From a virus: a DNA stretch of 64,000 nucleotides. The translations under genes were made by a program, and so were the position numbers. The stretch lies in the IMG/VR virus record IMGVR_UViG_3300020421_003230, positions 32,001-96,000 of that record, one strand, 5' to 3'. Under the pieces are notes generated by a model. It was not told the DNA's origin and made no database searches. It saw only the letters and a list, made by a program, of their open reading frames with translations. Positions within the stretch are counted from its first letter, which is position 1; each line of letters opens with the position of its first letter. Shown here piece by piece: positions 1 to 64,000 of the stretch.

Positions 1-2
1 AC

Positions 3-1769
3 TTTTATATTGATAATCAATATCGTGAAACACTTTTACACTCTGCAGAAGAAAAGAAAAACATTTTTAAGATTGCACAATCATATGGATACAAACCAAA
101 ATTAAGTTCACCTGCAACTGCTATATGTTCTTTATCAGTACAGGTTCCTGCTATTCAAGTGGGTGATTCATATCAGGCAGATTTAAACTATGCTCCTACT
201 ATTGATGCTGATAGTACATTACAATCAACAGGTGGAACATCATTTAGATTAGTAGATGATATTAACTTCAAGGCATCAAGTTCATTAGATAATATGATTA
301 CTGAAGTATCACAAACATCTGGTACTAATCCAACACATTTTAAATTAACTAAATCTGCAATTGCTAAATCAGGAACAAAAACTTCTCAGAATTTTTCATT
401 TGGAAATGCTGTTAAGTTTGATAAAATTATTTTAAACAACAATGATATAATTGATATTATCAGTTGTGTTGATAGTAACGGAGATGAATGGTACGAGGTT
501 CCTTTCCTTGCACAAGATACAGTATTTAGTTCTATAGAAAATACAGATTTAAATAGTCCTGATTTATCTTCATTCAAAAAGGAATCACCATTTTTATTAA
601 AGTTAATTAAAACTTCTAAGAGATTTACAAGATATATTAGAAGTGATGGTAAAACAGAAATTAGATTTGGTGCTGGTGTTAGTAATAATGCTGATGAAGA
701 AATTATACCTAATCCAGATAATGTTGGTAGTTCACTTGGTACAGGTTTATCTAAACTTGATGAATCGTTTGACCCAAGTAATTTCTTGAAAACACAAACT
801 TATGGATTAGCACCAAGTAATACAACACTAACAATTACTTATACACATGGTGGTAGTATAAAAGATAATGCACCATCAAATACAATATCTAATTTAGATG
901 AAGTTAACTTCACAATAGATGAATCAGGATTAGATAGTACAGCTATTACTGATATGAAATCAAGTTTATCAGTAAACAATTCAACACCAGCAACTGGTGG
1001 TTCAAGTGGTGAAACTATAGAAGAAGTTAGACAAAATGCATTGGCATATTTTAATTCACAGAACAGAGCTGTTACTAAGGAAGATTATATTATTAGAACA
1101 TATTCCTTACCACAAAAGTTTGGTAACATTGCAAAAACTTATATTGTACAAGATGAACAATTAGAAGAATTTACTAATCTAATTATGCAAGATGGAAAGA
1201 TTGTAAAGAATGCAGGAAGTACTGCTATTCCAAATCCACTGGCACTAAATATGTATGTGTTGGGTTACGATGCAAAAAGTAATCTTGTTAGTTTGAATAG
1301 GGCAGTAAAACAAAATTTAAAAACATATTTATCTGAATATAGATTAATGACAGATGCGATTAATATTAAGAATGCTTACATTGTAAATATTGGTGTAAGA
1401 TTCTCAATCATTACACAACGAGGATTTAACAAGAACGAAGTATTATTACGATGTGTTGATGAGATGAAGAAACACTTTGATGTTAAGAAGTGGCAGATAG
1501 GGCAACCGATTATTCTAAGTGATGTTGCTTACAAACTTTCATTAGTGGATGGTGTGGCAAGTGTTGTTCCACCAGCAGATGATAATCCACAGAAACAAAT
1601 GGTTGTTATTGAAAATAAATTCCAAACTTCAAGTGGGTATAGTGGTCATGTATATGATATGCAATCAGCTACAAAAGATGGTGTGATATATCCATCATTA
1701 GACCCATGTATCTTTGAAGTAAAATTCCCGAACATAGATATTTCGGGTAGAGTAATAGGAGATATTTAA
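3..1769 (+). CDS. Baseplate wedge subunit, T4 gp6-like (5'-truncated by the window edge)
   Basis: Frame is open from base 3 (FYIDNQYRETLLHSAEEKKNIFKIAQSYGYKPK), upstream of the GTG at 159 used in the ORF track. gp6/baseplate-J type motifs: 'IRFGAG', 'ATGGSSGETIEEVRQNA', 'QNRAVTKEDY'. Confidence 0.85.
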   Translation, partial: FYIDNQYRETLLHSAEEKKNIFKIAQSYGYKPKLSSPATAICSLSVQVPAIQVGDSYQADLNYAPTIDADSTLQSTGGTSFRLVDDINFKASSSLDNMITEVSQTSGTNPTHFKLTKSAIAKSGTKTSQNFSFGNAVKFDKIILNNNDIIDIISCVDSNGDEWYEVPFLAQDTVFSSIENTDLNSPDLSSFKKESPFLLKLIKTSKRFTRYIRSDGKTEIRFGAGVSNNADEEIIPNPDNVGSSLGTGLSKLDESFDPSNFLKTQTYGLAPSNTTLTITYTHGGSIKDNAPSNTISNLDEVNFTIDESGLDSTAITDMKSSLSVNNSTPATGGSSGETIEEVRQNALAYFNSQNRAVTKEDYIIRTYSLPQKFGNIAKTYIVQDEQLEEFTNLIMQDGKIVKNAGSTAIPNPLALNMYVLGYDAKSNLVSLNRAVKQNLKTYLSEYRLMTDAINIKNAYIVNIGVRFSIITQRGFNKNEVLLRCVDEMKKHFDVKKWQIGQPIILSDVAYKLSLVDGVASVVPPADDNPQKQMVVIENKFQTSSGYSGHVYDMQSATKDGVIYPSLDPCIFEVKFPNIDISGRVIGDI

Positions 1770-2929
1770 TGCATTATTTTGAATACCCGATAACTGATAC
1801 AACAATTTATGAGGGAAATGTAACTTCATCAATCAATACAGGCTTAGACCAAATATTAGAAGTAGAGAAGAATATAAACTCTTCAGGTACTACTATTTCA
1901 GTATCTCGTATATTAATGAAGTTTGATTATTCTTATATTTCACAATCAATACAAGATGGTATTATTCCAAGTACTGCAAAATTCTATTTGAATCTATATG
2001 ATGCAAGTTCAGAAGAGTTGGCAGTAGAACAATCACTACATGCTTACATAATTAGTGGAAGTTGGAATGGTGGAACAGGAACCAAAGATAGGAGTCCAGC
2101 ACTAAGTGATGGTGCTAGTTGGAAGTATCGTGATAATGATACAACCAAATCTACATGGATGGGTGGAACCGATACTAATCAAGGTGGTAGTTGGTTTACA
2201 AGTTCTGTATCACAATACAATGTTAGTGCATCAGAAAATTTAGTTTATGAAACAAAAGATATAAGAATGGATGTAAGTGGTTTGGTTAAGAATCACATCT
2301 ATAGTGGTTCAACATATCCAAACAATGGTTTTATAATCAAGAGAGAAAATCTACACACATCATCAAGTAGATATTCTATCTTTGACCCTGCAACTGCTAC
2401 TGGTTCGGCTGAACATGATACGAATCCATTAGGACAACTAAAGTTTTTCTCAAGAGAAACAAATACAATCTTTCCACCTAAGTTAGAAATTGAGTGGGAT
2501 GATTCAAGTTGGAATACAGGTAGTTTAAGTGCTTTGGGTTCAACAGATTTAGAAAACTTAACAATTTATTTTAAAGGGTTAAGAGATGAATACAAACAAA
2601 ACTCAAAAGTGAAGTTTAGAATTGTAGGTCGTGAATTATATCCTACTCGTGGATTCGATACTACACCAGCAGCATTGACTGTTAAAACATTACCAAGTGG
2701 TAGTACATTTTATTCTGTGGTTGATTCTTTAACTGATGATGTATTAATACCATTCGGTACTGGCTCACTTGTAAGTTGTGATTCACAAGGAAACCAATTT
2801 AATTTATGGATGAATGGGTTTATGCCAGAAAGGCACTACAAATTCCAAATTAAAGTAGTGAGTGGAAGTGGAGCAGATGAAACTTCACAAGTATATGATG
2901 ATGGATTTGAATTTAAAGTGGTGAGATAA
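1769..2929 (+). CDS. Putative virion structural protein (DNRLRE-like beta-sandwich)
   Basis: 'DTTIYE...SRILMKFD...AKFYLNL...NNGFII...KFFSRE...PKLEIEW' pattern resembles DNRLRE/CBM96-like domains; coupled to gp6-like gene through TAATG overlap. Confidence 0.55.
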   Translation: MHYFEYPITDTTIYEGNVTSSINTGLDQILEVEKNINSSGTTISVSRILMKFDYSYISQSIQDGIIPSTAKFYLNLYDASSEELAVEQSLHAYIISGSWNGGTGTKDRSPALSDGASWKYRDNDTTKSTWMGGTDTNQGGSWFTSSVSQYNVSASENLVYETKDIRMDVSGLVKNHIYSGSTYPNNGFIIKRENLHTSSSRYSIFDPATATGSAEHDTNPLGQLKFFSRETNTIFPPKLEIEWDDSSWNTGSLSALGSTDLENLTIYFKGLRDEYKQNSKVKFRIVGRELYPTRGFDTTPAALTVKTLPSGSTFYSVVDSLTDDVLIPFGTGSLVSCDSQGNQFNLWMNGFMPERHYKFQIKVVSGSGADETSQVYDDGFEFKVVR

Positions 2930-2930
2930 A

Positions 2931-3227
2931 ATGCCTTATATAATTGCAGAACCATGTGTAAGTACTTGTGATACAGCTTGTGTTGAGGTATGTCCTGTTG
3001 ATTGTATTCATGGGCCTTTTGATAAAGAGGGTAGAGGTGAAGAAGCAAAAGCAGATGGATTTAATCCTGATGGGTTACAATTATATATCAATCCTGAAGA
3101 GTGTATTGATTGTGGAGCTTGTGAACCTGAATGTCCTGTAGAAGCAATCTTTGATGAAGATGAGATACCTGATGAGTGGAACAAATATATTAAATTAAAT
3201 TATGATTATTTTGGTGTGGAGCAATAA
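2931..3227 (+). CDS. Dicluster (7Fe/8Fe, FdxA-type) ferredoxin
   Basis: MPYIIAEPCxxxCDTACVEVCPVDCI and LYINPEECIDCGACEPECPVEAI, the canonical CxxCxxCxxxCP ferredoxin signature. Confidence 0.95.
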   Translation: MPYIIAEPCVSTCDTACVEVCPVDCIHGPFDKEGRGEEAKADGFNPDGLQLYINPEECIDCGACEPECPVEAIFDEDEIPDEWNKYIKLNYDYFGVEQ

Positions 3228-3712
3228 TGCCGTATACAATTAAACAAGCAAAGAAACAAGATTTCTATCGTAATGTTCAAGATGCAGATGAACAAAAACA
3301 TTTGAAAAGACTTGAGGAAGATAAGAAGAGAGCTCAGATATCTGGTTCTGCTATCGATGCAACTAATCCATTACGAGATGAGGATGGTTCATTACTATCT
3401 TATGAAGACCCTTTCAATATTTCAAGAAGTGGTAAACCAATATCATTAGAAGAACCATTTCAGTATGTAAGAATACCATTAACACAAAAATCATCTACCT
3501 ATAGTTTATTTTATAAATTTATAGATGATAAGAATAAGTTTAGTGAATTCTTACCAAACATAGTAGAAGAAGAAGAACCTGAAGTAACACCAGAAGAATT
3601 AGAAACATTAAGAACACAATTAGAAACTGATGTTGCAACACAACAAGAATTAAATACTACATTGGAAACTGAAATAGCAAATCTACAACAAAGAATACAG
3701 GACCTTCAATAA
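3227..3712 (+). CDS. Hypothetical protein with C-terminal coiled coil
   Basis: 161 aa; acidic heptad-rich C-terminus; TAATG-coupled on both sides. Confidence 0.7.
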   Translation: MPYTIKQAKKQDFYRNVQDADEQKHLKRLEEDKKRAQISGSAIDATNPLRDEDGSLLSYEDPFNISRSGKPISLEEPFQYVRIPLTQKSSTYSLFYKFIDDKNKFSEFLPNIVEEEEPEVTPEELETLRTQLETDVATQQELNTTLETEIANLQQRIQDLQ

Positions 3713-6700
3713 TGTTACAATACGGATTAACACCTAAAGATAAAGAACAATTTGAATCACCTAAAGAACTCTACACAGGTTTTGGTAGAGGACAGCGTGA
3801 TTATATTCATATCTATGTATATGATTCTGAAGATAAGTTTTTACAAGAAGAAATCTTTCCTGTAAGTGAGATTGATATATCAAGTGATGAAAGAGTTGCT
3901 GATATTGATGTTGGTACACATCTTCGTGATATGGGGTATACTGAAGGTCAGTACAAAGTTAAATATCTTTTCTTAAGAAGATTAGCTGGTAAAGACCAAA
4001 CCGTATTTGTAAATGATGAGGGATTCGTACATACAAATAAAGTTCAAACTAAATTAATAAATGGTGAAACAAAATATTATGCTACAAAGAAATTTGGTAA
4101 AAGACAATCACGACAAGAACTAAAACAAATATTTCCAAAAGAATTAAAATATGTTGTAAAGAAAATATCTTCGGATAGAACAGAGGTGGAAGTTGATACT
4201 CAAGAGATTCAAAATACTTTATACAATAAGAATTTTAGAGAAATCAATAAGATGATTAACTACACACCAACCATGTCAAGGTTGTTGCCAGGTGCTGGAA
4301 ACATTAGGTTTGATTTGACGGATAAGAATGTATTGATTGCGGAGTTGAATAGTGGTGATAGAGGATTTACGGATGATATGGTTGGTGGTATTATTACTAT
4401 CAAAAATGTTTATTCAATAGAGGCTCAAACACTTGAACCAACACCACCGCCACCACCACCAAGAGGTGTAGTACAACCATCACCTGAAAATGTTGAAGTT
4501 GTTAATCAACAATTAAATTCAGAACCAAGACCATTAATGGAAATGGTAGAAGAACAAGTACAAGATTATGAACAAGGTAATTTTGATGATGATAGATATG
4601 GTAGTGTTTGTTTTCATGGTGATACAAGAATTAAATTAAATAACAATCGTTCCATACCAATTAAAATGATTAAACCAGGTATGAGAGTAAAAACAGAATT
4701 AGGATATGCAAAAGTTCTTAAGGTTGTTAAAGATGGTAGACCTGATGGAGAGAAGTTGGTAAAGTTTGGTAGATTAATTACTACAGATAACCATCCAATT
4801 AAACATCGTGGTCAATGGCATTTAGCAAAAGAAGTTGGTACACAATTTAAATCAAATTCATTAGAAGTATGGAATTTAATATTAGATAAACATCATACAA
4901 TTTATGCTAACAATATAGTTAGTGCTACACTTGGTAAATGGAATAGTATAGAACATTTCTTACGAGTAAAAGATAATCGTATTAATATGTTAAGACCTAT
5001 GCGTGAAAGTGATAATGGTGATGGAACTTTTACTGAAGAGAGTATCCCACAATCAAATGCATATCTATCTGATAATGAAGTAGTTGTTAAAGATATACCA
5101 CCTACTGTCGATAGATTTTTTGTAGAAACTAAAATGTTTGAGGCTGCTGCACTTGGAACACCAATTCCAACACCAGAACCATCAACAAGAATCTCACTTG
5201 ATTATAAAGCAAAAATTGTAGAGGTATTAGATTACAATCGTGTTCGTGTTAACATCTCATATGAAGAGGGTGCTAACAAACAAGGACATAGTGGTGAAGA
5301 TAATGCTAATAAGATATTTGATGATGGGTTCATGGTTAACTTTACAAAATCAGATATTGTAAGATTAAATACTTACCTTGTTGTTAATGGTACTTATAAC
5401 TTAGTTACAAATACTATGGATAACAAAGATGGTAGTTCTCGTTATTTTAAATTATTTGATAAGTTACCTGATGAAGTAAATGAATTTGATTTATGTTATT
5501 TTGTAGAAGAGAAAATGGATTCATATAATGATGTAGTTAAGTTGGTTCCGTTTGTAGAGGATGAAGATGAAGTTTTATTTTTAAGACTACCTGATTTTAA
5601 TTCTGTAAGTAATCCTATTAGTATGAGGTCTACACACTTCAATACATTTAATGATTTGGTTGGTACAGATACAACTGTAAAACAAGATATACAAAATAAA
5701 GTTCTATCTTCAAGTTTATTAGATGTACAAGTAAATGTAGATTACACTAAGAGAACAGATATTATAGACCCATTGGTAAATGATTATGGGTTTGGTAATT
5801 TCATAATGTTTGGAAGTGCAGAAAAAAGAATACAAAATTTTAAAAAGAAAGTAGAATTAATTGAAACATATACATCATCAAGTTTATCGATAGCAAATGT
5901 TACAGGTTCTGCTAATACTAAACTTGAATTTGATAATAAGAAAAGAAGAGTAATAAATTCTTTTGACCCGTATGAAAATTTTCTATATTTTGAAAGTTCT
6001 TCATATGCCTCAAGTTCAATTGGAGAGTTCAATGATGCAAGTTGGCCAAAAGAAACTTCTACAGAACCTTACACTTTAGTTCACACAAGTGGTTCTAATG
6101 CTATCAGTTGGTTTAACACTTGGACTGGATATGCAAAAGATTATGATAGATTGAATCGTGAAAGATTAGTTAATAATTTACCACTTCATGTTAGTGCTGA
6201 TGTAGAAAATAATTTCTTCTTAGATTTTATGGATATGACTGGACAACAATTTGATGAGATATTTGTTTACTTAAGACACTTCACAGATATCAACGAAAGA
6301 ACAAGTAAGTTGAGTGAGGGTATCTCAAAAGATATTGTACAAGAGGTTGCTAAATCTATGGGAATAGATGTGGTGAATGGTAATGATTTATTAATCTTAC
6401 CGAAGTACCTATTAGGTAAAGATGCTGATGGTACAAGTTTATTTGAAACACCACAAGAAAAGGTAACGGAAGAAATATGGAAAAGAATTTTAGCTAACTC
6501 ACCTTTCTTCATGAAAACAAAAGGAACTAAGAGAGCATTAAAAGGATTAATGAATTGTTATGGTATACCAAGTACTATACTAAGAGTAAGAGAATATGGT
6601 GGGCCTGATAAAGGAACTGCTGTTAGTTATGATTTTAAAAGAAAGTTTACATATGCATTAGATTTTAAATCAAGTGAGTATTTAGAGTTGCCATGGAAAG

Positions 6701-8520
6701 ATGATTCTAATTCTATGAAACCACAAACTATTGAGTTTAGATTTAGAACACCTAAATCACAAGACCAAGTATTATTACACAAAGGTGTAGGTAATGATAG
6801 TTTTGCTATTCAGTTACAAGATAATGGAGAAACTGATGATTATGGTCATTTACAATTTGCACTTAGTTCTTCTGTAGGTGTTACTTATATTACATCATCA
6901 CTACAACCATTTTACAATGATGATATGTGGAGTGTGATGTTAACAAGAAAATCTTCAAGTGGTGCAGATTTAACTACAGATACTCATACACAAAAAATTA
7001 AATATGAATTAACAACAAAACAATATGATGCCACAAGAGAAGTGATACTTCACCAAACAAGTGAAAGTGTTGTATTAGATGGTAGTACATCAGCCAATGC
7101 TTATAATAATGGATTTGTTACAGATGGTAATATCTATCTTGCTGGTAGTGGTAGTTCAGGATACTTTACTGATTTTAGTGGTTCACTAATGGAGTTCAGA
7201 TTATGGAACGAACATATTTCACAAAGTGTATTTGATAATCATGTAAGAGCACCAAAATCATACAATGGAAATACAACATCATCATATTATGATAATTTAC
7301 AATATAGATTACCATTAGATAATAATGTTAATTTAAATTCAAATCCAAGTGGAGCATTAGATGTTGCAAATGCTAAGTTGTATCACACAAGTGCAAGTGC
7401 TCATGGATTTAGTGGAAATCAATTTAGAAGTTTTGTTGATAAAGAACAAATGAGAGTTCCTAATCTTGGGCCTCAAAGAAGAAATGCTACAAAGATTAGA
7501 ATTGAAGATACAACATTAAATGGTTCACTATCATCTAATGTTCGTAGGGAAGCCTCATCACAAGATTTTGCACCAATTGATAGTAATAAGTTAGGAATTT
7601 ATTTTTCACCATCGGATGTTGTGAATGAAGATATTATTTATTCGTTAGCTGATTTTGATTTTGATAATCAAGTTGGTGACCCAAGAGACCAATATAAATT
7701 ATCTTACAGAGGATTACAATATGCTCAAGATAATTATTGGAAAAAATATGATAGAACTAATAACTTTTGGGATTATATGAGAATCATAAACTTTTATGAT
7801 AATAGTTTATGGACACACTTAAGAAAGTTATCACCAGCAAGAGCTAACACTACATTAGGTTTATTAATAGAACCAAATATTTTAGAGAGAAGTAAAGAGA
7901 TTGTAGGTCAACCACCTGAATTTACAAATGAGTATTTTGAAAATGCAGGACACTTTGATTTTGGAGTACAATTAACTTCAAGAGAAACAAGTTCGTTTGG
8001 GCATGTACCATTTAGTTTCAATGGTGAGTATAGAATGTTTGGACAAAGTGTTACAGATATGAAAGATGGTAGAATTAATTTACATAATACTGAGAGTGGT
8101 TCTCTTGGTAGTTTAGGTTTACCATCATTGGTACATTTAAATGAAATAAATCCAAGAAGTGAATTTAGTACTACATATGCAACTGCAAGTATTACATTTG
8201 GTGGTACAACAACAGAGTTTGTTGAAACCGTACAACCTTTCATTAGTGCCTCAAGAGTATCAGAACACAATGAGATTAAAAGATTATTTTTCACGAGTTC
8301 AATTGATGCCAATACTAATAATCCAGAGAGTTCATCTTTCGAACCTGCTGAGTTTCAGAGTATGGCATATGAATCAAAACTTTTTAGACTTTTTTATAAA
8401 GGTCAATTATTAACAAAGGATAATACAATAGATGGAAAAGACCCTGTCGAGATAACTATAACTTCACCAACAAAACTTGTAACACAAGAGCCTGGTGAAA
8501 GTAAACTTAAAGTTGAATAA
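3712..8520 (+). CDS. Large baseplate/tail protein with internal Vint-type Hint domain and LamG-like domain
   Basis: Hint region aa ~300-408 (CFHGDTRIKL..TTDNHPI..VWNLILDKHHTIYANNIVSATLG). 'KTKGTKRALKGLMNCYG' resembles baseplate/tail-I type motifs. LamG-like 'TIEFRF...FSGSLMEFRLWN'. Structural gene context. Confidence 0.7.
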   Translation: MLQYGLTPKDKEQFESPKELYTGFGRGQRDYIHIYVYDSEDKFLQEEIFPVSEIDISSDERVADIDVGTHLRDMGYTEGQYKVKYLFLRRLAGKDQTVFVNDEGFVHTNKVQTKLINGETKYYATKKFGKRQSRQELKQIFPKELKYVVKKISSDRTEVEVDTQEIQNTLYNKNFREINKMINYTPTMSRLLPGAGNIRFDLTDKNVLIAELNSGDRGFTDDMVGGIITIKNVYSIEAQTLEPTPPPPPPRGVVQPSPENVEVVNQQLNSEPRPLMEMVEEQVQDYEQGNFDDDRYGSVCFHGDTRIKLNNNRSIPIKMIKPGMRVKTELGYAKVLKVVKDGRPDGEKLVKFGRLITTDNHPIKHRGQWHLAKEVGTQFKSNSLEVWNLILDKHHTIYANNIVSATLGKWNSIEHFLRVKDNRINMLRPMRESDNGDGTFTEESIPQSNAYLSDNEVVVKDIPPTVDRFFVETKMFEAAALGTPIPTPEPSTRISLDYKAKIVEVLDYNRVRVNISYEEGANKQGHSGEDNANKIFDDGFMVNFTKSDIVRLNTYLVVNGTYNLVTNTMDNKDGSSRYFKLFDKLPDEVNEFDLCYFVEEKMDSYNDVVKLVPFVEDEDEVLFLRLPDFNSVSNPISMRSTHFNTFNDLVGTDTTVKQDIQNKVLSSSLLDVQVNVDYTKRTDIIDPLVNDYGFGNFIMFGSAEKRIQNFKKKVELIETYTSSSLSIANVTGSANTKLEFDNKKRRVINSFDPYENFLYFESSSYASSSIGEFNDASWPKETSTEPYTLVHTSGSNAISWFNTWTGYAKDYDRLNRERLVNNLPLHVSADVENNFFLDFMDMTGQQFDEIFVYLRHFTDINERTSKLSEGISKDIVQEVAKSMGIDVVNGNDLLILPKYLLGKDADGTSLFETPQEKVTEEIWKRILANSPFFMKTKGTKRALKGLMNCYGIPSTILRVREYGGPDKGTAVSYDFKRKFTYALDFKSSEYLELPWKDDSNSMKPQTIEFRFRTPKSQDQVLLHKGVGNDSFAIQLQDNGETDDYGHLQFALSSSVGVTYITSSLQPFYNDDMWSVMLTRKSSSGADLTTDTHTQKIKYELTTKQYDATREVILHQTSESVVLDGSTSANAYNNGFVTDGNIYLAGSGSSGYFTDFSGSLMEFRLWNEHISQSVFDNHVRAPKSYNGNTTSSYYDNLQYRLPLDNNVNLNSNPSGALDVANAKLYHTSASAHGFSGNQFRSFVDKEQMRVPNLGPQRRNATKIRIEDTTLNGSLSSNVRREASSQDFAPIDSNKLGIYFSPSDVVNEDIIYSLADFDFDNQVGDPRDQYKLSYRGLQYAQDNYWKKYDRTNNFWDYMRIINFYDNSLWTHLRKLSPARANTTLGLLIEPNILERSKEIVGQPPEFTNEYFENAGHFDFGVQLTSRETSSFGHVPFSFNGEYRMFGQSVTDMKDGRINLHNTESGSLGSLGLPSLVHLNEINPRSEFSTTYATASITFGGTTTEFVETVQPFISASRVSEHNEIKRLFFTSSIDANTNNPESSSFEPAEFQSMAYESKLFRLFYKGQLLTKDNTIDGKDPVEITITSPTKLVTQEPGESKLKVE

Positions 8521-8535
8521 AACTTGAGCAAGTAT

Positions 8536-8543
8536 ATATTTAT
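8536..8543 (+). promoter_or_regulatory. Putative phage promoter motif ATATTTAT
   Basis: The (A)TATTTAT motif recurs in nearly every intergenic gap of the window (8536, 11479, 20061, 21568, 26467, 41774, 42862, and on the minus strand at 26437). Confidence 0.6.
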
Positions 8544-8588
8544 CTATGAGGTTTTCTATCTCAAACAAATCTAATAGGAGTAAAAAAC

Positions 8589-9404
8589 ATGGGATTTTTA
8601 AATAATACAAGCGTAACCGTTGATGCTGTTCTTACCAAAAAAGGTCGAGAATTGTTGGCAAGAGGGCAAGACGAGTTCAAAATCACAAAATTTGCATTAG
8701 CAGATGATGAGATTGATTATAGTTTGTGGGATGTAGCACATCCTAATGGTTCAAACTATTACGGTGCAGTGATTGAGAACATGCCATTGTTGGAAGCTTT
8801 TGTTGATGAGAATCAAGTGATGCGATATAAGTTAGTTTCTTTACCTAAGAATACTGCTAAACTTCCAATACTTGAAGTCCCATCACCAAACTTGAATTTC
8901 AACGGGCCTGGTATAACTCAAACAATTACACCAAACACAAGAAATGGTAGTGATAACGAAAGTGGATATAACTTTATTCTTCATGATGCAACAATTGCTA
9001 ACTTAACACCAGTTATTGTTAAGACGAAGAAAAAGAAATCTAAAAAGAGTGTACCGAAAATATCACCAGCTCAAATGGCTAATGTGATGAAGTTTGGTGC
9101 AGGAGCTATGACTGGAACATTTAATTCTAAGTTCAGTTCAGGTATTTTGCCTCCACCATTACAAGAAGAATTCTTGGTACAACAAGAAATCGAAGATTTA
9201 CAATTTAACACAGGTGCGACCACACCAGTATTTGTAAACGAAGAAGAAAGAAAGAGTTCTATTACCTTAAGTGGTAAATCAGTTAACCTTGTTTCTCGTT
9301 CAGTAACTACAGATACTTCAACAAATGTAACCGTGATTGGTTTAGATAGTGGGGCTACTTTCAATGTGGCTGTAACTATTAAAGCTGACCCGAGTAGATT
9401 ATAA
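8589..9404 (+). CDS. Virion structural protein (baseplate/tail-collar type)
   Basis: 'MGFLNN..TVDAVLTKKGRELLARG..FKITKFALADDEIDY' N-terminus as seen in large-phage baseplate-region proteins; AGGAG RBS. Confidence 0.65.
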   Translation: MGFLNNTSVTVDAVLTKKGRELLARGQDEFKITKFALADDEIDYSLWDVAHPNGSNYYGAVIENMPLLEAFVDENQVMRYKLVSLPKNTAKLPILEVPSPNLNFNGPGITQTITPNTRNGSDNESGYNFILHDATIANLTPVIVKTKKKKSKKSVPKISPAQMANVMKFGAGAMTGTFNSKFSSGILPPPLQEEFLVQQEIEDLQFNTGATTPVFVNEEERKSSITLSGKSVNLVSRSVTTDTSTNVTVIGLDSGATFNVAVTIKADPSRL

Positions 9405-9414
9405 GGAGTAGGAG

Positions 9415-10419
9415 ATGTCAGTATTTACAAGATTTGATAGAGAAAATGATGTGGTGGAAAACCAAAGAACTAAGGTATCAAGTGGTATCTTTAGTGGAGG
9501 AAGTGGAACTTTAACAGCTTTCTTTAGTTCATCTAATGCTGGAGCAGTAAGTGCTTCTTATGTTAGTGTGTACAATAAAGCAACTTCTGATTCAACATCT
9601 GAAATTCAATTTGATATTGGATATGCAAATTTGAATGGAAGTGGTTCTGCTGGTAATACTACAAAATTAAATACAGGTGGTAGAGAAACTGCTGCTATGT
9701 ACAGACAATTTAGAAATGTATTATTAGCACCTGATACTTCAAGGTTTACATTCACAGGAGCCTCAAGTGGTTCTGAAGACTTTTACTTTGTTGCTTTCAA
9801 TCGTGCTCGTATGAGAGAAAAGATTGACCCAGGTAATTGGGAACTAAAAGTTGGTACTACAAAACTAATTGATGATAGTGGTGCAACTAACAATCCAACT
9901 GTTAATGAGGGTGGAAGAGTATTTAATATTGTTTCAGGTTCATTAGAAACAGGTAAGGGTGTTATTAAAACTGCAGCTGCTTCTCAACCAGGTGGATGTT
10001 TTGGTAGTTTCTATCCTGATTTAGGAATCATATTATTAGATGCTTCTCAAATGGATGCAAGTGCTTCATTTGGTACAAGTAGAAGTCCAGATACATTTGA
10101 TAACAATGGGGCTAAGTTCTTTCAGAAACTTTCTGATGGTAGTAAGTTCCAAGTAAGAAGAGAAGAAGAAATTAATTCGACTAACTTCTTCTGTAGGGTT
10201 AACAACAAAAGATATAACTTTAGTGCTAATCCAACATTCTTCACAGGTTCAGATGGGGCGTTTACAAATGCTACATTCTTTAAAGACCCTAAAGTTTATA
10301 TAACAACTGTAGGTCTTTATAATGATGATAATGAATTATTGGCAGTTGCTAAACTAAGTAAACCAGTATTAAAATCATACTCAAGGGAAGCTATTATTAA
10401 GGTTAAACTTGACTTCTAA
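9415..10419 (+). CDS. Virion structural protein (baseplate region)
   Basis: C-terminal 'YITTVGLYNDDNELLAVAKLSKP..K..IKVKLDF' motif, shared with the next gene; Ser/Gly/Thr-rich. Confidence 0.65.
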   Translation: MSVFTRFDRENDVVENQRTKVSSGIFSGGSGTLTAFFSSSNAGAVSASYVSVYNKATSDSTSEIQFDIGYANLNGSGSAGNTTKLNTGGRETAAMYRQFRNVLLAPDTSRFTFTGASSGSEDFYFVAFNRARMREKIDPGNWELKVGTTKLIDDSGATNNPTVNEGGRVFNIVSGSLETGKGVIKTAAASQPGGCFGSFYPDLGIILLDASQMDASASFGTSRSPDTFDNNGAKFFQKLSDGSKFQVRREEEINSTNFFCRVNNKRYNFSANPTFFTGSDGAFTNATFFKDPKVYITTVGLYNDDNELLAVAKLSKPVLKSYSREAIIKVKLDF

Positions 10420-10430
10420 GGGAAAGTAAA

Positions 10431-11444
10431 ATGTTAAAAAACATTGACCCAACAAATAAGTCAATAAAACCATTTAAAGTTCACAAAAACTTCACTCTCA
10501 CTAATAACGATAGTGGGAGTGGACACTTTGTGTTAAAAGCTGAAAGTGGTTCTATATATAATTTCAGTACAGGTTCTGCTGCTTCACAATCCTTTGGTAC
10601 ATATAATGTTACTGCAAGTAATTACTCTATGGGTACATTTTATAATCTACCCAATTGGCATTCAGTAAATCAATTATATTACAAACGAAGTAATGAACCT
10701 TATGGTAATTTTGGTAAGAACGATACTCGTAAAGTTAATCGTGAACTAAATTCTACCGCTCGAGTATTTACAATTCCAAGAGATTTATTTGGTGAACAAA
10801 TAAAACCTGGTAGTATAAAATTAGATGTTACAATAAATGGTATCGAATATAATTTAAGAGATGATGGTGATGGTAACATTTATGATAATGCACATTCAGC
10901 AAGTTTTGCTGCATTTAAATCAAGTTCATTTAGTAGAGGAGAAGGTGTTCTATCTAATGGAAGTGGAAGTGAAGTAGGAAATGTTATCTATGAACATGGA
11001 CAGATAATTCTTACTGATACTGGTTCTTATAAAGAAGCTGGTACAAGTACAGGCCACACATTAAAATATAAAGCAACACAAACAATATATGAACATGAAT
11101 ACATTGTTAGTATTGAACCATTTGAGTTTAATAGAACAATGAATATAAGTACCACTTATCAACGAAGTGGTAGTTTAACTATAACAGAGGGAAGTGTTTC
11201 TATGAGTAGATTCTTCCCACCAGGTGACCAACCAAGTGGTGCGGGAACTGGTAGTTTCAAAACATTCTATAATGCGGCTGATAAGTATGAGGGGTTTGTA
11301 ACTCACTCAGAATTCCAACCATATTGTAGTACCGTAGGACTTTATAATGATAAAGAAGAATTACTGGCTATTGGTAAATTAGCTAAACCAGTAAAATTGG
11401 ATACGGATGTTACAACAAATATAGTTGTGAGATTTGATATATAA
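10431..11444 (+). CDS. Virion structural protein, paralogue of 9415-10419
   Basis: 'GEQIKPGS...LRDDGDGN' and 'YCSTVGLYNDKEELLAIGKLAKPVK..IVVRFD' align with the upstream gene (REKIDPGN..LIDDSG; VGLYND..ELLA..KL.KP). Confidence 0.65.
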   Translation: MLKNIDPTNKSIKPFKVHKNFTLTNNDSGSGHFVLKAESGSIYNFSTGSAASQSFGTYNVTASNYSMGTFYNLPNWHSVNQLYYKRSNEPYGNFGKNDTRKVNRELNSTARVFTIPRDLFGEQIKPGSIKLDVTINGIEYNLRDDGDGNIYDNAHSASFAAFKSSSFSRGEGVLSNGSGSEVGNVIYEHGQIILTDTGSYKEAGTSTGHTLKYKATQTIYEHEYIVSIEPFEFNRTMNISTTYQRSGSLTITEGSVSMSRFFPPGDQPSGAGTGSFKTFYNAADKYEGFVTHSEFQPYCSTVGLYNDKEELLAIGKLAKPVKLDTDVTTNIVVRFDI

Positions 11445-11451
11445 GTAACCC

Positions 11452-11486
11452 GATTACGAAATTTTTTTTCGTGATTAGATATTTAT
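11452..11486 (+). promoter_or_regulatory. Hairpin (possible terminator) followed by the ATATTTAT promoter-like motif
   Basis: GATTACGAAA...TTTCGTGATT inverted repeat directly after the structural operon, then ATATTTAT at 11479-11486. Confidence 0.4.
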
Positions 11487-11561
11487 TATTGTAAATTAAG
11501 GCTACAAAATACTGCTGACCTCTAGCAGGGTTTATATTAATACAACATATAAAGGAAAACG

Positions 11562-14426
11562 ATGAAAAAGTTTTTAGGTTTATTAACTTTGTTATTGGGA
11601 ATGGCGACTGCCCAGGAACCAATTATCAGAGTTATGCAAATAGGAGATTGGTCTACACCAGCTATGTGGTGGAAAGACACGGTTACACAAGATTTAGATA
11701 CATTCTTGGCACAAGATGCAACTAAACCAGCTGAAGATAATAATAACTTCGATATTTGGAGAGATAAAGTATTGGAGATGGAAGTTACTTTAGATGATAA
11801 AGGTGCAGATGTTACTACATTCAGAATAGATATCGCATTTGATAATGATTTAATCACTTGGGTAGAATCAGGTGAAACATCAGTTAATGCTTGGAGTCAA
11901 GGAAACTCACGAGTAGTTAAAGGTTCACATATAAGTGGTTGGACTGAGGGTGATAATGGAGAGAATGGTCATGATTATTCTTTTGAAGTAGTTCATTATA
12001 GTAATGTATCATATCAAGATTCATTAGCAGCTACAGGTAATTTAATTGAAGAATCAATATCAGATAATAGATATGATTGGTTAAGAATTACTATGGTATC
12101 ACATGGAGTTGATGGTAACTCAGATGGAACACCAGATAAAACATTTGGTGGTGGTGATGGAGTACAAAAACAATTATTAAAATTTCAATTTTTAATCAAT
12201 GATGTAGTTGATGATTTTGCACCAAAGGCATTTAGAGTTGCTACTCAGTATGATGGAGCAGAGGGATACTACACTTATGTTTCTGATGATTATCTATTAG
12301 ATTATAAAGTTTACATAGATGGTAATTGGGGTGATTCATATGCAGGAGAAAGAACATTTAATGGTGCTGCTCGTGGAGATATCACACTACATCCAAAACT
12401 TGTGCAACTTGAGGGATACTTAAGATACATTGGTGAATGGATTGATACTGATAAAGATGGAACAAAAGATAGTGGTGAAGATTTTTCACAAAACAAATAT
12501 GCTATGATGAAAGTTATCTTTGAAGTAGATGAAACTAATCCAGATAATCTTTCTAATTGGAGAAACATAAGGGATATTAATTATCCAACAAGTTTAGTAG
12601 ATGAATCTTTAAACGATGATGTTATGGGAACTTATGATGAGTATTCAACGAATGCATTAGGATATCAACATATGAGATACTATGAACAAAATGCTGGAAC
12701 AACATCAGACCAAAAGATTCAGAATCAAGGATTTAAAGATGTAACTTATTGGTATTGGACATACACAGATGATAAAGGATATTTCAATATATCTTTACCA
12801 AGAAACAATAGATATAAAGTATCGTTCTGGCCACCAGAAGCAGATGATGTGGTTGGTGACCATACCACTTATCTATTAGATAGAGATGCAATTACAAATA
12901 TCAATGATGCTATTGCAGGATTTAATTTCCAATCAAATAAGTTTGATAATGAAGCAAATATTGAAATAGAATCACCAAGTGGATATTTAGTTGGTGATGT
13001 TGATGGTGATGATAGATATCAATTAAACGATTCGTATTTCTTATGGGCATACACAAGTGGAGTGTTCGATACAGATTACACACACTACAATGGTGAAACT
13101 TATCAACAATGGTCAAGTATTGATAATCTAAATGGAGATGACGACACTTATACTTACAAACAAGACTATGATGGATTTACAAGAAACCAAAGAGGAGAGT
13201 TCAGTATTTTTGTTGATGGTGATTTAGACCAAGAAACTACAGCACTAACTACAGACCAGGGTGGTATCATAAGATTGAATCCATTAATGAATGATGTTGA
13301 GACCAGATTAGATATATTAAGTATTAAGGTTGGAGCAGGTAGTTCTACATTTGGTAGTGATGTTAATCCTGATTATTATTTTAATGAACCAGATGGTGGA
13401 AATGGTTCTAAACAAGTAGATATTATTGGAACTACAAATGATTCTGATATTGGATTCTACTTTACAGGTGATGTAAACCTAACAGGTTTAAAAGTTGATA
13501 ACGATGGAACTGCAATAACACCAGTTGTAGATGGTACAACATATTATCGTTGGGGTAATTCACCACCAGATGAGTGGGCTAGAATCTCAGAAGATGGAAT
13601 GGGTAGAATGGCAATGAAATCATTCATGACAGACCATGATGTAACATTATCATTTCCAGCAGATTCAACTGTAAGAGTACAGAGTGGTGAGATTATAGAA
13701 GTACCATTACTGATTACACCAACAGAGGGTATTAATATTGCTGGGTTTGAATTTGAGGTAGAGTTCAATACAACCGAGTTAGATTTTATTGATATGAAAA
13801 CAGGTAACTTGCCAGGGCCATGGATGACCTATGTTAATGTAGGTGAAGTTGAAGAGGGATGGCAACGAGTACGATTTGGTGGATTAGATTATTCACCAGG
13901 TAATGCTCCTACTAACTATTGGGTTAATCAACCGATGAATGCATTAAAGTTAATGTTCAGAGCGGAGTTTCCTGATGAAGAATGGACAGAAGCTCCTATT
14001 AGATTCGTAGGAAAATATGCAGCAGGAAATCCAAATGGTGATGATTTAAGAATGGAACGATTAAGTGGTAAAGTAATGGTATGGAATAAGTATTGGGCAT
14101 TCGGTGGTGGAGAACCAGGTGAGGATGACATAACTTATAACTATCCAAATCCATTTAGAGAGAATACAAAGTTTCAGTTCTTTATAGACCAAATGGAGCA
14201 TGTAAAACTTTACATACTAAATTCTAATGGACAATACATTGGAACACTATTAGATGAAGTAGTTGATAGTGGTATACATACATTTGATTTCACAAACGAA
14301 CCAAGTGTGTGGTTACCAGAAGTAAGTGTATATGAGAATCATCAAACTTTAGAACCTGGTGTTTATATATTTGTATTACAAACAGAGAATAGATTAAAAG
14401 CTAATAAATTCACGGTGGTGAAATAG
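11562..14426 (+). CDS. Secreted cohesin/dockerin-like protein with T9SS type A C-terminal sorting domain
   Basis: Sec signal MKKFLGLLTLLLGMATA|Q. Cohesin-like segments ('LEMEVTLDD..VTTFRIDIAFDNDLITW', 'SGEIIEVPLLI..IAGFEFEVEFNTTELDF'). Dockerin/EF-hand-like 'GDVDGDDRYQLNDS'. CTD 'NYPNPF..T.FQF..VKLYILNSNGQYI..LEPGVYIFVLQ..KFTVVK'. Confidence 0.85.
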   Translation: MKKFLGLLTLLLGMATAQEPIIRVMQIGDWSTPAMWWKDTVTQDLDTFLAQDATKPAEDNNNFDIWRDKVLEMEVTLDDKGADVTTFRIDIAFDNDLITWVESGETSVNAWSQGNSRVVKGSHISGWTEGDNGENGHDYSFEVVHYSNVSYQDSLAATGNLIEESISDNRYDWLRITMVSHGVDGNSDGTPDKTFGGGDGVQKQLLKFQFLINDVVDDFAPKAFRVATQYDGAEGYYTYVSDDYLLDYKVYIDGNWGDSYAGERTFNGAARGDITLHPKLVQLEGYLRYIGEWIDTDKDGTKDSGEDFSQNKYAMMKVIFEVDETNPDNLSNWRNIRDINYPTSLVDESLNDDVMGTYDEYSTNALGYQHMRYYEQNAGTTSDQKIQNQGFKDVTYWYWTYTDDKGYFNISLPRNNRYKVSFWPPEADDVVGDHTTYLLDRDAITNINDAIAGFNFQSNKFDNEANIEIESPSGYLVGDVDGDDRYQLNDSYFLWAYTSGVFDTDYTHYNGETYQQWSSIDNLNGDDDTYTYKQDYDGFTRNQRGEFSIFVDGDLDQETTALTTDQGGIIRLNPLMNDVETRLDILSIKVGAGSSTFGSDVNPDYYFNEPDGGNGSKQVDIIGTTNDSDIGFYFTGDVNLTGLKVDNDGTAITPVVDGTTYYRWGNSPPDEWARISEDGMGRMAMKSFMTDHDVTLSFPADSTVRVQSGEIIEVPLLITPTEGINIAGFEFEVEFNTTELDFIDMKTGNLPGPWMTYVNVGEVEEGWQRVRFGGLDYSPGNAPTNYWVNQPMNALKLMFRAEFPDEEWTEAPIRFVGKYAAGNPNGDDLRMERLSGKVMVWNKYWAFGGGEPGEDDITYNYPNPFRENTKFQFFIDQMEHVKLYILNSNGQYIGTLLDEVVDSGIHTFDFTNEPSVWLPEVSVYENHQTLEPGVYIFVLQTENRLKANKFTVVK

Positions 14427-14432
14427 GAAAAG

Positions 14433-15308
14433 ATGATGAAAAAAATAGTATTAGGATTGTTGATGATTGGAACTTTGTTTGGACAAGTAAATAGTGTCCT
14501 TACAATTTCACCTACAGCAAGTGAAACAATATTGGGTAACCAATCACTTGCTTTTAGAAATCCAGCAATGAATAATTTAAACCTTATTGATTCTACTTCA
14601 AATATTAGTTTTACTAATGTTAAATGGTTAGGAAACATTGTAGATGATATGGGTTTCAATTACATAGAGTTTAGAAAAGGTAAATTAGATTACTCACTTT
14701 TATACTTTAATTATGGTGAACAAAAGTTTGCTGATGAGAGTGGTATTGTAAGTGGTAATTTTTCACCAAATACAATAGTTGCTTCAGTAGGATGGGGAAC
14801 TGATATATTATATAAAGGTGAGAGAATAGATAGTGTGGCACTTGGTTTCAGAGGAAAAGTTGTTGCACATGATTTATATACTGAAAAGACTGATGGGATG
14901 ATGTTTGATATTGGTGTTCACTTTCATAAACTATATGGAGCAGTTAACTTAGATTTAATGGTTTCAAATTTAGGTATTATGACAAAGATGAATGGATATG
15001 AAATAGACCAACCAACAGCATTAAATGTTGGGTTTAATATTCCGATTAAAAACAAATGGAATATTTATAACCAATGGAATCTTTACGATGGATATCATAC
15101 ACATGGTCAAGGTGTTTCTTATAACTTTAAAGATATGTTATGGGTAAATGCTGGGTACTACAATGATGTAGAACATGAGTTAAATTATTCATCAATAGGT
15201 ATGGATTTAAAATACGAGAAGTGGAAGTTTGGATTTGGGGTTCTCAATGGTGATGAAAACCATCCATTAAAAAATACATTATTACTAACAATAAATATGG
15301 AGATGTAA
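14433..15308 (+). CDS. PorV/PorQ-family outer-membrane beta-barrel (T9SS shuttle-like)
   Basis: Signal peptide; 'LTISPTAS..ILGN...NPA....ISFTNVKWL...YFNYG...SGNFSPN...DIG' matches the PorV pattern (LxIxPxAR..MG..NPA); immediately follows a T9SS cargo gene. Confidence 0.75.
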   Translation: MMKKIVLGLLMIGTLFGQVNSVLTISPTASETILGNQSLAFRNPAMNNLNLIDSTSNISFTNVKWLGNIVDDMGFNYIEFRKGKLDYSLLYFNYGEQKFADESGIVSGNFSPNTIVASVGWGTDILYKGERIDSVALGFRGKVVAHDLYTEKTDGMMFDIGVHFHKLYGAVNLDLMVSNLGIMTKMNGYEIDQPTALNVGFNIPIKNKWNIYNQWNLYDGYHTHGQGVSYNFKDMLWVNAGYYNDVEHELNYSSIGMDLKYEKWKFGFGVLNGDENHPLKNTLLLTINMEM

Positions 15309-15309
15309 A

Positions 15310-15348
15310 ATGAAAAAATGTGATTGTTGTGATTGTAATTGTTGCTAA
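15310..15348 (+). CDS. Cys-rich micro-ORF MKKCDCCDCNCC (not in ORF track)
   Basis: ATG AAA AAA TGT GAT TGT TGT GAT TGT AAT TGT TGC TAA. GGAG at 15299-15302 lies 7 nt upstream; the ORF fills the gap between two genes. Confidence 0.5.
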   Translation: MKKCDCCDCNCC

Positions 15349-15363
15349 CTAAGGAGAAATAAA

Positions 15364-15744
15364 ATGGCAAAAGATATAGAGAAAGCTATTGAAGAAGTTA
15401 AAGGAAAAAAATTCGGAGTATCAATTAACAATATTATTGCTATTGTTACTTTTCTTTCTACCGCAATTGCTGGGTGGTATAGTTTTACTGGCCGCATTGA
15501 TTCATTGGAAGAAGTAGTACAAGGTTTTGCAGAAGCAAGTGATATAGAAATTGTAACCAATAACTTCAACAATATTGATGAAGAATTAAAGTATCTACGA
15601 GAAAAGGTAGATGCACTAAAAACACCAAAAGTGAAATCATACGATGGTGATATAATTAAACTACAGAATGAGATTGATAAATTAAAAAGTGAAATCTCAA
15701 GGTTAGAGAAATTATTAAAAGACCCATTGGCTGATTTCAAGTAA
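15364..15744 (+). CDS. Single-pass membrane protein with coiled coil
   Basis: Hydrophobic IIAIVTFLSTAIAGWY followed by heptad repeats; AAGGAG RBS; resembles 20092-20418. Confidence 0.7.
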   Translation: MAKDIEKAIEEVKGKKFGVSINNIIAIVTFLSTAIAGWYSFTGRIDSLEEVVQGFAEASDIEIVTNNFNNIDEELKYLREKVDALKTPKVKSYDGDIIKLQNEIDKLKSEISRLEKLLKDPLADFK

Positions 15745-15752
15745 GGAGCTAA

Positions 15753-16148
15753 ATGAGTAAATTAATAAAACTATTAATTGTTGTGGTTTTGTTTGGAGTA
15801 GGTTCTCAAGTATTCGGACAGGATGCATATGATACACCTGAAGAACGAGATAGAAAAATCCAAATACAAGAACAACGAGAACAAAGAATAGCAAACCAAT
15901 CTATGATGTATAAACGTCAACAGATGAAAAGATTTCATATGATGGATTCTGAAGATAGAAGAGAGTTTCGTATAAAACGATATCATCTAAAGAAACATCA
16001 AATGAAAAAGAAGAAACAAAAGAGAATAGTTACTCTTATGGTTGTAGGTGTAACATCTTATGTTATTGGATATGAAATGGCAAAAGATGAACACAGATAT
16101 AAAAAACATGGATGGGAAACAAAACCATCCGATAATTGGAGAAAGTAA
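15753..16148 (+). CDS. Exported/membrane basic hypothetical protein
   Basis: Signal peptide ending VFG|Q, K/R/Q-rich helix, second hydrophobic segment IVTLMVVGVTSYVIG; AAGGAG RBS. Confidence 0.65.
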   Translation: MSKLIKLLIVVVLFGVGSQVFGQDAYDTPEERDRKIQIQEQREQRIANQSMMYKRQQMKRFHMMDSEDRREFRIKRYHLKKHQMKKKKQKRIVTLMVVGVTSYVIGYEMAKDEHRYKKHGWETKPSDNWRK

Positions 16149-16786
16149 TGAAAAAACTATTACTATTATCGTTAATGGTTTTGATGGGATGTGCTGCATC
16201 AGTATCAACGGAACAATATGTTGGTGAGTATGAAAAGCAGAAATCATTGGATGAGATAGAAATTACTAAAGTTGATAATCTAAAGATTTTGGATGTTAAG
16301 TTCAATAAAGAACTTGAAGATAGATATCCAGAACTTGGAGATAAACGAGTTGCATTTGGGTTAAACCAAGAACTTGCAAATGTAATTTCATTCATCGGTA
16401 GATTTAATCTTGTTGAGGGAGATAGAGATGTACAATTATCTATCATCAACGATTTGAAAGCTAACGATGCAAAAATAGAAAAAACCAAATATACTGCTTA
16501 TGTAACCATTTATGATTTCGCTGTTAACTTAAAAGAAGATATCAAGGCTGGTAAAGTTCAAACAATAAACGAAACTATTGTTGGTATCCAAGTTAAAGTA
16601 ATCAATAATGAAAATACTCAGTATGTAGTTGGAAGTGGACAAGGAAGAGCATCCACCATAGGACAAGGATTTTTAAAGAATCCTAATATGGAATGGAATC
16701 AATCTTCTTTAAGTTCTGCATCTAACAAGGCTATGGAAACAGCTGTTGTCAATGTTATCAAAGCAATTGACAAACGAGGTTGGTAG
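16148..16786 (+). CDS. CsgG/HfaB-like lipoprotein
   Basis: Likely start is the ATG at 16148 (TAATG coupling); lipobox MKKLLLLSLMVLMG|C. 'GRFNLVE..YVTIYDF..TIVGIQVKVIN..VGSGQGRA..FNQS-like WNQSSLSSASNKAMETAV' follows the CsgG-family fold pattern. Confidence 0.7.
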   Translation: MKKLLLLSLMVLMGCAASVSTEQYVGEYEKQKSLDEIEITKVDNLKILDVKFNKELEDRYPELGDKRVAFGLNQELANVISFIGRFNLVEGDRDVQLSIINDLKANDAKIEKTKYTAYVTIYDFAVNLKEDIKAGKVQTINETIVGIQVKVINNENTQYVVGSGQGRASTIGQGFLKNPNMEWNQSSLSSASNKAMETAVVNVIKAIDKRGW

Positions 16787-16791
16787 AATGA

Positions 16792-17778
16792 ATGTGGCAG
16801 AGAGTTTTATTATTTGTAGTATTACTTTGTAGTACACTCTCTGCCCAAGGCTTTCTATATAGTTATATTGACCCTTGTAACCAAACCGTCATTCGTGATA
16901 ATTACAATATACAAAATGCGGAGGGTGGTTTCTTTGTTACATATTATAACAAATCTAAATTTTTTACATTCGAACAATTATTAAATGGTGAATTAGAATC
17001 TTGGGCAGAAAATGTATATGATGATTTTGAGGATTTGTTTCCTTGTGCCGTTAGGGTTGCTGAGGAAATATTAGCATCGGTATTGGCGAGTAATGCCACA
17101 GAACAATTTAGTAAACAAGATGTAAGTAATGATGTGGGTGCAGTTAATTATGGTATCAAAACATCACCTACTGTAGATAGTAGTTGGGTTACATCGTTTA
17201 ATAGTATTTATACCAGAGAAAGTTTTGATGGTAAATCAAGGTATGATGGTAATGTTAATTTTACAGATGATTTCAGTAGATTCAGTGCATCGTATGGACA
17301 AGGAATAAACTTTCTTGCAAAAAAACAAAATCAAGTGTTAAATGCTTCAGGTGTTTTCTTTAAAACATTTGAGGGTAGTGATTGGTTAGTATCAACATCA
17401 TATGCAAAATCACTTGTAAAAAAGAATACCGAAGTAATTGTGTTGACTGGTGCATATGGAAGTGTTAGTGACCAGATGTTTGGTAATCTATCTGTATTGT
17501 ATGGTATGAGAACACCGATAGAATTATCGTTTGGTAAAGTAACATTTACTAATTATATTAGTTACACATTATTACGATATTATAAAGGATTAAATTCAGG
17601 AAAACAATATTTATTATTGAAGAGTCCTATTATCTTAATGCCAACACTCTCTTTTGATTTTCAATTGAGTCAGGCGTTTAAAGTTAACTTAGGATTCTCA
17701 ATGGGGTATAACACAGTTGTGAATGATTATGGTGAGAGAACTAAAACATATGCCATAATGTTTGGAACTTACTTTTAG
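16792..17778 (+). CDS. Putative outer-membrane beta-barrel protein
   Basis: Signal peptide (LSA|Q), amphipathic strands in the C-terminal half, terminal BAM-type motif 'YAIMFGTYF'. Confidence 0.65.
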   Translation: MWQRVLLFVVLLCSTLSAQGFLYSYIDPCNQTVIRDNYNIQNAEGGFFVTYYNKSKFFTFEQLLNGELESWAENVYDDFEDLFPCAVRVAEEILASVLASNATEQFSKQDVSNDVGAVNYGIKTSPTVDSSWVTSFNSIYTRESFDGKSRYDGNVNFTDDFSRFSASYGQGINFLAKKQNQVLNASGVFFKTFEGSDWLVSTSYAKSLVKKNTEVIVLTGAYGSVSDQMFGNLSVLYGMRTPIELSFGKVTFTNYISYTLLRYYKGLNSGKQYLLLKSPIILMPTLSFDFQLSQAFKVNLGFSMGYNTVVNDYGERTKTYAIMFGTYF

Positions 17779-17787
17779 GAGAAAAAA

Positions 17788-18306
17788 ATGAGAAAACTAA
17801 TTATGATATTATTAATGATGGGATTTGGATATACACAATCTCTACCACAACCAGCAATAGTTGGTGAGGATGTAGAGTTCCCTACATTAAAGATATCACA
17901 GTTTGTTAAGGTGGATGAATCTGTTGGTGTAATGGATGATAGAGTTACTATGGGTATTAGACAATTACTCGAAGAACAATTTCAAGATACACGATATAGA
18001 TTAACAGAAGATGAGAATGCTGATTATACTGCTAATGTAGAAGTACTTTATATTGGTAAACCAAATGAGGCATTTAGTTTGGCAGGTTTATTCAATAGAA
18101 GAAATCAGAAAACAGAAGTTAGAATACTTTTAAACTTAGTACAAAATTTAGAAGGTGTACAGAGAAGTTATCGTGGAGTTGGTGAAACATCCACACAAGT
18201 ATCTGCTGCTGGTTTACAGATTCAAGAGGATGTAGAGTTTGGTAAATCCGAGTTAGGTGGTTCTTTGAAAAAGGCCATTGAGGATGCTCTTGAAAATATA
18301 GAATAG
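17788..18306 (+). CDS. Exported protein, CsgG-like/periplasmic alpha-beta fold
   Basis: Signal peptide; 'MGIRQLLEE..YRL..VEVLYIG..TEVRILL..GVGE...FGKSELGGSLKKAIEDAL' parallels the lipoprotein at 16148. Confidence 0.5.
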   Translation: MRKLIMILLMMGFGYTQSLPQPAIVGEDVEFPTLKISQFVKVDESVGVMDDRVTMGIRQLLEEQFQDTRYRLTEDENADYTANVEVLYIGKPNEAFSLAGLFNRRNQKTEVRILLNLVQNLEGVQRSYRGVGETSTQVSAAGLQIQEDVEFGKSELGGSLKKAIEDALENIE

Positions 18307-18314
18307 GAAGTAAT

Positions 18315-19067
18315 ATGTTACTAAAACATTGGCCACAAAAACGCAGAGAATGGGTAATAGGTGGTTTTTTAAATATACTATTTATATTGTGTATAGTTGG
18401 TACTCGTTATTATTATGCACAAGAAGAAATGGAATTCTTGAGAGAGGATTCTGCAAGACAAGATATCTTGATTGAAGAATTAAGAGATTCTGTAGATGTA
18501 TTGAAATTGCAGAATGATGAAATACTTACAGATTTACATGACCACGATAAAACTCGTGGATATGAGAATTATAAATTAAAAAAACAAATGGTTGAGTTTC
18601 AAGTAGAACTTGATACAATAAAAAAGCAACTTTCTGATGGACTTGTTTATACTTATAATAAAGAGGAATATTCAAGTGGAGCAGGTGTTGTACCATTCGA
18701 AAAAGAATTTGGAACACAAGGTAACTATCTAAGAGTATTTGGTAGGACTGGTGTTGCAATGGTAAACGATAGTATTGTAGATTCAGAAACCGATGTAGGG
18801 TTTGCGGGTGAATTACAAATAGGAGAACCTGAGATTGTCGAGGGTGAAATAAAAGGTGAATATTATGCCGAAGTTCCTACGATTGATTTTCAAGGATTAA
18901 AATTAACTGGTAGAAGAAGTAATCCATTTAAAATTAAACCACCAAGAAATCAAATAAGTATAGGGCCCTTTGCTGGTATAATCTACAATCAAACAACAGG
19001 ATTAACTGAACCTGTTATAGGATTCGGAGTTTCATATAATGCATTCAAAGTATGGGATTGGAGATAA
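18315..19067 (+). CDS. Membrane-anchored coiled-coil protein with C-terminal beta-hairpin (possible lysis/spanin-like)
   Basis: N-terminal TM helix, coiled coil, C-terminal 'ISIGPFAGIIY..PVIGFGVSYNAF'; adjacent to a holin-like gene. Confidence 0.5.
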   Translation: MLLKHWPQKRREWVIGGFLNILFILCIVGTRYYYAQEEMEFLREDSARQDILIEELRDSVDVLKLQNDEILTDLHDHDKTRGYENYKLKKQMVEFQVELDTIKKQLSDGLVYTYNKEEYSSGAGVVPFEKEFGTQGNYLRVFGRTGVAMVNDSIVDSETDVGFAGELQIGEPEIVEGEIKGEYYAEVPTIDFQGLKLTGRRSNPFKIKPPRNQISIGPFAGIIYNQTTGLTEPVIGFGVSYNAFKVWDWR

Positions 19068-19090
19068 TCTCATGATAAAGGAGATGAACA

Positions 19091-19336
19091 TTGATAGAGG
19101 AATACTTGGAATATGGTGCTATCGGAGTGATTATAACATTGTTTGCAGGAATGATAAAATTCTTACAACAATCGTTAATTAAAAAGTTAAACGAGGTTTC
19201 AGAAATCTGTATAAAGTTGATAGATAGATGGAATAGAAGTGATGAAGTTAGGGATAGGAGACATGAACAAATGATAGAACAAATAAATCGTATCACCGAA
19301 GCTTTAAATTACTTGAAAGGGAGAGATGCCAAATAG
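19091..19336 (+). CDS. Putative holin-like small membrane protein
   Basis: 81 aa; one N-terminal TM (YGAIGVIITLFAGMI) plus charged coiled tail, similar to BhlA/UviB-type architecture; TTG start with AAGGAG RBS. Confidence 0.5.
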   Translation: MIEEYLEYGAIGVIITLFAGMIKFLQQSLIKKLNEVSEICIKLIDRWNRSDEVRDRRHEQMIEQINRITEALNYLKGRDAK

Positions 19337-19466
19337 AAACGCAAAAACAAGAAAACAAAGAAGACAAAAACTAAATGCTAAGTGGTCTCGTGAGGGAAGA
19401 ACTGCTAACCAACATAAAAAGTGGAAAGCAAAACAACCACAAACTTCTATATCAAAATATAGATAA
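19326..19466 (+). CDS. Small highly basic protein, 46 aa (not in ORF track)
   Basis: MPNRNAKTRKQRRQKLNAKWSREGRTANQHKKWKAKQPQTSISKYR*; fills the gap, preceded by GGGAG. Confidence 0.65.
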   Translation: MPNRNAKTRKQRRQKLNAKWSREGRTANQHKKWKAKQPQTSISKYR

Positions 19467-19477
19467 GGAGAATAACT

Positions 19478-20047
19478 ATGGAATTGAATTGGACATATGA
19501 TGTAGAAACTAAATTGATGACATTTATTTTAAATGATTCAATTAAATATGTAGCTACAAGTGGAGGCCTTCGTATTGATAAACATCAAGATGGAGAAATT
19601 GTAGAAACTTTTATACGAAGAAATAGAAAAGAATTTTCAGAGATAACAGATGTTCCTGAAGATTCAGAACGAAGTTGGGGTGAGGAATTAAATTGGTTAT
19701 GTGAAGAACATCCTGATATAGTTGGAGAAAATTATATGGATTGGGATAAAGGATTTATTAACCGAGAAGGTGAACTTGTTGATATAGGTATGTCAAGAGG
19801 ACAAGGTGTTAATAATCCTACTGATAAAATAGCAGTAAATAGACTTGGTATCCCTGCAAATATAACTGAAAATTGGGATTGGGAACATATAGGACAGATT
19901 GATGATGAAAAAATAAAATTCTTAAAAAATATAAAAACAGGAAAAATAATCAAAGTTGATTGGAGTAATATGATGATACCTTGTGATGTTTTTCCTGAGA
20001 TATATGGGCCATACGAAAGTTCAGAAGAAGAATTTGAGAAATATTAA
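19478..20047 (+). CDS. Hypothetical acidic protein
   Basis: 189-aa ORF with AAGGAG RBS; no recognisable motif. Confidence 0.7.
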   Translation: MELNWTYDVETKLMTFILNDSIKYVATSGGLRIDKHQDGEIVETFIRRNRKEFSEITDVPEDSERSWGEELNWLCEEHPDIVGENYMDWDKGFINREGELVDIGMSRGQGVNNPTDKIAVNRLGIPANITENWDWEHIGQIDDEKIKFLKNIKTGKIIKVDWSNMMIPCDVFPEIYGPYESSEEEFEKY

Positions 20048-20060
20048 ATTAATTCTTAAC

Positions 20061-20068
20061 TATTTATA
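20061..20068 (+). promoter_or_regulatory. Putative phage promoter motif TATTTATA
   Basis: Recurrent intergenic motif, about 24 nt upstream of the start at 20092. Confidence 0.6.
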
Positions 20069-20091
20069 TATAATTAGTATGGAGAAACATT

Positions 20092-20418
20092 ATGGCTATT
20101 TCTAAAGAAGATACAGCCCGGTCATATAAAGGAACTGTGATTGGCGACAACATGGTCGTCAGTTTAAATTTAAAGTGGTTGATACAAATCATATCTCTGT
20201 GTGCAATGTTAGTTTATTCTTATTATAGAATAGAAATGAGAATAATTGATTTGGAAGAAAAATTTACAACGGCTGATACACACATAGAAGATTTGTTATC
20301 AAAACATGAAGCAATTGAATCTGCAAAACGAGTAGCACTTGAAGAGCAAATAAAATTTTATGAAAAAGAATTTAATATCAATCCATTAAGTTGGGGTAAG
20401 AAGAAGAGGAAAAAATGA
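20092..20418 (+). CDS. Single-pass membrane protein with coiled coil
   Basis: TM WLIQIISLCAMLVYSYY then 'RIIDLEE'; similar architecture to 15364-15744; basic C-terminal tail. Confidence 0.65.
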   Translation: MAISKEDTARSYKGTVIGDNMVVSLNLKWLIQIISLCAMLVYSYYRIEMRIIDLEEKFTTADTHIEDLLSKHEAIESAKRVALEEQIKFYEKEFNINPLSWGKKKRKK

Positions 20419-21041
20419 TTAAGTTAAAAGAACTATTAGAACTTCGTAATATGGTATATAGTGAATCTATAAAACCAAAGCACGAAAAGAAGATGAACCA
20501 AAAACTTACAATTTGGAATGAGAACTTAGTTCTACCAAAAAGGATTCCACCTGAAAATGATTCTAACGAAACATTAGGTGAAGTAAAGTATTTATCAAAA
20601 ATAAAACTAAATAATGATATAGTAAAAAGTGGTGATGATGTTAAAGAAAACTTTTTACCTTTAATTGAAAAATACAATCTTAGGGTTACTGAAGAGGGAT
20701 TATCAACGATAATCAAACAAAGTACTAAATTCATTATGGAACTTAAATATCATTACAATAGACCAAGACCATATCAAGTTGCAGAGTTCTATGGTATTGA
20801 TTTAAATGGTACTGAATTAGATAGTATGAAAACACCATCATTTCCAAGTGGACATGCAGTTCAAGGATATATGATTGGTGAGTATTTAGCAAAAGTAGAC
20901 CCAACACATTCTAATGAATATAGACAAGTTGGTGAAGATATAGCACAATCAAGATTGGTGGCAAAAGCTCACTATCCATCTGATAAGGCCTACGGAAAGG
21001 AACTTGCTAAATTTCTTGTAAATAGTATGAAAAAAATATGA
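20415..21041 (+). CDS. PAP2-superfamily phosphatase / haloperoxidase-like protein
   Basis: All three PAP2 motifs: KxxxxRPRP (KYHYNRPRP), PSGH (SFPSGH), SRxxxxxHxxxD (SRLVAKAHYPSD). Confidence 0.9.
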   Translation: MIKLKELLELRNMVYSESIKPKHEKKMNQKLTIWNENLVLPKRIPPENDSNETLGEVKYLSKIKLNNDIVKSGDDVKENFLPLIEKYNLRVTEEGLSTIIKQSTKFIMELKYHYNRPRPYQVAEFYGIDLNGTELDSMKTPSFPSGHAVQGYMIGEYLAKVDPTHSNEYRQVGEDIAQSRLVAKAHYPSDKAYGKELAKFLVNSMKKI

Positions 21042-21427
21042 TAACATTAAAAGAAATATATCAATTAGATGAGAGAGCTGATTTCCAATTCATTGCACAA
21101 CAATTAATAGAATACTATGGTTTAAAATCTAAAGTAAAATTTGGTGTAGGTAGAAATGATGCTGAATATGATTGGGATAAAGATATAATAAAACTACGAA
21201 GAAGTTATCCAAGTGTCAAGGAATTTATTATATCAGTATTACATGAAATACATCATGCTGACCAAGTACGAAAGTATGGTAGAAAAAGATTCTTAAAGAA
21301 ATATGCACAGGCAAGTCAAATGGCCATAGTTAAAGGTTTTGATAGATATGATGATAATAAATGGGAAAGAAAAGCTGAAAATTGGGCACAACAGGAATAT
21401 CGCAAAAAATGGAAAAATAAATTCTAA
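21038..21427 (+). CDS. HEXXH zinc metallopeptidase-like protein
   Basis: 'SVLHEIHHADQ' plus downstream 'WERKAE' third-ligand pattern. Confidence 0.7.
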   Translation: MITLKEIYQLDERADFQFIAQQLIEYYGLKSKVKFGVGRNDAEYDWDKDIIKLRRSYPSVKEFIISVLHEIHHADQVRKYGRKRFLKKYAQASQMAIVKGFDRYDDNKWERKAENWAQQEYRKKWKNKF

Positions 21428-21456
21428 TTTTTTGTACTCCTTCTGATATATATTAT

Positions 21457-21468
21457 TAACTATAGTTA
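21457..21468. promoter_or_regulatory. Perfect 12-bp palindrome TAACTATAGTTA
   Basis: Seen directly in the 225-bp non-coding gap ahead of the replication genes; function inferred only. Confidence 0.3.
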
Positions 21469-21583
21469 TGAATTCAATAAAGGTTCTAAGAAAAATCCAA
21501 CCTTATTTTTCTCTGAAAAAAATACGCACATTAGACAATAAAAATTACATTCTGAGAGATTAAATATATATTTATTATTAAAT

Positions 21584-21632
21584 AAGCATTAAAGCAAAAG
21601 CAAAAAAGCAAAAGCATTAAAGCAAAAGCAAA
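21584..21632 (+). repeat. AAGCA-based repeat tract with a 21-bp direct repeat
   Basis: AAGCATTAAAGCAAAAGCAAA at 21584-21604 and 21612-21632; seven AAGCA units overall. Confidence 0.8.
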
Positions 21633-21652
21633 CTTTAAAAAAAAGGTTTTTT

Positions 21653-21985
21653 ATGAAAACTCGTTCAGCAAAGAACAAAGGAAAAAGATTACAAAATTCA
21701 GTACGAGATATTCTTCTCGAAACATTCACACAATTAGAACAAGATGATATTAAATCCACTACAATGGGAGAGAGTGGTGAGGATATACAATTATCACCAG
21801 CAGCTCGTAAACTCATCCCTTACGCATTCGAATGTAAAAACCAAGAAAAATTAAATATATGGAGTTCATTAGAACAGGCCGAATCAAATGCAGAGAAAGG
21901 AAAACCAGTCTTAGTATTCAAAAGGAATAGAAGTAAGACATATGCGGTTTTAGAGATTGATGATTTTATCGATTTAATTAAATGA
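21653..21985 (+). CDS. Holliday junction resolvase-like PD-(D/E)XK nuclease
   Basis: 'SAKNKGKRLQ...MGESGEDI...FECKNQE...PVLVFKRNRS' matches the Hjc-like phage resolvase pattern; next to primase. Confidence 0.8.
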   Translation: MKTRSAKNKGKRLQNSVRDILLETFTQLEQDDIKSTTMGESGEDIQLSPAARKLIPYAFECKNQEKLNIWSSLEQAESNAEKGKPVLVFKRNRSKTYAVLEIDDFIDLIK

Positions 21986-22188
21986 GTATAATAACCAAAT
22001 TAGAAGATGGTACAGAAGTAGATGATACATATGTAACAAGTATTGATTCCATTATGATATTAAAAGAACTAATAGGTGATGATAAAGTATTTGATGAGAA
22101 TCGTGAGTTTACAGAGTATGGTAAAAATAGATTAAAAGAGTTGCAGAAAAAATGGTGTTTGGAAAATCAAAAGGATAATTATTATTAG
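21982..22188 (+). CDS. Hypothetical protein
   Basis: 68-aa ORF overlapping the resolvase stop; no motif. Confidence 0.6.
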   Translation: MSIITKLEDGTEVDDTYVTSIDSIMILKELIGDDKVFDENREFTEYGKNRLKELQKKWCLENQKDNYY

Positions 22189-22190
22189 TA

Positions 22191-23117
22191 ATGAGTCAAT
22201 TAGTTATAAACATATTAGATAAGGCCTTGAAATCAAAAGGTCAATCATTAAAGAAAACCAACGAGTATATGTGGTGGAGTCCATTCATACAACATCATAA
22301 ACCAAAACTACAAGTTAATATTCAGACTGGTAAGTGGCATTGTTGGGTTTCTAATCAAGGTGGACATAATCACTTTCAGTTATTAAAGGCTCTTGGAGCT
22401 GATAGAAGTTTATTCAAAGAGATGAGTGATGCTGTGGGTTCCACTTATTACACTACAGAAAAAAATAAAGATGATAAACAAATAATACTAAATCTTCCAA
22501 AGGAAGCAAAACCATTGTGGAATGGTGGTGATTCACTTCAGAAACTACATGCATTGAAGTTCGTTATGGAGAGAGGATTAGATATGAGTGATATTATCAG
22601 ATATAACTTACATTATTGTTTAAGTGGTATATATCAGAATAGAATACTTATACCATCTTATGATAGTAATGGACAATTAAATTATTTCGTTGGAAGAGAT
22701 TTTTATAAAAGTACCATGAAGTACAAAAACCCACCCGTACCTAAAGATGTTATCGGATTCGATTTATATGTGAATTGGGATGAACCGATTATTCTTTGTG
22801 AGGGCGTGTTTGATGCAATGGCTATTAAAAATAATTCCATACCTTTGTTTGGTAAGACTATATTACCTAAACTTTCGGATAAGATTATCAAGAAGAGAGT
22901 ATCCCATGTAACCATTTGTTTGGATGATGATGCGTTTAAAGATTCTATAGAGATGGCATCTAAATTTATGGATAATGGGATTTCGGTTAACTTTGTCAAA
23001 CTTCAAGGTAAAGACCCAAGTGATTTGGGATATAAGAATATGATAACACATTTAAACACTTCAACGGAAGTAAACTTTAAAGAACTAATGAGGATGAAAA
23101 TCTATGGTAATAGATAA
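22191..23117 (+). CDS. DNA primase (Toprim)
   Basis: N-terminal degenerate Zn-binding region (SPFIQHH..WHCWVS), 'NRILIP..YFVGR..KYKNP', Toprim 'LCEGVFDA..PLFGK..CLDDDA..KDPSDLG'. Confidence 0.9.
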   Translation: MSQLVINILDKALKSKGQSLKKTNEYMWWSPFIQHHKPKLQVNIQTGKWHCWVSNQGGHNHFQLLKALGADRSLFKEMSDAVGSTYYTTEKNKDDKQIILNLPKEAKPLWNGGDSLQKLHALKFVMERGLDMSDIIRYNLHYCLSGIYQNRILIPSYDSNGQLNYFVGRDFYKSTMKYKNPPVPKDVIGFDLYVNWDEPIILCEGVFDAMAIKNNSIPLFGKTILPKLSDKIIKKRVSHVTICLDDDAFKDSIEMASKFMDNGISVNFVKLQGKDPSDLGYKNMITHLNTSTEVNFKELMRMKIYGNR

Positions 23118-26100
23118 AGTAAAAGTACCGTTTAGGAAACTAAAACATATACATCACATAAGTGATATACAGATTAGGAACTTAAAACGACACAAAGAAT
23201 ATGAACAAGTATTTGAGGGATTATATGAAGAAGTAAGAAAGAATCCTAACAATGCTATCTCTTATATCGGTGGAGATATAGCTCACTCTAAATGTGAAAT
23301 GTCACCAGAGTTAGTTGACCAATTATCAAGGTTATTTAAGAACTTGGCAGATATCTGTCCATTAGTTATTATTGCTGGTAATCACGATTGTAATCTAAAC
23401 AATCTAAATCGTATGGATGTATTAACACCAATCGTAGAAAACCTAAATCATCCTAATCTACACTATCTAAAAAGAACAGGTGTTTACACTTGTGCTGATA
23501 CAGATTTAATTGTATGGGATGTGTGGGATAAAGAAGAAGATTATATTAAAGCAAAAGATGTAGAGGGTGATAGAAAGAAAGTTGTATTGTTTCATGGTAC
23601 GGTTGATAGGAGTGAAACTGATTTAGGATTCAAGTTACCATCTAAAGTAAAGATGAGTATGTTTGATGGATATGATTTAGGATTACTTGGTGATATTCAT
23701 AAAAGACAACATTTGAATAAAGAAGAAACTATTTCTTATTGTGGTTCATTAGTTCAACAGAATCATGGTGAAGATATTGGTAAAGGTTATTTACTATGGG
23801 ATATGGAAACTCTTAAATCTAAATACATTGAGATACCAAATGAGTATGGTTATTACACCATCAACATTGATAATGGTAAGTTACCTAAACTACCAGATTT
23901 TCCAGCAAAACCAAGAATTCGTGTACGAGTAAGTAATACAAAACCATCACAATTAAAGAAGTTAATGGTAGAGTTACAGAAAACAGCTAACATTCAAGAA
24001 TCAGTTATTACAAAAGTAGATGGATTAAGTACTGATAAGATTCGTGATAAAAAAATTAATATAGGTGATGTAAATAATCCTGATTATCAATATGATTTAG
24101 TTAGTGAGTATTTAAAAAACAATTATATTGTTGATGATGATACTATGATTAAGATTAAGGATATCTTAAAGGAATTAAATAGTGTAGTACCAGAAGCAGA
24201 TATTAAAAGAAACATTAGTTGGAAGTTAAAGAAGTTTGAGTTCAGTAATCTATTCAGTTATGGTGAGGATAATGTAGTTGATTTCACTAAACTAAATGGT
24301 ATGATTGGATTGTTTGCTCCTAATGCTAGTGGTAAATCTGCATTGTTAGATGCATTATGTTTTAATTTATTTGATATTAGTTCTCGTGCTTATAAGGCAG
24401 ATAACATTATTAATAAAGCAAAGAATACATTACATTGTATAGTAAACTTTGAGATAGATGGTGTGGATTACTTTATCGAAAAGAAAGGTAAGAAGAACCT
24501 AAGAACAGGCCATGTTAAAGTTGATATTGATTTTTGGATGGTAGATGATACAGGTGAACATATTAGTTTAAATGGAGACCAAAGAAGAACCACACAGAAG
24601 AACATACAAAGGGTTATTGGTAACTACGAAGATTTCATATTAACATCAATGAGTTCACAAAATAACTCTACAGTCTTTATTGATAAAACACAGAAAGAAC
24701 GAAAAGAGTTATTATCTCAATTTATGGGATTAAAGATATTTGATACATTATGGCAACAAGCATCTGAAGATATCAGAGAAGTAAGTACACTTCTAAATGA
24801 TTTTAAGAAAGCTGATTATGATTCAGAACTTGCAAATATTACAAATGAATTAATTCTACTTGAATCTAAACAAAAAGATTTTAAAAAGGATGAAAGAGAA
24901 TTAAAGAAAGAATATAAAAAAATAACTATAAATATTCAAGACCAATCTAAACGATTAAAACCTGTAGATGATAATTTGAAGAGTATAGAGGTATTGGAAA
25001 AGGAACACTCTAAATTAACAACATTATCAGACAATGTCAAGGAAAAACTTGCAGAATATGAAACAGAACAATATGATTTTGAAAGAGCAGTTCAAGAGAT
25101 TGAAAATAAGATTGTTATATATCAACAAGATGGTGTTGAAGAGAATTACTACAAGTTAGAGAAGCTTGAAGAAGAGAGAGATTTGTTTCAAATAGAATTG
25201 GATAAACTAAAAGCAGATGTAAGAGTTAAATTAGATAAGATTGATAAACTCGGTAATTTAACACATGATGAGGATTGTAAACATTGTATGAGTAATCCAT
25301 TCACATTAGATGCTATTGAAACTAAGAAGAATCTTGAAAAGGATAAAACTCTTGCACAAGAGTATGTACAAAAGAAACAAGAGATGGAAGATGAGATACA
25401 GAAACATTTCAAGGTTCGTGCATTCAAAAAGGATTTAGATGAGTTACAAGATAAGTTAAATGAGAAACAAAGATATCAAGATAACATTATATCTAATATA
25501 AACATCACAAAAGAAAAACAAAATAATATTACTACACAATTCAATCTTATTACAAGTGAGATGGAAAGAGCGAAATCTCAAGAACAGAATGTAGTGTTCA
25601 ATGAACAGATATTACAAGAGATTGATAACTTAGAAAATCATCAAACTGATTTGGATTATCAATTGGGTGTAGTTGGTAAAAAGATTACAACATTACATGG
25701 TGAGATACAAGTTCATAAAACTAATGAAAAACAAATCAATGATAATATTGATAAGGTTGCAGAACTTGAGGATTCACATCAGGCATATCAATATCTATTA
25801 GAAGCTATTAAACGAGATGGTGTTCCTTATGATTTAATCAGTAAATCACTACCAACCGTTGAGGGTGCTGTAAATGATATTCTTGCACAGATAGTTGATT
25901 TTAGTATTGTGTTTAATATGGATGGTAAACAAATAGATACTCACATTGTATATGATGATGATAGAGTATGGCCATTAGAACTATCAAGTGGTATGGAACG
26001 ATTCATTAGTTCTCTTGCAATAAGAGTTGGTTTAATGAATGTTAGTAATTTACCACGAAGTAACTTCCTTGCTATTGACGAGGGTTGGGGAACAATGGAT

Positions 26101-26265
26101 AGTGAAAACTTAAATTCAGTTTCACAATTATTCCAATATCTGAAATCAGAGTTTCAGTTTAGTTTAGTTGTTTCTCACATTGAATCGATGAGAGATTTTG
26201 TAGATACCTTGTTAGAAATCAAAAAGGTAAGCGGTAGTTCATCTGTTAGGTTTAGTAGGGATTGA
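23104..26265 (+). CDS. Mre11/SbcD-Rad50/SbcC (gp47-gp46) fusion recombination nuclease-ATPase
   Basis: Metallophosphoesterase motifs HISDIQ, GGD, GNHD, FHG, GDIH. Then Walker A APNASGKS, Q-loop, coiled coil with CKHC hook, signature LSSGME, Walker B AIDEG, VSH. Confidence 0.93.
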   Translation: MVIDKVKVPFRKLKHIHHISDIQIRNLKRHKEYEQVFEGLYEEVRKNPNNAISYIGGDIAHSKCEMSPELVDQLSRLFKNLADICPLVIIAGNHDCNLNNLNRMDVLTPIVENLNHPNLHYLKRTGVYTCADTDLIVWDVWDKEEDYIKAKDVEGDRKKVVLFHGTVDRSETDLGFKLPSKVKMSMFDGYDLGLLGDIHKRQHLNKEETISYCGSLVQQNHGEDIGKGYLLWDMETLKSKYIEIPNEYGYYTINIDNGKLPKLPDFPAKPRIRVRVSNTKPSQLKKLMVELQKTANIQESVITKVDGLSTDKIRDKKINIGDVNNPDYQYDLVSEYLKNNYIVDDDTMIKIKDILKELNSVVPEADIKRNISWKLKKFEFSNLFSYGEDNVVDFTKLNGMIGLFAPNASGKSALLDALCFNLFDISSRAYKADNIINKAKNTLHCIVNFEIDGVDYFIEKKGKKNLRTGHVKVDIDFWMVDDTGEHISLNGDQRRTTQKNIQRVIGNYEDFILTSMSSQNNSTVFIDKTQKERKELLSQFMGLKIFDTLWQQASEDIREVSTLLNDFKKADYDSELANITNELILLESKQKDFKKDERELKKEYKKITINIQDQSKRLKPVDDNLKSIEVLEKEHSKLTTLSDNVKEKLAEYETEQYDFERAVQEIENKIVIYQQDGVEENYYKLEKLEEERDLFQIELDKLKADVRVKLDKIDKLGNLTHDEDCKHCMSNPFTLDAIETKKNLEKDKTLAQEYVQKKQEMEDEIQKHFKVRAFKKDLDELQDKLNEKQRYQDNIISNINITKEKQNNITTQFNLITSEMERAKSQEQNVVFNEQILQEIDNLENHQTDLDYQLGVVGKKITTLHGEIQVHKTNEKQINDNIDKVAELEDSHQAYQYLLEAIKRDGVPYDLISKSLPTVEGAVNDILAQIVDFSIVFNMDGKQIDTHIVYDDDRVWPLELSSGMERFISSLAIRVGLMNVSNLPRSNFLAIDEGWGTMDSENLNSVSQLFQYLKSEFQFSLVVSHIESMRDFVDTLLEIKKVSGSSSVRFSRD

Positions 26266-26406
26266 TGACATCTTAGGTTTACCGACCTTTATCTTATTCA
26301 ACATCTGATTTATATAAGCTGAACAAGAAGTTCGGTTGTCTTTACAATGTACTTTGAACCACATCATTAAATCTTCGTCTAATGTGAAGTTATATCTTTT
26401 TTTCAT
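26239..26406 (-). CDS. Ribbon-helix-helix (CopG/Arc-like) DNA-binding protein, 55 aa (not in ORF track)
   Basis: MKKRYNFTLDEDLMMWFKVHCKDNRTSCSAYINQMLNKIKVG...: alternating beta strand, helix, S-x-S turn, helix. Has its own TATTTATA motif on the minus strand (26437-26444). Confidence 0.75.
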   Translation of the reverse strand: MKKRYNFTLDEDLMMWFKVHCKDNRTSCSAYINQMLNKIKVGKPKMSSIPTKPNR

Positions 26407-26436
26407 ATTATACTCACTTTATACACACTCTATACA

Positions 26437-26475
26437 TATAAATAAGTATTAAAATATAAAATTTTAATATTTATA
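26437..26475. promoter_or_regulatory. Back-to-back promoter-like motifs (minus-strand TATTTATA at 26437-26444, plus-strand ATATTTATA at 26467-26475)
   Basis: Each copy of the recurrent motif points towards its adjacent gene (RHH gene and tail fibre gene). Confidence 0.6.
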
Positions 26476-26504
26476 GTAGACACCAAATATCGGAAACATC
26501 TTAA

Positions 26505-29500
26505 ATGGCAATATTAAAACGAATCAACAAATATCAAGGATTGAAGGACATTGATGTTTTAGTAGATGAGAAAGGATTAAGTTCTCAGTACTTTAATATC
26601 ACACAAGTTCCTACATCTTTCCCACAAGGAAGGTCTACCTTTATAATCGGTGGTTCGCCTTTCTTAAAAAATAATGTAGAACTTAAAATAGAGATATTAG
26701 ATTCTAAGGGTAAGACTGTTTATACAGAACCTATTACAAATTATCTTGAAGGTGATGGTAGAAGAGTAAGTGTAGAAATATATAACGATACATCACCTGG
26801 TGATTGTTTCTTATATGTTGTAGGTGAATTAAAAGATAATTACAAAAGTGTTTCTGCTCTTAATGAAAGTGTAGAAGATATTACCGACCAAATGCCTGAG
26901 ATGGAATTTGATGCATTTGATGGAAGTACTCAAGATGTACCATCAGAGTTTCAAGGTGTTTATAATGTACGATATTCAAGACCTATTAGTATCAGTACAA
27001 CAATTCCAAATAGTGAACCGATATTATTTTATAACCAACCAAGAGTTACAGTATCTGAAATATTAAAAGGATATGTAGTAGAGGTTCCTGTATCATCATC
27101 AGTACAGATAACAGGAAGTGCAGAATTTAAACCACAACCAAATTTACAACCTTTACCACCTGTACCTGAACCAGACCCAAATGGGTTTCCAATTATTGAT
27201 ACAAGTACAAGAGAAGATGTTGGTAAATCATTAGAAATATTTAAGAATCGCAGAAGTTCTAAAATAGAACCATTAAGATTCAGTAACTTTAAATCTCGTG
27301 GAAGAATCATGAGAAGAAGTTCACCTGAGATAGATAGAAATGAAATTATAATAGATTCATTAGAAACAGGTGAGGGAGTTGATGCAGATAAAGCTTCAAG
27401 TCAATTTGTTGGTGGTAATATTACAATTAATAATCCAAAAGTTGATTTTAGTAAACTACCTGGTGATGAGAGTAGATATACGATACCTGATAAATACGAA
27501 TCACAAATATCTAAAGTAAAGAATGAAAAAACAATTGTTCCTTTAGATGATTTTTTAATTACAGATAATGAAACAGGTGAAAGAATACCAATTGATATCA
27601 AACCTAATACAGAGGTTACGATGTCTTATGTTCCTACACCAGACCCTTCAATAAGTACAACACACTTCAGAGCATTCGCAGATATAACTCTTGGTAACTT
27701 AACCACATTTAGTGGTGATGTTTATAAGGCTAAGATTTCTGCTAGAAGTAGAGGAACACTTGGTGATTTTGAAACATTATATGATTCAACAATTGAAGCA
27801 CCAACTGTTTTAATAGATACATTCAGTCCAACAGGATTTAAAAATGTAGGTTACTTTTATACGGGTTCAATCATATCTGATTATTGGGATGTTTCAAATG
27901 GAACGGCAACTATAGATAATAGTAAGATGATTGATTCGGTATTGATTAGTGGTTCGAATCAAGGATTTACACCAGGTGTTGGTGATAGTACAAGTGGGCC
28001 AGTAACGAGTGATAGAAATGCAGTTATATTTGCTACATCACAAAGTTACGATTTAGAAAAGAATGTACCATATACGGTTTCATTCGATGCCTATTATTAC
28101 ACAGGCCCAAAACAAATGTCCCAAGATGGTGGAGTACAACAACATGCTGAGTTAGAAGTTATTGTAAGTGGTTCTGCAAGATTAGGAAATACAAATGAAG
28201 ATTATTCATTAGGTAAGGTAGAAGTTCCAACCAATACCACAGAGGGTGAAATAAAAGGAATACACAATACCTTTGTATCATCCACAACAGGAGACCCTAA
28301 ACTACGATTAAAATTTAAAGCAACTGCTGGTCAATGGATTATACATGATGTAGAAATAAAACCTTATAGTGAAACAAACTTTAATCCTGATTACTTCAGA
28401 ACGATTCTACCGATGCCACATCCAATGCCTAAGAAACCTGATAGTTATGATTTCTTAGTAGAGTTCTTTGATGTAAATAATAATATTGCTGAAACCATTG
28501 TAGTTAAAGAAGAAGTACCTTTTGCTGGTGCTCCTATAAACATTGATGGTGATGGTAACTTACTTAGTGGTTCTATGTATCTTGGTAATACTGAGGGTAG
28601 TGGTATTGAGATGCATGGTGGTTCTGCTTATCTAAGAAGTATTGGATATGATGGGTTTGATAACACTATAGCAAGTGGTAGTGGTGGATTTTTAATATTT
28701 AGTGGTTCTGTTGGGGATAGATTAAATTCTTCTGAAGATTATCAAGGTGTTGGTTTAGAAATAGTTGATGCTCATGGGGCAACAAATAGATTTATGAAAT
28801 TTAGAACAGACCCGAGTACATTCCAAGTACAAACGGATGAGTTCTTTTTAGGTAGTACATCACAATTTGTTAGTGGTAGTAATGGTAACATAGAAATTAG
28901 TTCAAGTAATTTCCACTTATCACCTGATGGTGATGTTACTATGGCAGGTACGATTAGTGCAACTGCTGGTAACATTGGAGATTTCCAAATTGTAAATGGA
29001 CAGATTAGTGGTAGTAACATTACTATGAATGCTACTCGTTCACAAATATTTAAAACAGACCAGGGTCCTGGTTCAGATACTTCAGCAGTTTTTGAAAACT
29101 TAAGAGATGAGTATTATATAGATTTTACACCAAGTGAAAGTATAGATAAAGTAAATAATTATCGACCTGGTTATTACATCAAGATGGGGCCAAACTTCAT
29201 GGTGGATAAAGATGGTATCTTGATTGCAAGTGGTGCAACATTCGAGGGTAGTATTACAGCATCTGCTGGTTTAATTGGTGGGTTCACAACGGATTCACAT
29301 TCGTTTAGTAGTAATAATATTTTTATTAGTGGTTCACCTGAAGTTGGTGGTATTGATGATTCTAAATATATGTTTATCAGTACATCAAAGTTTAATGTTA
29401 AACAAGATGGTAGTGTAACAGGTAGTGAATTTTTATTAGAGGGTGGTACAATTACTGATAATGTTACGATACTTGGTTCAGTATCTGCTAACTCTATTTT

Positions 29501-32500
29501 AACACCTGCTATAATTAATGGTAATCCATCAACAGAAGCAAATGCTTCATCATCTATATCATCAGAGGGATTTGCTAAGTTTGTTTCTGCTTCTATTGCT
29601 GGGTTTACTGTAAACACCGAAGAAATAAAATCATCGGATGAAAGCTTACGATTAAAATCAACAGGACAAATCACAGGTTCGAATGTATTATTTACTGGTG
29701 GTAAAATTGCAGCTTGGAGTATAAGTGGTAATAATATATCAAGTGATGGTGGTGGAATCAGATTAAATGGTAATGGAAATAGTGCAGAGATATCTGTAAA
29801 CTCTCATACTTTTGGAAATGAAGGAATACAATTTGGTTTCAATAGTGGAGCTCCAAGATTTTATGCTGGTGATGGTTCAAATAATTTTTTAAGATACGAT
29901 ACGAGTAATGGTGTAAATATTAAAACAATTAAATTTGAATTAGATACACCTACACTTGAGATATCATCTGCAGAAGCTTCTATGTCTTTGGGTTCAGGTC
30001 AAGAAGTTGTTATAAGAGGAAATAGTAATAGTCCATTTATAGCTATTCAACCAAGTGTAGCTCTTGTAGATAAAGCTTATGGTGAAATAGGAATAATGCT
30101 TGCAGTTGCGGCAGGTACAACACCATTGTTTTCAGTTGTAGGTACTGGTGGACATATAAAATTTAATGGAACTGGAATAGATTTAGCTTCCGATACTTTT
30201 GATTTAGATGCTGGAACTATCATTATGGCGAGTGCAACAAACAATGGTAAGATTGCACTTGGAGCAACACCACCTACGGCATACAATAGTGGTGATGGTG
30301 TTTACATGGATGGTACTGGTAAACTATTAATTGGTAGTGGGAGTGGAGACCATATTCAATTTGATGGTACTAATTTTGATGTTCAAGTTGGTTCATTAGA
30401 ATTAGATGCAAATAATATTGAAATCAGTTCTGCAAATGCTAGTATGTCATTGGGTGAGGGTAATATCTTACTTGATGGTTCTAATAATAAAATTAAAGTT
30501 GGTGCACACTCAAGTAATAATGTTGAGATAGTTGGTTCATCAACACAAGGATATATTGCTACAGGTAAAACATCTGCCACATCAACCACTGCTGGTTTTT
30601 GGTTGGCTAATAATAATTCAGACCCTGAGTTTCATGTTGGTGATGCTTCTAACTTTGTAAAATTTGATGGAGGTAATTTTAACCTTGCATCTGAGAACTT
30701 AGAAATATCATCATCTACAATTCAAATCTCTACTGCAGAATCAAGTATGAGTTTTGGTCATGATAATACTGCTAGTGATGGTAAGATTATAATAGAGGGT
30801 AAAGGTACACCATCATTTAGAGTTGGGCCTGATGCTGGAAACTTATCACTAACAGCAGGTAGTGGAGTATTCATAGATGGGGATGGTAACTTTAAGTTTG
30901 GTGATAGTGATGGTAATGTAACATTTGATGGTGGTTCATTTAGTATTACAGGTTCAGATGTTGCAATTAATGTTACAGATATTAATATTAGTTCAAGTGG
31001 ATTTGAAGTATCATCTACTGAAGCTTCTATGTCATTGGGTACTAATAAACAATGGTTGGCAAGTGGTAACGGAGTTAATCCATTTTTAAGTATAGGACAA
31101 ACCACAGCCGCCTATGATAATACAGGAATATTTCTTGGATATGTAAACTCAGTATCAAGACCTAAGTTCTCACTTGTGGGAAGTTCAGGACACTTAAAGT
31201 TTGATGATGGTATTGATATTGCCACAACAACATTCGAACTTGATACACCTGGTTTAGAAATATCTAACACACAACAAAGTATGAGTATTGGGCCTTCCAA
31301 TACAAATCCAATCACACTACAAAGTAATGGTGCTGATAGGTCTATAAGGTTTGGAAGTAAAACAGATTTTGACCAAACCACTACTGCTGGTTTCATTATG
31401 GGTATCGATAATGGAAATGCTAAGTTTGATTTTACAATAGGTTCAGGTAACAACAATTATATAAGAATGAGTTCAGGTGGAGTTGATATTAAAACACCTA
31501 ACTTCCTTTTAGATACCACTAACTTAGATATAAACTCAGCAACAAGTAGAATCTCAGTATCCGATGGAAGTAACGAAAGAGTACGAATTGGTGAGATAAG
31601 TGATTCGGCTTCTGATTTGTTTGGAATGAAAATTTATGATGGTAGTGGAACTGCCGATAGTAATACACTTGTAAAACTTGGAGAAGAAGGAAACGAAATA
31701 GCTGGTTGGACAATCACCAATGATAGATTGAGTGGTGGTAAGATGATTATCCGACAAGATGGTACAATTGAATCAGATGGGTTTGCAAGTAATGTTGCTG
31801 GTAGTGGATTTAGATTAACCGCTGACCAAGGTGGTTTCTTAGAAGTAGAAAATGCAAGAATTCGTGGTACGATGTCTACTACCGTATTTGAGAAAGAAAG
31901 TGTAAATGCAGTTGGTGGACAATTGTATGTTGCTAACTCAACAACATTAGCAACAGGTAGTATTGTAACGGCAGCTCAAACTACTATGTCGGTAGAGAAT
32001 GTTTCAGGATTTCTTGCCAACGAAATATTATCTGCAAAGAAAGTTGATTCAGGTGGATTCTCAACAGAGTATCTTTTAGTAGATAGTGCTTCACGAGATA
32101 ATCCATCAAGTCAAACAGATTTTAAAGGTAAGTTATTTGTAACAAGAGCTTATGGAAGTGGTGTAGCTGGTGATAGTGGTTCACTTGGAGATACACCAGG
32201 TAGTGCTACATTCTATAGTGGTTCTCAAGTTCTTGTAAGTACAGGAAAAGTTGGAACAGGATATATAAGATTAAATGCAAATCCAAGCGACCCAACCACA
32301 CCATATATTGATATTGTTGAGAGAACAGGTTCTGCAGTTTATGATGTAAGTTTAAAGGCAAGACTTGGAGATTTGAGTGGATTGAGTAGTGGATTACTTT
32401 ATGGTAACACTAATCCAGGTTTTGGTTTATTTACCGAGAATGTATTCCTACAAGGAGCCATAACTGCAACAACAGGTTCATTTACAGGTATTGTACATAT

Positions 32501-35500
32501 TGGAACATCTGCCGCAGAAGAAATGAGATTGGGTACTGATGTAAATAGTTCTAATGATGGTTTACATATTAACAATAACAATTATTGGTATACGACTGGT
32601 GCTTTCAAAGTTGGTAGTTCAAACTTCTTCCTTTCAAATGATTCAAGTGGTAACATATCAATTCAACCAAAAGAATTAACATTACAAGTTAGTGATGGAA
32701 GTGGTGGACACAAATTCGAACTTGCTGGTACAGCAACTGAACAATCAATGTCATTCAATAATGAAGATGTTGTAATTGGTTCAGATGGTTCAAGAGGATT
32801 TGCAAGAATAGGTAGAAATACAGCTAAGGCTATATTTGTTACAGGTTCACAAGCACTTGGTGCTATACGAATTGCTAAAGATAGTTTTACAGATGATACG
32901 GCTGGTTTTTGGTTGGCCAATGATGATGGTACACCACAATTTTATATTGGTAACTCATCATCACACTTAAAGTTTGATGGTAGTAATATATCATTATCAG
33001 GAGATGCTTTTAATGTAACGGCATCAAATGTAGATATCACTACAGGTACTATGTTAGTAGATGCTGATGATTTCCAAATCAATTCAACAATACCATCAAT
33101 GAGTTTGGGTTATGATAGTAATTCAAATGTTGGTATGGAGTTTGTGGGTGGAAGTACAACAACAATAAAATTTGGGCCTAAGGCTTCACCTAAATTACTT
33201 TTACAATCTGATTCACAAGATGCCTTTATGAGAATTGGTTCACAAACATTTGGTGGAACTGATGGTGGAATTATTATAGGTAGTGATAATGGAACTGCAA
33301 AATTAGATTTATTTACAGATTCAGATAACTTCTTTAGATTCAATGATAGTGAAGTTAGTATTAGAACTAACACATTTGATTTTCAAGGTACAAATCTTGC
33401 ATTGAATAATACAAGAATGTTTCTTGGTACAATCACAAGTAATTCAGATACAAGTGGTGCTGGTGTTTATATGGATAATGCTGGTGTGTTTAGATTACAA
33501 GGTGATACTACAAACTTTATTCGTGTAGGTGGTGGTTCATTAAGTATTGGTTCCGATGATTTAAATATTGATACCGCAAAAGGTGATATTGTATTTAATA
33601 GTGGAACACAAAGAATTTCATTAGGAGCTTCACCACCAACAGATTTTTCATCGAATGGAATTATCTTAAGTGGTAGTGGAGAATTTAACTTCCAACGAGA
33701 TGGAAGTAATTATATAAGGAACACATCAAGTGGTTTTGATATTAAGGCAGCTAATTTTGATTTAGATGCTGGAACCATAATAATGGATAATGGTACGAAT
33801 AGTGGTGTTATTAAATTAGGTGGAAGTGCTAGTACAATTACAGCTACTGCTAATGCTGGTATCTACATGGATGGTACGGGTGTGTTCAGAGTTGGAAGTG
33901 CAACAAGTGGTGATGCCTACATTTATTATGATGGTAGTACTTTGGATATTAATACTTCAGATTTAAGTATTATAACTACAGGTACCAATAAAATTAAAAT
34001 AGATTCCACAGCATCTACACCAGTACTTTCAATGGGTGCTACATTACCTACTGCTTACAATAGTGGTAATGGATTCTTTGTAGATGGTACAGGAAAGTTT
34101 TTAGTAGGTAACACTTCAGGTAACCATTTATCGTGGGATGGTACTAACATTACACTTGTTGGTTCAATCAGACAAACTACAGGTGGACAAACTATTGTAG
34201 ATTTTGTTGATAGAGGAACATGGTCAGGTTCAAGTACTTCATATGCTGTAAATGATTTAGTACAATATAGTGGTTCTACTTACAAATGTATAAACGCACA
34301 TACATCAACAAACGATACAAATACCACAACAGGTAGACCAGATACTGCTACAAATAGTTGGGCAGTTTATGCGGCTGGTGGTTCTGATGGAGCCGATGGA
34401 GCCGATGGAGCGGATGGTGCCGATGGTAGTCCTGGAGCTACTGCTAAGACCGTATCACTTTCCGCAAGTGCTTTTGTTATTGAATACAATGCTGCTGGTG
34501 GTGGTGGTAGTGGAACAATTACCTTAACGGCTACATCTCAAAACTTTACAAATGCCTTTTTTAAATTTACTGGTGGAGGAGGAGCATTTACAGATGAAAC
34601 TTCATACACCGATGGAAGTGGTGCAAATTCAGATACTGCTACATTTACTATTCCAGCATCTTATTCATCAACACCATACACCTTTACTGTATCTGTACAA
34701 GAGGGAGCAAGTGGTGGAGAGGTTGCTAGTGATACAGTAACGATTGCTTCAATCAAACCTGGTGCCGCTGGTAGTGATGGTTCAGATGGTGCAGACGGTG
34801 CTGATGGTTCAGATGGTGCTGCTGGTGCAGATGCTTACACCGTAATTTTAACTAATGAATCACACACATTACCAACAACAAATACAGGAACAGTTACCTA
34901 CACAGGTAGTGGAACTAATGTTGTTGTTTACAAAGGTGCAACAGAATTAAATAGTGTTACAGGAACACCAGGTAGTGGAGAATTTAAAGTAACAGCTACG
35001 GCAACTAATATTACAGCTGGTTCACAGACCGTAAGTGGTAATCCAGCAGTTTTTGCTGACCATTCAAATTGTTCTCAAAATACTGCTCAAGTTAGTTATG
35101 CAGTTCTGATTGAAAACACTACTACGATAACAAAGATACAATCTATATCAAAAGCAACTCAAGGTACAGATGGTTCAGATGGTGCTGATGGTGCTGATGG
35201 TGCTGATGGTGCGGCTGGTTCAAATGCTAAAAACATTTCAGTATCTGCTAACTCATTAGTTTTCGTAAAAGCACAAGATGGTACACTTTCACCAAGTTCA
35301 GTAACCATAACTGCAAACGGACAAAATTTAACACAGGCAGGTTCGTTTAGTACAACAGCTGGAACACTAACATCAAAAACAGAAAACTCAAGTGGTGGTT
35401 CTGCAACCGTAACAAGTGGTAACTTTGTAGATGGAATGGTGGTAACTTATACCACACATGGTAATGATGGAAGTTTAACCGATAGTGTAACATTAAAAGA

Positions 35501-38500
35501 ATTAGATGAGGGTAGTGGAACTGTATCTGCTATTCTTTCAAATGAGGCTCATGTATTCCCAGCAACTACTGCTGGAGCAGTTTCAAGTTATAGTAATAGT
35601 GGAACAACAATTAAAGTATTCGAGGGTGCAACTGCACTAACATTCACAACAGGTACACCTGCCGCTGGAGAATTTGCAGTAAGTGTTGGAAACACAGCAA
35701 ATATTACAGAGGGTGCAGTTAGTGGTAATGGAACAAATACTTGTACTATTGCTGACCATAGTGCGGCAGCTGATGGAACTGATGAATATGTAATCGTATA
35801 TACAATAACTGGTAAAACAGCAAACGGAACTTCGTTTACAAGTTTTACTAAATCACAATCATTAAGTAAATCTAAGACTGGTGCTACTGGTAATGCTGGA
35901 GCAAATGCTGCTACCTTAAATATTAGTTCCAATACACAAGTTTTTGCATTTGATAATTCAAGTGATACAACACCAACACCAACAACAGCAACCATAACTG
36001 TAAATCAACAAAATCAAGCCAGTGATTTAGTAACTGGTGATATTAGTGTAACGAATGGTAGTAAGAGTTCATTTAGTTATTCAGGTGGAAGTGGAACAGG
36101 AGCAGCTACCGTAACGATAACACCAAGTGGAACTTATCCTGTAACCGTATCTGTTTCAAATGATGGAATATCAGATAGTTTACAAATACCAAAAGTACAA
36201 GGTGGTAATGCTGGTGCTGATGGAAGTGATGGTTCTGATGGTTCTGATGGAAGTGCTGGTGCAGATGCTATTACAATTATTAATACAAACTCAACACATA
36301 CATTACCAGCAAATTCAAGTGGTGTGGTATCAAGTTATGCAAATAGTGGTACTACGATACAAGTTTATGAAGGAACCACACAATTAGATTACGATGGTAC
36401 TGGAACTGCAAATGGACATTTTACTATTGCCACTTCACAATCACCGACTTCAACAATTACAATTGGTTCTATAAGTGATTCAGGTAATGATGCAGTTGTT
36501 GCTGTTCATAGTGGTATGAGTAATACTACAGATAATGTATTGATAAATTATACAATTACTGGTAAAAGATTAGATGGAACTTCATTAGGTAGTATTGTTA
36601 CTACTCAAACTATTGGTAAAAACAAAACAGGTGCCGCTGGTAGTGATGGTTCAGATGGTGCTGATGGAAGTGATGGTTCAGATGGTACTGATGGTTCAGA
36701 TGGTGCAGGAGTAGTATTTAGAGGTGTATATGATGCAAGTACAAAATATTTCCATACATCAATAAGAAAAGATGTAGTTGAGGGTTCTGATGGTAATTAT
36801 TATATTGTAAATAATGAAAGTGATAATAATACAACAAATTGGAACAATCCAGTTGGTGGTGGTTCTGATTGGACAGCGTTCGGTGCACAATTTAGTTCAG
36901 TTGCAACCGATATATTATTAGCACAAGATGCCACAATAACAAATGGATTAGTTATTGGAGATGGTGCAGCAGATGGATTTATCAGGTCAGCAGATGCCAC
37001 AAGTGAAACTGCAGGAGCAGGATTCTTTATGATAGATGACCATTCCACATCATCTGCAAAATTTAGAGTTGGAACTGCAACAAGTGGTGATAATTATTTA
37101 TACTTCAATGGTTCTGGATTAGATATTAAAGCAGGAACATTTAATTTAGCAACTTCTACTGATTTAGTTATCAGTAGTGCTAATAAATCTATATCATTAG
37201 CAAATGGTAACATAACACTTGATGGTGATTCAAATTCAAATGTAGGACATATAGAAGTAGGTGGATTAACGGGTACTTCAGCAAACCAAACTCAAAAAGG
37301 TGCGTATTTCAAAGGTGATGGTGATTTTATTATAAAATCAAATACTACTGCTAATGAAAATTACATTCAAGGTTTAGGTGGAGATTTAATAATAAAGGCA
37401 GATGATATTGATATCACTTCTACCACATTTAATTTATCAACATCCACCTTACAAATAACTGATGGTTCCGCGGCAGCCGCAGCAGGTAAAATAGTAATAA
37501 GTGGAACAGACCAACATATAAAGATTGGTACAGGAATAAGTATTGATGGTGATGGTGATAGTAATGCTGGTTCTATTACTATTGGTAGTAATGTAACATT
37601 AAACGGAAGTAGTGATTCCACTATATCAGGTTGGACTGTAGGTAGTACATTATCTGCTAGTAGTGGTGCAACATTTATTGCACTTGACCCTGGTAATAAA
37701 AAAATTAGAATAGGTGAAAAAACAAGTATAGATAATAGTAATGATGGTGTTCACATTGGTAGTGACGGAATTTCTTTAGGTACAAACACACCTTTTAAAG
37801 TTACAGCTGCTGGTGTTTTAACTTCAAGTAGTGGAACGATTGGTGGTTGGACTATTGGTAATACATTATCAGCAACAAATATTATTTTAAATCCAGCAGG
37901 TCCAAATATTCAATTAGCTGGAAAAACCACATTTGCGGATAATAATGTTGATGGTGTTTACATCGGAACAGAGGGTATTGCAATTGGTGATGATAATGAA
38001 TTCTCAGTTACTAATGCTGGAGCGGTTGTAGCAACGAATATAACTGCTAAGGGTGGATTTATTGGTAATGGTGCAAGTGGATTTACTATTAATAATTCAC
38101 AATTCTATAATGGTAGAAGTTCATTCGCTTCAACCACTACAGGAGTTTATGTTGGTACTGATGGTATTAGTGTTGGTGAAAGTAGTGTGGGTAATGTAAA
38201 AATAAATGATTCTGGTGATATAACCGCATTTGGTACTAATGCAAGTAATAATATTAGAATTGTAACCAATCAATTTGATAATAATCCAGCTATTATATTC
38301 CAACAACCTGCTTTGGGTATTGGTGTTGGTATACCTATAACATTAAAAATGTCATCAACAGGTTCTTACTTTAATCCAAGAACTGATTATACAGAGAATG
38401 TAGATTTAAAATCAAATACACAATCTATAGGTACTGCTACAAGTACTTTTGGTTCTCAAGGTGGTGGAGCTTCACCAACAGTTGGAGATGATGTATACTT

Positions 38501-39533
38501 AGATGCTTTAGGATTTAATGGAACGGGTGCTAATGCGGGTAAAATATTCTCACTAAGTAATACACAAGTAGGTGCTGCATTTGTTGAGTTTGAAAATATA
38601 AATTTAAAAATTGATTCATTAACTAATAGTGGTACGGTAAGAGTAGGTATAGATTTTGAAATTTATCATTGTGATGGTTCTGATGCTACTTCAATTAGTA
38701 ATGCTGAGTTGGTAACAAGAACAAAACCTTTAGGTACATTTACTTCATTTTCAGCAGCTACTTCACCTGTCACATATACATTAAATGATGTAAGAGCTAT
38801 TGTTACTAAACAATTCTATTTTGCTAAAATTGTATTAACACATTATGAATTAACATCATTACCTGCTGGTTCTGATGAAGAAGTTATATGGGGTGGAAAT
38901 ACTGGTGGAACACAAGCTATTAATGAAGAAAAATATTTAACTAAAGTTACTGTTACTGGTAAAGGATTCCAATCATATGCTTCTGAATATTCACATGCTA
39001 AGTTCGGAGCTCAAAACCAAATCATTGGAGATTTAGCAGTTCAGGTAAACAGAGTTAACTTTGGTGGTAGGATGGCAGTTGGTGGACATTTAAATGTTGG
39101 TAGTGGTGATATCAATTCACAAACCGTATATGCATTACACACTACTGGTGATATTGCAGCTACTGGTAATATAGTAGCTTATATTAGTTCTGATGAAAGG
39201 TTAAAAGAAAATATAATACCAATCAGAAAAGGAGTAGATTTAATTCAAAAAATGAATCCTGTTGAGTTTGATTGGAATGAAAAGGGTGTACAATTTGGTT
39301 GGGGATTAAGAAAAGTTCAAGAAGGTGGTACACGAGATTTAGGATTTATTGCACAAGAACTTGAAGAAGTATTACCTGAAGTTGTTGGTACAGTGGAAAA
39401 TAAAGAAAAAGAAGAATATCTTGGTGTACAATATGAAAAAATTGTACCTGTATTGGTTAAGGCAGTTCAAGAACAACAAGAAGAAATCGATGAATTAAAA
39501 GAACTGGTAAAAAAATTAACAAAGGATAAGTAA
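26505..39533 (+). CDS. Giant tail fibre / host-attachment protein, 4342 aa, with C-terminal peptidase S74 intramolecular chaperone
   Basis: Gly/Ser/Thr-rich beta repeats (IGGWTI/IAGWTI, EISSxxASMSLG), collagen-like G-X-D tracts, ChiC/CBM5-12-like motif 'WSGSSTSYAVNDLVQYSGSTYKC..AHTS', and 'SDERLKENI..GFIAQELEEVLPEVV..YEKIVPVLVKAVQE' chaperone. Confidence 0.9.
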   Translation: MAILKRINKYQGLKDIDVLVDEKGLSSQYFNITQVPTSFPQGRSTFIIGGSPFLKNNVELKIEILDSKGKTVYTEPITNYLEGDGRRVSVEIYNDTSPGDCFLYVVGELKDNYKSVSALNESVEDITDQMPEMEFDAFDGSTQDVPSEFQGVYNVRYSRPISISTTIPNSEPILFYNQPRVTVSEILKGYVVEVPVSSSVQITGSAEFKPQPNLQPLPPVPEPDPNGFPIIDTSTREDVGKSLEIFKNRRSSKIEPLRFSNFKSRGRIMRRSSPEIDRNEIIIDSLETGEGVDADKASSQFVGGNITINNPKVDFSKLPGDESRYTIPDKYESQISKVKNEKTIVPLDDFLITDNETGERIPIDIKPNTEVTMSYVPTPDPSISTTHFRAFADITLGNLTTFSGDVYKAKISARSRGTLGDFETLYDSTIEAPTVLIDTFSPTGFKNVGYFYTGSIISDYWDVSNGTATIDNSKMIDSVLISGSNQGFTPGVGDSTSGPVTSDRNAVIFATSQSYDLEKNVPYTVSFDAYYYTGPKQMSQDGGVQQHAELEVIVSGSARLGNTNEDYSLGKVEVPTNTTEGEIKGIHNTFVSSTTGDPKLRLKFKATAGQWIIHDVEIKPYSETNFNPDYFRTILPMPHPMPKKPDSYDFLVEFFDVNNNIAETIVVKEEVPFAGAPINIDGDGNLLSGSMYLGNTEGSGIEMHGGSAYLRSIGYDGFDNTIASGSGGFLIFSGSVGDRLNSSEDYQGVGLEIVDAHGATNRFMKFRTDPSTFQVQTDEFFLGSTSQFVSGSNGNIEISSSNFHLSPDGDVTMAGTISATAGNIGDFQIVNGQISGSNITMNATRSQIFKTDQGPGSDTSAVFENLRDEYYIDFTPSESIDKVNNYRPGYYIKMGPNFMVDKDGILIASGATFEGSITASAGLIGGFTTDSHSFSSNNIFISGSPEVGGIDDSKYMFISTSKFNVKQDGSVTGSEFLLEGGTITDNVTILGSVSANSILTPAIINGNPSTEANASSSISSEGFAKFVSASIAGFTVNTEEIKSSDESLRLKSTGQITGSNVLFTGGKIAAWSISGNNISSDGGGIRLNGNGNSAEISVNSHTFGNEGIQFGFNSGAPRFYAGDGSNNFLRYDTSNGVNIKTIKFELDTPTLEISSAEASMSLGSGQEVVIRGNSNSPFIAIQPSVALVDKAYGEIGIMLAVAAGTTPLFSVVGTGGHIKFNGTGIDLASDTFDLDAGTIIMASATNNGKIALGATPPTAYNSGDGVYMDGTGKLLIGSGSGDHIQFDGTNFDVQVGSLELDANNIEISSANASMSLGEGNILLDGSNNKIKVGAHSSNNVEIVGSSTQGYIATGKTSATSTTAGFWLANNNSDPEFHVGDASNFVKFDGGNFNLASENLEISSSTIQISTAESSMSFGHDNTASDGKIIIEGKGTPSFRVGPDAGNLSLTAGSGVFIDGDGNFKFGDSDGNVTFDGGSFSITGSDVAINVTDINISSSGFEVSSTEASMSLGTNKQWLASGNGVNPFLSIGQTTAAYDNTGIFLGYVNSVSRPKFSLVGSSGHLKFDDGIDIATTTFELDTPGLEISNTQQSMSIGPSNTNPITLQSNGADRSIRFGSKTDFDQTTTAGFIMGIDNGNAKFDFTIGSGNNNYIRMSSGGVDIKTPNFLLDTTNLDINSATSRISVSDGSNERVRIGEISDSASDLFGMKIYDGSGTADSNTLVKLGEEGNEIAGWTITNDRLSGGKMIIRQDGTIESDGFASNVAGSGFRLTADQGGFLEVENARIRGTMSTTVFEKESVNAVGGQLYVANSTTLATGSIVTAAQTTMSVENVSGFLANEILSAKKVDSGGFSTEYLLVDSASRDNPSSQTDFKGKLFVTRAYGSGVAGDSGSLGDTPGSATFYSGSQVLVSTGKVGTGYIRLNANPSDPTTPYIDIVERTGSAVYDVSLKARLGDLSGLSSGLLYGNTNPGFGLFTENVFLQGAITATTGSFTGIVHIGTSAAEEMRLGTDVNSSNDGLHINNNNYWYTTGAFKVGSSNFFLSNDSSGNISIQPKELTLQVSDGSGGHKFELAGTATEQSMSFNNEDVVIGSDGSRGFARIGRNTAKAIFVTGSQALGAIRIAKDSFTDDTAGFWLANDDGTPQFYIGNSSSHLKFDGSNISLSGDAFNVTASNVDITTGTMLVDADDFQINSTIPSMSLGYDSNSNVGMEFVGGSTTTIKFGPKASPKLLLQSDSQDAFMRIGSQTFGGTDGGIIIGSDNGTAKLDLFTDSDNFFRFNDSEVSIRTNTFDFQGTNLALNNTRMFLGTITSNSDTSGAGVYMDNAGVFRLQGDTTNFIRVGGGSLSIGSDDLNIDTAKGDIVFNSGTQRISLGASPPTDFSSNGIILSGSGEFNFQRDGSNYIRNTSSGFDIKAANFDLDAGTIIMDNGTNSGVIKLGGSASTITATANAGIYMDGTGVFRVGSATSGDAYIYYDGSTLDINTSDLSIITTGTNKIKIDSTASTPVLSMGATLPTAYNSGNGFFVDGTGKFLVGNTSGNHLSWDGTNITLVGSIRQTTGGQTIVDFVDRGTWSGSSTSYAVNDLVQYSGSTYKCINAHTSTNDTNTTTGRPDTATNSWAVYAAGGSDGADGADGADGADGSPGATAKTVSLSASAFVIEYNAAGGGGSGTITLTATSQNFTNAFFKFTGGGGAFTDETSYTDGSGANSDTATFTIPASYSSTPYTFTVSVQEGASGGEVASDTVTIASIKPGAAGSDGSDGADGADGSDGAAGADAYTVILTNESHTLPTTNTGTVTYTGSGTNVVVYKGATELNSVTGTPGSGEFKVTATATNITAGSQTVSGNPAVFADHSNCSQNTAQVSYAVLIENTTTITKIQSISKATQGTDGSDGADGADGADGAAGSNAKNISVSANSLVFVKAQDGTLSPSSVTITANGQNLTQAGSFSTTAGTLTSKTENSSGGSATVTSGNFVDGMVVTYTTHGNDGSLTDSVTLKELDEGSGTVSAILSNEAHVFPATTAGAVSSYSNSGTTIKVFEGATALTFTTGTPAAGEFAVSVGNTANITEGAVSGNGTNTCTIADHSAAADGTDEYVIVYTITGKTANGTSFTSFTKSQSLSKSKTGATGNAGANAATLNISSNTQVFAFDNSSDTTPTPTTATITVNQQNQASDLVTGDISVTNGSKSSFSYSGGSGTGAATVTITPSGTYPVTVSVSNDGISDSLQIPKVQGGNAGADGSDGSDGSDGSAGADAITIINTNSTHTLPANSSGVVSSYANSGTTIQVYEGTTQLDYDGTGTANGHFTIATSQSPTSTITIGSISDSGNDAVVAVHSGMSNTTDNVLINYTITGKRLDGTSLGSIVTTQTIGKNKTGAAGSDGSDGADGSDGSDGTDGSDGAGVVFRGVYDASTKYFHTSIRKDVVEGSDGNYYIVNNESDNNTTNWNNPVGGGSDWTAFGAQFSSVATDILLAQDATITNGLVIGDGAADGFIRSADATSETAGAGFFMIDDHSTSSAKFRVGTATSGDNYLYFNGSGLDIKAGTFNLATSTDLVISSANKSISLANGNITLDGDSNSNVGHIEVGGLTGTSANQTQKGAYFKGDGDFIIKSNTTANENYIQGLGGDLIIKADDIDITSTTFNLSTSTLQITDGSAAAAAGKIVISGTDQHIKIGTGISIDGDGDSNAGSITIGSNVTLNGSSDSTISGWTVGSTLSASSGATFIALDPGNKKIRIGEKTSIDNSNDGVHIGSDGISLGTNTPFKVTAAGVLTSSSGTIGGWTIGNTLSATNIILNPAGPNIQLAGKTTFADNNVDGVYIGTEGIAIGDDNEFSVTNAGAVVATNITAKGGFIGNGASGFTINNSQFYNGRSSFASTTTGVYVGTDGISVGESSVGNVKINDSGDITAFGTNASNNIRIVTNQFDNNPAIIFQQPALGIGVGIPITLKMSSTGSYFNPRTDYTENVDLKSNTQSIGTATSTFGSQGGGASPTVGDDVYLDALGFNGTGANAGKIFSLSNTQVGAAFVEFENINLKIDSLTNSGTVRVGIDFEIYHCDGSDATSISNAELVTRTKPLGTFTSFSAATSPVTYTLNDVRAIVTKQFYFAKIVLTHYELTSLPAGSDEEVIWGGNTGGTQAINEEKYLTKVTVTGKGFQSYASEYSHAKFGAQNQIIGDLAVQVNRVNFGGRMAVGGHLNVGSGDINSQTVYALHTTGDIAATGNIVAYISSDERLKENIIPIRKGVDLIQKMNPVEFDWNEKGVQFGWGLRKVQEGGTRDLGFIAQELEEVLPEVVGTVENKEKEEYLGVQYEKIVPVLVKAVQEQQEEIDELKELVKKLTKDK
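34380..36710 (+). repeat. Five collagen-like (Gly-Ala/Ser-Asp)n 9-bp repeat tracts within the tail fibre
   Basis: Tracts near 34380-34436, 34761-34832, 35163-35225, 36213-36266 and 36630-36710 (GGT/GGA-GCN/TCN-GAT units), separated by Ig-like beta domains. Confidence 0.9.
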
Positions 39534-40615
39534 TGGCATACGCACCTACTGGTTCATTTCTAACAATTAATGCTTTAGCATATGCACTTGATGGTAGTAC
39601 CTCATCTTCAGCTGAAGAAGTAAAAACTAATTCTGGTTCACATGGTGTGGATATGAGGCAAATTGCAAAACGATATCAAGGAACATTGGGTGTAAATGAT
39701 GACGACCCTACAGAATTTTCTTTAGGTGATTTTGGTGTAGATAAATTTCAATCATGTGTAGTAGACCCAACAGGAAGAGTCACAGAATCACCATCAGGTG
39801 GAACAACTGTAAACGAGGGAGTTACAAGTATCTTTTTTGCAAGAGTTCAAAATTGTGGTACACAATGGACAAGTAGTTTAGGTGGTGATGAAAATAATTG
39901 GTCATGGACTTTGAATGTTAATGCACCATATACAGCAGAAGTTGGTGATATATCTTTTACCAATGCACATGCTAATTGTTCAGCTTCATTTAGTACTATA
40001 CAAGATGCAGATGGAGATAATGATACCGTATTAGTATCTTATACATATACGGATGATTACAATGTATCTGCTTCAAATTATAATACTCAAGTTTCCAATA
40101 CAATAACAATTGTTGATACTTATACACCAGGTGGTGGTGGTGGTTGTTTTGCTTTAAACACTATGGTGAGTAAAAGTGATGGTACATCTGTACAAATGGA
40201 TGATTTAGAAATTGGAGATGAAGTTGTTTCTTTTGGTTACCAGGATATGATAGATGAATCTGATTCTGATGATTATAGGGGATATACAACACATAGTTTA
40301 TCTACAGGATTTTATACAAGTTCTTTCGTAAAAGATATGACTTATACTTATTTAGATTCTTATTACCACATAAACAATAGTATTAAGGTTAGTGATTTAC
40401 ATTCATTTTGGGTAAGTGGTTCAGATAATATGTGGTCATGGAAAACTGCTGATAAGATGTCAGTTGGTGATTGGTTTTTAAGTGATAATAAAAAAGTAGT
40501 TCAAGTTAGTTCTTCAATACTTATTAATGATGAGTTAGAAGCAATGTTTGTAAATGTTGAAGATGTTGATACATTATTTGTAGAGGGGGTTTTAGTACAC
40601 AATGCAAAAGATTAA
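39533..40615 (+). CDS. Putative virion protein with C-terminal Hint (intein-like) domain
   Basis: 'PGGGGG|CFALNTMV..DG..MDDLEIGDEV...VSDLH...VNVEDVDTLFVEGVLVHN|AKD'; Hint at 40145-40603; coupled to the tail fibre by TAATG. Confidence 0.85.
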   Translation: MAYAPTGSFLTINALAYALDGSTSSSAEEVKTNSGSHGVDMRQIAKRYQGTLGVNDDDPTEFSLGDFGVDKFQSCVVDPTGRVTESPSGGTTVNEGVTSIFFARVQNCGTQWTSSLGGDENNWSWTLNVNAPYTAEVGDISFTNAHANCSASFSTIQDADGDNDTVLVSYTYTDDYNVSASNYNTQVSNTITIVDTYTPGGGGGCFALNTMVSKSDGTSVQMDDLEIGDEVVSFGYQDMIDESDSDDYRGYTTHSLSTGFYTSSFVKDMTYTYLDSYYHINNSIKVSDLHSFWVSGSDNMWSWKTADKMSVGDWFLSDNKKVVQVSSSILINDELEAMFVNVEDVDTLFVEGVLVHNAKD

Positions 40616-41774
40616 AGAATATGATGTTTATTATACCACAGGTGGTGGTACTTTAGTTGGTGGAGGTGCCGATGTTTGGGTTAACAATTGGATAAAAGAA
40701 ATAGCACCGAAATTAAATGTAACACCAAAGTTGATGATTCATAGAAATCGTCCTAAAGTTGAATGGAGTTTAGAACAACATAAAAAGTTTGAAGATAAAG
40801 TAAAGAAAAATCAAAATGTAGGTGAAGGTCGTAGTGTTCATCAACAAATAAAGAAAAATTTCAAAGAGGCTACTAACCAAGATGTCAATCATACTTGGAC
40901 AACACCTAAATCATATACACCAGCACCAGAACTTGAATACTTTTGGCAAGGTGATGATATGGATGAATTTGAAAAAGTAATGAAAGGTGCTAGAAGAATT
41001 CATATTCTACATGGATATTATTCACCACATCGTTATATTACTGAAAACTTAGATAAAATTCATACCAATGCTGTACATTGTGATGTACATAAAGCAATGA
41101 TGGCTCCATTTATTTTGGGTTTAGAAAAATCGTTTCATTTTCATATGGAGAAAAAATGGGAAAATGAAATTGTAGAATCAGCTAAACATCCATTTTGGAT
41201 TGGTGTATCTAAACCTAATTTAAATAAGAATCCCAATCATTTACTACACATACCAAACTATTATGAATTTAAACATAATAAAGATGTTACTGATAATAAT
41301 AGAATTGGTTTTGCTGCAAGAATGGAATCAAGAAAGTGTCCACATTTTTTAGATGGGTTAAAGGCTGATGTTTATACGGATACAAAAGATATTCAATGGT
41401 GGGAAAGAAATGTAAACCTTAATACAAAACTATGGAGAAAGTTTGTTTTCAGATGGGAACATCTTGATAGATTTTATCAAAGGGATTGGGGAATATCACA
41501 CTCGGCACATATTTACGAACCATTTGGATATTCAATATTTCAAGCGGTTGATTGGGGTAAGGTTCCTATATTGGCACACGATTGGTTACCAAAATATGAT
41601 TATCCATTTAGAGCTTCTAATTCTGTAGAGTTTCATGAACAATATAAAAAGTTGTGTGAAGTATCATTAGATGGAAGAAGAAATATATTAAATCCACTTA
41701 GAGAATATTTAACTGAAAAGTTTGATAATAAAGAAGAGTGGGTAGAAAAAATGTTAAAATTATATAATGAGTGA
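40602..41774 (+). CDS. GT-B fold glycosyltransferase (GT4-like)
   Basis: N-terminal 'GGGADVW', 'IGFAARMESRK', and 'EPFGYSIFQA..GKVPI' (the canonical second Glu is Gln here). Confidence 0.75.
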   Translation: MQKIKEYDVYYTTGGGTLVGGGADVWVNNWIKEIAPKLNVTPKLMIHRNRPKVEWSLEQHKKFEDKVKKNQNVGEGRSVHQQIKKNFKEATNQDVNHTWTTPKSYTPAPELEYFWQGDDMDEFEKVMKGARRIHILHGYYSPHRYITENLDKIHTNAVHCDVHKAMMAPFILGLEKSFHFHMEKKWENEIVESAKHPFWIGVSKPNLNKNPNHLLHIPNYYEFKHNKDVTDNNRIGFAARMESRKCPHFLDGLKADVYTDTKDIQWWERNVNLNTKLWRKFVFRWEHLDRFYQRDWGISHSAHIYEPFGYSIFQAVDWGKVPILAHDWLPKYDYPFRASNSVEFHEQYKKLCEVSLDGRRNILNPLREYLTEKFDNKEEWVEKMLKLYNE

Positions 41775-41785
41775 TATTTATTAAC

Positions 41786-42832
41786 ATGAGTACAACAGCA
41801 AATCAAGACTTATCATTAGGAAAATTAAAGAGGGCCGTAGATGGAACCGATTCATATACTACCGCCGACACTTCTTTGGGTACTCAAAATGATGGTTCAA
41901 GTGAAACAAAGATGTCGGACTTTTCTATTGATAGTGTAGATAGTACATCAGGATTTGCATATCTTTGGGAAAGTACTTCTGAAACCTATCAATTAAATTT
42001 TACAAATAATGGTGCACTATTTTTATCTAAGATAGGAAATAGAACAGAAAACTTTGATTGGTTGAGTAGTGATGCTATAGTTTCAATTAGTGGTGATTAT
42101 ACCGCTACTGCTACAGCTGGTGCTATTTCAAATGCCAATACAGGTACTGGTGATGCTACTGATTTCTTACCAGCTGGTACAAATAATGTAGATTTAACAA
42201 TTCGAGGTAGATATAATGATGATGGACAGACTGATGGATATAATGACCATGCAACTAATTATAATACATACAGAAATAAAGCAGTTCAGGTTATTGATGC
42301 ATATGGTGGTTCACCAAGTTGTTTATTAATCGGTACACCAATCGAGATGGCAGATGGTTCATTTAAAGATGTAGAAGATTTAGAAATAGGTGATTGGGTA
42401 TTAGCTATGAATATGCCTGGTCAATTGGATGAGGATGAAAAAGATTGGAGAAGTTCAAGGTTTGAGGATTCTTCTAAATTCACACAACATTCAGCAAGTG
42501 TTCAAGATATTAACTTTGATTTTGCACATAATTATTGGAATATTAATAATGGTTCTGAATTAATTACAGGTGAACATGAAATGTTATATAAACCAAAAAC
42601 TGCTGATAGTGAATTTGCTACAAAGTGGATGTGGCAATTAGTTCCTAATATGAAAGTTGGTGATTTATTGATGGATAAAGATGGGAATGAAGTTAAAATT
42701 ACTTCATTGGAAAATGTTATAGATAATGATACAGGATTTGAAGTTGTACAGATTGATGTTGAACCATTAGATGTTTATTTTGGTAAAACCTTTTTAGTAC
42801 ACAATAAGGGAAGTGATTCGAATCCATTTTAA
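41786..42832 (+). CDS. Putative virion protein with C-terminal Hint (intein-like) domain
   Basis: Start probably at ATG 41786 just after ATATTTAT (41774-41781). 'YGGSPS|CLLIGTPIEMADG..VEDLEIGDWV...ITGEH...IDVEPLDVYF..FLVHN|KGS'; Hint at 42320-42805. N-terminal part ends like 39533 (DxYNxxAxNYNT..IxD.Y). Confidence 0.85.
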   Translation: MSTTANQDLSLGKLKRAVDGTDSYTTADTSLGTQNDGSSETKMSDFSIDSVDSTSGFAYLWESTSETYQLNFTNNGALFLSKIGNRTENFDWLSSDAIVSISGDYTATATAGAISNANTGTGDATDFLPAGTNNVDLTIRGRYNDDGQTDGYNDHATNYNTYRNKAVQVIDAYGGSPSCLLIGTPIEMADGSFKDVEDLEIGDWVLAMNMPGQLDEDEKDWRSSRFEDSSKFTQHSASVQDINFDFAHNYWNINNGSELITGEHEMLYKPKTADSEFATKWMWQLVPNMKVGDLLMDKDGNEVKITSLENVIDNDTGFEVVQIDVEPLDVYFGKTFLVHNKGSDSNPF

Positions 42833-42861
42833 AAAAAATTACATTATCATAGTTTAAAGTT

Positions 42862-42870
42862 ATATTTATA
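42862..42870 (+). promoter_or_regulatory. Putative phage promoter motif ATATTTATA
   Basis: Recurrent motif, at the head of the long glycosylation operon. Confidence 0.6.
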
Positions 42871-42883
42871 TATAAGGTTATTT

Positions 42884-43612
42884 ATGAATCGAAACATATT
42901 AAATTACGATGCAATAAAATATTTCATCACTAATAATGGTGAAATTGGAAAAGTACCATATCGTTGGACACATGGTGCCACGGATTTACATATGGGTGAT
43001 GGGTTATTAATTTACTCTATCGTACAATTTTATAAATCAAAAACTTGTGTGTGCTTAGGAAGTGGTGGTGGATTCATTCCAAGAATAATATCACAGGCAA
43101 GACAAGATTTACACCGAGATGGTACATTTACAGGTAGTGATAAATATGATTATGGTGATATTGGTTCAACATACATTGTTGATGCAATGAATGGAATAAA
43201 TGGTGAAGTAGATTGGGAAGATAAAGATAGTTTTCTTAATGTTAATTTTTGGCCACAAGTTATAAAAGAAACTACAGAAGATGCATATTATAATTTCTTT
43301 GTAAAGAGAGAAATGAAAATAGATTACTTACACATTGATGCTGACCATACACTTGATGGAGTGAAAAAAGATTTTGAGTTATATTCAAATATATTGAGTA
43401 AAAATGGAATAGTTACAATACATGATACTGATAAAAATTATGTTGATAACTTTTCTGAAATAGAAAATCACAAGGGAGATGATTTATCAGGCCCAAGTGA
43501 ATTTGTAAAAACAATTAATAAGAAAAGGTTCGAAGTATTTAATTTTTTTAATCATGGAATTATGAAAGATAAACCAAGTTCAACAGGACTAACGATTGTG
43601 AGGAAGAAATGA
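42884..43612 (+). CDS. Class I SAM-dependent methyltransferase (Methyltransf_24-like)
   Basis: 'CVCLGSGGG' SAM loop, 'IDYLHIDADHTLDGVKKDF', 'GIVTIHD'. Confidence 0.85.
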   Translation: MNRNILNYDAIKYFITNNGEIGKVPYRWTHGATDLHMGDGLLIYSIVQFYKSKTCVCLGSGGGFIPRIISQARQDLHRDGTFTGSDKYDYGDIGSTYIVDAMNGINGEVDWEDKDSFLNVNFWPQVIKETTEDAYYNFFVKREMKIDYLHIDADHTLDGVKKDFELYSNILSKNGIVTIHDTDKNYVDNFSEIENHKGDDLSGPSEFVKTINKKRFEVFNFFNHGIMKDKPSSTGLTIVRKK

Positions 43613-44466
43613 ATTTAGTTACAATAAGCGGACATCATGTTAATACAATAGAACATATGTTAAATCATTATAAAGATAAAGTAAATGATATTTTTATAGG
43701 AGTACATCGTAATAGTTTATCAGATGAAGATTATGATAGGTTAGTTCAGATTACAAATGATATTGGTTGTGGGATTTACAAGGAATATGATTTTCCACTT
43801 TATCATTGGACTAATGTTACGGATATTTATAATGAAATAAAAATGTTAAAACCAAATGATTGGTGGATTATATCTGATGATGATGAGTTTCATCAATACC
43901 AAAATCCATTAAATGATATAGTTGATAATTGTGAAGATAATGGTTGGAAGTTTGTTACTGGTGCTTTTCTTGATAGAATTTCTATAGATGGTTCTTTGAA
44001 AAAAGTTGAACAAAATATTGATATATCAAAACAATTTCCACTCGGTGGTATGTTTAGGTTTTTAGTTTCAAAGGCATGTCCTAATAAAGTTGTTATGGCT
44101 AAGGGTGATGTACAAGTATCAAGTGGTCAACATTATGCTATTATAGATGGTAAAGAAGTTAGAACAAGAGATAACTCTGAGGTAGCATCAGGTATTGACC
44201 ATCCACAAAGATGTGATTATTTATGGGAGTTTACACAAGTACATCATTACAAGTGGGATGAATCATTAAAGAAAAGGTTAGAGCAGATAGTGAGTATTGA
44301 TGAACAATATACTTATGGTTGGGAATATTCTTTACTTGTTGATTATCTTAATTATCATGGTGGGTTGATAGATATCAATGATAAAAATTTTAAATTACAA
44401 AATATGAATGAATTTCCTAATCACGAATCTTGGGATTATATTAGGGACATTAGTTTGAGGTTTTAG
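43609..44466 (+). CDS. GT-A fold glycosyltransferase (GT2-like)
   Basis: 'HMLNHYK', 'WWIISDDDEF' DxD motif, 'GQH', 'VHHYKW'. Confidence 0.75.
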   Translation: MNLVTISGHHVNTIEHMLNHYKDKVNDIFIGVHRNSLSDEDYDRLVQITNDIGCGIYKEYDFPLYHWTNVTDIYNEIKMLKPNDWWIISDDDEFHQYQNPLNDIVDNCEDNGWKFVTGAFLDRISIDGSLKKVEQNIDISKQFPLGGMFRFLVSKACPNKVVMAKGDVQVSSGQHYAIIDGKEVRTRDNSEVASGIDHPQRCDYLWEFTQVHHYKWDESLKKRLEQIVSIDEQYTYGWEYSLLVDYLNYHGGLIDINDKNFKLQNMNEFPNHESWDYIRDISLRF

Positions 44467-45932
44467 TGGAAGATTATACTTTAGCAATAATAGTACCTTA
44501 TAGAGACAGAAGAAAAGATTTAGATATCTTTGTACCACACATGGATGAGTTCTTATCTGATAAGAATATAGATTATACTATATTTGTAATTGAACAAGAA
44601 GATGATAGGCCATTCAATCGTGGTAAGTTATTGAACATTGGATTTGATTTAATAAAAGATGATTTTGATTACTTTTGTTTTCACGATGTTGATATGTTAC
44701 CAATCAATGATGATTGTGATTATAGTTACGATGATGTACCAATCCACTTAGCATCTGAACTTGAATCGTATAATTATAAATTACCTTATGAACAATTTTT
44801 TGGTGGAGTGGTTTTATTTACAAAAGAAGATTTTATTGAAGTTAATGGATATTCAAATGAGTATTGGGGTTATGGTGTAGAAGATTTAGATATGATGTAT
44901 AGAATAGAAAAGGCTGGATTACAACACGAAGTTCAATATGATATTTCAGGAGTAACAAAACAATTAAGATATAGTTTGAGTGAAGTAAAAGTATCCAATT
45001 CATTAACATCAAAAGAAATAAAATATATAACATTAGATGGTAGTTCATCATTAGTTATAAAAAATGGTAATCCAAAATTATTAAACTTAACTAACAATTC
45101 ATATACACTTAGTGTGTGGGTTAGACCACATGATAAAGGTGAACGAATGCAGGGTATCATATCAAGACCAGGTCATCATTCAGGTATATTTTATAACACA
45201 TCTACTAAAATGATGGAGAGTAAATTTCAATCACAAGTTTGGGATAAGAATAAATTAAATTATATTGTAGACAGAAGTGTTAAGAGTAATGAGTGGTATT
45301 TTGTAACAATGACCTTAGATACTAAAACTAAAAAAATAAAAATGTATGTTAATGGTGTACAAGTTATTGATAAATTTAATAGACAAGAATTAGAAGAAGA
45401 GTTGTTTGATTATGAAACTCGTTCTTGGTTCATTGGTAATTCATACGCAAATAAAAATCCTTTTATTGGAGATATTGCTGATGTTAAGATTTATGATAAG
45501 GTGTTAACAGATGAAGAAGTAGAACAAGAATATTTTGGTGGGATAGATATAAAACCATTAGTGAATATAGATTTTTCTAAAGGATATAGAAACACTTACT
45601 TTGATGTAACAAGTAACCATTGTAACTTAATGATTTCTACTGATAATATTTTACCATACAAAACAGAAACTATAAAACTTGGGAATGAATATCCAATACC
45701 AGTTAGAAAAAATGGTAGATACAAATGTTTAAAACATAAAGGTGATAATCAGATTTTAGAAAAATATGATTCGTTTGACCCTGATATTGAAGCAAACTTA
45801 GAAATATTTTTTGAAGACATAAGAACTGATGAGGTAGATTATAAAACTATTGGATTAAATAATTTAAGTTATAAAATACTTGATAGAGAAACTTTTCAAG
45901 ATAGGCACGAATGGGTAAAGGTAGTAACATGA
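44466..45932 (+). CDS. GT7 beta-1,4-galactosyltransferase-like protein with inserted LamG domain
   Basis: IIVPYRDR, FNRGKLLNIGF, FHDVD, FGGV, NGYSNEYWGYGVED; LamG insert (YTLSVWV..EWYFVTMT..MYVNG..FIGDIADVKIYDKVLT); GT7 tail GRYKCLKH..GLNNLSY. Confidence 0.9.
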   Translation: MEDYTLAIIVPYRDRRKDLDIFVPHMDEFLSDKNIDYTIFVIEQEDDRPFNRGKLLNIGFDLIKDDFDYFCFHDVDMLPINDDCDYSYDDVPIHLASELESYNYKLPYEQFFGGVVLFTKEDFIEVNGYSNEYWGYGVEDLDMMYRIEKAGLQHEVQYDISGVTKQLRYSLSEVKVSNSLTSKEIKYITLDGSSSLVIKNGNPKLLNLTNNSYTLSVWVRPHDKGERMQGIISRPGHHSGIFYNTSTKMMESKFQSQVWDKNKLNYIVDRSVKSNEWYFVTMTLDTKTKKIKMYVNGVQVIDKFNRQELEEELFDYETRSWFIGNSYANKNPFIGDIADVKIYDKVLTDEEVEQEYFGGIDIKPLVNIDFSKGYRNTYFDVTSNHCNLMISTDNILPYKTETIKLGNEYPIPVRKNGRYKCLKHKGDNQILEKYDSFDPDIEANLEIFFEDIRTDEVDYKTIGLNNLSYKILDRETFQDRHEWVKVVT

Positions 45933-46231
45933 TATTTGAATTACTAAAAGATAATGTAGAACAATTAGAAGCATTTGATGAAAAATTAAAACAGGCAATA
46001 GAATCTTTACCAAAAGAACAATTGTGGCCTGTATTTATAATGATACTCGAAGAACTATATTCACAACAAAAAGGTGAATCTCATGTACCGAAGATTGTAG
46101 ATAGATTAGGTGATATAGATAAAATACTTGATGAGATTTGGTGGGAGGGGCCAGAGGGTGTAGTGTATAAAAGTGTATTAGATTTTTATTGGAATAGAAT
46201 TAAAAAACATAAGGAGTTAGAAAATGAGTGA
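45929..46231 (+). CDS. Hypothetical protein
   Basis: Likely start at the ATGA overlap at 45929; helical, no motif. Confidence 0.65.
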   Translation: MIFELLKDNVEQLEAFDEKLKQAIESLPKEQLWPVFIMILEELYSQQKGESHVPKIVDRLGDIDKILDEIWWEGPEGVVYKSVLDFYWNRIKKHKELENE

Positions 46232-46454
46232 AAAAAACAATTACGAAGAAAGAGCCACTAAGGCACTTGAAAGTATTGCAGATTCATTTCAAACCATAGA
46301 GGATTCAGTACTTGATGTTGATTTTCCTATGTGGAGTGAAAGATTAGAATGGTACTTAAATGAATTCTTCAAAATTGCACAACAAAGAACTATTGGTAGT
46401 TCGAATAGACCAACTGTAGATAGAGAACGAAATATTGATGAAACAAAAGAATAA
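46224..46454 (+). CDS. Hypothetical protein
   Basis: 76 aa; AAGGAG RBS. Confidence 0.65.
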   Translation: MSEKNNYEERATKALESIADSFQTIEDSVLDVDFPMWSERLEWYLNEFFKIAQQRTIGSSNRPTVDRERNIDETKE

Positions 46455-47826
46455 ACTTGGGGTTGTAGTTCCATATAGAAATAGGGAATCACACTTAAAA
46501 AGATTTATTCCATACATTAAAAATTACTTGATTGAGAATGGTATTGATTTTGAAATCATAGTTGTAGAACAAGATGATAAAAAACCATTCAATCGTGGTA
46601 AGTTACTCAATATTGGATTTGAGTTATTAGAATCTGATTGTAATTATTTTGTATTTCACGATGTTGATATGTTGCCTGTAGATGCAGATTATAGTTATGT
46701 GGATAAACCAATTCATATGGCAACACAATTAAGTAATGAAAATTATGAATTACAATTTCCATCTTACTTTGGTGGTGTAACTTTATTCAATAGAGATGAT
46801 TTTAAAACTATAAATGGTTATTCCAACGAATACTTTGGTTGGGGATTTGAAGATGATGATTTACTATATCGTTGTGTAAAAAAAGAATTACCTATAGATA
46901 CAAAAATATTTGGAAACAATAGTAGAATGAATTATTCTATGAAATTTAATGGTGATTCTGATTACATAGAAATAGATTCGCCACATCTATTTAATTTTTT
47001 AAAAAATGATTTTACAATTTATATTAGTGGTAAACCAAAAAATATAATTCTTGATAAAAATAATAAAAATGATTACGATGAGTATTTTTTTATATCACAA
47101 CCTGGTTACAATAGTGGATTATCATTTACAAGTTTTAATAGATATAAATCAGAACTATGGAACAAAGATAAAAAATCAGTATCTATAAATTCTGAGATAA
47201 CAGGAGAACATTGGGTTCAGTTATGTTTAACAAAAAAAAATAATTTATTAAGTTTTTATATTGATGGTAAGTTGGTAGATAGTAAATCAATAGATAGTGT
47301 TTATGATTATGGTAATGTACCATTTTACATTGGATGTGCTAATCCTAAATCTATGTTTTTTAAAGGGATGATTTCAGATGTTGCATTGTGGAATAAATCA
47401 TTATCCGAAACACAAATAGAAGAAATAGTAAATGAGAGTTTACCAATAACAAAAACCACACCTGAAGAATTGTTGGTTTATTATGATTTTAAAAATATTA
47501 TAAACGATAAGGTTATTGATTTAAGTGGAAAAGATATTCATGGTAAGTTAAATGGTTGCCAACAAATTGAATATGATAGTAAACAAAAAAGTTCTATACC
47601 AATACCATATAGAAGAGAGGGTAGGTTTCAAGTATTATCACATAAAAGAAATTCTTGGAATGGTATGAAGTGGATTGATAAATTAACAAGATTAAATCAG
47701 TTAAAATTTTTTAATGAAGTAAGAACAGATTTGTTTGATATGAATATTGAGGGATTAAATACACTTCGATATAAAATTACTAATGAAGAAACATTTGAAA
47801 ACTATAGAAAGGTATCAGTACAATGA
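46438..47826 (+). CDS. GT7 galactosyltransferase-like protein with inserted LamG domain
   Basis: VVPYRNR, FNRGKLLNIGF, FHDVD, NGYSNEYFGWGFEDDD, LamG (FNGDSDYI..FYIDG..FKGMISDVALWN), GRFQVLSH..GLNTLRY. Confidence 0.9.
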   Translation: MKQKNKLGVVVPYRNRESHLKRFIPYIKNYLIENGIDFEIIVVEQDDKKPFNRGKLLNIGFELLESDCNYFVFHDVDMLPVDADYSYVDKPIHMATQLSNENYELQFPSYFGGVTLFNRDDFKTINGYSNEYFGWGFEDDDLLYRCVKKELPIDTKIFGNNSRMNYSMKFNGDSDYIEIDSPHLFNFLKNDFTIYISGKPKNIILDKNNKNDYDEYFFISQPGYNSGLSFTSFNRYKSELWNKDKKSVSINSEITGEHWVQLCLTKKNNLLSFYIDGKLVDSKSIDSVYDYGNVPFYIGCANPKSMFFKGMISDVALWNKSLSETQIEEIVNESLPITKTTPEELLVYYDFKNIINDKVIDLSGKDIHGKLNGCQQIEYDSKQKSSIPIPYRREGRFQVLSHKRNSWNGMKWIDKLTRLNQLKFFNEVRTDLFDMNIEGLNTLRYKITNEETFENYRKVSVQ

Positions 47827-49247
47827 AACATAAGTTAGGTGTATGTGTTCCATATAGAGATATTGGAGATGGAGTTCGTAAAGGTCATTTGGATAGATTG
47901 GTTCCACATTTAGAAAAGTTTCTTGGTGAACAAAATATAGAGTTTAGAGTTTATATAGGCCATCAAGTAGATGATAAATTATTTAATCGAAGTGGAACAA
48001 AGAATGCGGCATTTCTTGCTGCCATCGAAGATGGTTGTGATTATGTTGCAATGCATGATGTTGATATGTTACCTGAAGATGATAAGTGTGATTATAGTTA
48101 TCCAACAGATTATCCAAGACATATTGCTTGTTATCTATCACAATGGGATTATAACTTAAGAGATGTAGAATACTTTGGTGGTGTAATACTTTTTACTAAA
48201 GAACAATTTCTTGATGTGAATGGATACAATCCTGATTATTGGGAATGGGGTATGGAAGATGATGACTTATTTTGGAGATGTGTTAAAAAGGGTTATACAC
48301 CAAAAACTTTTATAGATGGGCCAGGTAAAACAAAAGCATTATATTTTAACGGAGTAGATGACCATATTATTGTACCACCAAGTAGAACTTTAAGAAATAT
48401 CAATAGTAGGTCATTTCAGATTGATATAACTCTAAGAGGTGAGTTACCAGATAGGTTTCAAGAATATTTAATTGGTAATTTAAATAGTAGAAAATATATT
48501 GATTTTCCAATTATAAATCGTAAGGGTTGGGATTTTAATATTGGATATAATAATAGTAGAGCATTTTCCACTACGATGTGGACATGGAGAAATGAATTAA
48601 TTTATACATGGGCAAAACGATATCCTAATAAATGGACTAAACTAACTTTAAAAGTTGATGATAGAAATAAAGAAGTTAGGTTTTTAATCAATGATAAAGA
48701 AACTGATGCAAGACATGGTACAGGTGCTGAATCACCTTTTGTATATAAAGATGGATTGAAGAGATATGGTGGAGTACCATTTACTATTGGAAAGGCACAT
48801 TCAAGTGGACAAGTGGATTCTAAATATAAACATTTTCAAGGATACATACAAGAAATAAAAATTATAGATATGAGAGATAACTTAGTACTACATTATGATA
48901 TGAGTAAATCAATTGATGGTATTCAAGTAAAAGATTTAAGTGGTAATGAAAATCATGGTGAGTTACATGGTGGTGAATTAAGAGATGTAGAGATTGATAA
49001 GTTTTATGATACTGATGTACCACATAGGAGTTTTGGTAGAATGAATTGTATGTATCATGATGATGTTGGTATAGTAAATGATAAGTTTACTTTAGATACT
49101 ACACAAAAAAATGAAGAGTTATATAGGTTACAAATGCAAAAAGATAAAATTAATATAGATGAGGTTGGAGTTAAACAACAAAAATACAAAATAATTAGTA
49201 AAGAAGATATTTATGATAGACACCAAATTATAAATGTGAGGTTTTAA
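47823..49247 (+). CDS. GT7 galactosyltransferase-like protein with inserted LamG domain
   Basis: HKLGVCVPYRD, FNRS, DYVAMHDVDMLP, NGYNPDYWEWGMEDDD, LamG (LYFNGVDDHI..FQGYIQEIKI..DLSGNENHG), GRMNCMYH. Confidence 0.9.
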   Translation: MKHKLGVCVPYRDIGDGVRKGHLDRLVPHLEKFLGEQNIEFRVYIGHQVDDKLFNRSGTKNAAFLAAIEDGCDYVAMHDVDMLPEDDKCDYSYPTDYPRHIACYLSQWDYNLRDVEYFGGVILFTKEQFLDVNGYNPDYWEWGMEDDDLFWRCVKKGYTPKTFIDGPGKTKALYFNGVDDHIIVPPSRTLRNINSRSFQIDITLRGELPDRFQEYLIGNLNSRKYIDFPIINRKGWDFNIGYNNSRAFSTTMWTWRNELIYTWAKRYPNKWTKLTLKVDDRNKEVRFLINDKETDARHGTGAESPFVYKDGLKRYGGVPFTIGKAHSSGQVDSKYKHFQGYIQEIKIIDMRDNLVLHYDMSKSIDGIQVKDLSGNENHGELHGGELRDVEIDKFYDTDVPHRSFGRMNCMYHDDVGIVNDKFTLDTTQKNEELYRLQMQKDKINIDEVGVKQQKYKIISKEDIYDRHQIINVRF

Positions 49248-50819
49248 TTGGATTATTTAGAAGAGATAAAAAAGGCCAAAGCAAAGGCCAAAGACTTCAA
49301 AGAGAATCAAGGTGGTGATGAATTAATTGGTGATACAAAACTTGATGACCCTACACTTTCATTAGTTAAAGATAAAACTAATAGAGTTAAAGAACTATTA
49401 GATGATGTAGGGCCAGGATTTTGTTTGGCTAAGTGGTATAATGTTTCTATGCATTTAACACATGGTTGGACACATAGTTGTTATCATCCAGAAGCACACA
49501 AGATTCCATTAGAGGAGTTGAAAAAGAATCCGTCGGCTCTACATAATACTGAATATAAGAAAAAGGTAAGAGCTGAAATGATAACAGGTGGTAGACCTAA
49601 AGAGTGTACTTATTGTTGGAAAGTAGAAGATGCACCAGGTAATCATTTATCAGATAGACCACATCGTTCATCGGATGTTTTTAATTATACAGATTTTGAA
49701 AAGGCAGTTTCAGAAAACCCATTAGTAACAAATTTTAATCCAAGATATGTGGAAGTGAATTTTAATCATTCTTGTAACTTAAAGTGTAGTTATTGTTCAC
49801 CACATTTATCTTCTACATGGATGCAGGAAATAGAACAACATGGTGCTTACAATTTAGTTAATGGACTTCATAATGATACAAGTTGGATGTTGGAAGATGA
49901 GAAGTTACCATTAAGAGGTACTATGAATAATCCATACTTAGAAGCCTTTTGGAAATGGTGGCCAGAGTTGTATAAAGATATAAAAATATTTCGTATGACT
50001 GGTGGAGAACCATTGATTGATAGAAATACATTTAAAGTTTTTGATTATGTTATTGAGAATCCAAAACCAAATTTAGAGTTGGCAGTAACTACAAATGCAG
50101 TACCACCAGATAACTTATGGGAATTGATGGTAGAGAAAGTAGCAAAGATGACTAAAGAGGCATCACTTGAACACTTTATGTTATTTGTTAGTTTAGATTC
50201 AGTAGGTGAAAAGGCAGAGTATATTCGTAATGGTTTAGATTATAAAAAACTACAAGAGAATATAGAATATTTTTTTGATAATGTCAAGGAAAGACATAGT
50301 TTAACTTTTATCAATACTTATAATGCACTAAGTGTTACAAGTCATAGAGATTTTTTAAAAATGGTTTTGAAGTTAAGAGAAAAATATTCAGATGAAAGAC
50401 AATTGATTTGGTTTGATATACCTTATATGCATGACCCTAAGTGGCAAAGTTTAAAAAACTTACCACCAAGTTATGATGATGTTATGAGAGAAGATATTAA
50501 GTTTATGGAAGAGCATAGAGAAACAAAGGCAACAAGGTTTAAAGGATTTAAAGATTTTGAAGTGGATAGGTTAGAGAGAAACCTTGAGTGGGGAGAAGTA
50601 AAGTTTGATGGATTAGAACTACAAAGACAACGAGCAAACTTTTACAAATTTTTTAAACAACATGATGAGAGAAGAGGTACGGATTTCTTAAAAGTTTTTC
50701 CTGAGTATCAAGATTTTTGGGAGTTGTGTAAAAAACAAAATGAAGATTGGGAAGAAAAACGAGATAGAAGTATTAGGTTAAATGAACGAAGAGCTAAAAG
50801 GAAAAAAAGAAATGGATAA
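49248..50819 (+). CDS. Radical SAM protein with N-terminal twitch/SPASM-like domain
   Basis: CxxxCxxC (CNLKCSYC), TGGEP, N-terminal FCLAKW..SCYH..PKECTYCW; TTG start uncertain. Confidence 0.9.
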   Translation: MDYLEEIKKAKAKAKDFKENQGGDELIGDTKLDDPTLSLVKDKTNRVKELLDDVGPGFCLAKWYNVSMHLTHGWTHSCYHPEAHKIPLEELKKNPSALHNTEYKKKVRAEMITGGRPKECTYCWKVEDAPGNHLSDRPHRSSDVFNYTDFEKAVSENPLVTNFNPRYVEVNFNHSCNLKCSYCSPHLSSTWMQEIEQHGAYNLVNGLHNDTSWMLEDEKLPLRGTMNNPYLEAFWKWWPELYKDIKIFRMTGGEPLIDRNTFKVFDYVIENPKPNLELAVTTNAVPPDNLWELMVEKVAKMTKEASLEHFMLFVSLDSVGEKAEYIRNGLDYKKLQENIEYFFDNVKERHSLTFINTYNALSVTSHRDFLKMVLKLREKYSDERQLIWFDIPYMHDPKWQSLKNLPPSYDDVMREDIKFMEEHRETKATRFKGFKDFEVDRLERNLEWGEVKFDGLELQRQRANFYKFFKQHDERRGTDFLKVFPEYQDFWELCKKQNEDWEEKRDRSIRLNERRAKRKKRNG

Positions 50820-51627
50820 GTTATATTCATTTGGATGTAGTCATACTGCAGGTACACCACAAGTTGGTGCTTCTGATGAACTTTCTCAAGTTGATTATTG
50901 GAAATCAGTAACATATCCAAGTCATGTTGCTAAAGAATTTGGTTTGGAAAATATTAATTTGGCTGTAAGTGGTACTTCATCTAAAGATGTTTATAGAAGA
51001 TTTTTTAGTACACTTCCAAAAATTACTACTGATGATTTTGTTTTATTTCAACCAACATATCCACAAAGAAGAGAACTACACTTGATGTATGATACCGCAC
51101 CATTTCCAGTTTTAAGAACTGAGTTAGAAGCACATAAAACTGAATGGATATTAGAGTTAATAGATAAGGTTGATATACCAAAAAAATATTATACAAATAT
51201 GAAAGATGCTATTTATTATATGTTGATGAGTGATTGGGTATTTTTAGATAGTTTAGTAAGTTTATACAATGTTATGGAGATTTTAGAAGTAAAAAATATA
51301 AAATATATTGTTTGTGGATATTATCAACGCGATACAATGGTACATATAATTAAAGAAAGAAATAAACTTAAAGATATTTATGCTGGATTGAAAAAGTTAC
51401 AGGATGGTTATAATAAAGAACCATTTAACTATAAAAATCCTATTGATATATTAAATTTAGTAGATGAATTAAATTTAAAAAAAATTCATATTGATAAATG
51501 GCCATTGGATTGGCCTGAAACAAAAATAGAGAAGTATCACATACCAAATGATGGACATTGGAATGAAAGAGGACATAAACATTGGGGTTTAAAATTAATT
51601 GAATTGATAAAGGAAATATATTACTAA
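50812..51627 (+). CDS. SGNH/GDSL-like hydrolase or acyltransferase
   Basis: 'FGCSHTAG' (GxS block I), 'NLAVSGTS' (block II), 'DGHWNERGH' (DxH block V); start probably ATG 50812. Confidence 0.75.
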   Translation: MDKLYSFGCSHTAGTPQVGASDELSQVDYWKSVTYPSHVAKEFGLENINLAVSGTSSKDVYRRFFSTLPKITTDDFVLFQPTYPQRRELHLMYDTAPFPVLRTELEAHKTEWILELIDKVDIPKKYYTNMKDAIYYMLMSDWVFLDSLVSLYNVMEILEVKNIKYIVCGYYQRDTMVHIIKERNKLKDIYAGLKKLQDGYNKEPFNYKNPIDILNLVDELNLKKIHIDKWPLDWPETKIEKYHIPNDGHWNERGHKHWGLKLIELIKEIYY

Positions 51628-53138
51628 TGCCGTACGGAAGAAAAAATAACGAAACACATAAAGAATATAAGAAAAGAGTTATTGATAGTAAATCTGATTC
51701 ATTTTGTGGTGCTAAGTGGTACAATGCAACAATATGGTTAGGTCATGGTCAAACTGCTAGTTGTCATCATCCACCTGCACATAATATTAATGTAAAAGAA
51801 CTAAAACTAAATCCATCTGCTATTCACAATACACCACACAAGAAGTTGATGAGAAAATATATGCAAGAGGGTAAACGACCAAAAGAATGTGAGTATTGTT
51901 GGAAAGTAGAAGATATAAAAAAAGATAACATAAGTGATAGAGTTTATAAAACCGAAATATATTCGGATGAGGATTTACAAAAAGCATATGATATGCCATG
52001 GGATGCTAATGTTAATTTAAGAACATTAGAAATATCTTTTGATAGAACTTGTCAATTTGCTTGTAGTTATTGTAATCCCGCATTCTCAACAACATGGGTT
52101 AAAGATATAGAAAAAGATGGCCCATATAAAAACATACAATCAGATGGTAGAGGACACTTTATAGATACTGCACCCTGGAGTAAACCATTGGAAGAGGGAA
52201 AGAACCCATATATAGATGCCTTCTTTAAGTGGTGGGAAACCGATTTACATAGAACACTCGAAGAATTACGAATTACTGGTGGAGAACCATTGATGAGTCC
52301 TGGTACTTGGAAGTTGTTTGATTGGTTTGAAGAAAATGCTGATAAATCAAATGTTAGATTTGCAATTAATTCTAATCTTGGTGGTAAACAAATTCTAATT
52401 GATAGGTTGATAGAAAAATCACATAACATTCCTAACTTTCAAGTATTTACATCATGTGAGGCTTTTGGTAAAGATGCAGAGTTTATTAGAGATGGTTTAG
52501 ATTTTGAATATTGGAGAAAAAATATACGAAGATTAATAACTGAGGGAAATCTTCAACAATTAAATATGATGATGACTATAAATGCATTGTGTTTACTTTC
52601 TATGGATACTTTTTTAGATTACCTGTTAGAACTTAAAAAAGAATTTGGCCCACAATATCCTATGTTTACAGTAAACTTATTAAGGTTTCCAAGTTTTCAA
52701 TCACCATTAACTTTACCAAAAGAAATAAAAGAAGAAAGAGCAAATTGTTTTCAAGAGTGGATAGAGAAGAATAAAGATTTGGCTAATAAAGATGGTTGGA
52801 AATATTTACAAGATTTTGAAATAGACCAATTACAAAGATTGATAGATTATTTACGAGGAGTAGATACACCACATATGTTTACTGCAGAAAGACCTAAATT
52901 ATTAAATGATTTTAAAGAATTTTATTTACAATATAGTAAACGAAGAGGATTCGATTTTCATAAAATATTTGGATATAGAAAAGATTTTATTGAGTGGTTT
53001 GATAATATTGAATTATTAACTAATACTGGTATGGGTAAACGAAGTTCAGGTGAAAGTGTTGCAGATTATGATGACCCTAATGTAAAGGAACCAAGAGGTT
53101 GGAACACAACCGTAGATAAGTTGGGTAAAAATCAATGA
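51627..53138 (+). CDS. Radical SAM protein with N-terminal twitch/SPASM-like domain
   Basis: CQFACSYC, TGGEP, FCGAKW..SCHH..PKECEYCW; close paralogue of 49248. Confidence 0.9.
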   Translation: MPYGRKNNETHKEYKKRVIDSKSDSFCGAKWYNATIWLGHGQTASCHHPPAHNINVKELKLNPSAIHNTPHKKLMRKYMQEGKRPKECEYCWKVEDIKKDNISDRVYKTEIYSDEDLQKAYDMPWDANVNLRTLEISFDRTCQFACSYCNPAFSTTWVKDIEKDGPYKNIQSDGRGHFIDTAPWSKPLEEGKNPYIDAFFKWWETDLHRTLEELRITGGEPLMSPGTWKLFDWFEENADKSNVRFAINSNLGGKQILIDRLIEKSHNIPNFQVFTSCEAFGKDAEFIRDGLDFEYWRKNIRRLITEGNLQQLNMMMTINALCLLSMDTFLDYLLELKKEFGPQYPMFTVNLLRFPSFQSPLTLPKEIKEERANCFQEWIEKNKDLANKDGWKYLQDFEIDQLQRLIDYLRGVDTPHMFTAERPKLLNDFKEFYLQYSKRRGFDFHKIFGYRKDFIEWFDNIELLTNTGMGKRSSGESVADYDDPNVKEPRGWNTTVDKLGKNQ

Positions 53139-54502
53139 GTAAGAGAATAAAACCAATATGGAAAAATGGACAACTTGACCCAAAATCACCTAACAAAACT
53201 TTTTGTACGGCACCCTGGACACATACTTATATCTCACCACAAAGTGAAAGAAGAATTTGTTGTGCTAGTAGAGAAGACCACGATTTTCAAGTTCAGTATA
53301 TAGATGCTTCTTGGGATGATGGTGGTGGTAATGAATATAATCCTATACCTTTAAAAGAACATTGGAATAGTGATTATATGAAAGGACTTCGTAAAGATTT
53401 ACTTGAGGGTAAAACACGACCAGAGTGTCAAGTTTGTAACGATGAAGTTTTATCATTATCAACATACAGAGCTTGGTTTACAGGATTTTTATTTAAAGAT
53501 AAAATTGATGAGATATATGAAACTACTCATGATGATGGGTTTACACCACTACCAACAATATCATTTGATTATAGATTTAATAATTCATGTGGATTTAAAT
53601 GTAGAATGTGTGGTGATTTGTTATCATCAAGTTGGGAAGCGGAAAAAAGAAAACATGGACATTGGAGTGAAGAAACTGATAGGTGGATGACACCGAAGTA
53701 TCGTGATAAAATAAAAACTTTCAATGAAGATGTAGTAGAACCAGAGTTTATGGAAGCGGTAGATAAGGGAATCGTAGAAGAAATTTATTGGGTAGGTGGT
53801 GAACCTTTGAATTGGCAATTACATTGGGATACTTTAAAAAAGATGGTAGATGAGGGAACATCTAAAAAGTGTTATCTTAGATATAATTCTAATTTGTATA
53901 GAGTTGAACATAGAGGTGTAAATTTATATGAACAATTACCACACTTTAAAGATTGGATTATGTGTGCTTCAATTGATAGTATCGGTAAGATAGGAGAGTT
54001 CATTCGTACAGGATTAAATTGGGAACAATGGGATAAAAATTTTAGAGAGGGTTGTGAATTAGATAATAGTAAAATGAAAATGGATTTAACTATTACAGGA
54101 CCTGGTATGTTTGGTTTAAAGGATTTGTTCGATTACTCACTTGAATTGGATGTTGATATATTAACAAAGATTATGTTTGCATTTCATCCTGATATAGTTT
54201 TTTCACCATTCTCTTGGCCTAAAGATATTTTACATGAAGTAATAGATGATAATTTAGCATACATTGAACCAAGAGCTACAGAGAAACAAATGAGTTTAGT
54301 TCGTACATTAAAAGAAATGAAAGAAAGACCTACATTTGAAGAACAATTTCCTGATACATATGAAGAGGGATTTAAAAATGGTAGAGCATGGCAACGAGAG
54401 TTAGCTAGAATGAGGTTTGACCATTTAAAGGATAGGTTATCTATAGAAGATATTTTTAAACAACATGATAGATTATATGAATGGTGGATGAGAGATGTCT
54501 AA
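53135..54502 (+). CDS. Radical SAM protein with N-terminal twitch/SPASM-like domain
   Basis: CGFKCRMC, VGGEP, FCTAPW..ICC..PECQVC. Confidence 0.9.
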   Translation: MSKRIKPIWKNGQLDPKSPNKTFCTAPWTHTYISPQSERRICCASREDHDFQVQYIDASWDDGGGNEYNPIPLKEHWNSDYMKGLRKDLLEGKTRPECQVCNDEVLSLSTYRAWFTGFLFKDKIDEIYETTHDDGFTPLPTISFDYRFNNSCGFKCRMCGDLLSSSWEAEKRKHGHWSEETDRWMTPKYRDKIKTFNEDVVEPEFMEAVDKGIVEEIYWVGGEPLNWQLHWDTLKKMVDEGTSKKCYLRYNSNLYRVEHRGVNLYEQLPHFKDWIMCASIDSIGKIGEFIRTGLNWEQWDKNFREGCELDNSKMKMDLTITGPGMFGLKDLFDYSLELDVDILTKIMFAFHPDIVFSPFSWPKDILHEVIDDNLAYIEPRATEKQMSLVRTLKEMKERPTFEEQFPDTYEEGFKNGRAWQRELARMRFDHLKDRLSIEDIFKQHDRLYEWWMRDV

Positions 54503-55715
54503 AACTTTTTGTTCATTGCCATGGATACATTTAGCAACACATCCACATGGTGGAGTTACTTTGTGTTGTATTGCAGACCATACTAATAGTGAAAGTAGAG
54601 CAAAAAACTTTGATAAAAATGGAAATCCAATTTGGTTAACATTGGGTAAAGATAGTATTGATGATATCATGAATTCAGATTACTATAAACAAACAAGATT
54701 ACAAATGTTAAATGATGAAATACCTAAGGCGTGTGAAAGATGTTTTATTGAAGAAAAAAATGGTATTCGTTCTAAACGATTAGAAGAAAATGAAAATTAT
54801 AAAGACTTCACAATAGAGAATGCGAAATCGATAACAGATGGTAGTGGTAAGATAAATGTTCCGATGAAGTTTGTAGAGTTACGATTAGGTAACTTGTGTA
54901 ATGTAAAGTGTCGTTCTTGTAATCCCGCCTCAAGTACAAAATGGGTAAAGGAATATAAAGAGTTAGAAAAGAATTTTGATTTCGTTACGAGTTATCGCTG
55001 GGTTGATGATTTTTCTTGGATTGAAAATGATAAGTTTTGGGATGATTTATTTGATAATTCTGATGAACTTGAAATGATTTATATTAATGGTGGTGAACCT
55101 ACATTAGTTAAAAAACATTGGGAGTATTTAGATAAGTTGGTTGAAAAAGATATGGCTAAAAATATTAGTTTGTGGTATTCTATTAATATGACAAACTTAC
55201 CACCAAAAACTTTTGATGTTTGGAAAAAATTTAAAAATGTTAGAGTTAGTTGTTCAATAGATGATATAGATAAAAGAAATTTATATTTACGATATCCAAC
55301 ACAATGGAAATCAGTTTTAAAAAATTTAGATTTATTATTAGATGAAAAGTATTTAGATGTTTCAGTTTGTCAAACTATTTCATTCCTAAATGTATTTTAT
55401 ATGGATAAATTTTATGATTACTTTCATAACCATAAAAAACTTCATGTACATCAAAACATGGTGTACGACCCACAATTTTTATCACCGTGGATTTTACCAA
55501 TTGAAATTAAACAAGATATCATAGATAGGTGTGAGAAAGTTATGAATAAATCAGATTTTGATATTTTTAAATCATATATGATGAATAATAAATCAGATGA
55601 AAAATTATTACAACAAGGTATTGAATATAATGAATATCTTGATGGGACAAGAAATGAAAATATGAAAGAAACCTTTAAAGAGTTATTTGATGCATTGGCC
55701 AACGATAAAAATTAA
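54495..55715 (+). CDS. Radical SAM protein with N-terminal twitch/SPASM-like domain
   Basis: CNVKCRSC, NGGEP, FCSLPW..LCC..PKACERC. Confidence 0.9.
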   Translation: MSKTFCSLPWIHLATHPHGGVTLCCIADHTNSESRAKNFDKNGNPIWLTLGKDSIDDIMNSDYYKQTRLQMLNDEIPKACERCFIEEKNGIRSKRLEENENYKDFTIENAKSITDGSGKINVPMKFVELRLGNLCNVKCRSCNPASSTKWVKEYKELEKNFDFVTSYRWVDDFSWIENDKFWDDLFDNSDELEMIYINGGEPTLVKKHWEYLDKLVEKDMAKNISLWYSINMTNLPPKTFDVWKKFKNVRVSCSIDDIDKRNLYLRYPTQWKSVLKNLDLLLDEKYLDVSVCQTISFLNVFYMDKFYDYFHNHKKLHVHQNMVYDPQFLSPWILPIEIKQDIIDRCEKVMNKSDFDIFKSYMMNNKSDEKLLQQGIEYNEYLDGTRNENMKETFKELFDALANDKN

Positions 55716-56643
55716 GTTAGATACCACTAACACTAAAAGGTCGAGATTTTGGTATGGTTGGTTTGATAGAAATTATTTTCAAGTAACAGAGAACGATTTT
55801 GATTTTGAGGTTGTTGTGCCTGATTATGATTATCCAGAGAAGTGGAGTTATGATAGAAAAAATATTATAATTGATTTAACATGGGAAGGCCAGGATAAAA
55901 AACAATATCCTGCAACCAACGGACATCTTAATTTGTACGATTATGTAAATGATGATACTCTTATATTGAATGGTAACGAACAAGAAGATATTTGGGCTAA
56001 TACTACATATAGTTTTGTTAATATGTTTAAATCAAATACACCATCACCTAAAAAAGAAAAGTTTGGTATTTGTTTAAATAGAAGAGATAAAACTCATAGA
56101 ACAAAAGTTATAGAGTTTTTAAAAGAAAAAAATTATATAGATGATTTTATTTGGAGTTATAAAGCTAATGAAGATGAATATAGTGAGGATAGTGTTTTGG
56201 TAGATGGAGTTATAGATGGATTAAAACAACACCAACCAACGGATTTGTTTGGTAAAACATATTTCAATATAGTTACTGAATCTTTATTTGAGGAACCTGG
56301 TTTACCAATATTTTTAACAGAGAAAACATTTAAGGCTTTGTATAATAAGAACTTGTTTGTTATTTGTGGTGGTTATGGTTGTGTTGATTCATTAAGATTA
56401 AAAGGATTTGATGTGTTTGATGATATTATAAACCATGATTATGATTTGATAGAAGATTATAATGAGAGATTACAAAAATGTTTAGAATCAATAGAGAAAG
56501 TTATGAACCATAAAAGTGAAATAGAAAGTTTGTATTTATATGGTAATATAGAAGAAAGATTAGAATATAATAAAAAATTAGTTTTGAAAACACCATCAAG
56601 ACATGTAAAAGAGGTTTACGAAAAGTTATGCCAGTTAAAATAA
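55690..56643 (+). CDS. 'TEK'-motif putative glycosyltransferase (GT10-like C-terminus), paralogue 1
   Basis: 'ICLNRR..HR', 'YFNIVTES..FLTEKTFK..GFDVFDDIINHDYD'; the TEK motif recalls the GT10 YxTEK motif. Confidence 0.55.
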   Translation: MHWPTIKIKLDTTNTKRSRFWYGWFDRNYFQVTENDFDFEVVVPDYDYPEKWSYDRKNIIIDLTWEGQDKKQYPATNGHLNLYDYVNDDTLILNGNEQEDIWANTTYSFVNMFKSNTPSPKKEKFGICLNRRDKTHRTKVIEFLKEKNYIDDFIWSYKANEDEYSEDSVLVDGVIDGLKQHQPTDLFGKTYFNIVTESLFEEPGLPIFLTEKTFKALYNKNLFVICGGYGCVDSLRLKGFDVFDDIINHDYDLIEDYNERLQKCLESIEKVMNHKSEIESLYLYGNIEERLEYNKKLVLKTPSRHVKEVYEKLCQLK

Positions 56644-57833
56644 TATCTAAGAGTAAAGGACATTTTCAAACTCTAACCAATAAGATACAACCTGAGGCTT
56701 ATAGTGGGACGGCATTTATTAATGCATTAAAGTTTAGTGATGTACAAGTAGAATATGTAACTGAAGATGAATTACATCACGATAGAAGTTATATTTTTTT
56801 GATAGAACCACAATGGACTGAAGAAGAACAGAGGACTGGTTACGAAAATATATTTAAAGGTGCAATCAGAGAAATCCCACAATCAATTAAACAAAAGATT
56901 AAAGAGTATAATATAAAAGTTATTATCAGTACAATCAACGAGCCTTGGGGATTAGAACCAGCAAATGTTGTTTCACCAAATTTAAAGGATTGTATTAGAG
57001 AGGGTGTATCACAGAGTAAATGTTTAATTTTAGTTGGTAATCATAAAGTTAATGATATAGAATCAAAGGGTATAAAGAAGATAGTAAAAGTAATTAATTA
57101 TTGGCCATTTCATTACTATAGTCCTGATTGGTTAAATGAGTTAAATACAAAAAAAATTAATTTAAAAAAACATTTTGTTTGTTTAAATAGAACTATAAAA
57201 ACACACAGAACTGCATTACTTTTTCATTTATATAATCATCAATTATTAGATAATGGATATGTAAGTTTTTATTCTGAAGTAAATGGTTTAGATTATTTTA
57301 AACACAAGAATAATTTTGAACCAACATACAATTATCCTACAAAAAACCTTAAACAAATTGATAAACTTTTACCATTACGAATTGAAGAAGAAGTTATAAA
57401 TCCAAATGAGGATAATCCAACATACTTTGGTGCTGTAAAAAGAATAGAAAAAGTTTTTAGAAGTAGTTTTATGAATGTAGTTACAGAAACATGGACAAGT
57501 AATGATTTGTTATTTCTTTCAGAAAAAATATATAAACCAATATTTTTAAAACAACCATTTCTTGTAGTTGGTAATCCATATACAATAAAATATTTAAGAG
57601 ATAATGGGTTTGATGTATTTGATGACATCTTTGACCATTCATATGATGAAGAACTTAATGAGAACAAAAGATTGGAAATGGTAGTGGGTGAAATAAAAAA
57701 GATTTGTGATAAACCACTTGAACATTTAGATGAATTATTAATTAGTATTGGTGGTAGATTGGAAAAAAATAGAAAACACTTTTTTAGTGTGTATATGAAT
57801 AAACAAAAAAACCTATTAAGGAGTTTGATATGA
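56628..57833 (+). CDS. 'TEK'-motif putative glycosyltransferase, paralogue 2
   Basis: 'FVCLNR..HR', 'FMNVVTET..FLSEKIYKPI..PFLVVG..GFDVFDDIFDHSYD'. Confidence 0.55.
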   Translation: MPVKIISKSKGHFQTLTNKIQPEAYSGTAFINALKFSDVQVEYVTEDELHHDRSYIFLIEPQWTEEEQRTGYENIFKGAIREIPQSIKQKIKEYNIKVIISTINEPWGLEPANVVSPNLKDCIREGVSQSKCLILVGNHKVNDIESKGIKKIVKVINYWPFHYYSPDWLNELNTKKINLKKHFVCLNRTIKTHRTALLFHLYNHQLLDNGYVSFYSEVNGLDYFKHKNNFEPTYNYPTKNLKQIDKLLPLRIEEEVINPNEDNPTYFGAVKRIEKVFRSSFMNVVTETWTSNDLLFLSEKIYKPIFLKQPFLVVGNPYTIKYLRDNGFDVFDDIFDHSYDEELNENKRLEMVVGEIKKICDKPLEHLDELLISIGGRLEKNRKHFFSVYMNKQKNLLRSLI

Positions 57834-59242
57834 TGTTATATGATATAGGGCAACAAGAACTGATGTATCAATGTATTTTTCCTAATAGTGATTTTAAGTT
57901 TGATTCGAGATATAAATACAAAATCGTAGATGTTGATTCTCGTAACTATCTTCAGTTTCCAAAAATTAGCCCACAAGAAAGGTCTGCCTCTATAATCGGT
58001 GGTTTACCTGATGATAAATACTTTTGGGAAGATTTTTCTGAATCAGTAGTAGATGATTTAAAAAATAATAAAGTGAAAATTATGCTCGCAGACTTTCATG
58101 AGTTTGAATTTATGTACATAGAAAAAATATATGAGGTATGGGAACATATTCCTGTATGGCTTCGAGATAATATGATATGGGTAACTGCTAATTCTGATGG
58201 TAATAATATAATTACCAAGTTAAGTACAAAGTATGGTTTACCAAAAATTAATACACTATGGTCTTATGATATGTTATTATGTTTTGCAGCTTTGAAATCA
58301 AAAGCTGTAAAACGATGTTATTATAATCTTTATTGGAAGCATCCAAAAGAATTAAATAGTAGAGAATTGTTTAGACGATTAAAGGAAACATCATTGGTTG
58401 CAGATAGAAATAAAAAATTTACTTTTTTAACTCGTAGACCAAGAGAACCACGAATAATGTTTTTATCATTATTGAATAATTCTGATTATATAAAAGATGG
58501 TTATGTTTCTTGTCCATTAAAGTTCGATGACCCACACATAATAGATAGAAGTGTATGGGATGATAATTTGCACCTATTACAATTTTGTAATCCAGGTGAT
58601 AAAACATATCAGTATCATTTCTTTGGTGAAGAGGTGGTACAAGGAATACATGATGGTGTTCATGATTTATATGATAATAATAAACTTCCCTTAGTTAGAG
58701 ATACAGAAAAATTTGAGGATTGGGGAGAAACTAATAACTTAAAAATGATGTGGGAAAACTTTACTGATTCATATGTAAATTTTGTATTTGAAACAGGTTA
58801 TTTATATGGTGAAAATAATGAAGATAGTTTACCAATTACAGAAAAAACATTTAAGGCTATTATTGGTGGTCAGATATTTTTACCTTATGGTTTTTATGGT
58901 TCAAATGTTTGGGATAAATTAGAAGAACTTGGGTTTAAAAGGTTTAGGGGATTAAATTATGATTATGATAAAGTATATCGAGTTGGAGATGACCATCCAT
59001 ATATTAATGATAAGAATCATATTTATTGGTTAGCTCATAAATATCCTAAAGACCCTAATACCGATTATCATTTACAATTTAATTTATATTGGCAAGAAGC
59101 TAATAGATTATTAAGTATGAGTAAAGATGAATTAAAACAATTGTGGTTAGATAACAAAGATATAATAGAACATAATTTATATAATATGACACACTTAGAG
59201 TATCCAAAAGATTGGGTGTGTAACTATGTGAGTGCAAAATGA
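57830..59242 (+). CDS. 'TEK'-motif putative glycosyltransferase, paralogue 3
   Basis: 'KFTFLTRRPREPR', 'YVNFVFET..ITEKTFKAI..GFKRF..YDYD'. Confidence 0.55.
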   Translation: MMLYDIGQQELMYQCIFPNSDFKFDSRYKYKIVDVDSRNYLQFPKISPQERSASIIGGLPDDKYFWEDFSESVVDDLKNNKVKIMLADFHEFEFMYIEKIYEVWEHIPVWLRDNMIWVTANSDGNNIITKLSTKYGLPKINTLWSYDMLLCFAALKSKAVKRCYYNLYWKHPKELNSRELFRRLKETSLVADRNKKFTFLTRRPREPRIMFLSLLNNSDYIKDGYVSCPLKFDDPHIIDRSVWDDNLHLLQFCNPGDKTYQYHFFGEEVVQGIHDGVHDLYDNNKLPLVRDTEKFEDWGETNNLKMMWENFTDSYVNFVFETGYLYGENNEDSLPITEKTFKAIIGGQIFLPYGFYGSNVWDKLEELGFKRFRGLNYDYDKVYRVGDDHPYINDKNHIYWLAHKYPKDPNTDYHLQFNLYWQEANRLLSMSKDELKQLWLDNKDIIEHNLYNMTHLEYPKDWVCNYVSAK

Positions 59243-59826
59243 CGATACTTTTTGATAACATTAAAGATAATATTTTTACACCTATTGTAAATCATCCTGA
59301 ATGTAATAAAACAATGAAAATACATAGTGGTGATTTAGATTGGTTGCGTGATTTTGGATATATGGAATTTTCTACACTTGATAATGCTATAGAAAAATAT
59401 GATAAGAATATTAGTTATCTTATCTATTGTGATGTAAAGAACAGTGATTATGTATTTGGTAAAATAAGTACAATCTTTGATTATCTTACAACAAAACAAA
59501 AAAGATTTTTACATAAAAGAAATGTTGGCATTTTATTTTCTGAAATACGAGAAGGTTGGAAAGAAGAATATTTAAAAATGATTTATGATTTTTGTGAAAA
59601 AACACATTTACCTACCGAGAAAATAAATTATGCTACAAGTTGTGAAAATATGAAAACATATCTTAGTGATATGGGGTATACAGATTCAGACGATAAACAC
59701 ATTAATATATTGTATCATGAGTATTGGTTTGATGATACAAGAAAGTGGTTTAAAAAATATATTGAAGAATCTAATGATTTAGAATCAATGATGATATCAG
59801 AGAGGCTTGATAGACATGATGTCTAA
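59239..59826 (+). CDS. Hypothetical protein; probable N-terminal half of a split 'TEK' family gene
   Basis: 'ILFSEIREG...INYATS' resembles the N-terminal halves of neighbours; lacks the TEK domain, which is supplied by the next ORF. Confidence 0.5.
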   Translation: MTILFDNIKDNIFTPIVNHPECNKTMKIHSGDLDWLRDFGYMEFSTLDNAIEKYDKNISYLIYCDVKNSDYVFGKISTIFDYLTTKQKRFLHKRNVGILFSEIREGWKEEYLKMIYDFCEKTHLPTEKINYATSCENMKTYLSDMGYTDSDDKHINILYHEYWFDDTRKWFKKYIEESNDLESMMISERLDRHDV

Positions 59827-60526
59827 ATTTACATATTTAACATGGAGATTAGTACCTGAGAAAATTCATTTTTTATTTTTGTTAGCACACTATGGTATAA
59901 ATCCATTTAATCATTTTATTGGTATGCCAATAGAATCAAATAATGAAAATTTATTTGATGAATATAAAAAAACTTTGAATAGGTTTAATTATAGTAAAGA
60001 TTTTATTAAAAAACTTGAAGATGGTAAAGAGAGATTGATATCACAAGGTTGTTTACCTTTACATCCACTTAAGAAATGGGATAATGAAAATGCTAAACGA
60101 TTAAATATTGATATAGAAAATTCTTCTGAACTTGCTAGTTATAATTATTCACAACCTGAATACGGATATATGAAGGCTTGTATCAATTCTGATTTTATAA
60201 TAGTATGGGACTCTACTCATCGTGATGAGAGTATTATGTTTACAGAAAAAACTTGGATTCCTATTTTTTGTGGTAAACCTATTTTGTTTATGTACAAATC
60301 AAATGCTTTAAAATTATTTAAAAGAAAAGGATATAAATCATGGCCAATGTTATTTGATGAATCATATGATAGTATAATAAATCAAGAAGAGAGAATGGAT
60401 ATGATTGCTAAACAAGTTGTAGAGTTACAATCTAAAGATAAAAATTATTTTCAACAAGCGGGTGTAAATTGTGAATTAAATAAATTACACTCATGGAGAA
60501 GAGGAGTTAAGTGTGAGGTCTTCTAA
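59816..60526 (+). CDS. 'TEK'-motif putative glycosyltransferase, C-terminal half (paralogue 4)
   Basis: Starts directly at 'SKFTYLTWR'; 'MFTEKTWIPI..KP..GYKSW..FDESYD'. Confidence 0.55.
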   Translation: MMSKFTYLTWRLVPEKIHFLFLLAHYGINPFNHFIGMPIESNNENLFDEYKKTLNRFNYSKDFIKKLEDGKERLISQGCLPLHPLKKWDNENAKRLNIDIENSSELASYNYSQPEYGYMKACINSDFIIVWDSTHRDESIMFTEKTWIPIFCGKPILFMYKSNALKLFKRKGYKSWPMLFDESYDSIINQEERMDMIAKQVVELQSKDKNYFQQAGVNCELNKLHSWRRGVKCEVF

Positions 60527-61436
60527 ACCAGAGCCACCATATATCATAGCAAATAATTTATTATCTAAACATAGAAATATGGAAGAGCCAATATTTTTTG
60601 AGGGTGAGTGTGAAGAGGTAAAACAAAAACTAAAAGAAAATAAAATGTTAAATAAGGCTGGTTCTATTATTTGTATTGATGGTAACAAGAACATACATGA
60701 AATAGTTAGTAAGTATGGTTGGTTTGGGTACTATTATCCATATTGGTTACTAAGAGCACAAAGAGAAAGGAAGTATCATTTAAAAACAAAACTATCACTT
60801 GAAAAACATTTTACTTGTTTAAATGGAAATCCATGGCCAGGTAGATTGAGATTGTTATCAAGGTTGTATGAAGAGAATTTATTAGATGATTGTTTTTGGA
60901 CATTAAATAATTTTCCACAAGTAGATATGTTAGGGCAAGTAGAAATTAATGATGAATTTTTAAAGTTACTACCTAAGAGTTGGGATGGTAGAGAATTTAA
61001 AAATAAAAGTATAAAAGGTTTTGGTGATGGTGGTTATTTTTCCATACCAGATTTTAATGGAAGAGATATATCTTTGTTTAGAAAATCAGTTGTTAATATA
61101 ATTGTAGAAACTGATTTTTATTCACCAGAAGAAGATGATATATTTTTGACGGGTAAACTTTCAAAAACGATAGCAATGAAGATGCCTTTTTTACTATTAT
61201 GTAGTAATAGTGGTAATACATATTCTATTTTAAACTCATTAGGATTTGAATCGTTTGGTAATGTATGGCCAGAAGATTACATGAGGTGTACAACACCTGA
61301 AACTCAAATTGAATCTATGATAGAAACGATGAGATGTATTTTACTTATGGGTAAACAAGAATTGATTGAAAAAACTACAGAGGTGTGTAATCACAATTAT
61401 GAAGTTTTAATGAATATGAAAAAGGATTTGATATAA
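60513..61436 (+). CDS. 'TEK'-family putative glycosyltransferase, paralogue 5 (TGK variant)
   Basis: 'FTCLNG..GR', 'VNIIVET..FLTGKLSKTI..PFLL..GFESF'. Confidence 0.5.
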   Translation: MRSSKPEPPYIIANNLLSKHRNMEEPIFFEGECEEVKQKLKENKMLNKAGSIICIDGNKNIHEIVSKYGWFGYYYPYWLLRAQRERKYHLKTKLSLEKHFTCLNGNPWPGRLRLLSRLYEENLLDDCFWTLNNFPQVDMLGQVEINDEFLKLLPKSWDGREFKNKSIKGFGDGGYFSIPDFNGRDISLFRKSVVNIIVETDFYSPEEDDIFLTGKLSKTIAMKMPFLLLCSNSGNTYSILNSLGFESFGNVWPEDYMRCTTPETQIESMIETMRCILLMGKQELIEKTTEVCNHNYEVLMNMKKDLI

Positions 61437-62605
61437 TGAATAAGTATTTAGTTATATTTACAGAAGAACATTTTGAACATACAGAGTTTGAAAAAGATTA
61501 TAAAGTTACACCTTACTATACTATTGATGCGGTTGGTAATAAATCAAAGAAAAATTTAGATGAGTATGTGGGTTATAAATCGATTGTATTTTATAATAGG
61601 TTTGAGGGATTATCATATGTTGTAAGGAAGTTGGGTTCTTTAGTACCATTACAAAAATATGAATACGGTTACATTGTATTTGCTACATTGAGTGTAATGT
61701 TTGATGATTGTGGATATGAAAAGTTTGTGAAAAAACCATTTAACTTTTTACACTTAACCATTTCACATTTTTGGGAATATAAATTAAATATTACAGCGTA
61801 TGATTCATATCGACCTCAGTTTCCAACCGTATATCATAAAATGAAAAAATATAATTATTCAATGATGTTGGGTAATCCAAGTCCACCACGAGCCGCCTTA
61901 TATTTTAATATGAAACAGCAAGGATTATTAAAAGATGGATTAGTAAGTTTTAACAATACACGAGGTGGATGGATGAATGAAGATGATATTGTATTTTTTA
62001 ATGAGAAAGATAGAGAACATTTTTTACCAACAGAAAATATACCTATGAAATATGGTAAATGGAGATTTGATGAAGTAACAGGTAATTCACCAGAAGACCC
62101 AAACTTTACACCAGCGATAGTTGGATATGATATAGAAACTTTTGTTAAATCATTTTTTGGTGTAGTGTGTGAATCGTTTGATATCGATTACACCTATGGA
62201 ACTTTAGTGTGTGAGAAAACATTTGCTTACATTGCTAACGGATTACCATTTATAGTATTTGGTGATAAGGGTGTGATTGAATTGGTAAGAAATTATGGAT
62301 ACGATGTGTTTGATGATATCATTGACCATAGTTACGATAAGATTGAAGATTATGTTGATAGAGGTAAAGCTGTTGTAGAATCTGTTAAGAAGGCCAATGA
62401 TTTGGATTGGGAAAAAACTTTACCAAAGATTAAAGATAGATTATTAAATAATATTAATTTATATAAAGTAAAGAGAGATACATTTAATTTTGAATTAGAA
62501 CAGGTGTATAAGTTAGATGGTAGAAAACGAGAAGACCATTATCTTTTAACTCAATTTAATAAATTGGATAATCATCATCGTACAGGAAATATAACTGATG
62601 TTTAA
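61436..62605 (+). CDS. 'TEK'-family putative glycosyltransferase, paralogue 6
   Basis: 'FFGVVCES..VCEKTF..PFIVFG..GYDVFDDIIDHSYD'. Confidence 0.55.
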   Translation: MNKYLVIFTEEHFEHTEFEKDYKVTPYYTIDAVGNKSKKNLDEYVGYKSIVFYNRFEGLSYVVRKLGSLVPLQKYEYGYIVFATLSVMFDDCGYEKFVKKPFNFLHLTISHFWEYKLNITAYDSYRPQFPTVYHKMKKYNYSMMLGNPSPPRAALYFNMKQQGLLKDGLVSFNNTRGGWMNEDDIVFFNEKDREHFLPTENIPMKYGKWRFDEVTGNSPEDPNFTPAIVGYDIETFVKSFFGVVCESFDIDYTYGTLVCEKTFAYIANGLPFIVFGDKGVIELVRNYGYDVFDDIIDHSYDKIEDYVDRGKAVVESVKKANDLDWEKTLPKIKDRLLNNINLYKVKRDTFNFELEQVYKLDGRKREDHYLLTQFNKLDNHHRTGNITDV

Positions 62606-63575
62606 TCGCTTATATAAACACATAACTGGTTTTGGTTGGGATAGGTATTTTAAAAATATTAATTGTTATTATGTACCATTATACATGGAACCTGAAGATT
62701 TAAAAAAAGAAATAACTATTGATATTGTTAATGATATAAAAAATAATAAATCAATATTTGTTTTTGATTATACAGGTGAGGGATGTGATGGCATTGAGTA
62801 TGTAGAGTTATTGTTAAAAACACTTAGTGAGTTAGGATTAAATAAAAATGATTTAAGTAACTCTACTTTACTTACAAGCAACATGGGTTCTACTTTTAGT
62901 AGAAATTGGCCTGGCCTTCACATTGGAGTTGATATGTATATGTGGGGAAGTGGATGGAGAAGTTCCGAGTACACACCAATAGTAGATAAAAAACCATACA
63001 GATTTATTTGTTTAAATAATAGTGATAAGAAACATAAAAATTTTATTATAAATCACTTAGATGAAAATTACAATGAACAAGGAATAATTACTTATTTATC
63101 AAAGGGTAGAACTTCTTTTGTTGATGATGGTAACTTAGATGATATGGATAAACTACAATCTAAGTTTTATGATAATGTATATTTTTCTGTTAGAAATACT
63201 GCTCTATTTTATGAAGATGATTCTATATTTATTTGTGAGAAGTTATTACAAGATATAAATGGACAAGTACCTTTTATAGCAGTTTCAACACCTTACACTT
63301 TACAACATTTAAGAAATAATGGATATGAAACTTTTCCTGAATTATTTGATGAAAGTTATGATACCATTTTAAATCATGATGAAAGAATGGAATTCATATT
63401 AAAAGAAATTGACAGGGTTATGAAGATGAGTGATGAAGAGTTATATAGTAAAATAGTTTCTATGAAAGATAAGTTAAAAAGAAATTACGAAAAATTAATG
63501 AGTGATATCTCTTCAATAAATTACAATAAAATATTTAGTGAAATAACAAAAAGGATAATTGAACATGCAAATTAA
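62598..63575 (+). CDS. 'TEK'-family putative glycosyltransferase, paralogue 7
   Basis: 'FICLNN..HK', 'FICEKL..PFI..GYETF..FDESYD..ERM'. Confidence 0.55.
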   Translation: MFNRLYKHITGFGWDRYFKNINCYYVPLYMEPEDLKKEITIDIVNDIKNNKSIFVFDYTGEGCDGIEYVELLLKTLSELGLNKNDLSNSTLLTSNMGSTFSRNWPGLHIGVDMYMWGSGWRSSEYTPIVDKKPYRFICLNNSDKKHKNFIINHLDENYNEQGIITYLSKGRTSFVDDGNLDDMDKLQSKFYDNVYFSVRNTALFYEDDSIFICEKLLQDINGQVPFIAVSTPYTLQHLRNNGYETFPELFDESYDTILNHDERMEFILKEIDRVMKMSDEELYSKIVSMKDKLKRNYEKLMSDISSINYNKIFSEITKRIIEHAN

Positions 63576-64000
63576 TTCACACAATCATTGGGATACTTTA
63601 AAGACTGTAATACTTGGAAGTGTTGAATATGCCAAGATACCTAAGTTTGATAAATCTACATGGGCTGTAAACTATGTTGATGGTAGAACATATGAAGAGT
63701 TTTTATCAGATACTAAGTTACCATATGATACAAGATATCCTGATTGGGTTTATGAAACTGATAAAGAAGATTTAGATAACTTTGAAAAGATTTTAAAAGA
63801 TATGGGAGTAGAAGTTTTACGACCAGAACCTTTTGATACATCAACAACAATATCAAATGGATTATGGGAACAAAGTGGTTACGAGTATAGATGTCCAAGA
63901 GATTCTGTTCTTGTAGTTGGTAATAAAGTTATAGAATGTGCCATGTCATTGAGAGCAAGATACTTTGAAACATATGGTTACAGAAAAATATTTATGAACT
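63565..64000 (+). CDS. Amidinotransferase (glycine/inosamine-phosphate amidinotransferase-like), 3'-truncated (not in ORF track)
   Basis: MQINSHNHWDTLKTVILGS...EDLDNFEKILKDMGVEVLRP...YRCPRDSVLVVGNKVIECAMSLRARYFE matches the AGAT/StrB1 N-terminal pattern (NxxNEWDPLxxVIVG; PRD; RxRxFE). Confidence 0.85.
   Translation, partial: MQINSHNHWDTLKTVILGSVEYAKIPKFDKSTWAVNYVDGRTYEEFLSDTKLPYDTRYPDWVYETDKEDLDNFEKILKDMGVEVLRPEPFDTSTTISNGLWEQSGYEYRCPRDSVLVVGNKVIECAMSLRARYFETYGYRKIFMN

What the first reader, a model, noticed from the sequence alone, without database searches (positions are those of the whole stretch)
1769..49247. [S/T]-G-S tripeptide enrichment in virion proteins plus beta4GalT7-like enzymes: candidate proteoglycan-like virion glycosylation system
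Seen (hand counts): [S/T]GS occurs 7 times in the 386-aa protein at 1769, 7 times in the 337-aa protein at 10431, 4 times at 9415, about 5 times at 3712, 3 times at 39533 and about 20 or more times in the tail fibre, with many SAS/SSS/TAS variants. I found none in the Gly-rich 954-aa secreted protein, none in the gp6-like protein, and almost none in the enzymes. Seen: the three GT7 proteins carry motifs such as HKLGVCVPYRD, FVPHM and DYVAMHDVDMLP, which resemble animal beta4GalT7. Established: beta4GalT7 extends Xyl-O-Ser at Ser-Gly sites of proteoglycans. Inference: [S/T]GS is a sequon for phage-encoded O-glycosylation that coats the baseplate and fibres, using the downstream GT2/GT4/GT7/TEK enzymes.
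Basis: partly seen in the sequence, partly recalled or inferred. Interest (0 to 1): 0.82.

Follow-up and report, generated by a model that had tools for sequence, protein, structure and literature searches.

The report
Ser-Gly-Ser motif in phage tail proteins
The outer tail proteins of a group of aquatic T4-like phages carry far more Ser/Thr-Gly-Ser motifs than chance allows, and the motifs are kept by selection; they may be sugar-attachment sites, but this is unproven and does not look proteoglycan-like.

Summary
The hand counts are exact. Five baseplate/virion proteins hold 26 [ST]GS against 4.35±2.0 in shuffles (0 of 2000 shuffles reached 26). SGS is the most over-represented of all tripeptides. 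The enrichment depends on residue order (SGS 17, GSS 2, SSG 5). The sites are better conserved than the rest of the proteins.

The same enrichment is seen in Flavobacterium phage immuto, Microcystis phage Mel-JY01 and uncultured relatives. It is absent from T4 and RM378 and weak in LR756508.

The three GT7 proteins are real, but they match beta4GalT1 and beta4GalT7 equally. Immuto and Mel-JY01 have the motif without GT7. The flanks are not acidic, and no GT14, GT2 or GT4 was found on this contig.

All five complete enriched genomes carry a conserved GT4-like gene, in tandem with a second GT4 where I looked. Immuto DNA has no glycosylated base (PMC10516641).

Odds: O-glycosylation acceptor about 0.38, plain structural turn about 0.35. 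The question can be tested on cultured phages.

The parts
3..1769 (+). gp6-like baseplate wedge protein (5' end lies outside the window); 0 [ST]GS
   Evidence: PHROG baseplate wedge families phrog_219 and phrog_6. 0 motifs against 0.65 expected.
1769..2929 (+). 386-aa baseplate-region protein with 7 [ST]GS (residues 96, 179, 211, 250, 310, 331, 365)
   Evidence: 55 distinct IMG/VR homologues average 6.8 motifs against 0.77 expected. Site 250 is shared with immuto and Mel-JY01.
3712..8520 (+). 1602-aa baseplate-region protein with a Vint/Hint domain; 5 [ST]GS
   Evidence: Pfam Vint E 3e-19. 26 homologues average 6.0 motifs against 1.41 expected.
9415..10419 (+). 334-aa protein, paralogue of the next gene; 4 [ST]GS (residues 76, 118, 174, 277)
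   Evidence: In the AF2 model, site 174 forms the last three residues of strand 170-176. No fold match.
10431..11444 (+). 337-aa protein; 7 [ST]GS (residues 28, 39, 47, 178, 197, 246, 273)
   Evidence: Among 120 homologues, site 178 is kept in 120 and site 197 in 119. Motif residues are 0.874 conserved against 0.594 overall. AF2 model.
26505..39533 (+). 4342-aa tail fibre; 25 [ST]GS against 14.1 expected (modest, little order specificity); collagen-like G-[SA]-D runs
   Evidence: Pfam Peptidase_S74 and CBM_5_12.
39533..40615 (+). 360-aa protein with weak, sub-threshold Hint-domain matches; 3 [ST]GS (borderline)
   Evidence: P 0.048. PHROG 38766 'virion structural protein', E 3e-10.
40602..41774 (+). 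390-aa protein, possibly a GT-B glycosyltransferase (lead only)
   Evidence: No Pfam or NCBIfam match. Protein-atlas features are nearest to viral Glycos_transf_1 and AGT clusters. A homologue lies beside a Hint-protein homologue in LR756508.
42884..43612 (+). Methyltransf_24-type SAM methyltransferase, first gene behind a promoter-like ATATTTAT motif at 42862
   Evidence: Pfam E 4e-10. Motif positions.
44466..45932 (+). GT7 (beta4GalT-like) glycosyltransferase with a ConA-like lectin (Laminin_G_3) domain
   Evidence: PDB matches at E 1e-37. DVD motif present. 1685 metagenomic relatives.
46435..47826 (+). GT7 glycosyltransferase with a Laminin_G_3 domain
   Evidence: BLASTP E 3e-8 to Corndog gp37.
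47823..49247 (+). GT7 glycosyltransferase (no Pfam lectin match)
   Evidence: No tblastn match in 50,697 phage records.
49248..55715 (+). Four radical-SAM genes (49248, 51627, 53135, 54495) and one gene of unknown function (50782)
   Evidence: Pfam over the cut-off for 49248 and 54495 (the latter also SPASM); below the cut-off for 51627 and 53135. 49248 matches NCBIfam N_Twi_rSAM at E 4e-97.

Best explanation
[ST]-G-S, or more loosely [ST]-[G/A/S]-S, is a short motif kept by selection. It sits at strand ends and in loops of the outer baseplate proteins, and less clearly in the fibres, in one clade of aquatic T4-like phages.

I think its single most likely function is as an acceptor site for O-glycosylation of these tail proteins in the infected cell, by glycosyltransferases that the phage encodes. 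A pair of GT4-family enzymes conserved across the clade would add the first sugar. The variable sugar gene blocks would then extend and decorate it. In this phage those blocks hold three GT7 (beta4GalT-like) enzymes, two with lectin domains, a methyltransferase, radical-SAM enzymes and a UDP-sugar dehydrogenase.

Shown: the enrichment, its dependence on residue order, its conservation, its distribution among phages, GT7 family membership and the gene order. Inferred: that any sugar is attached at all, which enzyme would start the chain, and that the GT4 pair lies in the missing third of this genome.
For: 1. Order-specific 5-10-fold enrichment limited to tail proteins. It recurs in immuto, Mel-JY01, ten further viral contigs and the complete genome G019. 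It is absent from T4 (8 observed against about 11.9 expected, my sum of the values, over 27 proteins) and from RM378. It is weak in LR756508.
2. Sites are conserved more than their surroundings. Ser inside motifs scores 0.92 against 0.53 outside.
3. Between distant relatives the sites turn over while their density is kept. Of 47 site columns, 35 are in one species, 7 in two and 5 in three. Immuto's sheath has 7 against 1.28 expected, while T4 gp18 has 0.
4. Substitutions keep the hydroxyl residues and vary the small middle residue: SGS to SSS, SAS, TAS or TSS.
5. A GT4-like gene is present in 5 of 5 complete enriched genomes: immuto, Mel-JY01, G017, G018 and G019. It is also in G005. It is absent from RM378 and LR756508. 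Among 50,697 phage records it is found only in the four immuto records and Mel-JY01. It is shared by phages whose hosts belong to different phyla.
6. LC-MS of immuto DNA found canonical dA, dC and dT, with fdPreQ1 replacing dG (PMC10516641, section 18 and Table 1, passages read). Its GTs therefore do not glycosylate DNA bases in bulk.
7. The sugar gene block lies between the fibre and head genes. It follows the same promoter-like motif as the fibre and baseplate genes. Corndog, a phage reported to have a glycosylated virion, likewise has its GT genes among its structural genes. Its gp37 is a distant relative of the window's GT7.
8. 5 of 11 modelled sites lie in low-confidence loops.
Against: No glycan has been observed on any phage of this clade.

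The link between the GT4 gene and the motif rests on one clade, so it may reflect a single evolutionary event.

The GT4 pair was not found on this 122-kb contig. The contig is 67% complete, and in G005 the gene lies about 78 kb from the baseplate genes.

6 of 11 modelled sites lie at or within 4 residues of a strand end, and the flanks are hydrophobic. This is what a plain beta-turn would show.

Two p9415 sites are also kept in LR756508, and one of them in RM378; both phages lack the GT4 gene.

In immuto's spikes SGS is part of a longer structural repeat.

Non-virion proteins do not avoid the motif.

Head proteins are not enriched (2 against 2.2), unlike the capsid glycan shield reported for mycobacteriophages.

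This phage and immuto share no GT at BLASTP E <= 1e-4.
Confidence: 0.38

Rival explanations
1. A plain structural motif with no modification. Gly followed by Ser is a favoured two-residue beta-hairpin turn (type II', recalled textbook knowledge). The outer tail proteins of this clade are beta-rich and use it often, so conservation would reflect folding or subunit contacts.
For: Sites sit at or next to strand ends: p9415 site 174 lies inside strand 170-176, and p10431 sites 39, 178 and 197 lie within 2 residues of strands. Hydrophobic residues are enriched at -1 and -2 and charged residues are depleted. Gly is invariant at several sites. Two p9415 sites persist in LR756508, and one of them in RM378, without the GT4 gene. 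Immuto's spike motifs belong to a longer repeat. Non-virion proteins do not avoid the motif.
Against: T4's beta-rich baseplate and fibre proteins show no enrichment and no order preference (SGS 5, GSS 3, SSG 7). A general turn preference therefore does not produce this signal. At many sites Gly is replaced by Ser or Ala while the flanking Ser is kept, which fits poorly with a turn that needs Gly. New sites arise at non-homologous positions in each lineage, including in immuto's sheath protein (7 against 1.28 expected), whereas T4's own sheath gp18 has 0.
Confidence: 0.35
2. The motif serves another function that needs exposed hydroxyls. Examples are a different modification (phosphorylation, acylation by the GDSL-type enzymes, a radical-SAM-dependent change) or direct binding of a ligand, metal or host polysaccharide.
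For: The same selection signals as above. This phage encodes radical-SAM enzymes and a GDSL-like protein near the tail genes.
Against: BLASTP of this phage's proteins against immuto found none of the radical-SAM genes shared and only one island gene shared. tblastn against the two Mel-JY01 stretches fetched found no island gene shared. Both phages have the motif. I know of no enzyme family that recognises this motif (recalled; no specific search was made).
Confidence: 0.1
3. One reading: proteoglycan-like glycosylation, with Xyl-O-Ser at Ser-Gly sites extended by beta4GalT7-like enzymes.
For: The three proteins are true GT7 members with an intact DVD motif. Ser-Gly is the core of animal glycosaminoglycan attachment sites (recalled).
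Against: The proteins are equally similar to beta4GalT1. No GT14 match was found on the contig. The flanks are not acidic, and only 2 of 26 sites read SGxG. The motif is equally enriched in phages without GT7.
Confidence: 0.03
4. A chance or composition artefact, or an effect of a DNA-level signal.
For: The motif was chosen after looking at the sequence. The proteins are rich in Ser, Thr and Gly.
Against: 0 of 2000 shuffles reached the observed count. SGS ranks first among all tripeptides. Permutations with the same composition are not enriched. 15 different 9-base codings are used for the 26 sites. The result is replicated in independent genomes.
Confidence: 0.01

Closest known systems
Virion O-glycosylation of mycobacteriophages (Che8, Corndog, Myrna; Freeman et al. 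2023). The paper itself was not held; it is known to me only through passages in PMC12619734, PMC11256854 and PMC12363180, and from recall.
   Same: Phage-encoded glycosyltransferases and a Methyltransf_24-type methyltransferase lie among the structural genes (Corndog gp35-38). Corndog gp37 is a distant relative of the window's GT7 (BLASTP E 3e-8). The reported glycosylated subunits end in -TGS, -DGS, -VGS and -GDS, that is, Ser next to Gly.
   Different: In mycobacteriophages the glycans are reported at the C-termini of capsid and tail-tube subunits. Here the candidate sites are internal, lie in baseplate and fibre proteins, and no ORF of this genome ends in -GS or -GDS (0 of 110). tblastn found no relative of Corndog gp38, the GT reported as essential. 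No glycan has been shown here.
Animal beta4GalT7 and the proteoglycan linkage region
   Same: GT7 fold and motifs (Pfam 7N and 7C, DVD). Ser-Gly in the candidate sites.
   Different: No closer to beta4GalT7 than to beta4GalT1. No GT14 xylosyltransferase family match. The flanks are hydrophobic, not acidic. Two of the three enzymes carry a ConA-like lectin domain that the solved animal enzymes lack.
Virus-encoded cytoplasmic glycosylation of chlorovirus PBCV-1 capsid protein, and glycosylation of serine-rich repeat adhesins by GtfA/GtfB (both recalled; no call)
   Same: Glycosylation in the cytoplasm by dedicated enzymes without the usual membrane pathway. The GtfA/GtfB targets are Ser-x-Ser repeats with a small middle residue, like [ST]-[GAS]-S.
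   Different: No sequence relation was tested. The chlorovirus glycans are N-linked. The adhesin repeats are long low-complexity tracts, not single sites in folded beta proteins.
Glycan hypermodification of phage DNA (Pyle et al.; bioRxiv 10.1101/2023.12.21.572611 and PMC13326640, both seen only in a search listing)
   Same: Large sets of GT genes in phage genomes. p40602 has protein-atlas features near T4 alpha-glucosyltransferase clusters (a lead).
   Different: No thymidylate-synthase-like hydroxymethylase or TET/JBP match on this contig (the TET search matched none of its control genomes either, so it is uninformative). Immuto DNA shows no glycosylated nucleoside. The gene block lies among late structural genes.

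Membership tests
GT7 (beta-1,4-galactosyltransferase family) | Pfam Glyco_transf_7N plus Glyco_transf_7C above the curated cut-off | tested here: met
   All three proteins: 7N at 87.6, 77.4 and 58.3 bits; 7C at 78.5, 68.0 and 71.6 bits.
GT7 (beta-1,4-galactosyltransferase family) | Sequence similarity to solved beta4GalT catalytic domains, with the DxD metal-binding motif | tested here: met
   phmmer E 1e-37 over residues 4-173. DVDM is present in all three.
beta4GalT7 subfamily (xylose acceptor) | Closer to beta4GalT7 than to other GT7 members | tested here: not met
   133.2 bits to beta4GalT1 against 133.1 bits to beta4GalT7. Only p44466 was searched.
beta4GalT7 subfamily (xylose acceptor) | Transfers Gal to Xyl-O-Ser | not testable with these tools
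   Needs an enzyme assay.
Proteoglycan-type attachment system | A peptide O-xylosyltransferase (GT14, Pfam Branch) to start the chain | tested here: inconclusive
   No PF02485 match on the 122-kb contig. The contig is only 67% complete, and many island genes have no family match.
Proteoglycan-type attachment system | Ser-Gly(-x-Gly) sites with nearby acidic residues (consensus recalled) | tested here: not met
   Charged residues make up 0.04-0.20 of positions -1 to -4, against a background of 0.23. Hydrophobic residues are enriched upstream in the relatives and the fibre. 2 of 26 sites read SGxG.
Phage virion O-glycosylation (mycobacteriophage type) | Phage-encoded GT genes placed with the structural genes | tested here: met
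   The GT7 genes lie between the fibre (26505) and the downstream head genes, behind the same promoter-like motif.
Phage virion O-glycosylation (mycobacteriophage type) | Relative of the GT reported as essential (Corndog gp38 / Che8 gp110) | tested here: not met
   tblastn of all 110 ORFs against Corndog 1-40 kb matched only the gp37 region. Che8 gp110 lies outside the stretch I fetched, so it was not tested.
Phage virion O-glycosylation (mycobacteriophage type) | Glycan on C-terminal residues of capsid and tail-tube subunits | tested here: not met
   0 of 110 ORFs end in -GS or -GDS. Head-region ORFs are not enriched (2 against 2.2).
Phage virion O-glycosylation (mycobacteriophage type) | Glycans physically present on virion proteins | not testable with these tools
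   Needs staining or mass spectrometry of virions.

The most novel reading that the evidence does not exclude
A large clade of aquatic T4-like phages includes cultured Flavobacterium and Microcystis phages and 237-287-kb uncultured genomes. In this reading, the clade O-glycosylates its own host-recognition apparatus (outer baseplate, fibres and, in some members, the sheath) at internal [ST]-[GAS]-S sites. A conserved GT4 pair starts the glycan. Highly variable gene blocks then build strain-specific glycans; these blocks hold GT7-lectin fusions, radical-SAM enzymes and methyltransferases. This would be the first sequon-directed protein glycosylation system described in phages.
Probability: 0.3. 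Interest if true: 0.85.

Novelty: new variant of a known kind. Interest (0 to 1): 0.62.

Why it matters
As far as my four literature searches on virion glycosylation and the motif show, phage virion glycosylation has been demonstrated only in mycobacteriophages, at subunit C-termini.

A motif-directed glycan coat on the tail tip of abundant marine and freshwater myoviruses would change how we think about three things: host recognition, resistance of virions to proteases and grazers, and the purpose of the large GT gene blocks seen in aquatic phage genomes.

Even if no sugar is attached, a clade-specific, order-specific three-residue motif that is both conserved and repeatedly regained is an unexplained constraint on tail proteins. 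Two cultured phages carry it, so a simple experiment can decide.

Tried and rejected
Composition artefact: rejected.

DNA-level motif: rejected. 15 different 9-base codings are used for the 26 sites.

General property of T4-like tail proteins: rejected by the T4 control.

Fold assignment. AF2 models of p10431 (mean pLDDT 65.7) and p9415 (67.7) gave no Foldseek PDB match at E <= 0.001. The VIA-align wide search gave a best Z of 3.6. Sequence searches of the PDB with p9415, p1769 and alignment A1 found nothing below E 0.1.

Avoidance of the motif in non-virion proteins: not seen. The 18-against-30.1 figure for the remaining ORFs of G019 is biased, because I had removed the 24 most enriched ORFs first. 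I do not use it.

GT7 co-occurrence among close relatives. PF02709 scored over the cut-off in 3 of 14 contigs searched (L044 was not held). All are fragments, 21-66% complete, so its absence elsewhere is uninformative.

Independent lineages carrying GT7-lectin genes: none found. 10 of 11 large GT7-lectin contigs hold the p9415 family (L118, L124 and L142 were not held).

Shared module with Corndog. Window 43609 against gp36 and 42884 against gp35 show no pairwise similarity.

DNA-modification enzymes. PF00303 was absent from G000. The PF12851 search matched none of its control genomes, so it says nothing.

PDB search with the GT4-like protein: nothing significant.

Literature. 'Mel-JY01' gave 0 papers. 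No paper on a Ser-Gly-Ser motif in phage tails appeared among the 8 listed of 3,966 loose matches.

Full report
WHAT THE WINDOW IS. The window is bases 32001-96000 of a 122-kb, about 67%-complete contig of an uncultured virus. G+C is about 30% and nearly all genes are on the + strand. It encodes T4-type gp25, terminase, portal and prohead protease and a gp6-like baseplate wedge protein. Its nearest cultured relatives are Flavobacterium phage immuto and Microcystis phage Mel-JY01. More distant relatives are the 484-kb uncultured phage LR756508 and Rhodothermus phage RM378.

The gene order is as follows. The gp6-like gene comes first, followed by four proteins without Pfam families (1769, 3712, 9415, 10431). 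An operon of secreted-looking proteins follows, then a 4342-aa fibre and two Hint-domain proteins. Then comes a long block with sugar-related genes, followed by the head genes. That the four unnamed proteins are virion parts is inferred from their position and synteny, not shown directly.

Every hand count is exact. The five proteins 1769, 3712, 9415, 10431 and 39533 hold 26 [ST]GS against 4.35 +/- 2.02 in composition-preserving shuffles, and 0 of 2000 shuffles reached 26. The 18 other proteins upstream of the fibre hold 2 against 3.06, and the 22 downstream proteins hold 1 against 2.55.

Because the motif was picked by eye, I scanned all tripeptides. SGS is the single most over-represented one (17 against 2.41), and in the four small proteins SGS and TGS rank first and second. 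Permutations with identical composition are not enriched: SGS 17 against GSS 2 and SSG 5; TGS 9 against 1-5. Clustering of Ser, Thr and Gly in loops is therefore not the cause. 15 different 9-base codings are used for the 26 sites, so it is not a DNA signal.

The fibre's excess is modest (25 against 14.2, P 0.004) and shows little order preference. Its strongest tripeptides, DGS, GSD and SDG, come from collagen-like G-[SA]-D runs and from 'DGSN' turns.

Across the whole contig, the only other enriched ORF is a 242-aa protein outside the window. It lies upstream of the baseplate genes and has three TGS near its C-terminus.

THE SITES ARE UNDER SELECTION. Among 120 listed homologues of p10431 (51-98% identical, out of 1125 found), the seven sites are kept in 120, 119, 105, 97, 88, 87 and 70 sequences. 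The homologues average 6.9 motifs against 0.73 expected. Motif residues are 0.874 conserved against 0.594 for all columns, and 0 of 10,000 random sets of seven triplets reached this. Ser inside motifs scores 0.92 against 0.53 outside.

IMG/VR homologues behave the same way: p1769 6.8 against 0.77, p9415 4.2 against 0.66, p3712 6.0 against 1.41. The usual replacements are SSS, SAS, TAS and TSS. The hydroxyl residues stay and the small middle residue varies.

Between this phage, immuto and Mel-JY01, most sites are not at aligned positions. Of 47 site columns, 35 are in one species, 7 in two and 5 in three. Alignments at 25-40% identity are rough. Still, the density is kept while positions change.

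WHERE ELSE IT OCCURS. Immuto's matching baseplate proteins have 3 against 0.52, 5 against 1.27, 4 against 0.59 and 5 against 0.68. Genome-wide, its most enriched ORFs lie in its structural regions: a spike 26 against 5.9, a 373-aa protein 12 against 1.26, and the sheath 7 against 1.28. In the spikes, SGS is part of a longer repeat.

Mel-JY01 shows 11 against 1.38, 9 against 0.60, 6 against 1.42, 5 against 0.58 and more. Ten further viral contigs and the complete 237-kb genome G019 show it too.

The controls are negative or weak. T4 shows nothing in 27 proteins, including its whole baseplate and fibres, and no order preference. RM378 shows nothing. In LR756508 only the p9415 homologue is enriched (3 against 0.34), while its p1769 and p10431 homologues have 0. 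The signal is therefore specific to one clade and is not a general property of tail proteins.

STRUCTURE. The AF2 models are of middling confidence. Of 11 sites, 6 lie at or within 4 residues of a strand end; for example, p9415 residues 174-176 are the last three residues of a confident strand. The other 5 lie in segments with pLDDT under 50. Upstream flanks are depleted in charged residues and, in the relatives and the fibre, rich in hydrophobic ones. No known fold was matched, and no solved relative exists.

THE ENZYMES. Three proteins are true GT7 members. The first two carry a ConA-like lectin domain. p44466, the one searched, matches beta4GalT1 and beta4GalT7 equally well (133.2 and 133.1 bits), so there is no specific link to the proteoglycan enzyme. 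The contig gives no match to GT14, GT2 or GT4 families, but many genes in the block have no family at all. p40602 may be a GT-B enzyme, which is only a lead.

GT7-lectin proteins are common in metagenomes (1685 relatives) but absent from 50,697 GenBank phage records. 10 of 11 large viral contigs that carry them also carry the p9415 family. Immuto and Mel-JY01 have the motif without GT7. GT7 therefore cannot be the enzyme that reads the motif; at most it extends a glycan.

A CONSERVED GT GENE. Immuto and Mel-JY01 share a syntenic set of GT genes. It includes a roughly 440-aa GT4-like protein, 43% identical at E 3e-112. In G005, a relative of this phage, the gene sits in tandem with a second GT4.

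The gene is present in all three 100%-complete GT7-lectin genomes. Among GenBank phages it occurs only in the four immuto records and Mel-JY01. It is absent from RM378 and LR756508. So 5 of 5 complete enriched genomes have it, and 2 of 2 non-enriched or weakly enriched relatives lack it. This is one clade, so the association may reflect a single event.

The gene was not found on this contig. In G005 it lies about 78 kb upstream of the baseplate genes, whereas this contig reaches only about 42 kb upstream.

AGAINST A DNA TARGET. LC-MS of immuto DNA found canonical dA, dC and dT plus fdPreQ1 in place of dG (PMC10516641, passages read). Its GT genes therefore do not glycosylate DNA bases in bulk. 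The GT4 gene is shared by phages of Bacteroidota and Cyanobacteria, which argues for a target that belongs to the phage itself.

In this phage the sugar block lies among late structural genes. A promoter-like word (ATATTTAT) has 12 of its 25 copies in the 7% of the genome that is intergenic. It precedes a baseplate gene, the fibre gene and two genes of the block. That it is a late promoter is inferred.

THE KNOWN PRECEDENT. Mycobacteriophages are reported to carry O-glycans at the C-termini of capsid and tail-tube subunits (passage; the original paper was not held). Corndog's GT genes lie among its structural genes. Its gp35 is of the same methyltransferase family as window 42884, and its gp37 is a distant relative of the window's GT7. 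The four reported substrate proteins end in -TGS, -DGS, -VGS and -GDS. This is a resemblance I noticed, not a test.

VERDICT. The proteoglycan and beta4GalT7 reading is not supported. A broader reading remains open: O-glycosylation of tail proteins at [ST]-[GAS]-S sites by phage enzymes. I put it at about 0.38, against about 0.35 for a plain structural turn motif. Glycoproteomics of immuto or Mel-JY01 virions would decide between them.

Noticed in passing
immuto NC_055915 49172-53029; Mel-JY01 PP395634 84024-86972; L095 (G005) 1492-4257: A GT4-like gene with neighbouring GT genes is conserved in synteny between phages of Bacteroidota and Cyanobacteria and in three complete 237-287-kb uncultured genomes. 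It is absent from RM378 and LR756508. In G005 it sits in tandem with a second GT4.
   Followed up: partly
window 26505-39533, fibre residues about 2640-2780, 2889-2900, 3239-3260 and 3381-3400: Short collagen-like runs of G-[SA]-D triplets in the tail fibre explain its DGS/GSD/SDG excess. The fibre also has a recurring 'hydrophobic-x-DGSN' turn.
   Followed up: partly
window 8536, 11479, 21568, 26467, 42862; beyond the window at 65728, 65734, 74176, 86192: The word ATATTTAT has 12 of its 25 genome copies in intergenic gaps, which make up 7% of the bases. It lies upstream of baseplate, fibre, sugar-block and head-region genes, so it is probably the phage's late promoter core.
   Followed up: partly
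genome 27748-28476 (4.2 kb upstream of the window start): A 242-aa protein upstream of the baseplate genes has three TGS in its last 45 residues (3 against 0.04 expected). It has homologues in immuto, Mel-JY01 and LR756508.
   Followed up: no
window 39533-42832; L096 (LR756508) 32499-34887: The pairing of a Hint-domain protein with the 390-aa protein p40602 is conserved in the 484-kb phage LR756508.
   Followed up: no
L097 (Che8) 5051-5872 and 7613-8422; L098 (Corndog) 20547-21779 and 24316-25131: The capsid and tail-tube proteins of two mycobacteriophages reported as glycosylated end in -TGS, -DGS, -VGS and -GDS. Che8's capsid protein has 3 [ST]GS against 0.21 expected.
   Followed up: partly
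window 44466-45932, residues 459-476: After the lectin domain the sequence again aligns weakly with the C-terminal part of beta4GalT1 (GLNxLxY). The lectin may therefore be inserted within the GT7 fold rather than appended to it.
   Followed up: no
window 49248-55715 and L011 6564-8522: There are five radical-SAM genes in the sugar block: one N_Twi_rSAM type, one with an N-terminal SPASM domain and one with a B12-binding domain. Two of them score below the Pfam cut-off.
   Followed up: no
immuto NC_055915 147026-149155: Immuto's tail sheath has 7 [ST]GS against 1.28 expected. The sheath-like ORF of this phage has 1 against 0.65, and T4 gp18 has 0.
   Followed up: no

Follow-up and report, generated by a model that had tools for sequence, protein, structure and literature searches.

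Two paralogous proteins encoded directly downstream of a giant fibre gene, here called A and B, probably carry a domesticated, type-A BIL-like Hint domain that would remove itself via a thioester and act as a single-use maturation or assembly cap. This mechanism is inferred from the chemistry of the Hint family and from the conserved residues. Known Hint domains comprise selfish inteins, the processing domains of hedgehog proteins and a few BIL domains of bacteria; the family of phage Hint caps described here is large and apparently unstudied. The window is a stretch of 64,000 nt from a virus record (IMG/VR IMGVR_UViG_3300020421_003230, positions 32,001 to 96,000). Its source is best explained as a large uncultured marine phage, with A and B as fibre-associated paralogs. 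The relevant features of the window are as follows.

26505..39533, + strand: giant fibre-like protein, 4342 aa (Pfam domains)
39189-39386 (aa 4229-4294 of the giant fibre), + strand: C-terminal Peptidase_S74 self-cleaving chaperone, begins SDERLKEN
39533..40144, + strand: protein A N-domain, aa 1-204, acidic, Ser/Thr-rich, end PGGGGG
40145..40603, + strand: protein A Hint domain, aa 205-357, Cys1 (CFALNT), block B VSDLH, terminal VHN
40604..40615, + strand: protein A tail Ala-Lys-Asp and stop codon, overlapped by the start of the middle gene
40602..41774, + strand: middle gene, 390 aa, probable GT-B-like glycosyltransferase (Atlas look-alikes)
41771..42319, + strand: protein B helical segment (~aa 8-50), Ig-like beta-sandwich (aa 51-177) and linker YGGSPS
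42320..42805, + strand: protein B Hint domain, aa 184-345, Cys1 (CLLIGT), block B ITGEH, terminal VHN
42806..42832, + strand: protein B tail KGSDSNPF and stop codon
42884..50819, + strand: conserved block downstream of B, from the methyltransferase to the first radical-SAM gene
42884-43612, + strand: methyltransferase gene of this block
43609-44466, + strand: gene for a 285-aa protein of this block
44466-45932, 46435-47826 and 47823-49247, + strand: three GT7-type glycosyltransferases, two with a LamG domain
49248-50819, + strand: first radical-SAM gene of this block

The 4342-aa ORF upstream of A is fibre-like, in line with an earlier note on this DNA that had placed both proteins directly after the tail fibre. 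Its Peptidase_S74 domain was detected with the Pfam profile at E 3.5e-14 (53.2 bits against a cut-off of 22), together with a CBM_5_12 match (Pfam, E 7.4e-7) and a collagen-like match under Pfam's cut-off. Overlaps are found at the fibre/A boundary (TAATG), between A and the middle gene (14 nt) and at the listed GTG start of B (GTGA). ORF A (360 aa) occupies 39533-40615 and ORF B (353 aa) 41771-42832; translation of B likely starts only at the ATG at 41786, in alignment with the Met that its orthologues all share. The gene order of the downstream block is common to most of 30 related loci.

The paralogy of A and B extends across both domains (25% identity in 334 columns; BLASTP E 1e-24). The earlier note described two related proteins of about 350 aa, each with an acidic, Ser/Thr-rich N-domain followed by a minimal Hint, and this agrees with the computed values: the N-domains have a pI of 4.05 (A) and 4.09 (B) and a Ser/Thr content of 23.5% and 24.6%, and the Hints comprise 153 aa (A) and 162 aa (B). 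The translations likewise contain the reported motifs. With a slash at each junction, A reads PGGGGG/CFALNT...VHN/AKD and B reads YGGSPS/CLLIGT...VHN/KGSDSNPF, both up to the stop codon, so that the +1 residues are Ala and Lys and the tails (C-exteins) have 3 and 8 residues. Cys1, the block-B His and the terminal His-Asn are present in both proteins; the nucleophile and block B are C205 and S286..H290 (VSDLH) in A, and C184 and ITGEH in B.

A C-terminal His-Asn without Cys, Ser or Thr at +1 defines type-A BILs in the available part of the source (PMC4031507). Both phage Hints have this arrangement, are of minimal size and, rather than interrupting a conserved site of an essential enzyme, lie at the C-terminus of fibre-neighbour proteins; homing endonuclease families were absent from A and B in the Pfam search. 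That they represent selfish mini-inteins or decaying remnants is extremely unlikely: fold and His-Asn are intein-like, but there is neither a +1 nucleophile nor a homing endonuclease, the Hint sits at the protein end and not at a conserved site, and it is retained under purifying selection in 28/30 orthologous B-position genes. The earlier note had argued against selfish inteins on similar grounds. A canonical class 1 intein was rejected on the +1 Ala/Lys, the tails of 3 and 8 aa and the tail-free Hint-less homologues described below.

In the structural models, the Hint fold of A and B is confident, closest to BIL domains and far beyond chance. The Hint part of model A (aa 201-360) has block-mean pLDDT values of mostly 73-91, with a loop below 50 at aa 238-254; the mean pLDDT of model B is 85. 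Foldseek returned 64 PDB matches for the Hint of A at E <= 0.001, with a Hint fold throughout among the matches listed and BIL2 (6y75) as the best (E 1.1e-10). With VIA-align, model B reached Z 19.2 to BIL2 (6tmm; rmsd 1.9 over 143 aa), 18.1 to the C. thermocellum BIL (2lwy; rmsd 1.6 over 134 aa) and 17.1 to hedgehog (1at0), within a range of 14-19 to BILs, inteins and hedgehog. A profile search against PDB sequences found 2lwy at E 8e-11. Pfam Hint-family matches of A and B were all under the gathering scores. The best match of A, PT-HINT (PF07591), reached 22.6 bits against a cut-off of 27.7 and also matches 9/30 family members; B had no match to it, and no domain follows downstream.

Three known systems share this fold. 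Hedgehog/Hog and the PT-HINT of polymorphic toxins resemble A in its G/CF-type junction, whereas the phage Hints have no sterol-recognition region, no toxin domain and Pfam scores below the cut-off, and they keep the terminal His-Asn, which hedgehog-type domains are not known to have. The C. thermocellum type-A BIL (2lwy) matches in fold, Cys1, block B and His-Asn, has neither a +1 Cys/Ser/Thr nor an endonuclease, and likewise occurs in variable surface-type proteins. For this BIL, cleavage at the ends is expected, with ligation via an amine as an option, according to the available part of PMC4031507. In contrast to 2lwy, the phage Hints lie at the very C-terminus of fibre-associated Ig-like proteins with a 3- or 8-residue tail, and an invariant tail lysine is the rule of their family. 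BIL2 of Tetrahymena thermophila BUBL1 (6tmm, 6y75) is the best structural match for both models, at a sequence identity of only 17-22%; its exteins are ubiquitin-like, whereas the phage N-extein is Ig-like and the C-extein a short peptide.

The Hint family comprises 17,805 representative proteins at E <= 0.001, many of which are phage fibre-region proteins with the Hint as a C-terminal cap. Family counts, which are based on the best 150 of the 17,805 matches to a profile that included the tails and describe related sequences rather than independent samples, give Cys1 in 245, the terminal His in 240, the terminal Asn in 242, and in block B Thr in 223, Ser in 15 and His in 231 of 250 full Hints from 178 proteins. 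The block-B Ser of A is thus a minority state. Among terminal Hints (tail <= 15 aa; n=91), every tail contains a lysine (91/91, within +1 to +4 in 75), against about 27 expected in a hand calculation from a 5.6% background and the tail lengths, and none ends at the Asn (0/91). At -1, 45 of the 91 carry Gly and the others Ala, Ser, Thr or further residues, so the ubiquitin-like Gly-Gly end proposed in the earlier note does not extend to the family. Cys1 is preceded by a Gly-rich linker more often in terminal than in internal Hints (59/91 vs 49/148).

The N-domain of B is predicted to be an Ig-like sandwich. Over aa 51-177 the block-mean pLDDT is mostly ~82-97 (59-70 over aa 121-140), and VIA Z scores of 6.0-6.8 were obtained to Ig-like domains of T5 pb6, Big_2, FdeC, phi29 and lambda gpV. 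The N-domain of A is homologous to that of B; its model is weak (pLDDT < 50). A ubiquitin-like beta-grasp N-domain, as in a BUBL-type cassette, was rejected on the Ig-like model of B. Three stand-alone N-domain homologues of 161-162 aa without a Hint (L022, L032, L033) end in ...NYGDAG, ...AYTGGS and ...AYDGS, respectively, where Cys1 would follow, and the KGS..PF tail occurs in none of them. Because these natural proteins end at the junction, release of a mature N-domain, which the earlier note had offered as its simpler alternative, is the best-supported outcome.

A and B would each consist of a conserved N-terminal helical segment, an Ig-like beta-sandwich, a short Gly-rich linker, the type-A BIL-like Hint and a short lysine-bearing tail. 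Cys1 would attack the preceding peptide bond in an N-S acyl shift aided by the block-B Thr/Ser and His, so that the Ig-like module would end in a thioester. Either water or the amine of the invariant lysine in the tail could resolve this thioester; in the latter case the 3- or 8-residue tail would stay attached. Cyclisation at His-Asn would detach the tail and the Hint would leave, giving a mature product of helix and Ig-like module with the end ...Y-G-G-x. Both end cleavage and ligation without a +1 nucleophile are described for type-A BILs (PMC4031507, available part). As a single-use switch for maturation or assembly, the Hint would parallel the Peptidase_S74 chaperone of tail fibres and endosialidases, here present on the giant fibre: both would be C-terminal self-removing modules of phage fibre proteins, S74 by known function and the Hint cap by prediction. 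Fold and chemistry of S74 are unrelated to the Hint; it uses a serine-lysine dyad and forms no thioester. If the cap is indeed a device for maturation or ligation via a thioester, it would represent a new principle of virion assembly and would also provide, ready-made in nature, short protein tags that remove or ligate themselves.

If the Hint were merely discarded, there would be no need for a strict terminal Asn or for a lysine in tails of just 1-8 residues, which argues for chemistry beyond simple hydrolysis. The invariant lysine fits lysine-directed chemistry. No rule of a lysine always following the terminal Asn was found in the available text of the published BIL/Hint work searched. It is conceivable, if somewhat doubtful, that this lysine is the nucleophile, built-in or as a template, of a lysine-directed, ATP-free ligation in virion assembly. 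In cis, the reaction would be an isopeptide 'splice' to the tail or, in longer relatives, to FN3/LamG domains; in trans, the thioester could be handed to a lysine on the fibre. Sequence continues past His-Asn for 96-251 aa in 13/30 representative N-domain proteins, and for 607 in the aligned relative P0114. These extra parts resemble FN3 or LamG (Laminin_G_3 in 4/30 and fn3 in 2/30; Pfam, alignment A4), and in such relatives the Hint may serve to ligate and not just to be removed. The B tail KGSDSNPF aligns with the linker KGSNDEPTY that precedes the further domain in longer relatives. A lysine-directed reaction of this kind would amount to widespread ATP-free covalent ligation in phages, a viral counterpart of Tetrahymena BIL2.

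Intermolecular conjugation, in which a nucleophile from elsewhere, for instance a lysine of the fibre or of another virion protein, captures the Cys1 thioester and the Ig-like module becomes covalently attached without ATP, is unlikely. BIL2, the nearest structural match by both Foldseek and VIA, is reported to resolve its thioester with a lysine amine into an isopeptide bond and to conjugate to other substrates, in both cases without ATP (PMC8616854, available part), chemistry that fits the conserved lysine after His-Asn. The Gly-rich linkers of terminal Hints and the position of A, the middle gene and B directly after, and overlapping with, the fibre gene also favour conjugation. On the other hand, the N-domain of B is Ig-like and not ubiquitin-like, a Gly-Gly end is not family-wide, the Hint-less homologues show that activation of the C-terminus is not required for the module to exist, and the invariant lysine is in cis, which favours an intramolecular reaction.

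Among 16 B orthologues, mean pairwise identity is 0.58 for the Hint and 0.52 for the Ig-like domain. By sequence, the Hint is thus at least as conserved as the Ig-like domain and under purifying selection; this degree of conservation is also compatible with a retained functional domain. A Hint that remains part of the mature protein for structure or binding, its catalytic-looking residues being conserved because folding needs them, would also agree with the match of PHROG 38766 'virion structural protein' to the Hint part only. Nevertheless, the near-universal Cys1, TxxH and His-Asn are hard to explain by folding alone, and the Hint-less homologues end at the junction. Moreover, the Hint is decayed and without His-Asn in two A-position genes (L012, L030), which indicates that decay is possible where the domain is presumably not needed. 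Retention is distinctly improbable.

The middle gene adjoins a B-type Hint protein in 27/30 related viral loci, with a second Hint protein upstream in 20 of those 27, so the Hint-middle gene-Hint order that the earlier note wished to see checked is conserved. A Hint protein adjoins in all of these loci that hold a middle-gene homologue (27/27), in 6/9 further contigs and in the 484-kb phage LR756508; none was found within 6 kb of three homologues at 32-34% identity. The 793 homologues stem from a large marine viral family, and none has a Pfam domain. For the middle gene itself, Pfam and PHROG gave no match, and a profile of 22 sequences found nothing among PDB sequences. PF00534 occurs in 2/22 family members (E 0.037), and its search of the phage genome found nothing. 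Among the sets listed, ESM Atlas look-alikes with scores of 0.96-0.97 belong to GT-B families or are named glycosyltransferases. On the basis of these language-model look-alikes, the middle gene is probably a glycosyltransferase; of the GT-B gene reported earlier between A and B, the conserved gene stands, and its GT-B identity, with the look-alikes as sole support, was not confirmed. The Ser/Thr-rich N-domains, or else the fibre, are the most likely targets of this conserved partner.

A hedgehog-like reaction, in which a sugar or lipid hydroxyl or an amine supplied by the GT-B-like partner resolves the thioester to give a C-terminal glycan or lipid, is very improbable. The conserved pairing of middle gene and Hint would suit it, and we take the G/CF junction of A to resemble the hedgehog cleavage site. 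However, ordinary O-glycosylation of the Ser/Thr-rich proteins would account for the adjacency equally well, as would a gene order passed down by descent; the GT-B fold was not confirmed by the profile searches described above, and the three distant middle-gene homologues have no Hint protein within 6 kb. A sterol- or adduct-recognition region is absent after the Hint core, where only 3 or 8 residues follow. The conserved pairing of the Ig-like modules with a probable glycosyltransferase, and with a long block of genes for glycan modification, suggests that these modules are surface parts that become decorated and matter for how marine phages recognise their hosts.

The window belongs to a 122-kb viral record that is 67% complete according to CheckV. 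It has a G+C content of about 30% and carries nearly all genes on the + strand; its products include a baseplate wedge protein, a primase and an SbcC-like nuclease. Based on SbcC, the nearest isolate is Microcystis phage Mel-JY01 (38.7% identity); the 484-kb uncultured phage LR756508 ranks next. No GenBank phage matched the region by megablast, and a tblastn search of GenBank phages with protein A returned only two records. Proteins A and B, both ending in a Hint domain, are encoded behind a giant fibre gene and enclose a further gene, here called the middle gene:

26505-39533, + strand, giant fibre ORF (4342 aa) with Peptidase_S74 at aa 4229-4294 (E 3.5e-14), CBM_5_12 and a collagen-like match below the Pfam cut-off
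39533-40615, + strand, protein A (360 aa), start overlapped by the giant-fibre stop codon
40602-41774, + strand, middle gene (390 aa), start overlapping the last codons of A
41771-42832, + strand, protein B (353 aa), listed GTG start overlapping the end of the middle gene

Judging by its three domain matches, the 4342-aa ORF is a giant fibre that brings along a self-cleaving chaperone at its C-terminus. In the related loci L019-L031, the A-position Hint gene is closely preceded by separate small ORFs (136-193 aa) that share 38-47% identity with a region of about 130 aa in this fibre. For B, the ATG at 41786 is a likelier start than the listed GTG, as it lines up with a Met that is invariant among the orthologues.

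A and B are paralogues related across both domains (BLASTP E 1e-24), and, as described in the earlier note, both carry the first Hint residue Cys1, the block-B His and the terminal His-Asn. With slashes marking the Hint boundaries, A reads PGGGGG/CFALNT...VSDLH...VHN/AKD and B reads YGGSPS/CLLIGT...ITGEH...VHN/KGSDSNPF. The N-domains are acidic (pI ~4.1) and contain 23.5-24.6% Ser+Thr.

All Pfam matches of the two Hint domains remain below the cut-offs (PT-HINT 22.6 bits, Hint 20.5, Hom_end_hint 21.2). A five-member family profile searched against PDB sequences, however, retrieved 2lwy, a BIL domain of C. thermocellum (E 8e-11). AlphaFold predicted the Hint domain of A with confidence, and the top Foldseek ranks of this model are the Tetrahymena BIL2 domain and 2lwy. 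In an all-against-all structural alignment, the B model matched BIL2 with Z 19.2 (rmsd 1.9, 143 aa), 2lwy with Z 18.1, hedgehog with Z 17.1 and inteins with Z 14-17. Profile and structure evidence is decisive despite the Pfam scores, and the domains are classed with type-A BIL domains. Genes of this kind have been deposited as "intein domain protein" (phage NCTB) and "Hint domain containing protein" (BFVD). A selfish intein, already discounted in the earlier note, is rejected and retains hardly any probability, since Cys, Ser or Thr is missing at +1 (the residue after His-Asn), a homing endonuclease is lacking and the Hint is under conservation.

A third Hint-type domain of the window is located in a protein encoded two genes downstream of the baseplate wedge gene:

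3712-8520, + strand, 1602-aa protein, Hint-type domain at aa 299-408 (nt 4606-4935)

It matches Pfam Vint (PF14623) above the cut-off (E 3.4e-19), opens with YGSV/CFHGDT after a poly-Pro stretch and is followed by about 1190 aa; a terminal His-Asn is not obvious.

A family profile search of 1.84 billion representatives yielded 17,805 hits at E <= 0.001, 205 of them at E <= 1e-30. The Hint domain was found in all 152 family proteins examined and the N-domain in 30, always immediately ahead of the Hint. Residues were counted in 250 full Hint domains from 178 proteins (representatives from the best 150 hits, related loci and the window), which are related sequences. Cys1 is present in 245, block-B Thr in 223 and Ser in 15, block-B His in 231, the terminal His in 240 and Asn in 242. 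Among 16 B orthologues, the mean pairwise identity is 0.58 for the Hint and 0.52 for the Ig-like domain; the Hint equals or surpasses the Ig-like domain in conservation and is thus not decaying in B.

The residues past His-Asn, referred to as the tail, follow an unexpected rule. Lys occupies +1 in 145 of 239 Hint domains with His-Asn. None of the 91 proteins with tails of <= 15 residues ends at Asn, and every one of these tails contains Lys, located at +1 to +4 in 75. All one-residue tails among the matches listed are Lys (HNK). By hand calculation (Lys = 5.6% of residues), about 27 of 91 would be expected by chance, a figure that gives no clean probability since the sequences share ancestry and tails were part of the profile used for the search. 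Both window proteins agree with the rule (AKD in A, KGSDSNPF in B).

The N-domain of A, modelled from a 5-sequence alignment, has a pLDDT below 50, whereas B, modelled from 30 sequences, reaches a mean of 85. The B model predicts a conserved N-terminal helical segment and a beta-sandwich at aa 51-177, with block-mean pLDDT of ~82-97 except for 59-70 over aa 121-140. The sandwich aligns with Ig-like domains of T5 pb6, Big_2, FdeC, phi29 and lambda gpV at Z 6.0-6.8, which is middling and usual for so common a fold. The ubiquitin-like N-domain suggested in the earlier note is not supported: the predicted fold of B is Ig-like, which rules out a beta-grasp for this protein.

In 13 of the 30 proteins with an N-domain, the chain runs on for 96-251 aa past His-Asn, and in P0114, another relative in the alignment, for 607 aa. 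The added sequence resembles FN3 or LamG domains; Pfam assigned Laminin_G_3 to 4 and fn3 to 2 of 30 alignment members. The B tail aligns to the linker KGSNDEPTY of the extended relatives. Many further family matches are head-to-tail Hint arrays joined by VHNKGG/CF. P0005, P0009, P0018, P0097 and others contain 3-5 (up to 7 partial) Hint domains separated only by VHNKGG/CFLAGT linkers.

Searches for related loci with A alone and with B alone found no relatives, and a 9-sequence B-family alignment recovered 30 IMG/VR loci. The recurrent order is fibre, X-Hint protein, middle gene, N-domain-Hint protein, methyltransferase, 285-aa protein, GT7/LamG glycosyltransferases and radical-SAM enzymes. The middle gene lies directly 5' of the B-type gene in 27 loci, in line with the synteny to be checked according to the earlier note; of the others, one begins at a contig end and two have a Hint-less N-domain gene only. 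A second Hint-ending protein is encoded between fibre and middle gene in 20 of these 27 loci and absent in seven. These upstream proteins comprise 232-1750 aa, typically with Gly-rich junctions (e.g. YDTYGGGG/C) and endings such as VHDK, VHGK, VHAK, GKGE and AGKAP; two have degenerated, and a contig end truncates one.

Three loci (L022, L032, L033) encode stand-alone proteins of 161-162 aa, directly after a fibre gene, that align with the B N-domain. They end in NYGDAG, AYTGGS and AYDGS, at the position of Cys1 in B (AYGGSPS/C), and none of the three carries the KGS..PF tail. From their sequences, they look like an N-cleavage product encoded straight in the genome.

In Hint domains, Cys1 converts the bond to the residue before it into a thioester. 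Fold, residues, conservation, synteny and junction-ending homologues are established for A and B in the present data, and a one-shot maturation step appears the most probable reading, with moderate confidence. A thioester would form at the C-terminal end of the Ig-like module in A and B and be resolved by water or the tail lysine; the Hint would be released, this cap acting as a single-use maturation switch alongside the S74-capped fibre. According to PMC4031507, type-A BILs, with His-Asn and without a +1 nucleophile, mostly cleave, and ligation via a free amine is possible. ATP-free lysine isopeptide formation by Tetrahymena BIL2 is described in PMC8616854. Such chemistry would also suit transfer of the thioester to a lysine of another molecule, as the earlier note proposed; with a lysine present in the tails of A and B themselves, we regard this as unlikely. 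A Hint kept on the protein unprocessed would fit its high conservation, but the retained reactive residues and the Hint-less homologues count against it; we give it a lower chance still.

The earlier note had placed a GT-B glycosyltransferase between the Hint proteins. The gene is there; its GT-B label is unconfirmed. The middle gene matched neither Pfam nor PHROG, none of its 793 homologues has a Pfam domain, and a 22-sequence profile found nothing among PDB sequences. PF00534 matched 2 of 22 relatives (E 0.037) and nothing in this genome. The sole pointer to GT-B is the ESM Atlas, a lead and no test, in which the named sets among the matches listed are all GT-B (Glycos_transf_1, Glyco_trans_1_4, AGT) or "glycosyltransferase" (scores 0.96-0.97).

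With the middle gene as query, nine further contigs were found, six with an adjoining Hint protein; in the three most distant (32-34% identity), no Hint protein is encoded within 6 kb. In LR756508, an X-Hint protein ending in HNKH directly precedes a middle-gene homologue (34% identity). The tail-fibre cluster of phage NCTB encodes three Hint proteins, all with Lys-bearing tails; the part of NCTB covered here holds no homologue of the middle gene. Hedgehog-like attachment of a sugar or lipid with the help of the neighbouring enzyme would draw on this synteny and on the G/CF junction of A; with the GT-B label unconfirmed, the three distant middle-gene homologues lacking a Hint neighbour and the terminal His-Asn kept, it seems very improbable. 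NCTB (LT598654.1, L001 2822-3283) also has a free-standing 153-aa Hint gene with almost no N-extein (MLKQVITC) and the tail KVD, located between two fibre genes and beside a 506-aa Hint-capped tail protein.

A search of the openly accessible literature found no account of phage fibre proteins capped by a terminal Hint domain. The locus contributes the Ig-like head family on Hint-capped proteins, the pairing of Hint proteins around a conserved probable glycosyltransferase, the Hint-less homologues ending at the junction and the relatives extended by FN3 and LamG domains.

Three consecutive paralogous GT7-type (beta-1,4-galactosyltransferase-like) genes are located at 44466-49247 (+ strand). Two carry a fused Laminin_G_3, the LamG family also found as C-extein past the Hint in longer B relatives. 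At least four radical-SAM/SPASM-type genes follow directly (49248-55715, + strand); this run is conserved in position in most related loci, some of which encode it as fusion proteins of 683-828 aa. Where the structural block gives way to the replication genes, a PAP2-superfamily phosphatase gene (20415-21041, + strand; E 1.1e-9) is embedded in a group of small genes of unknown function.
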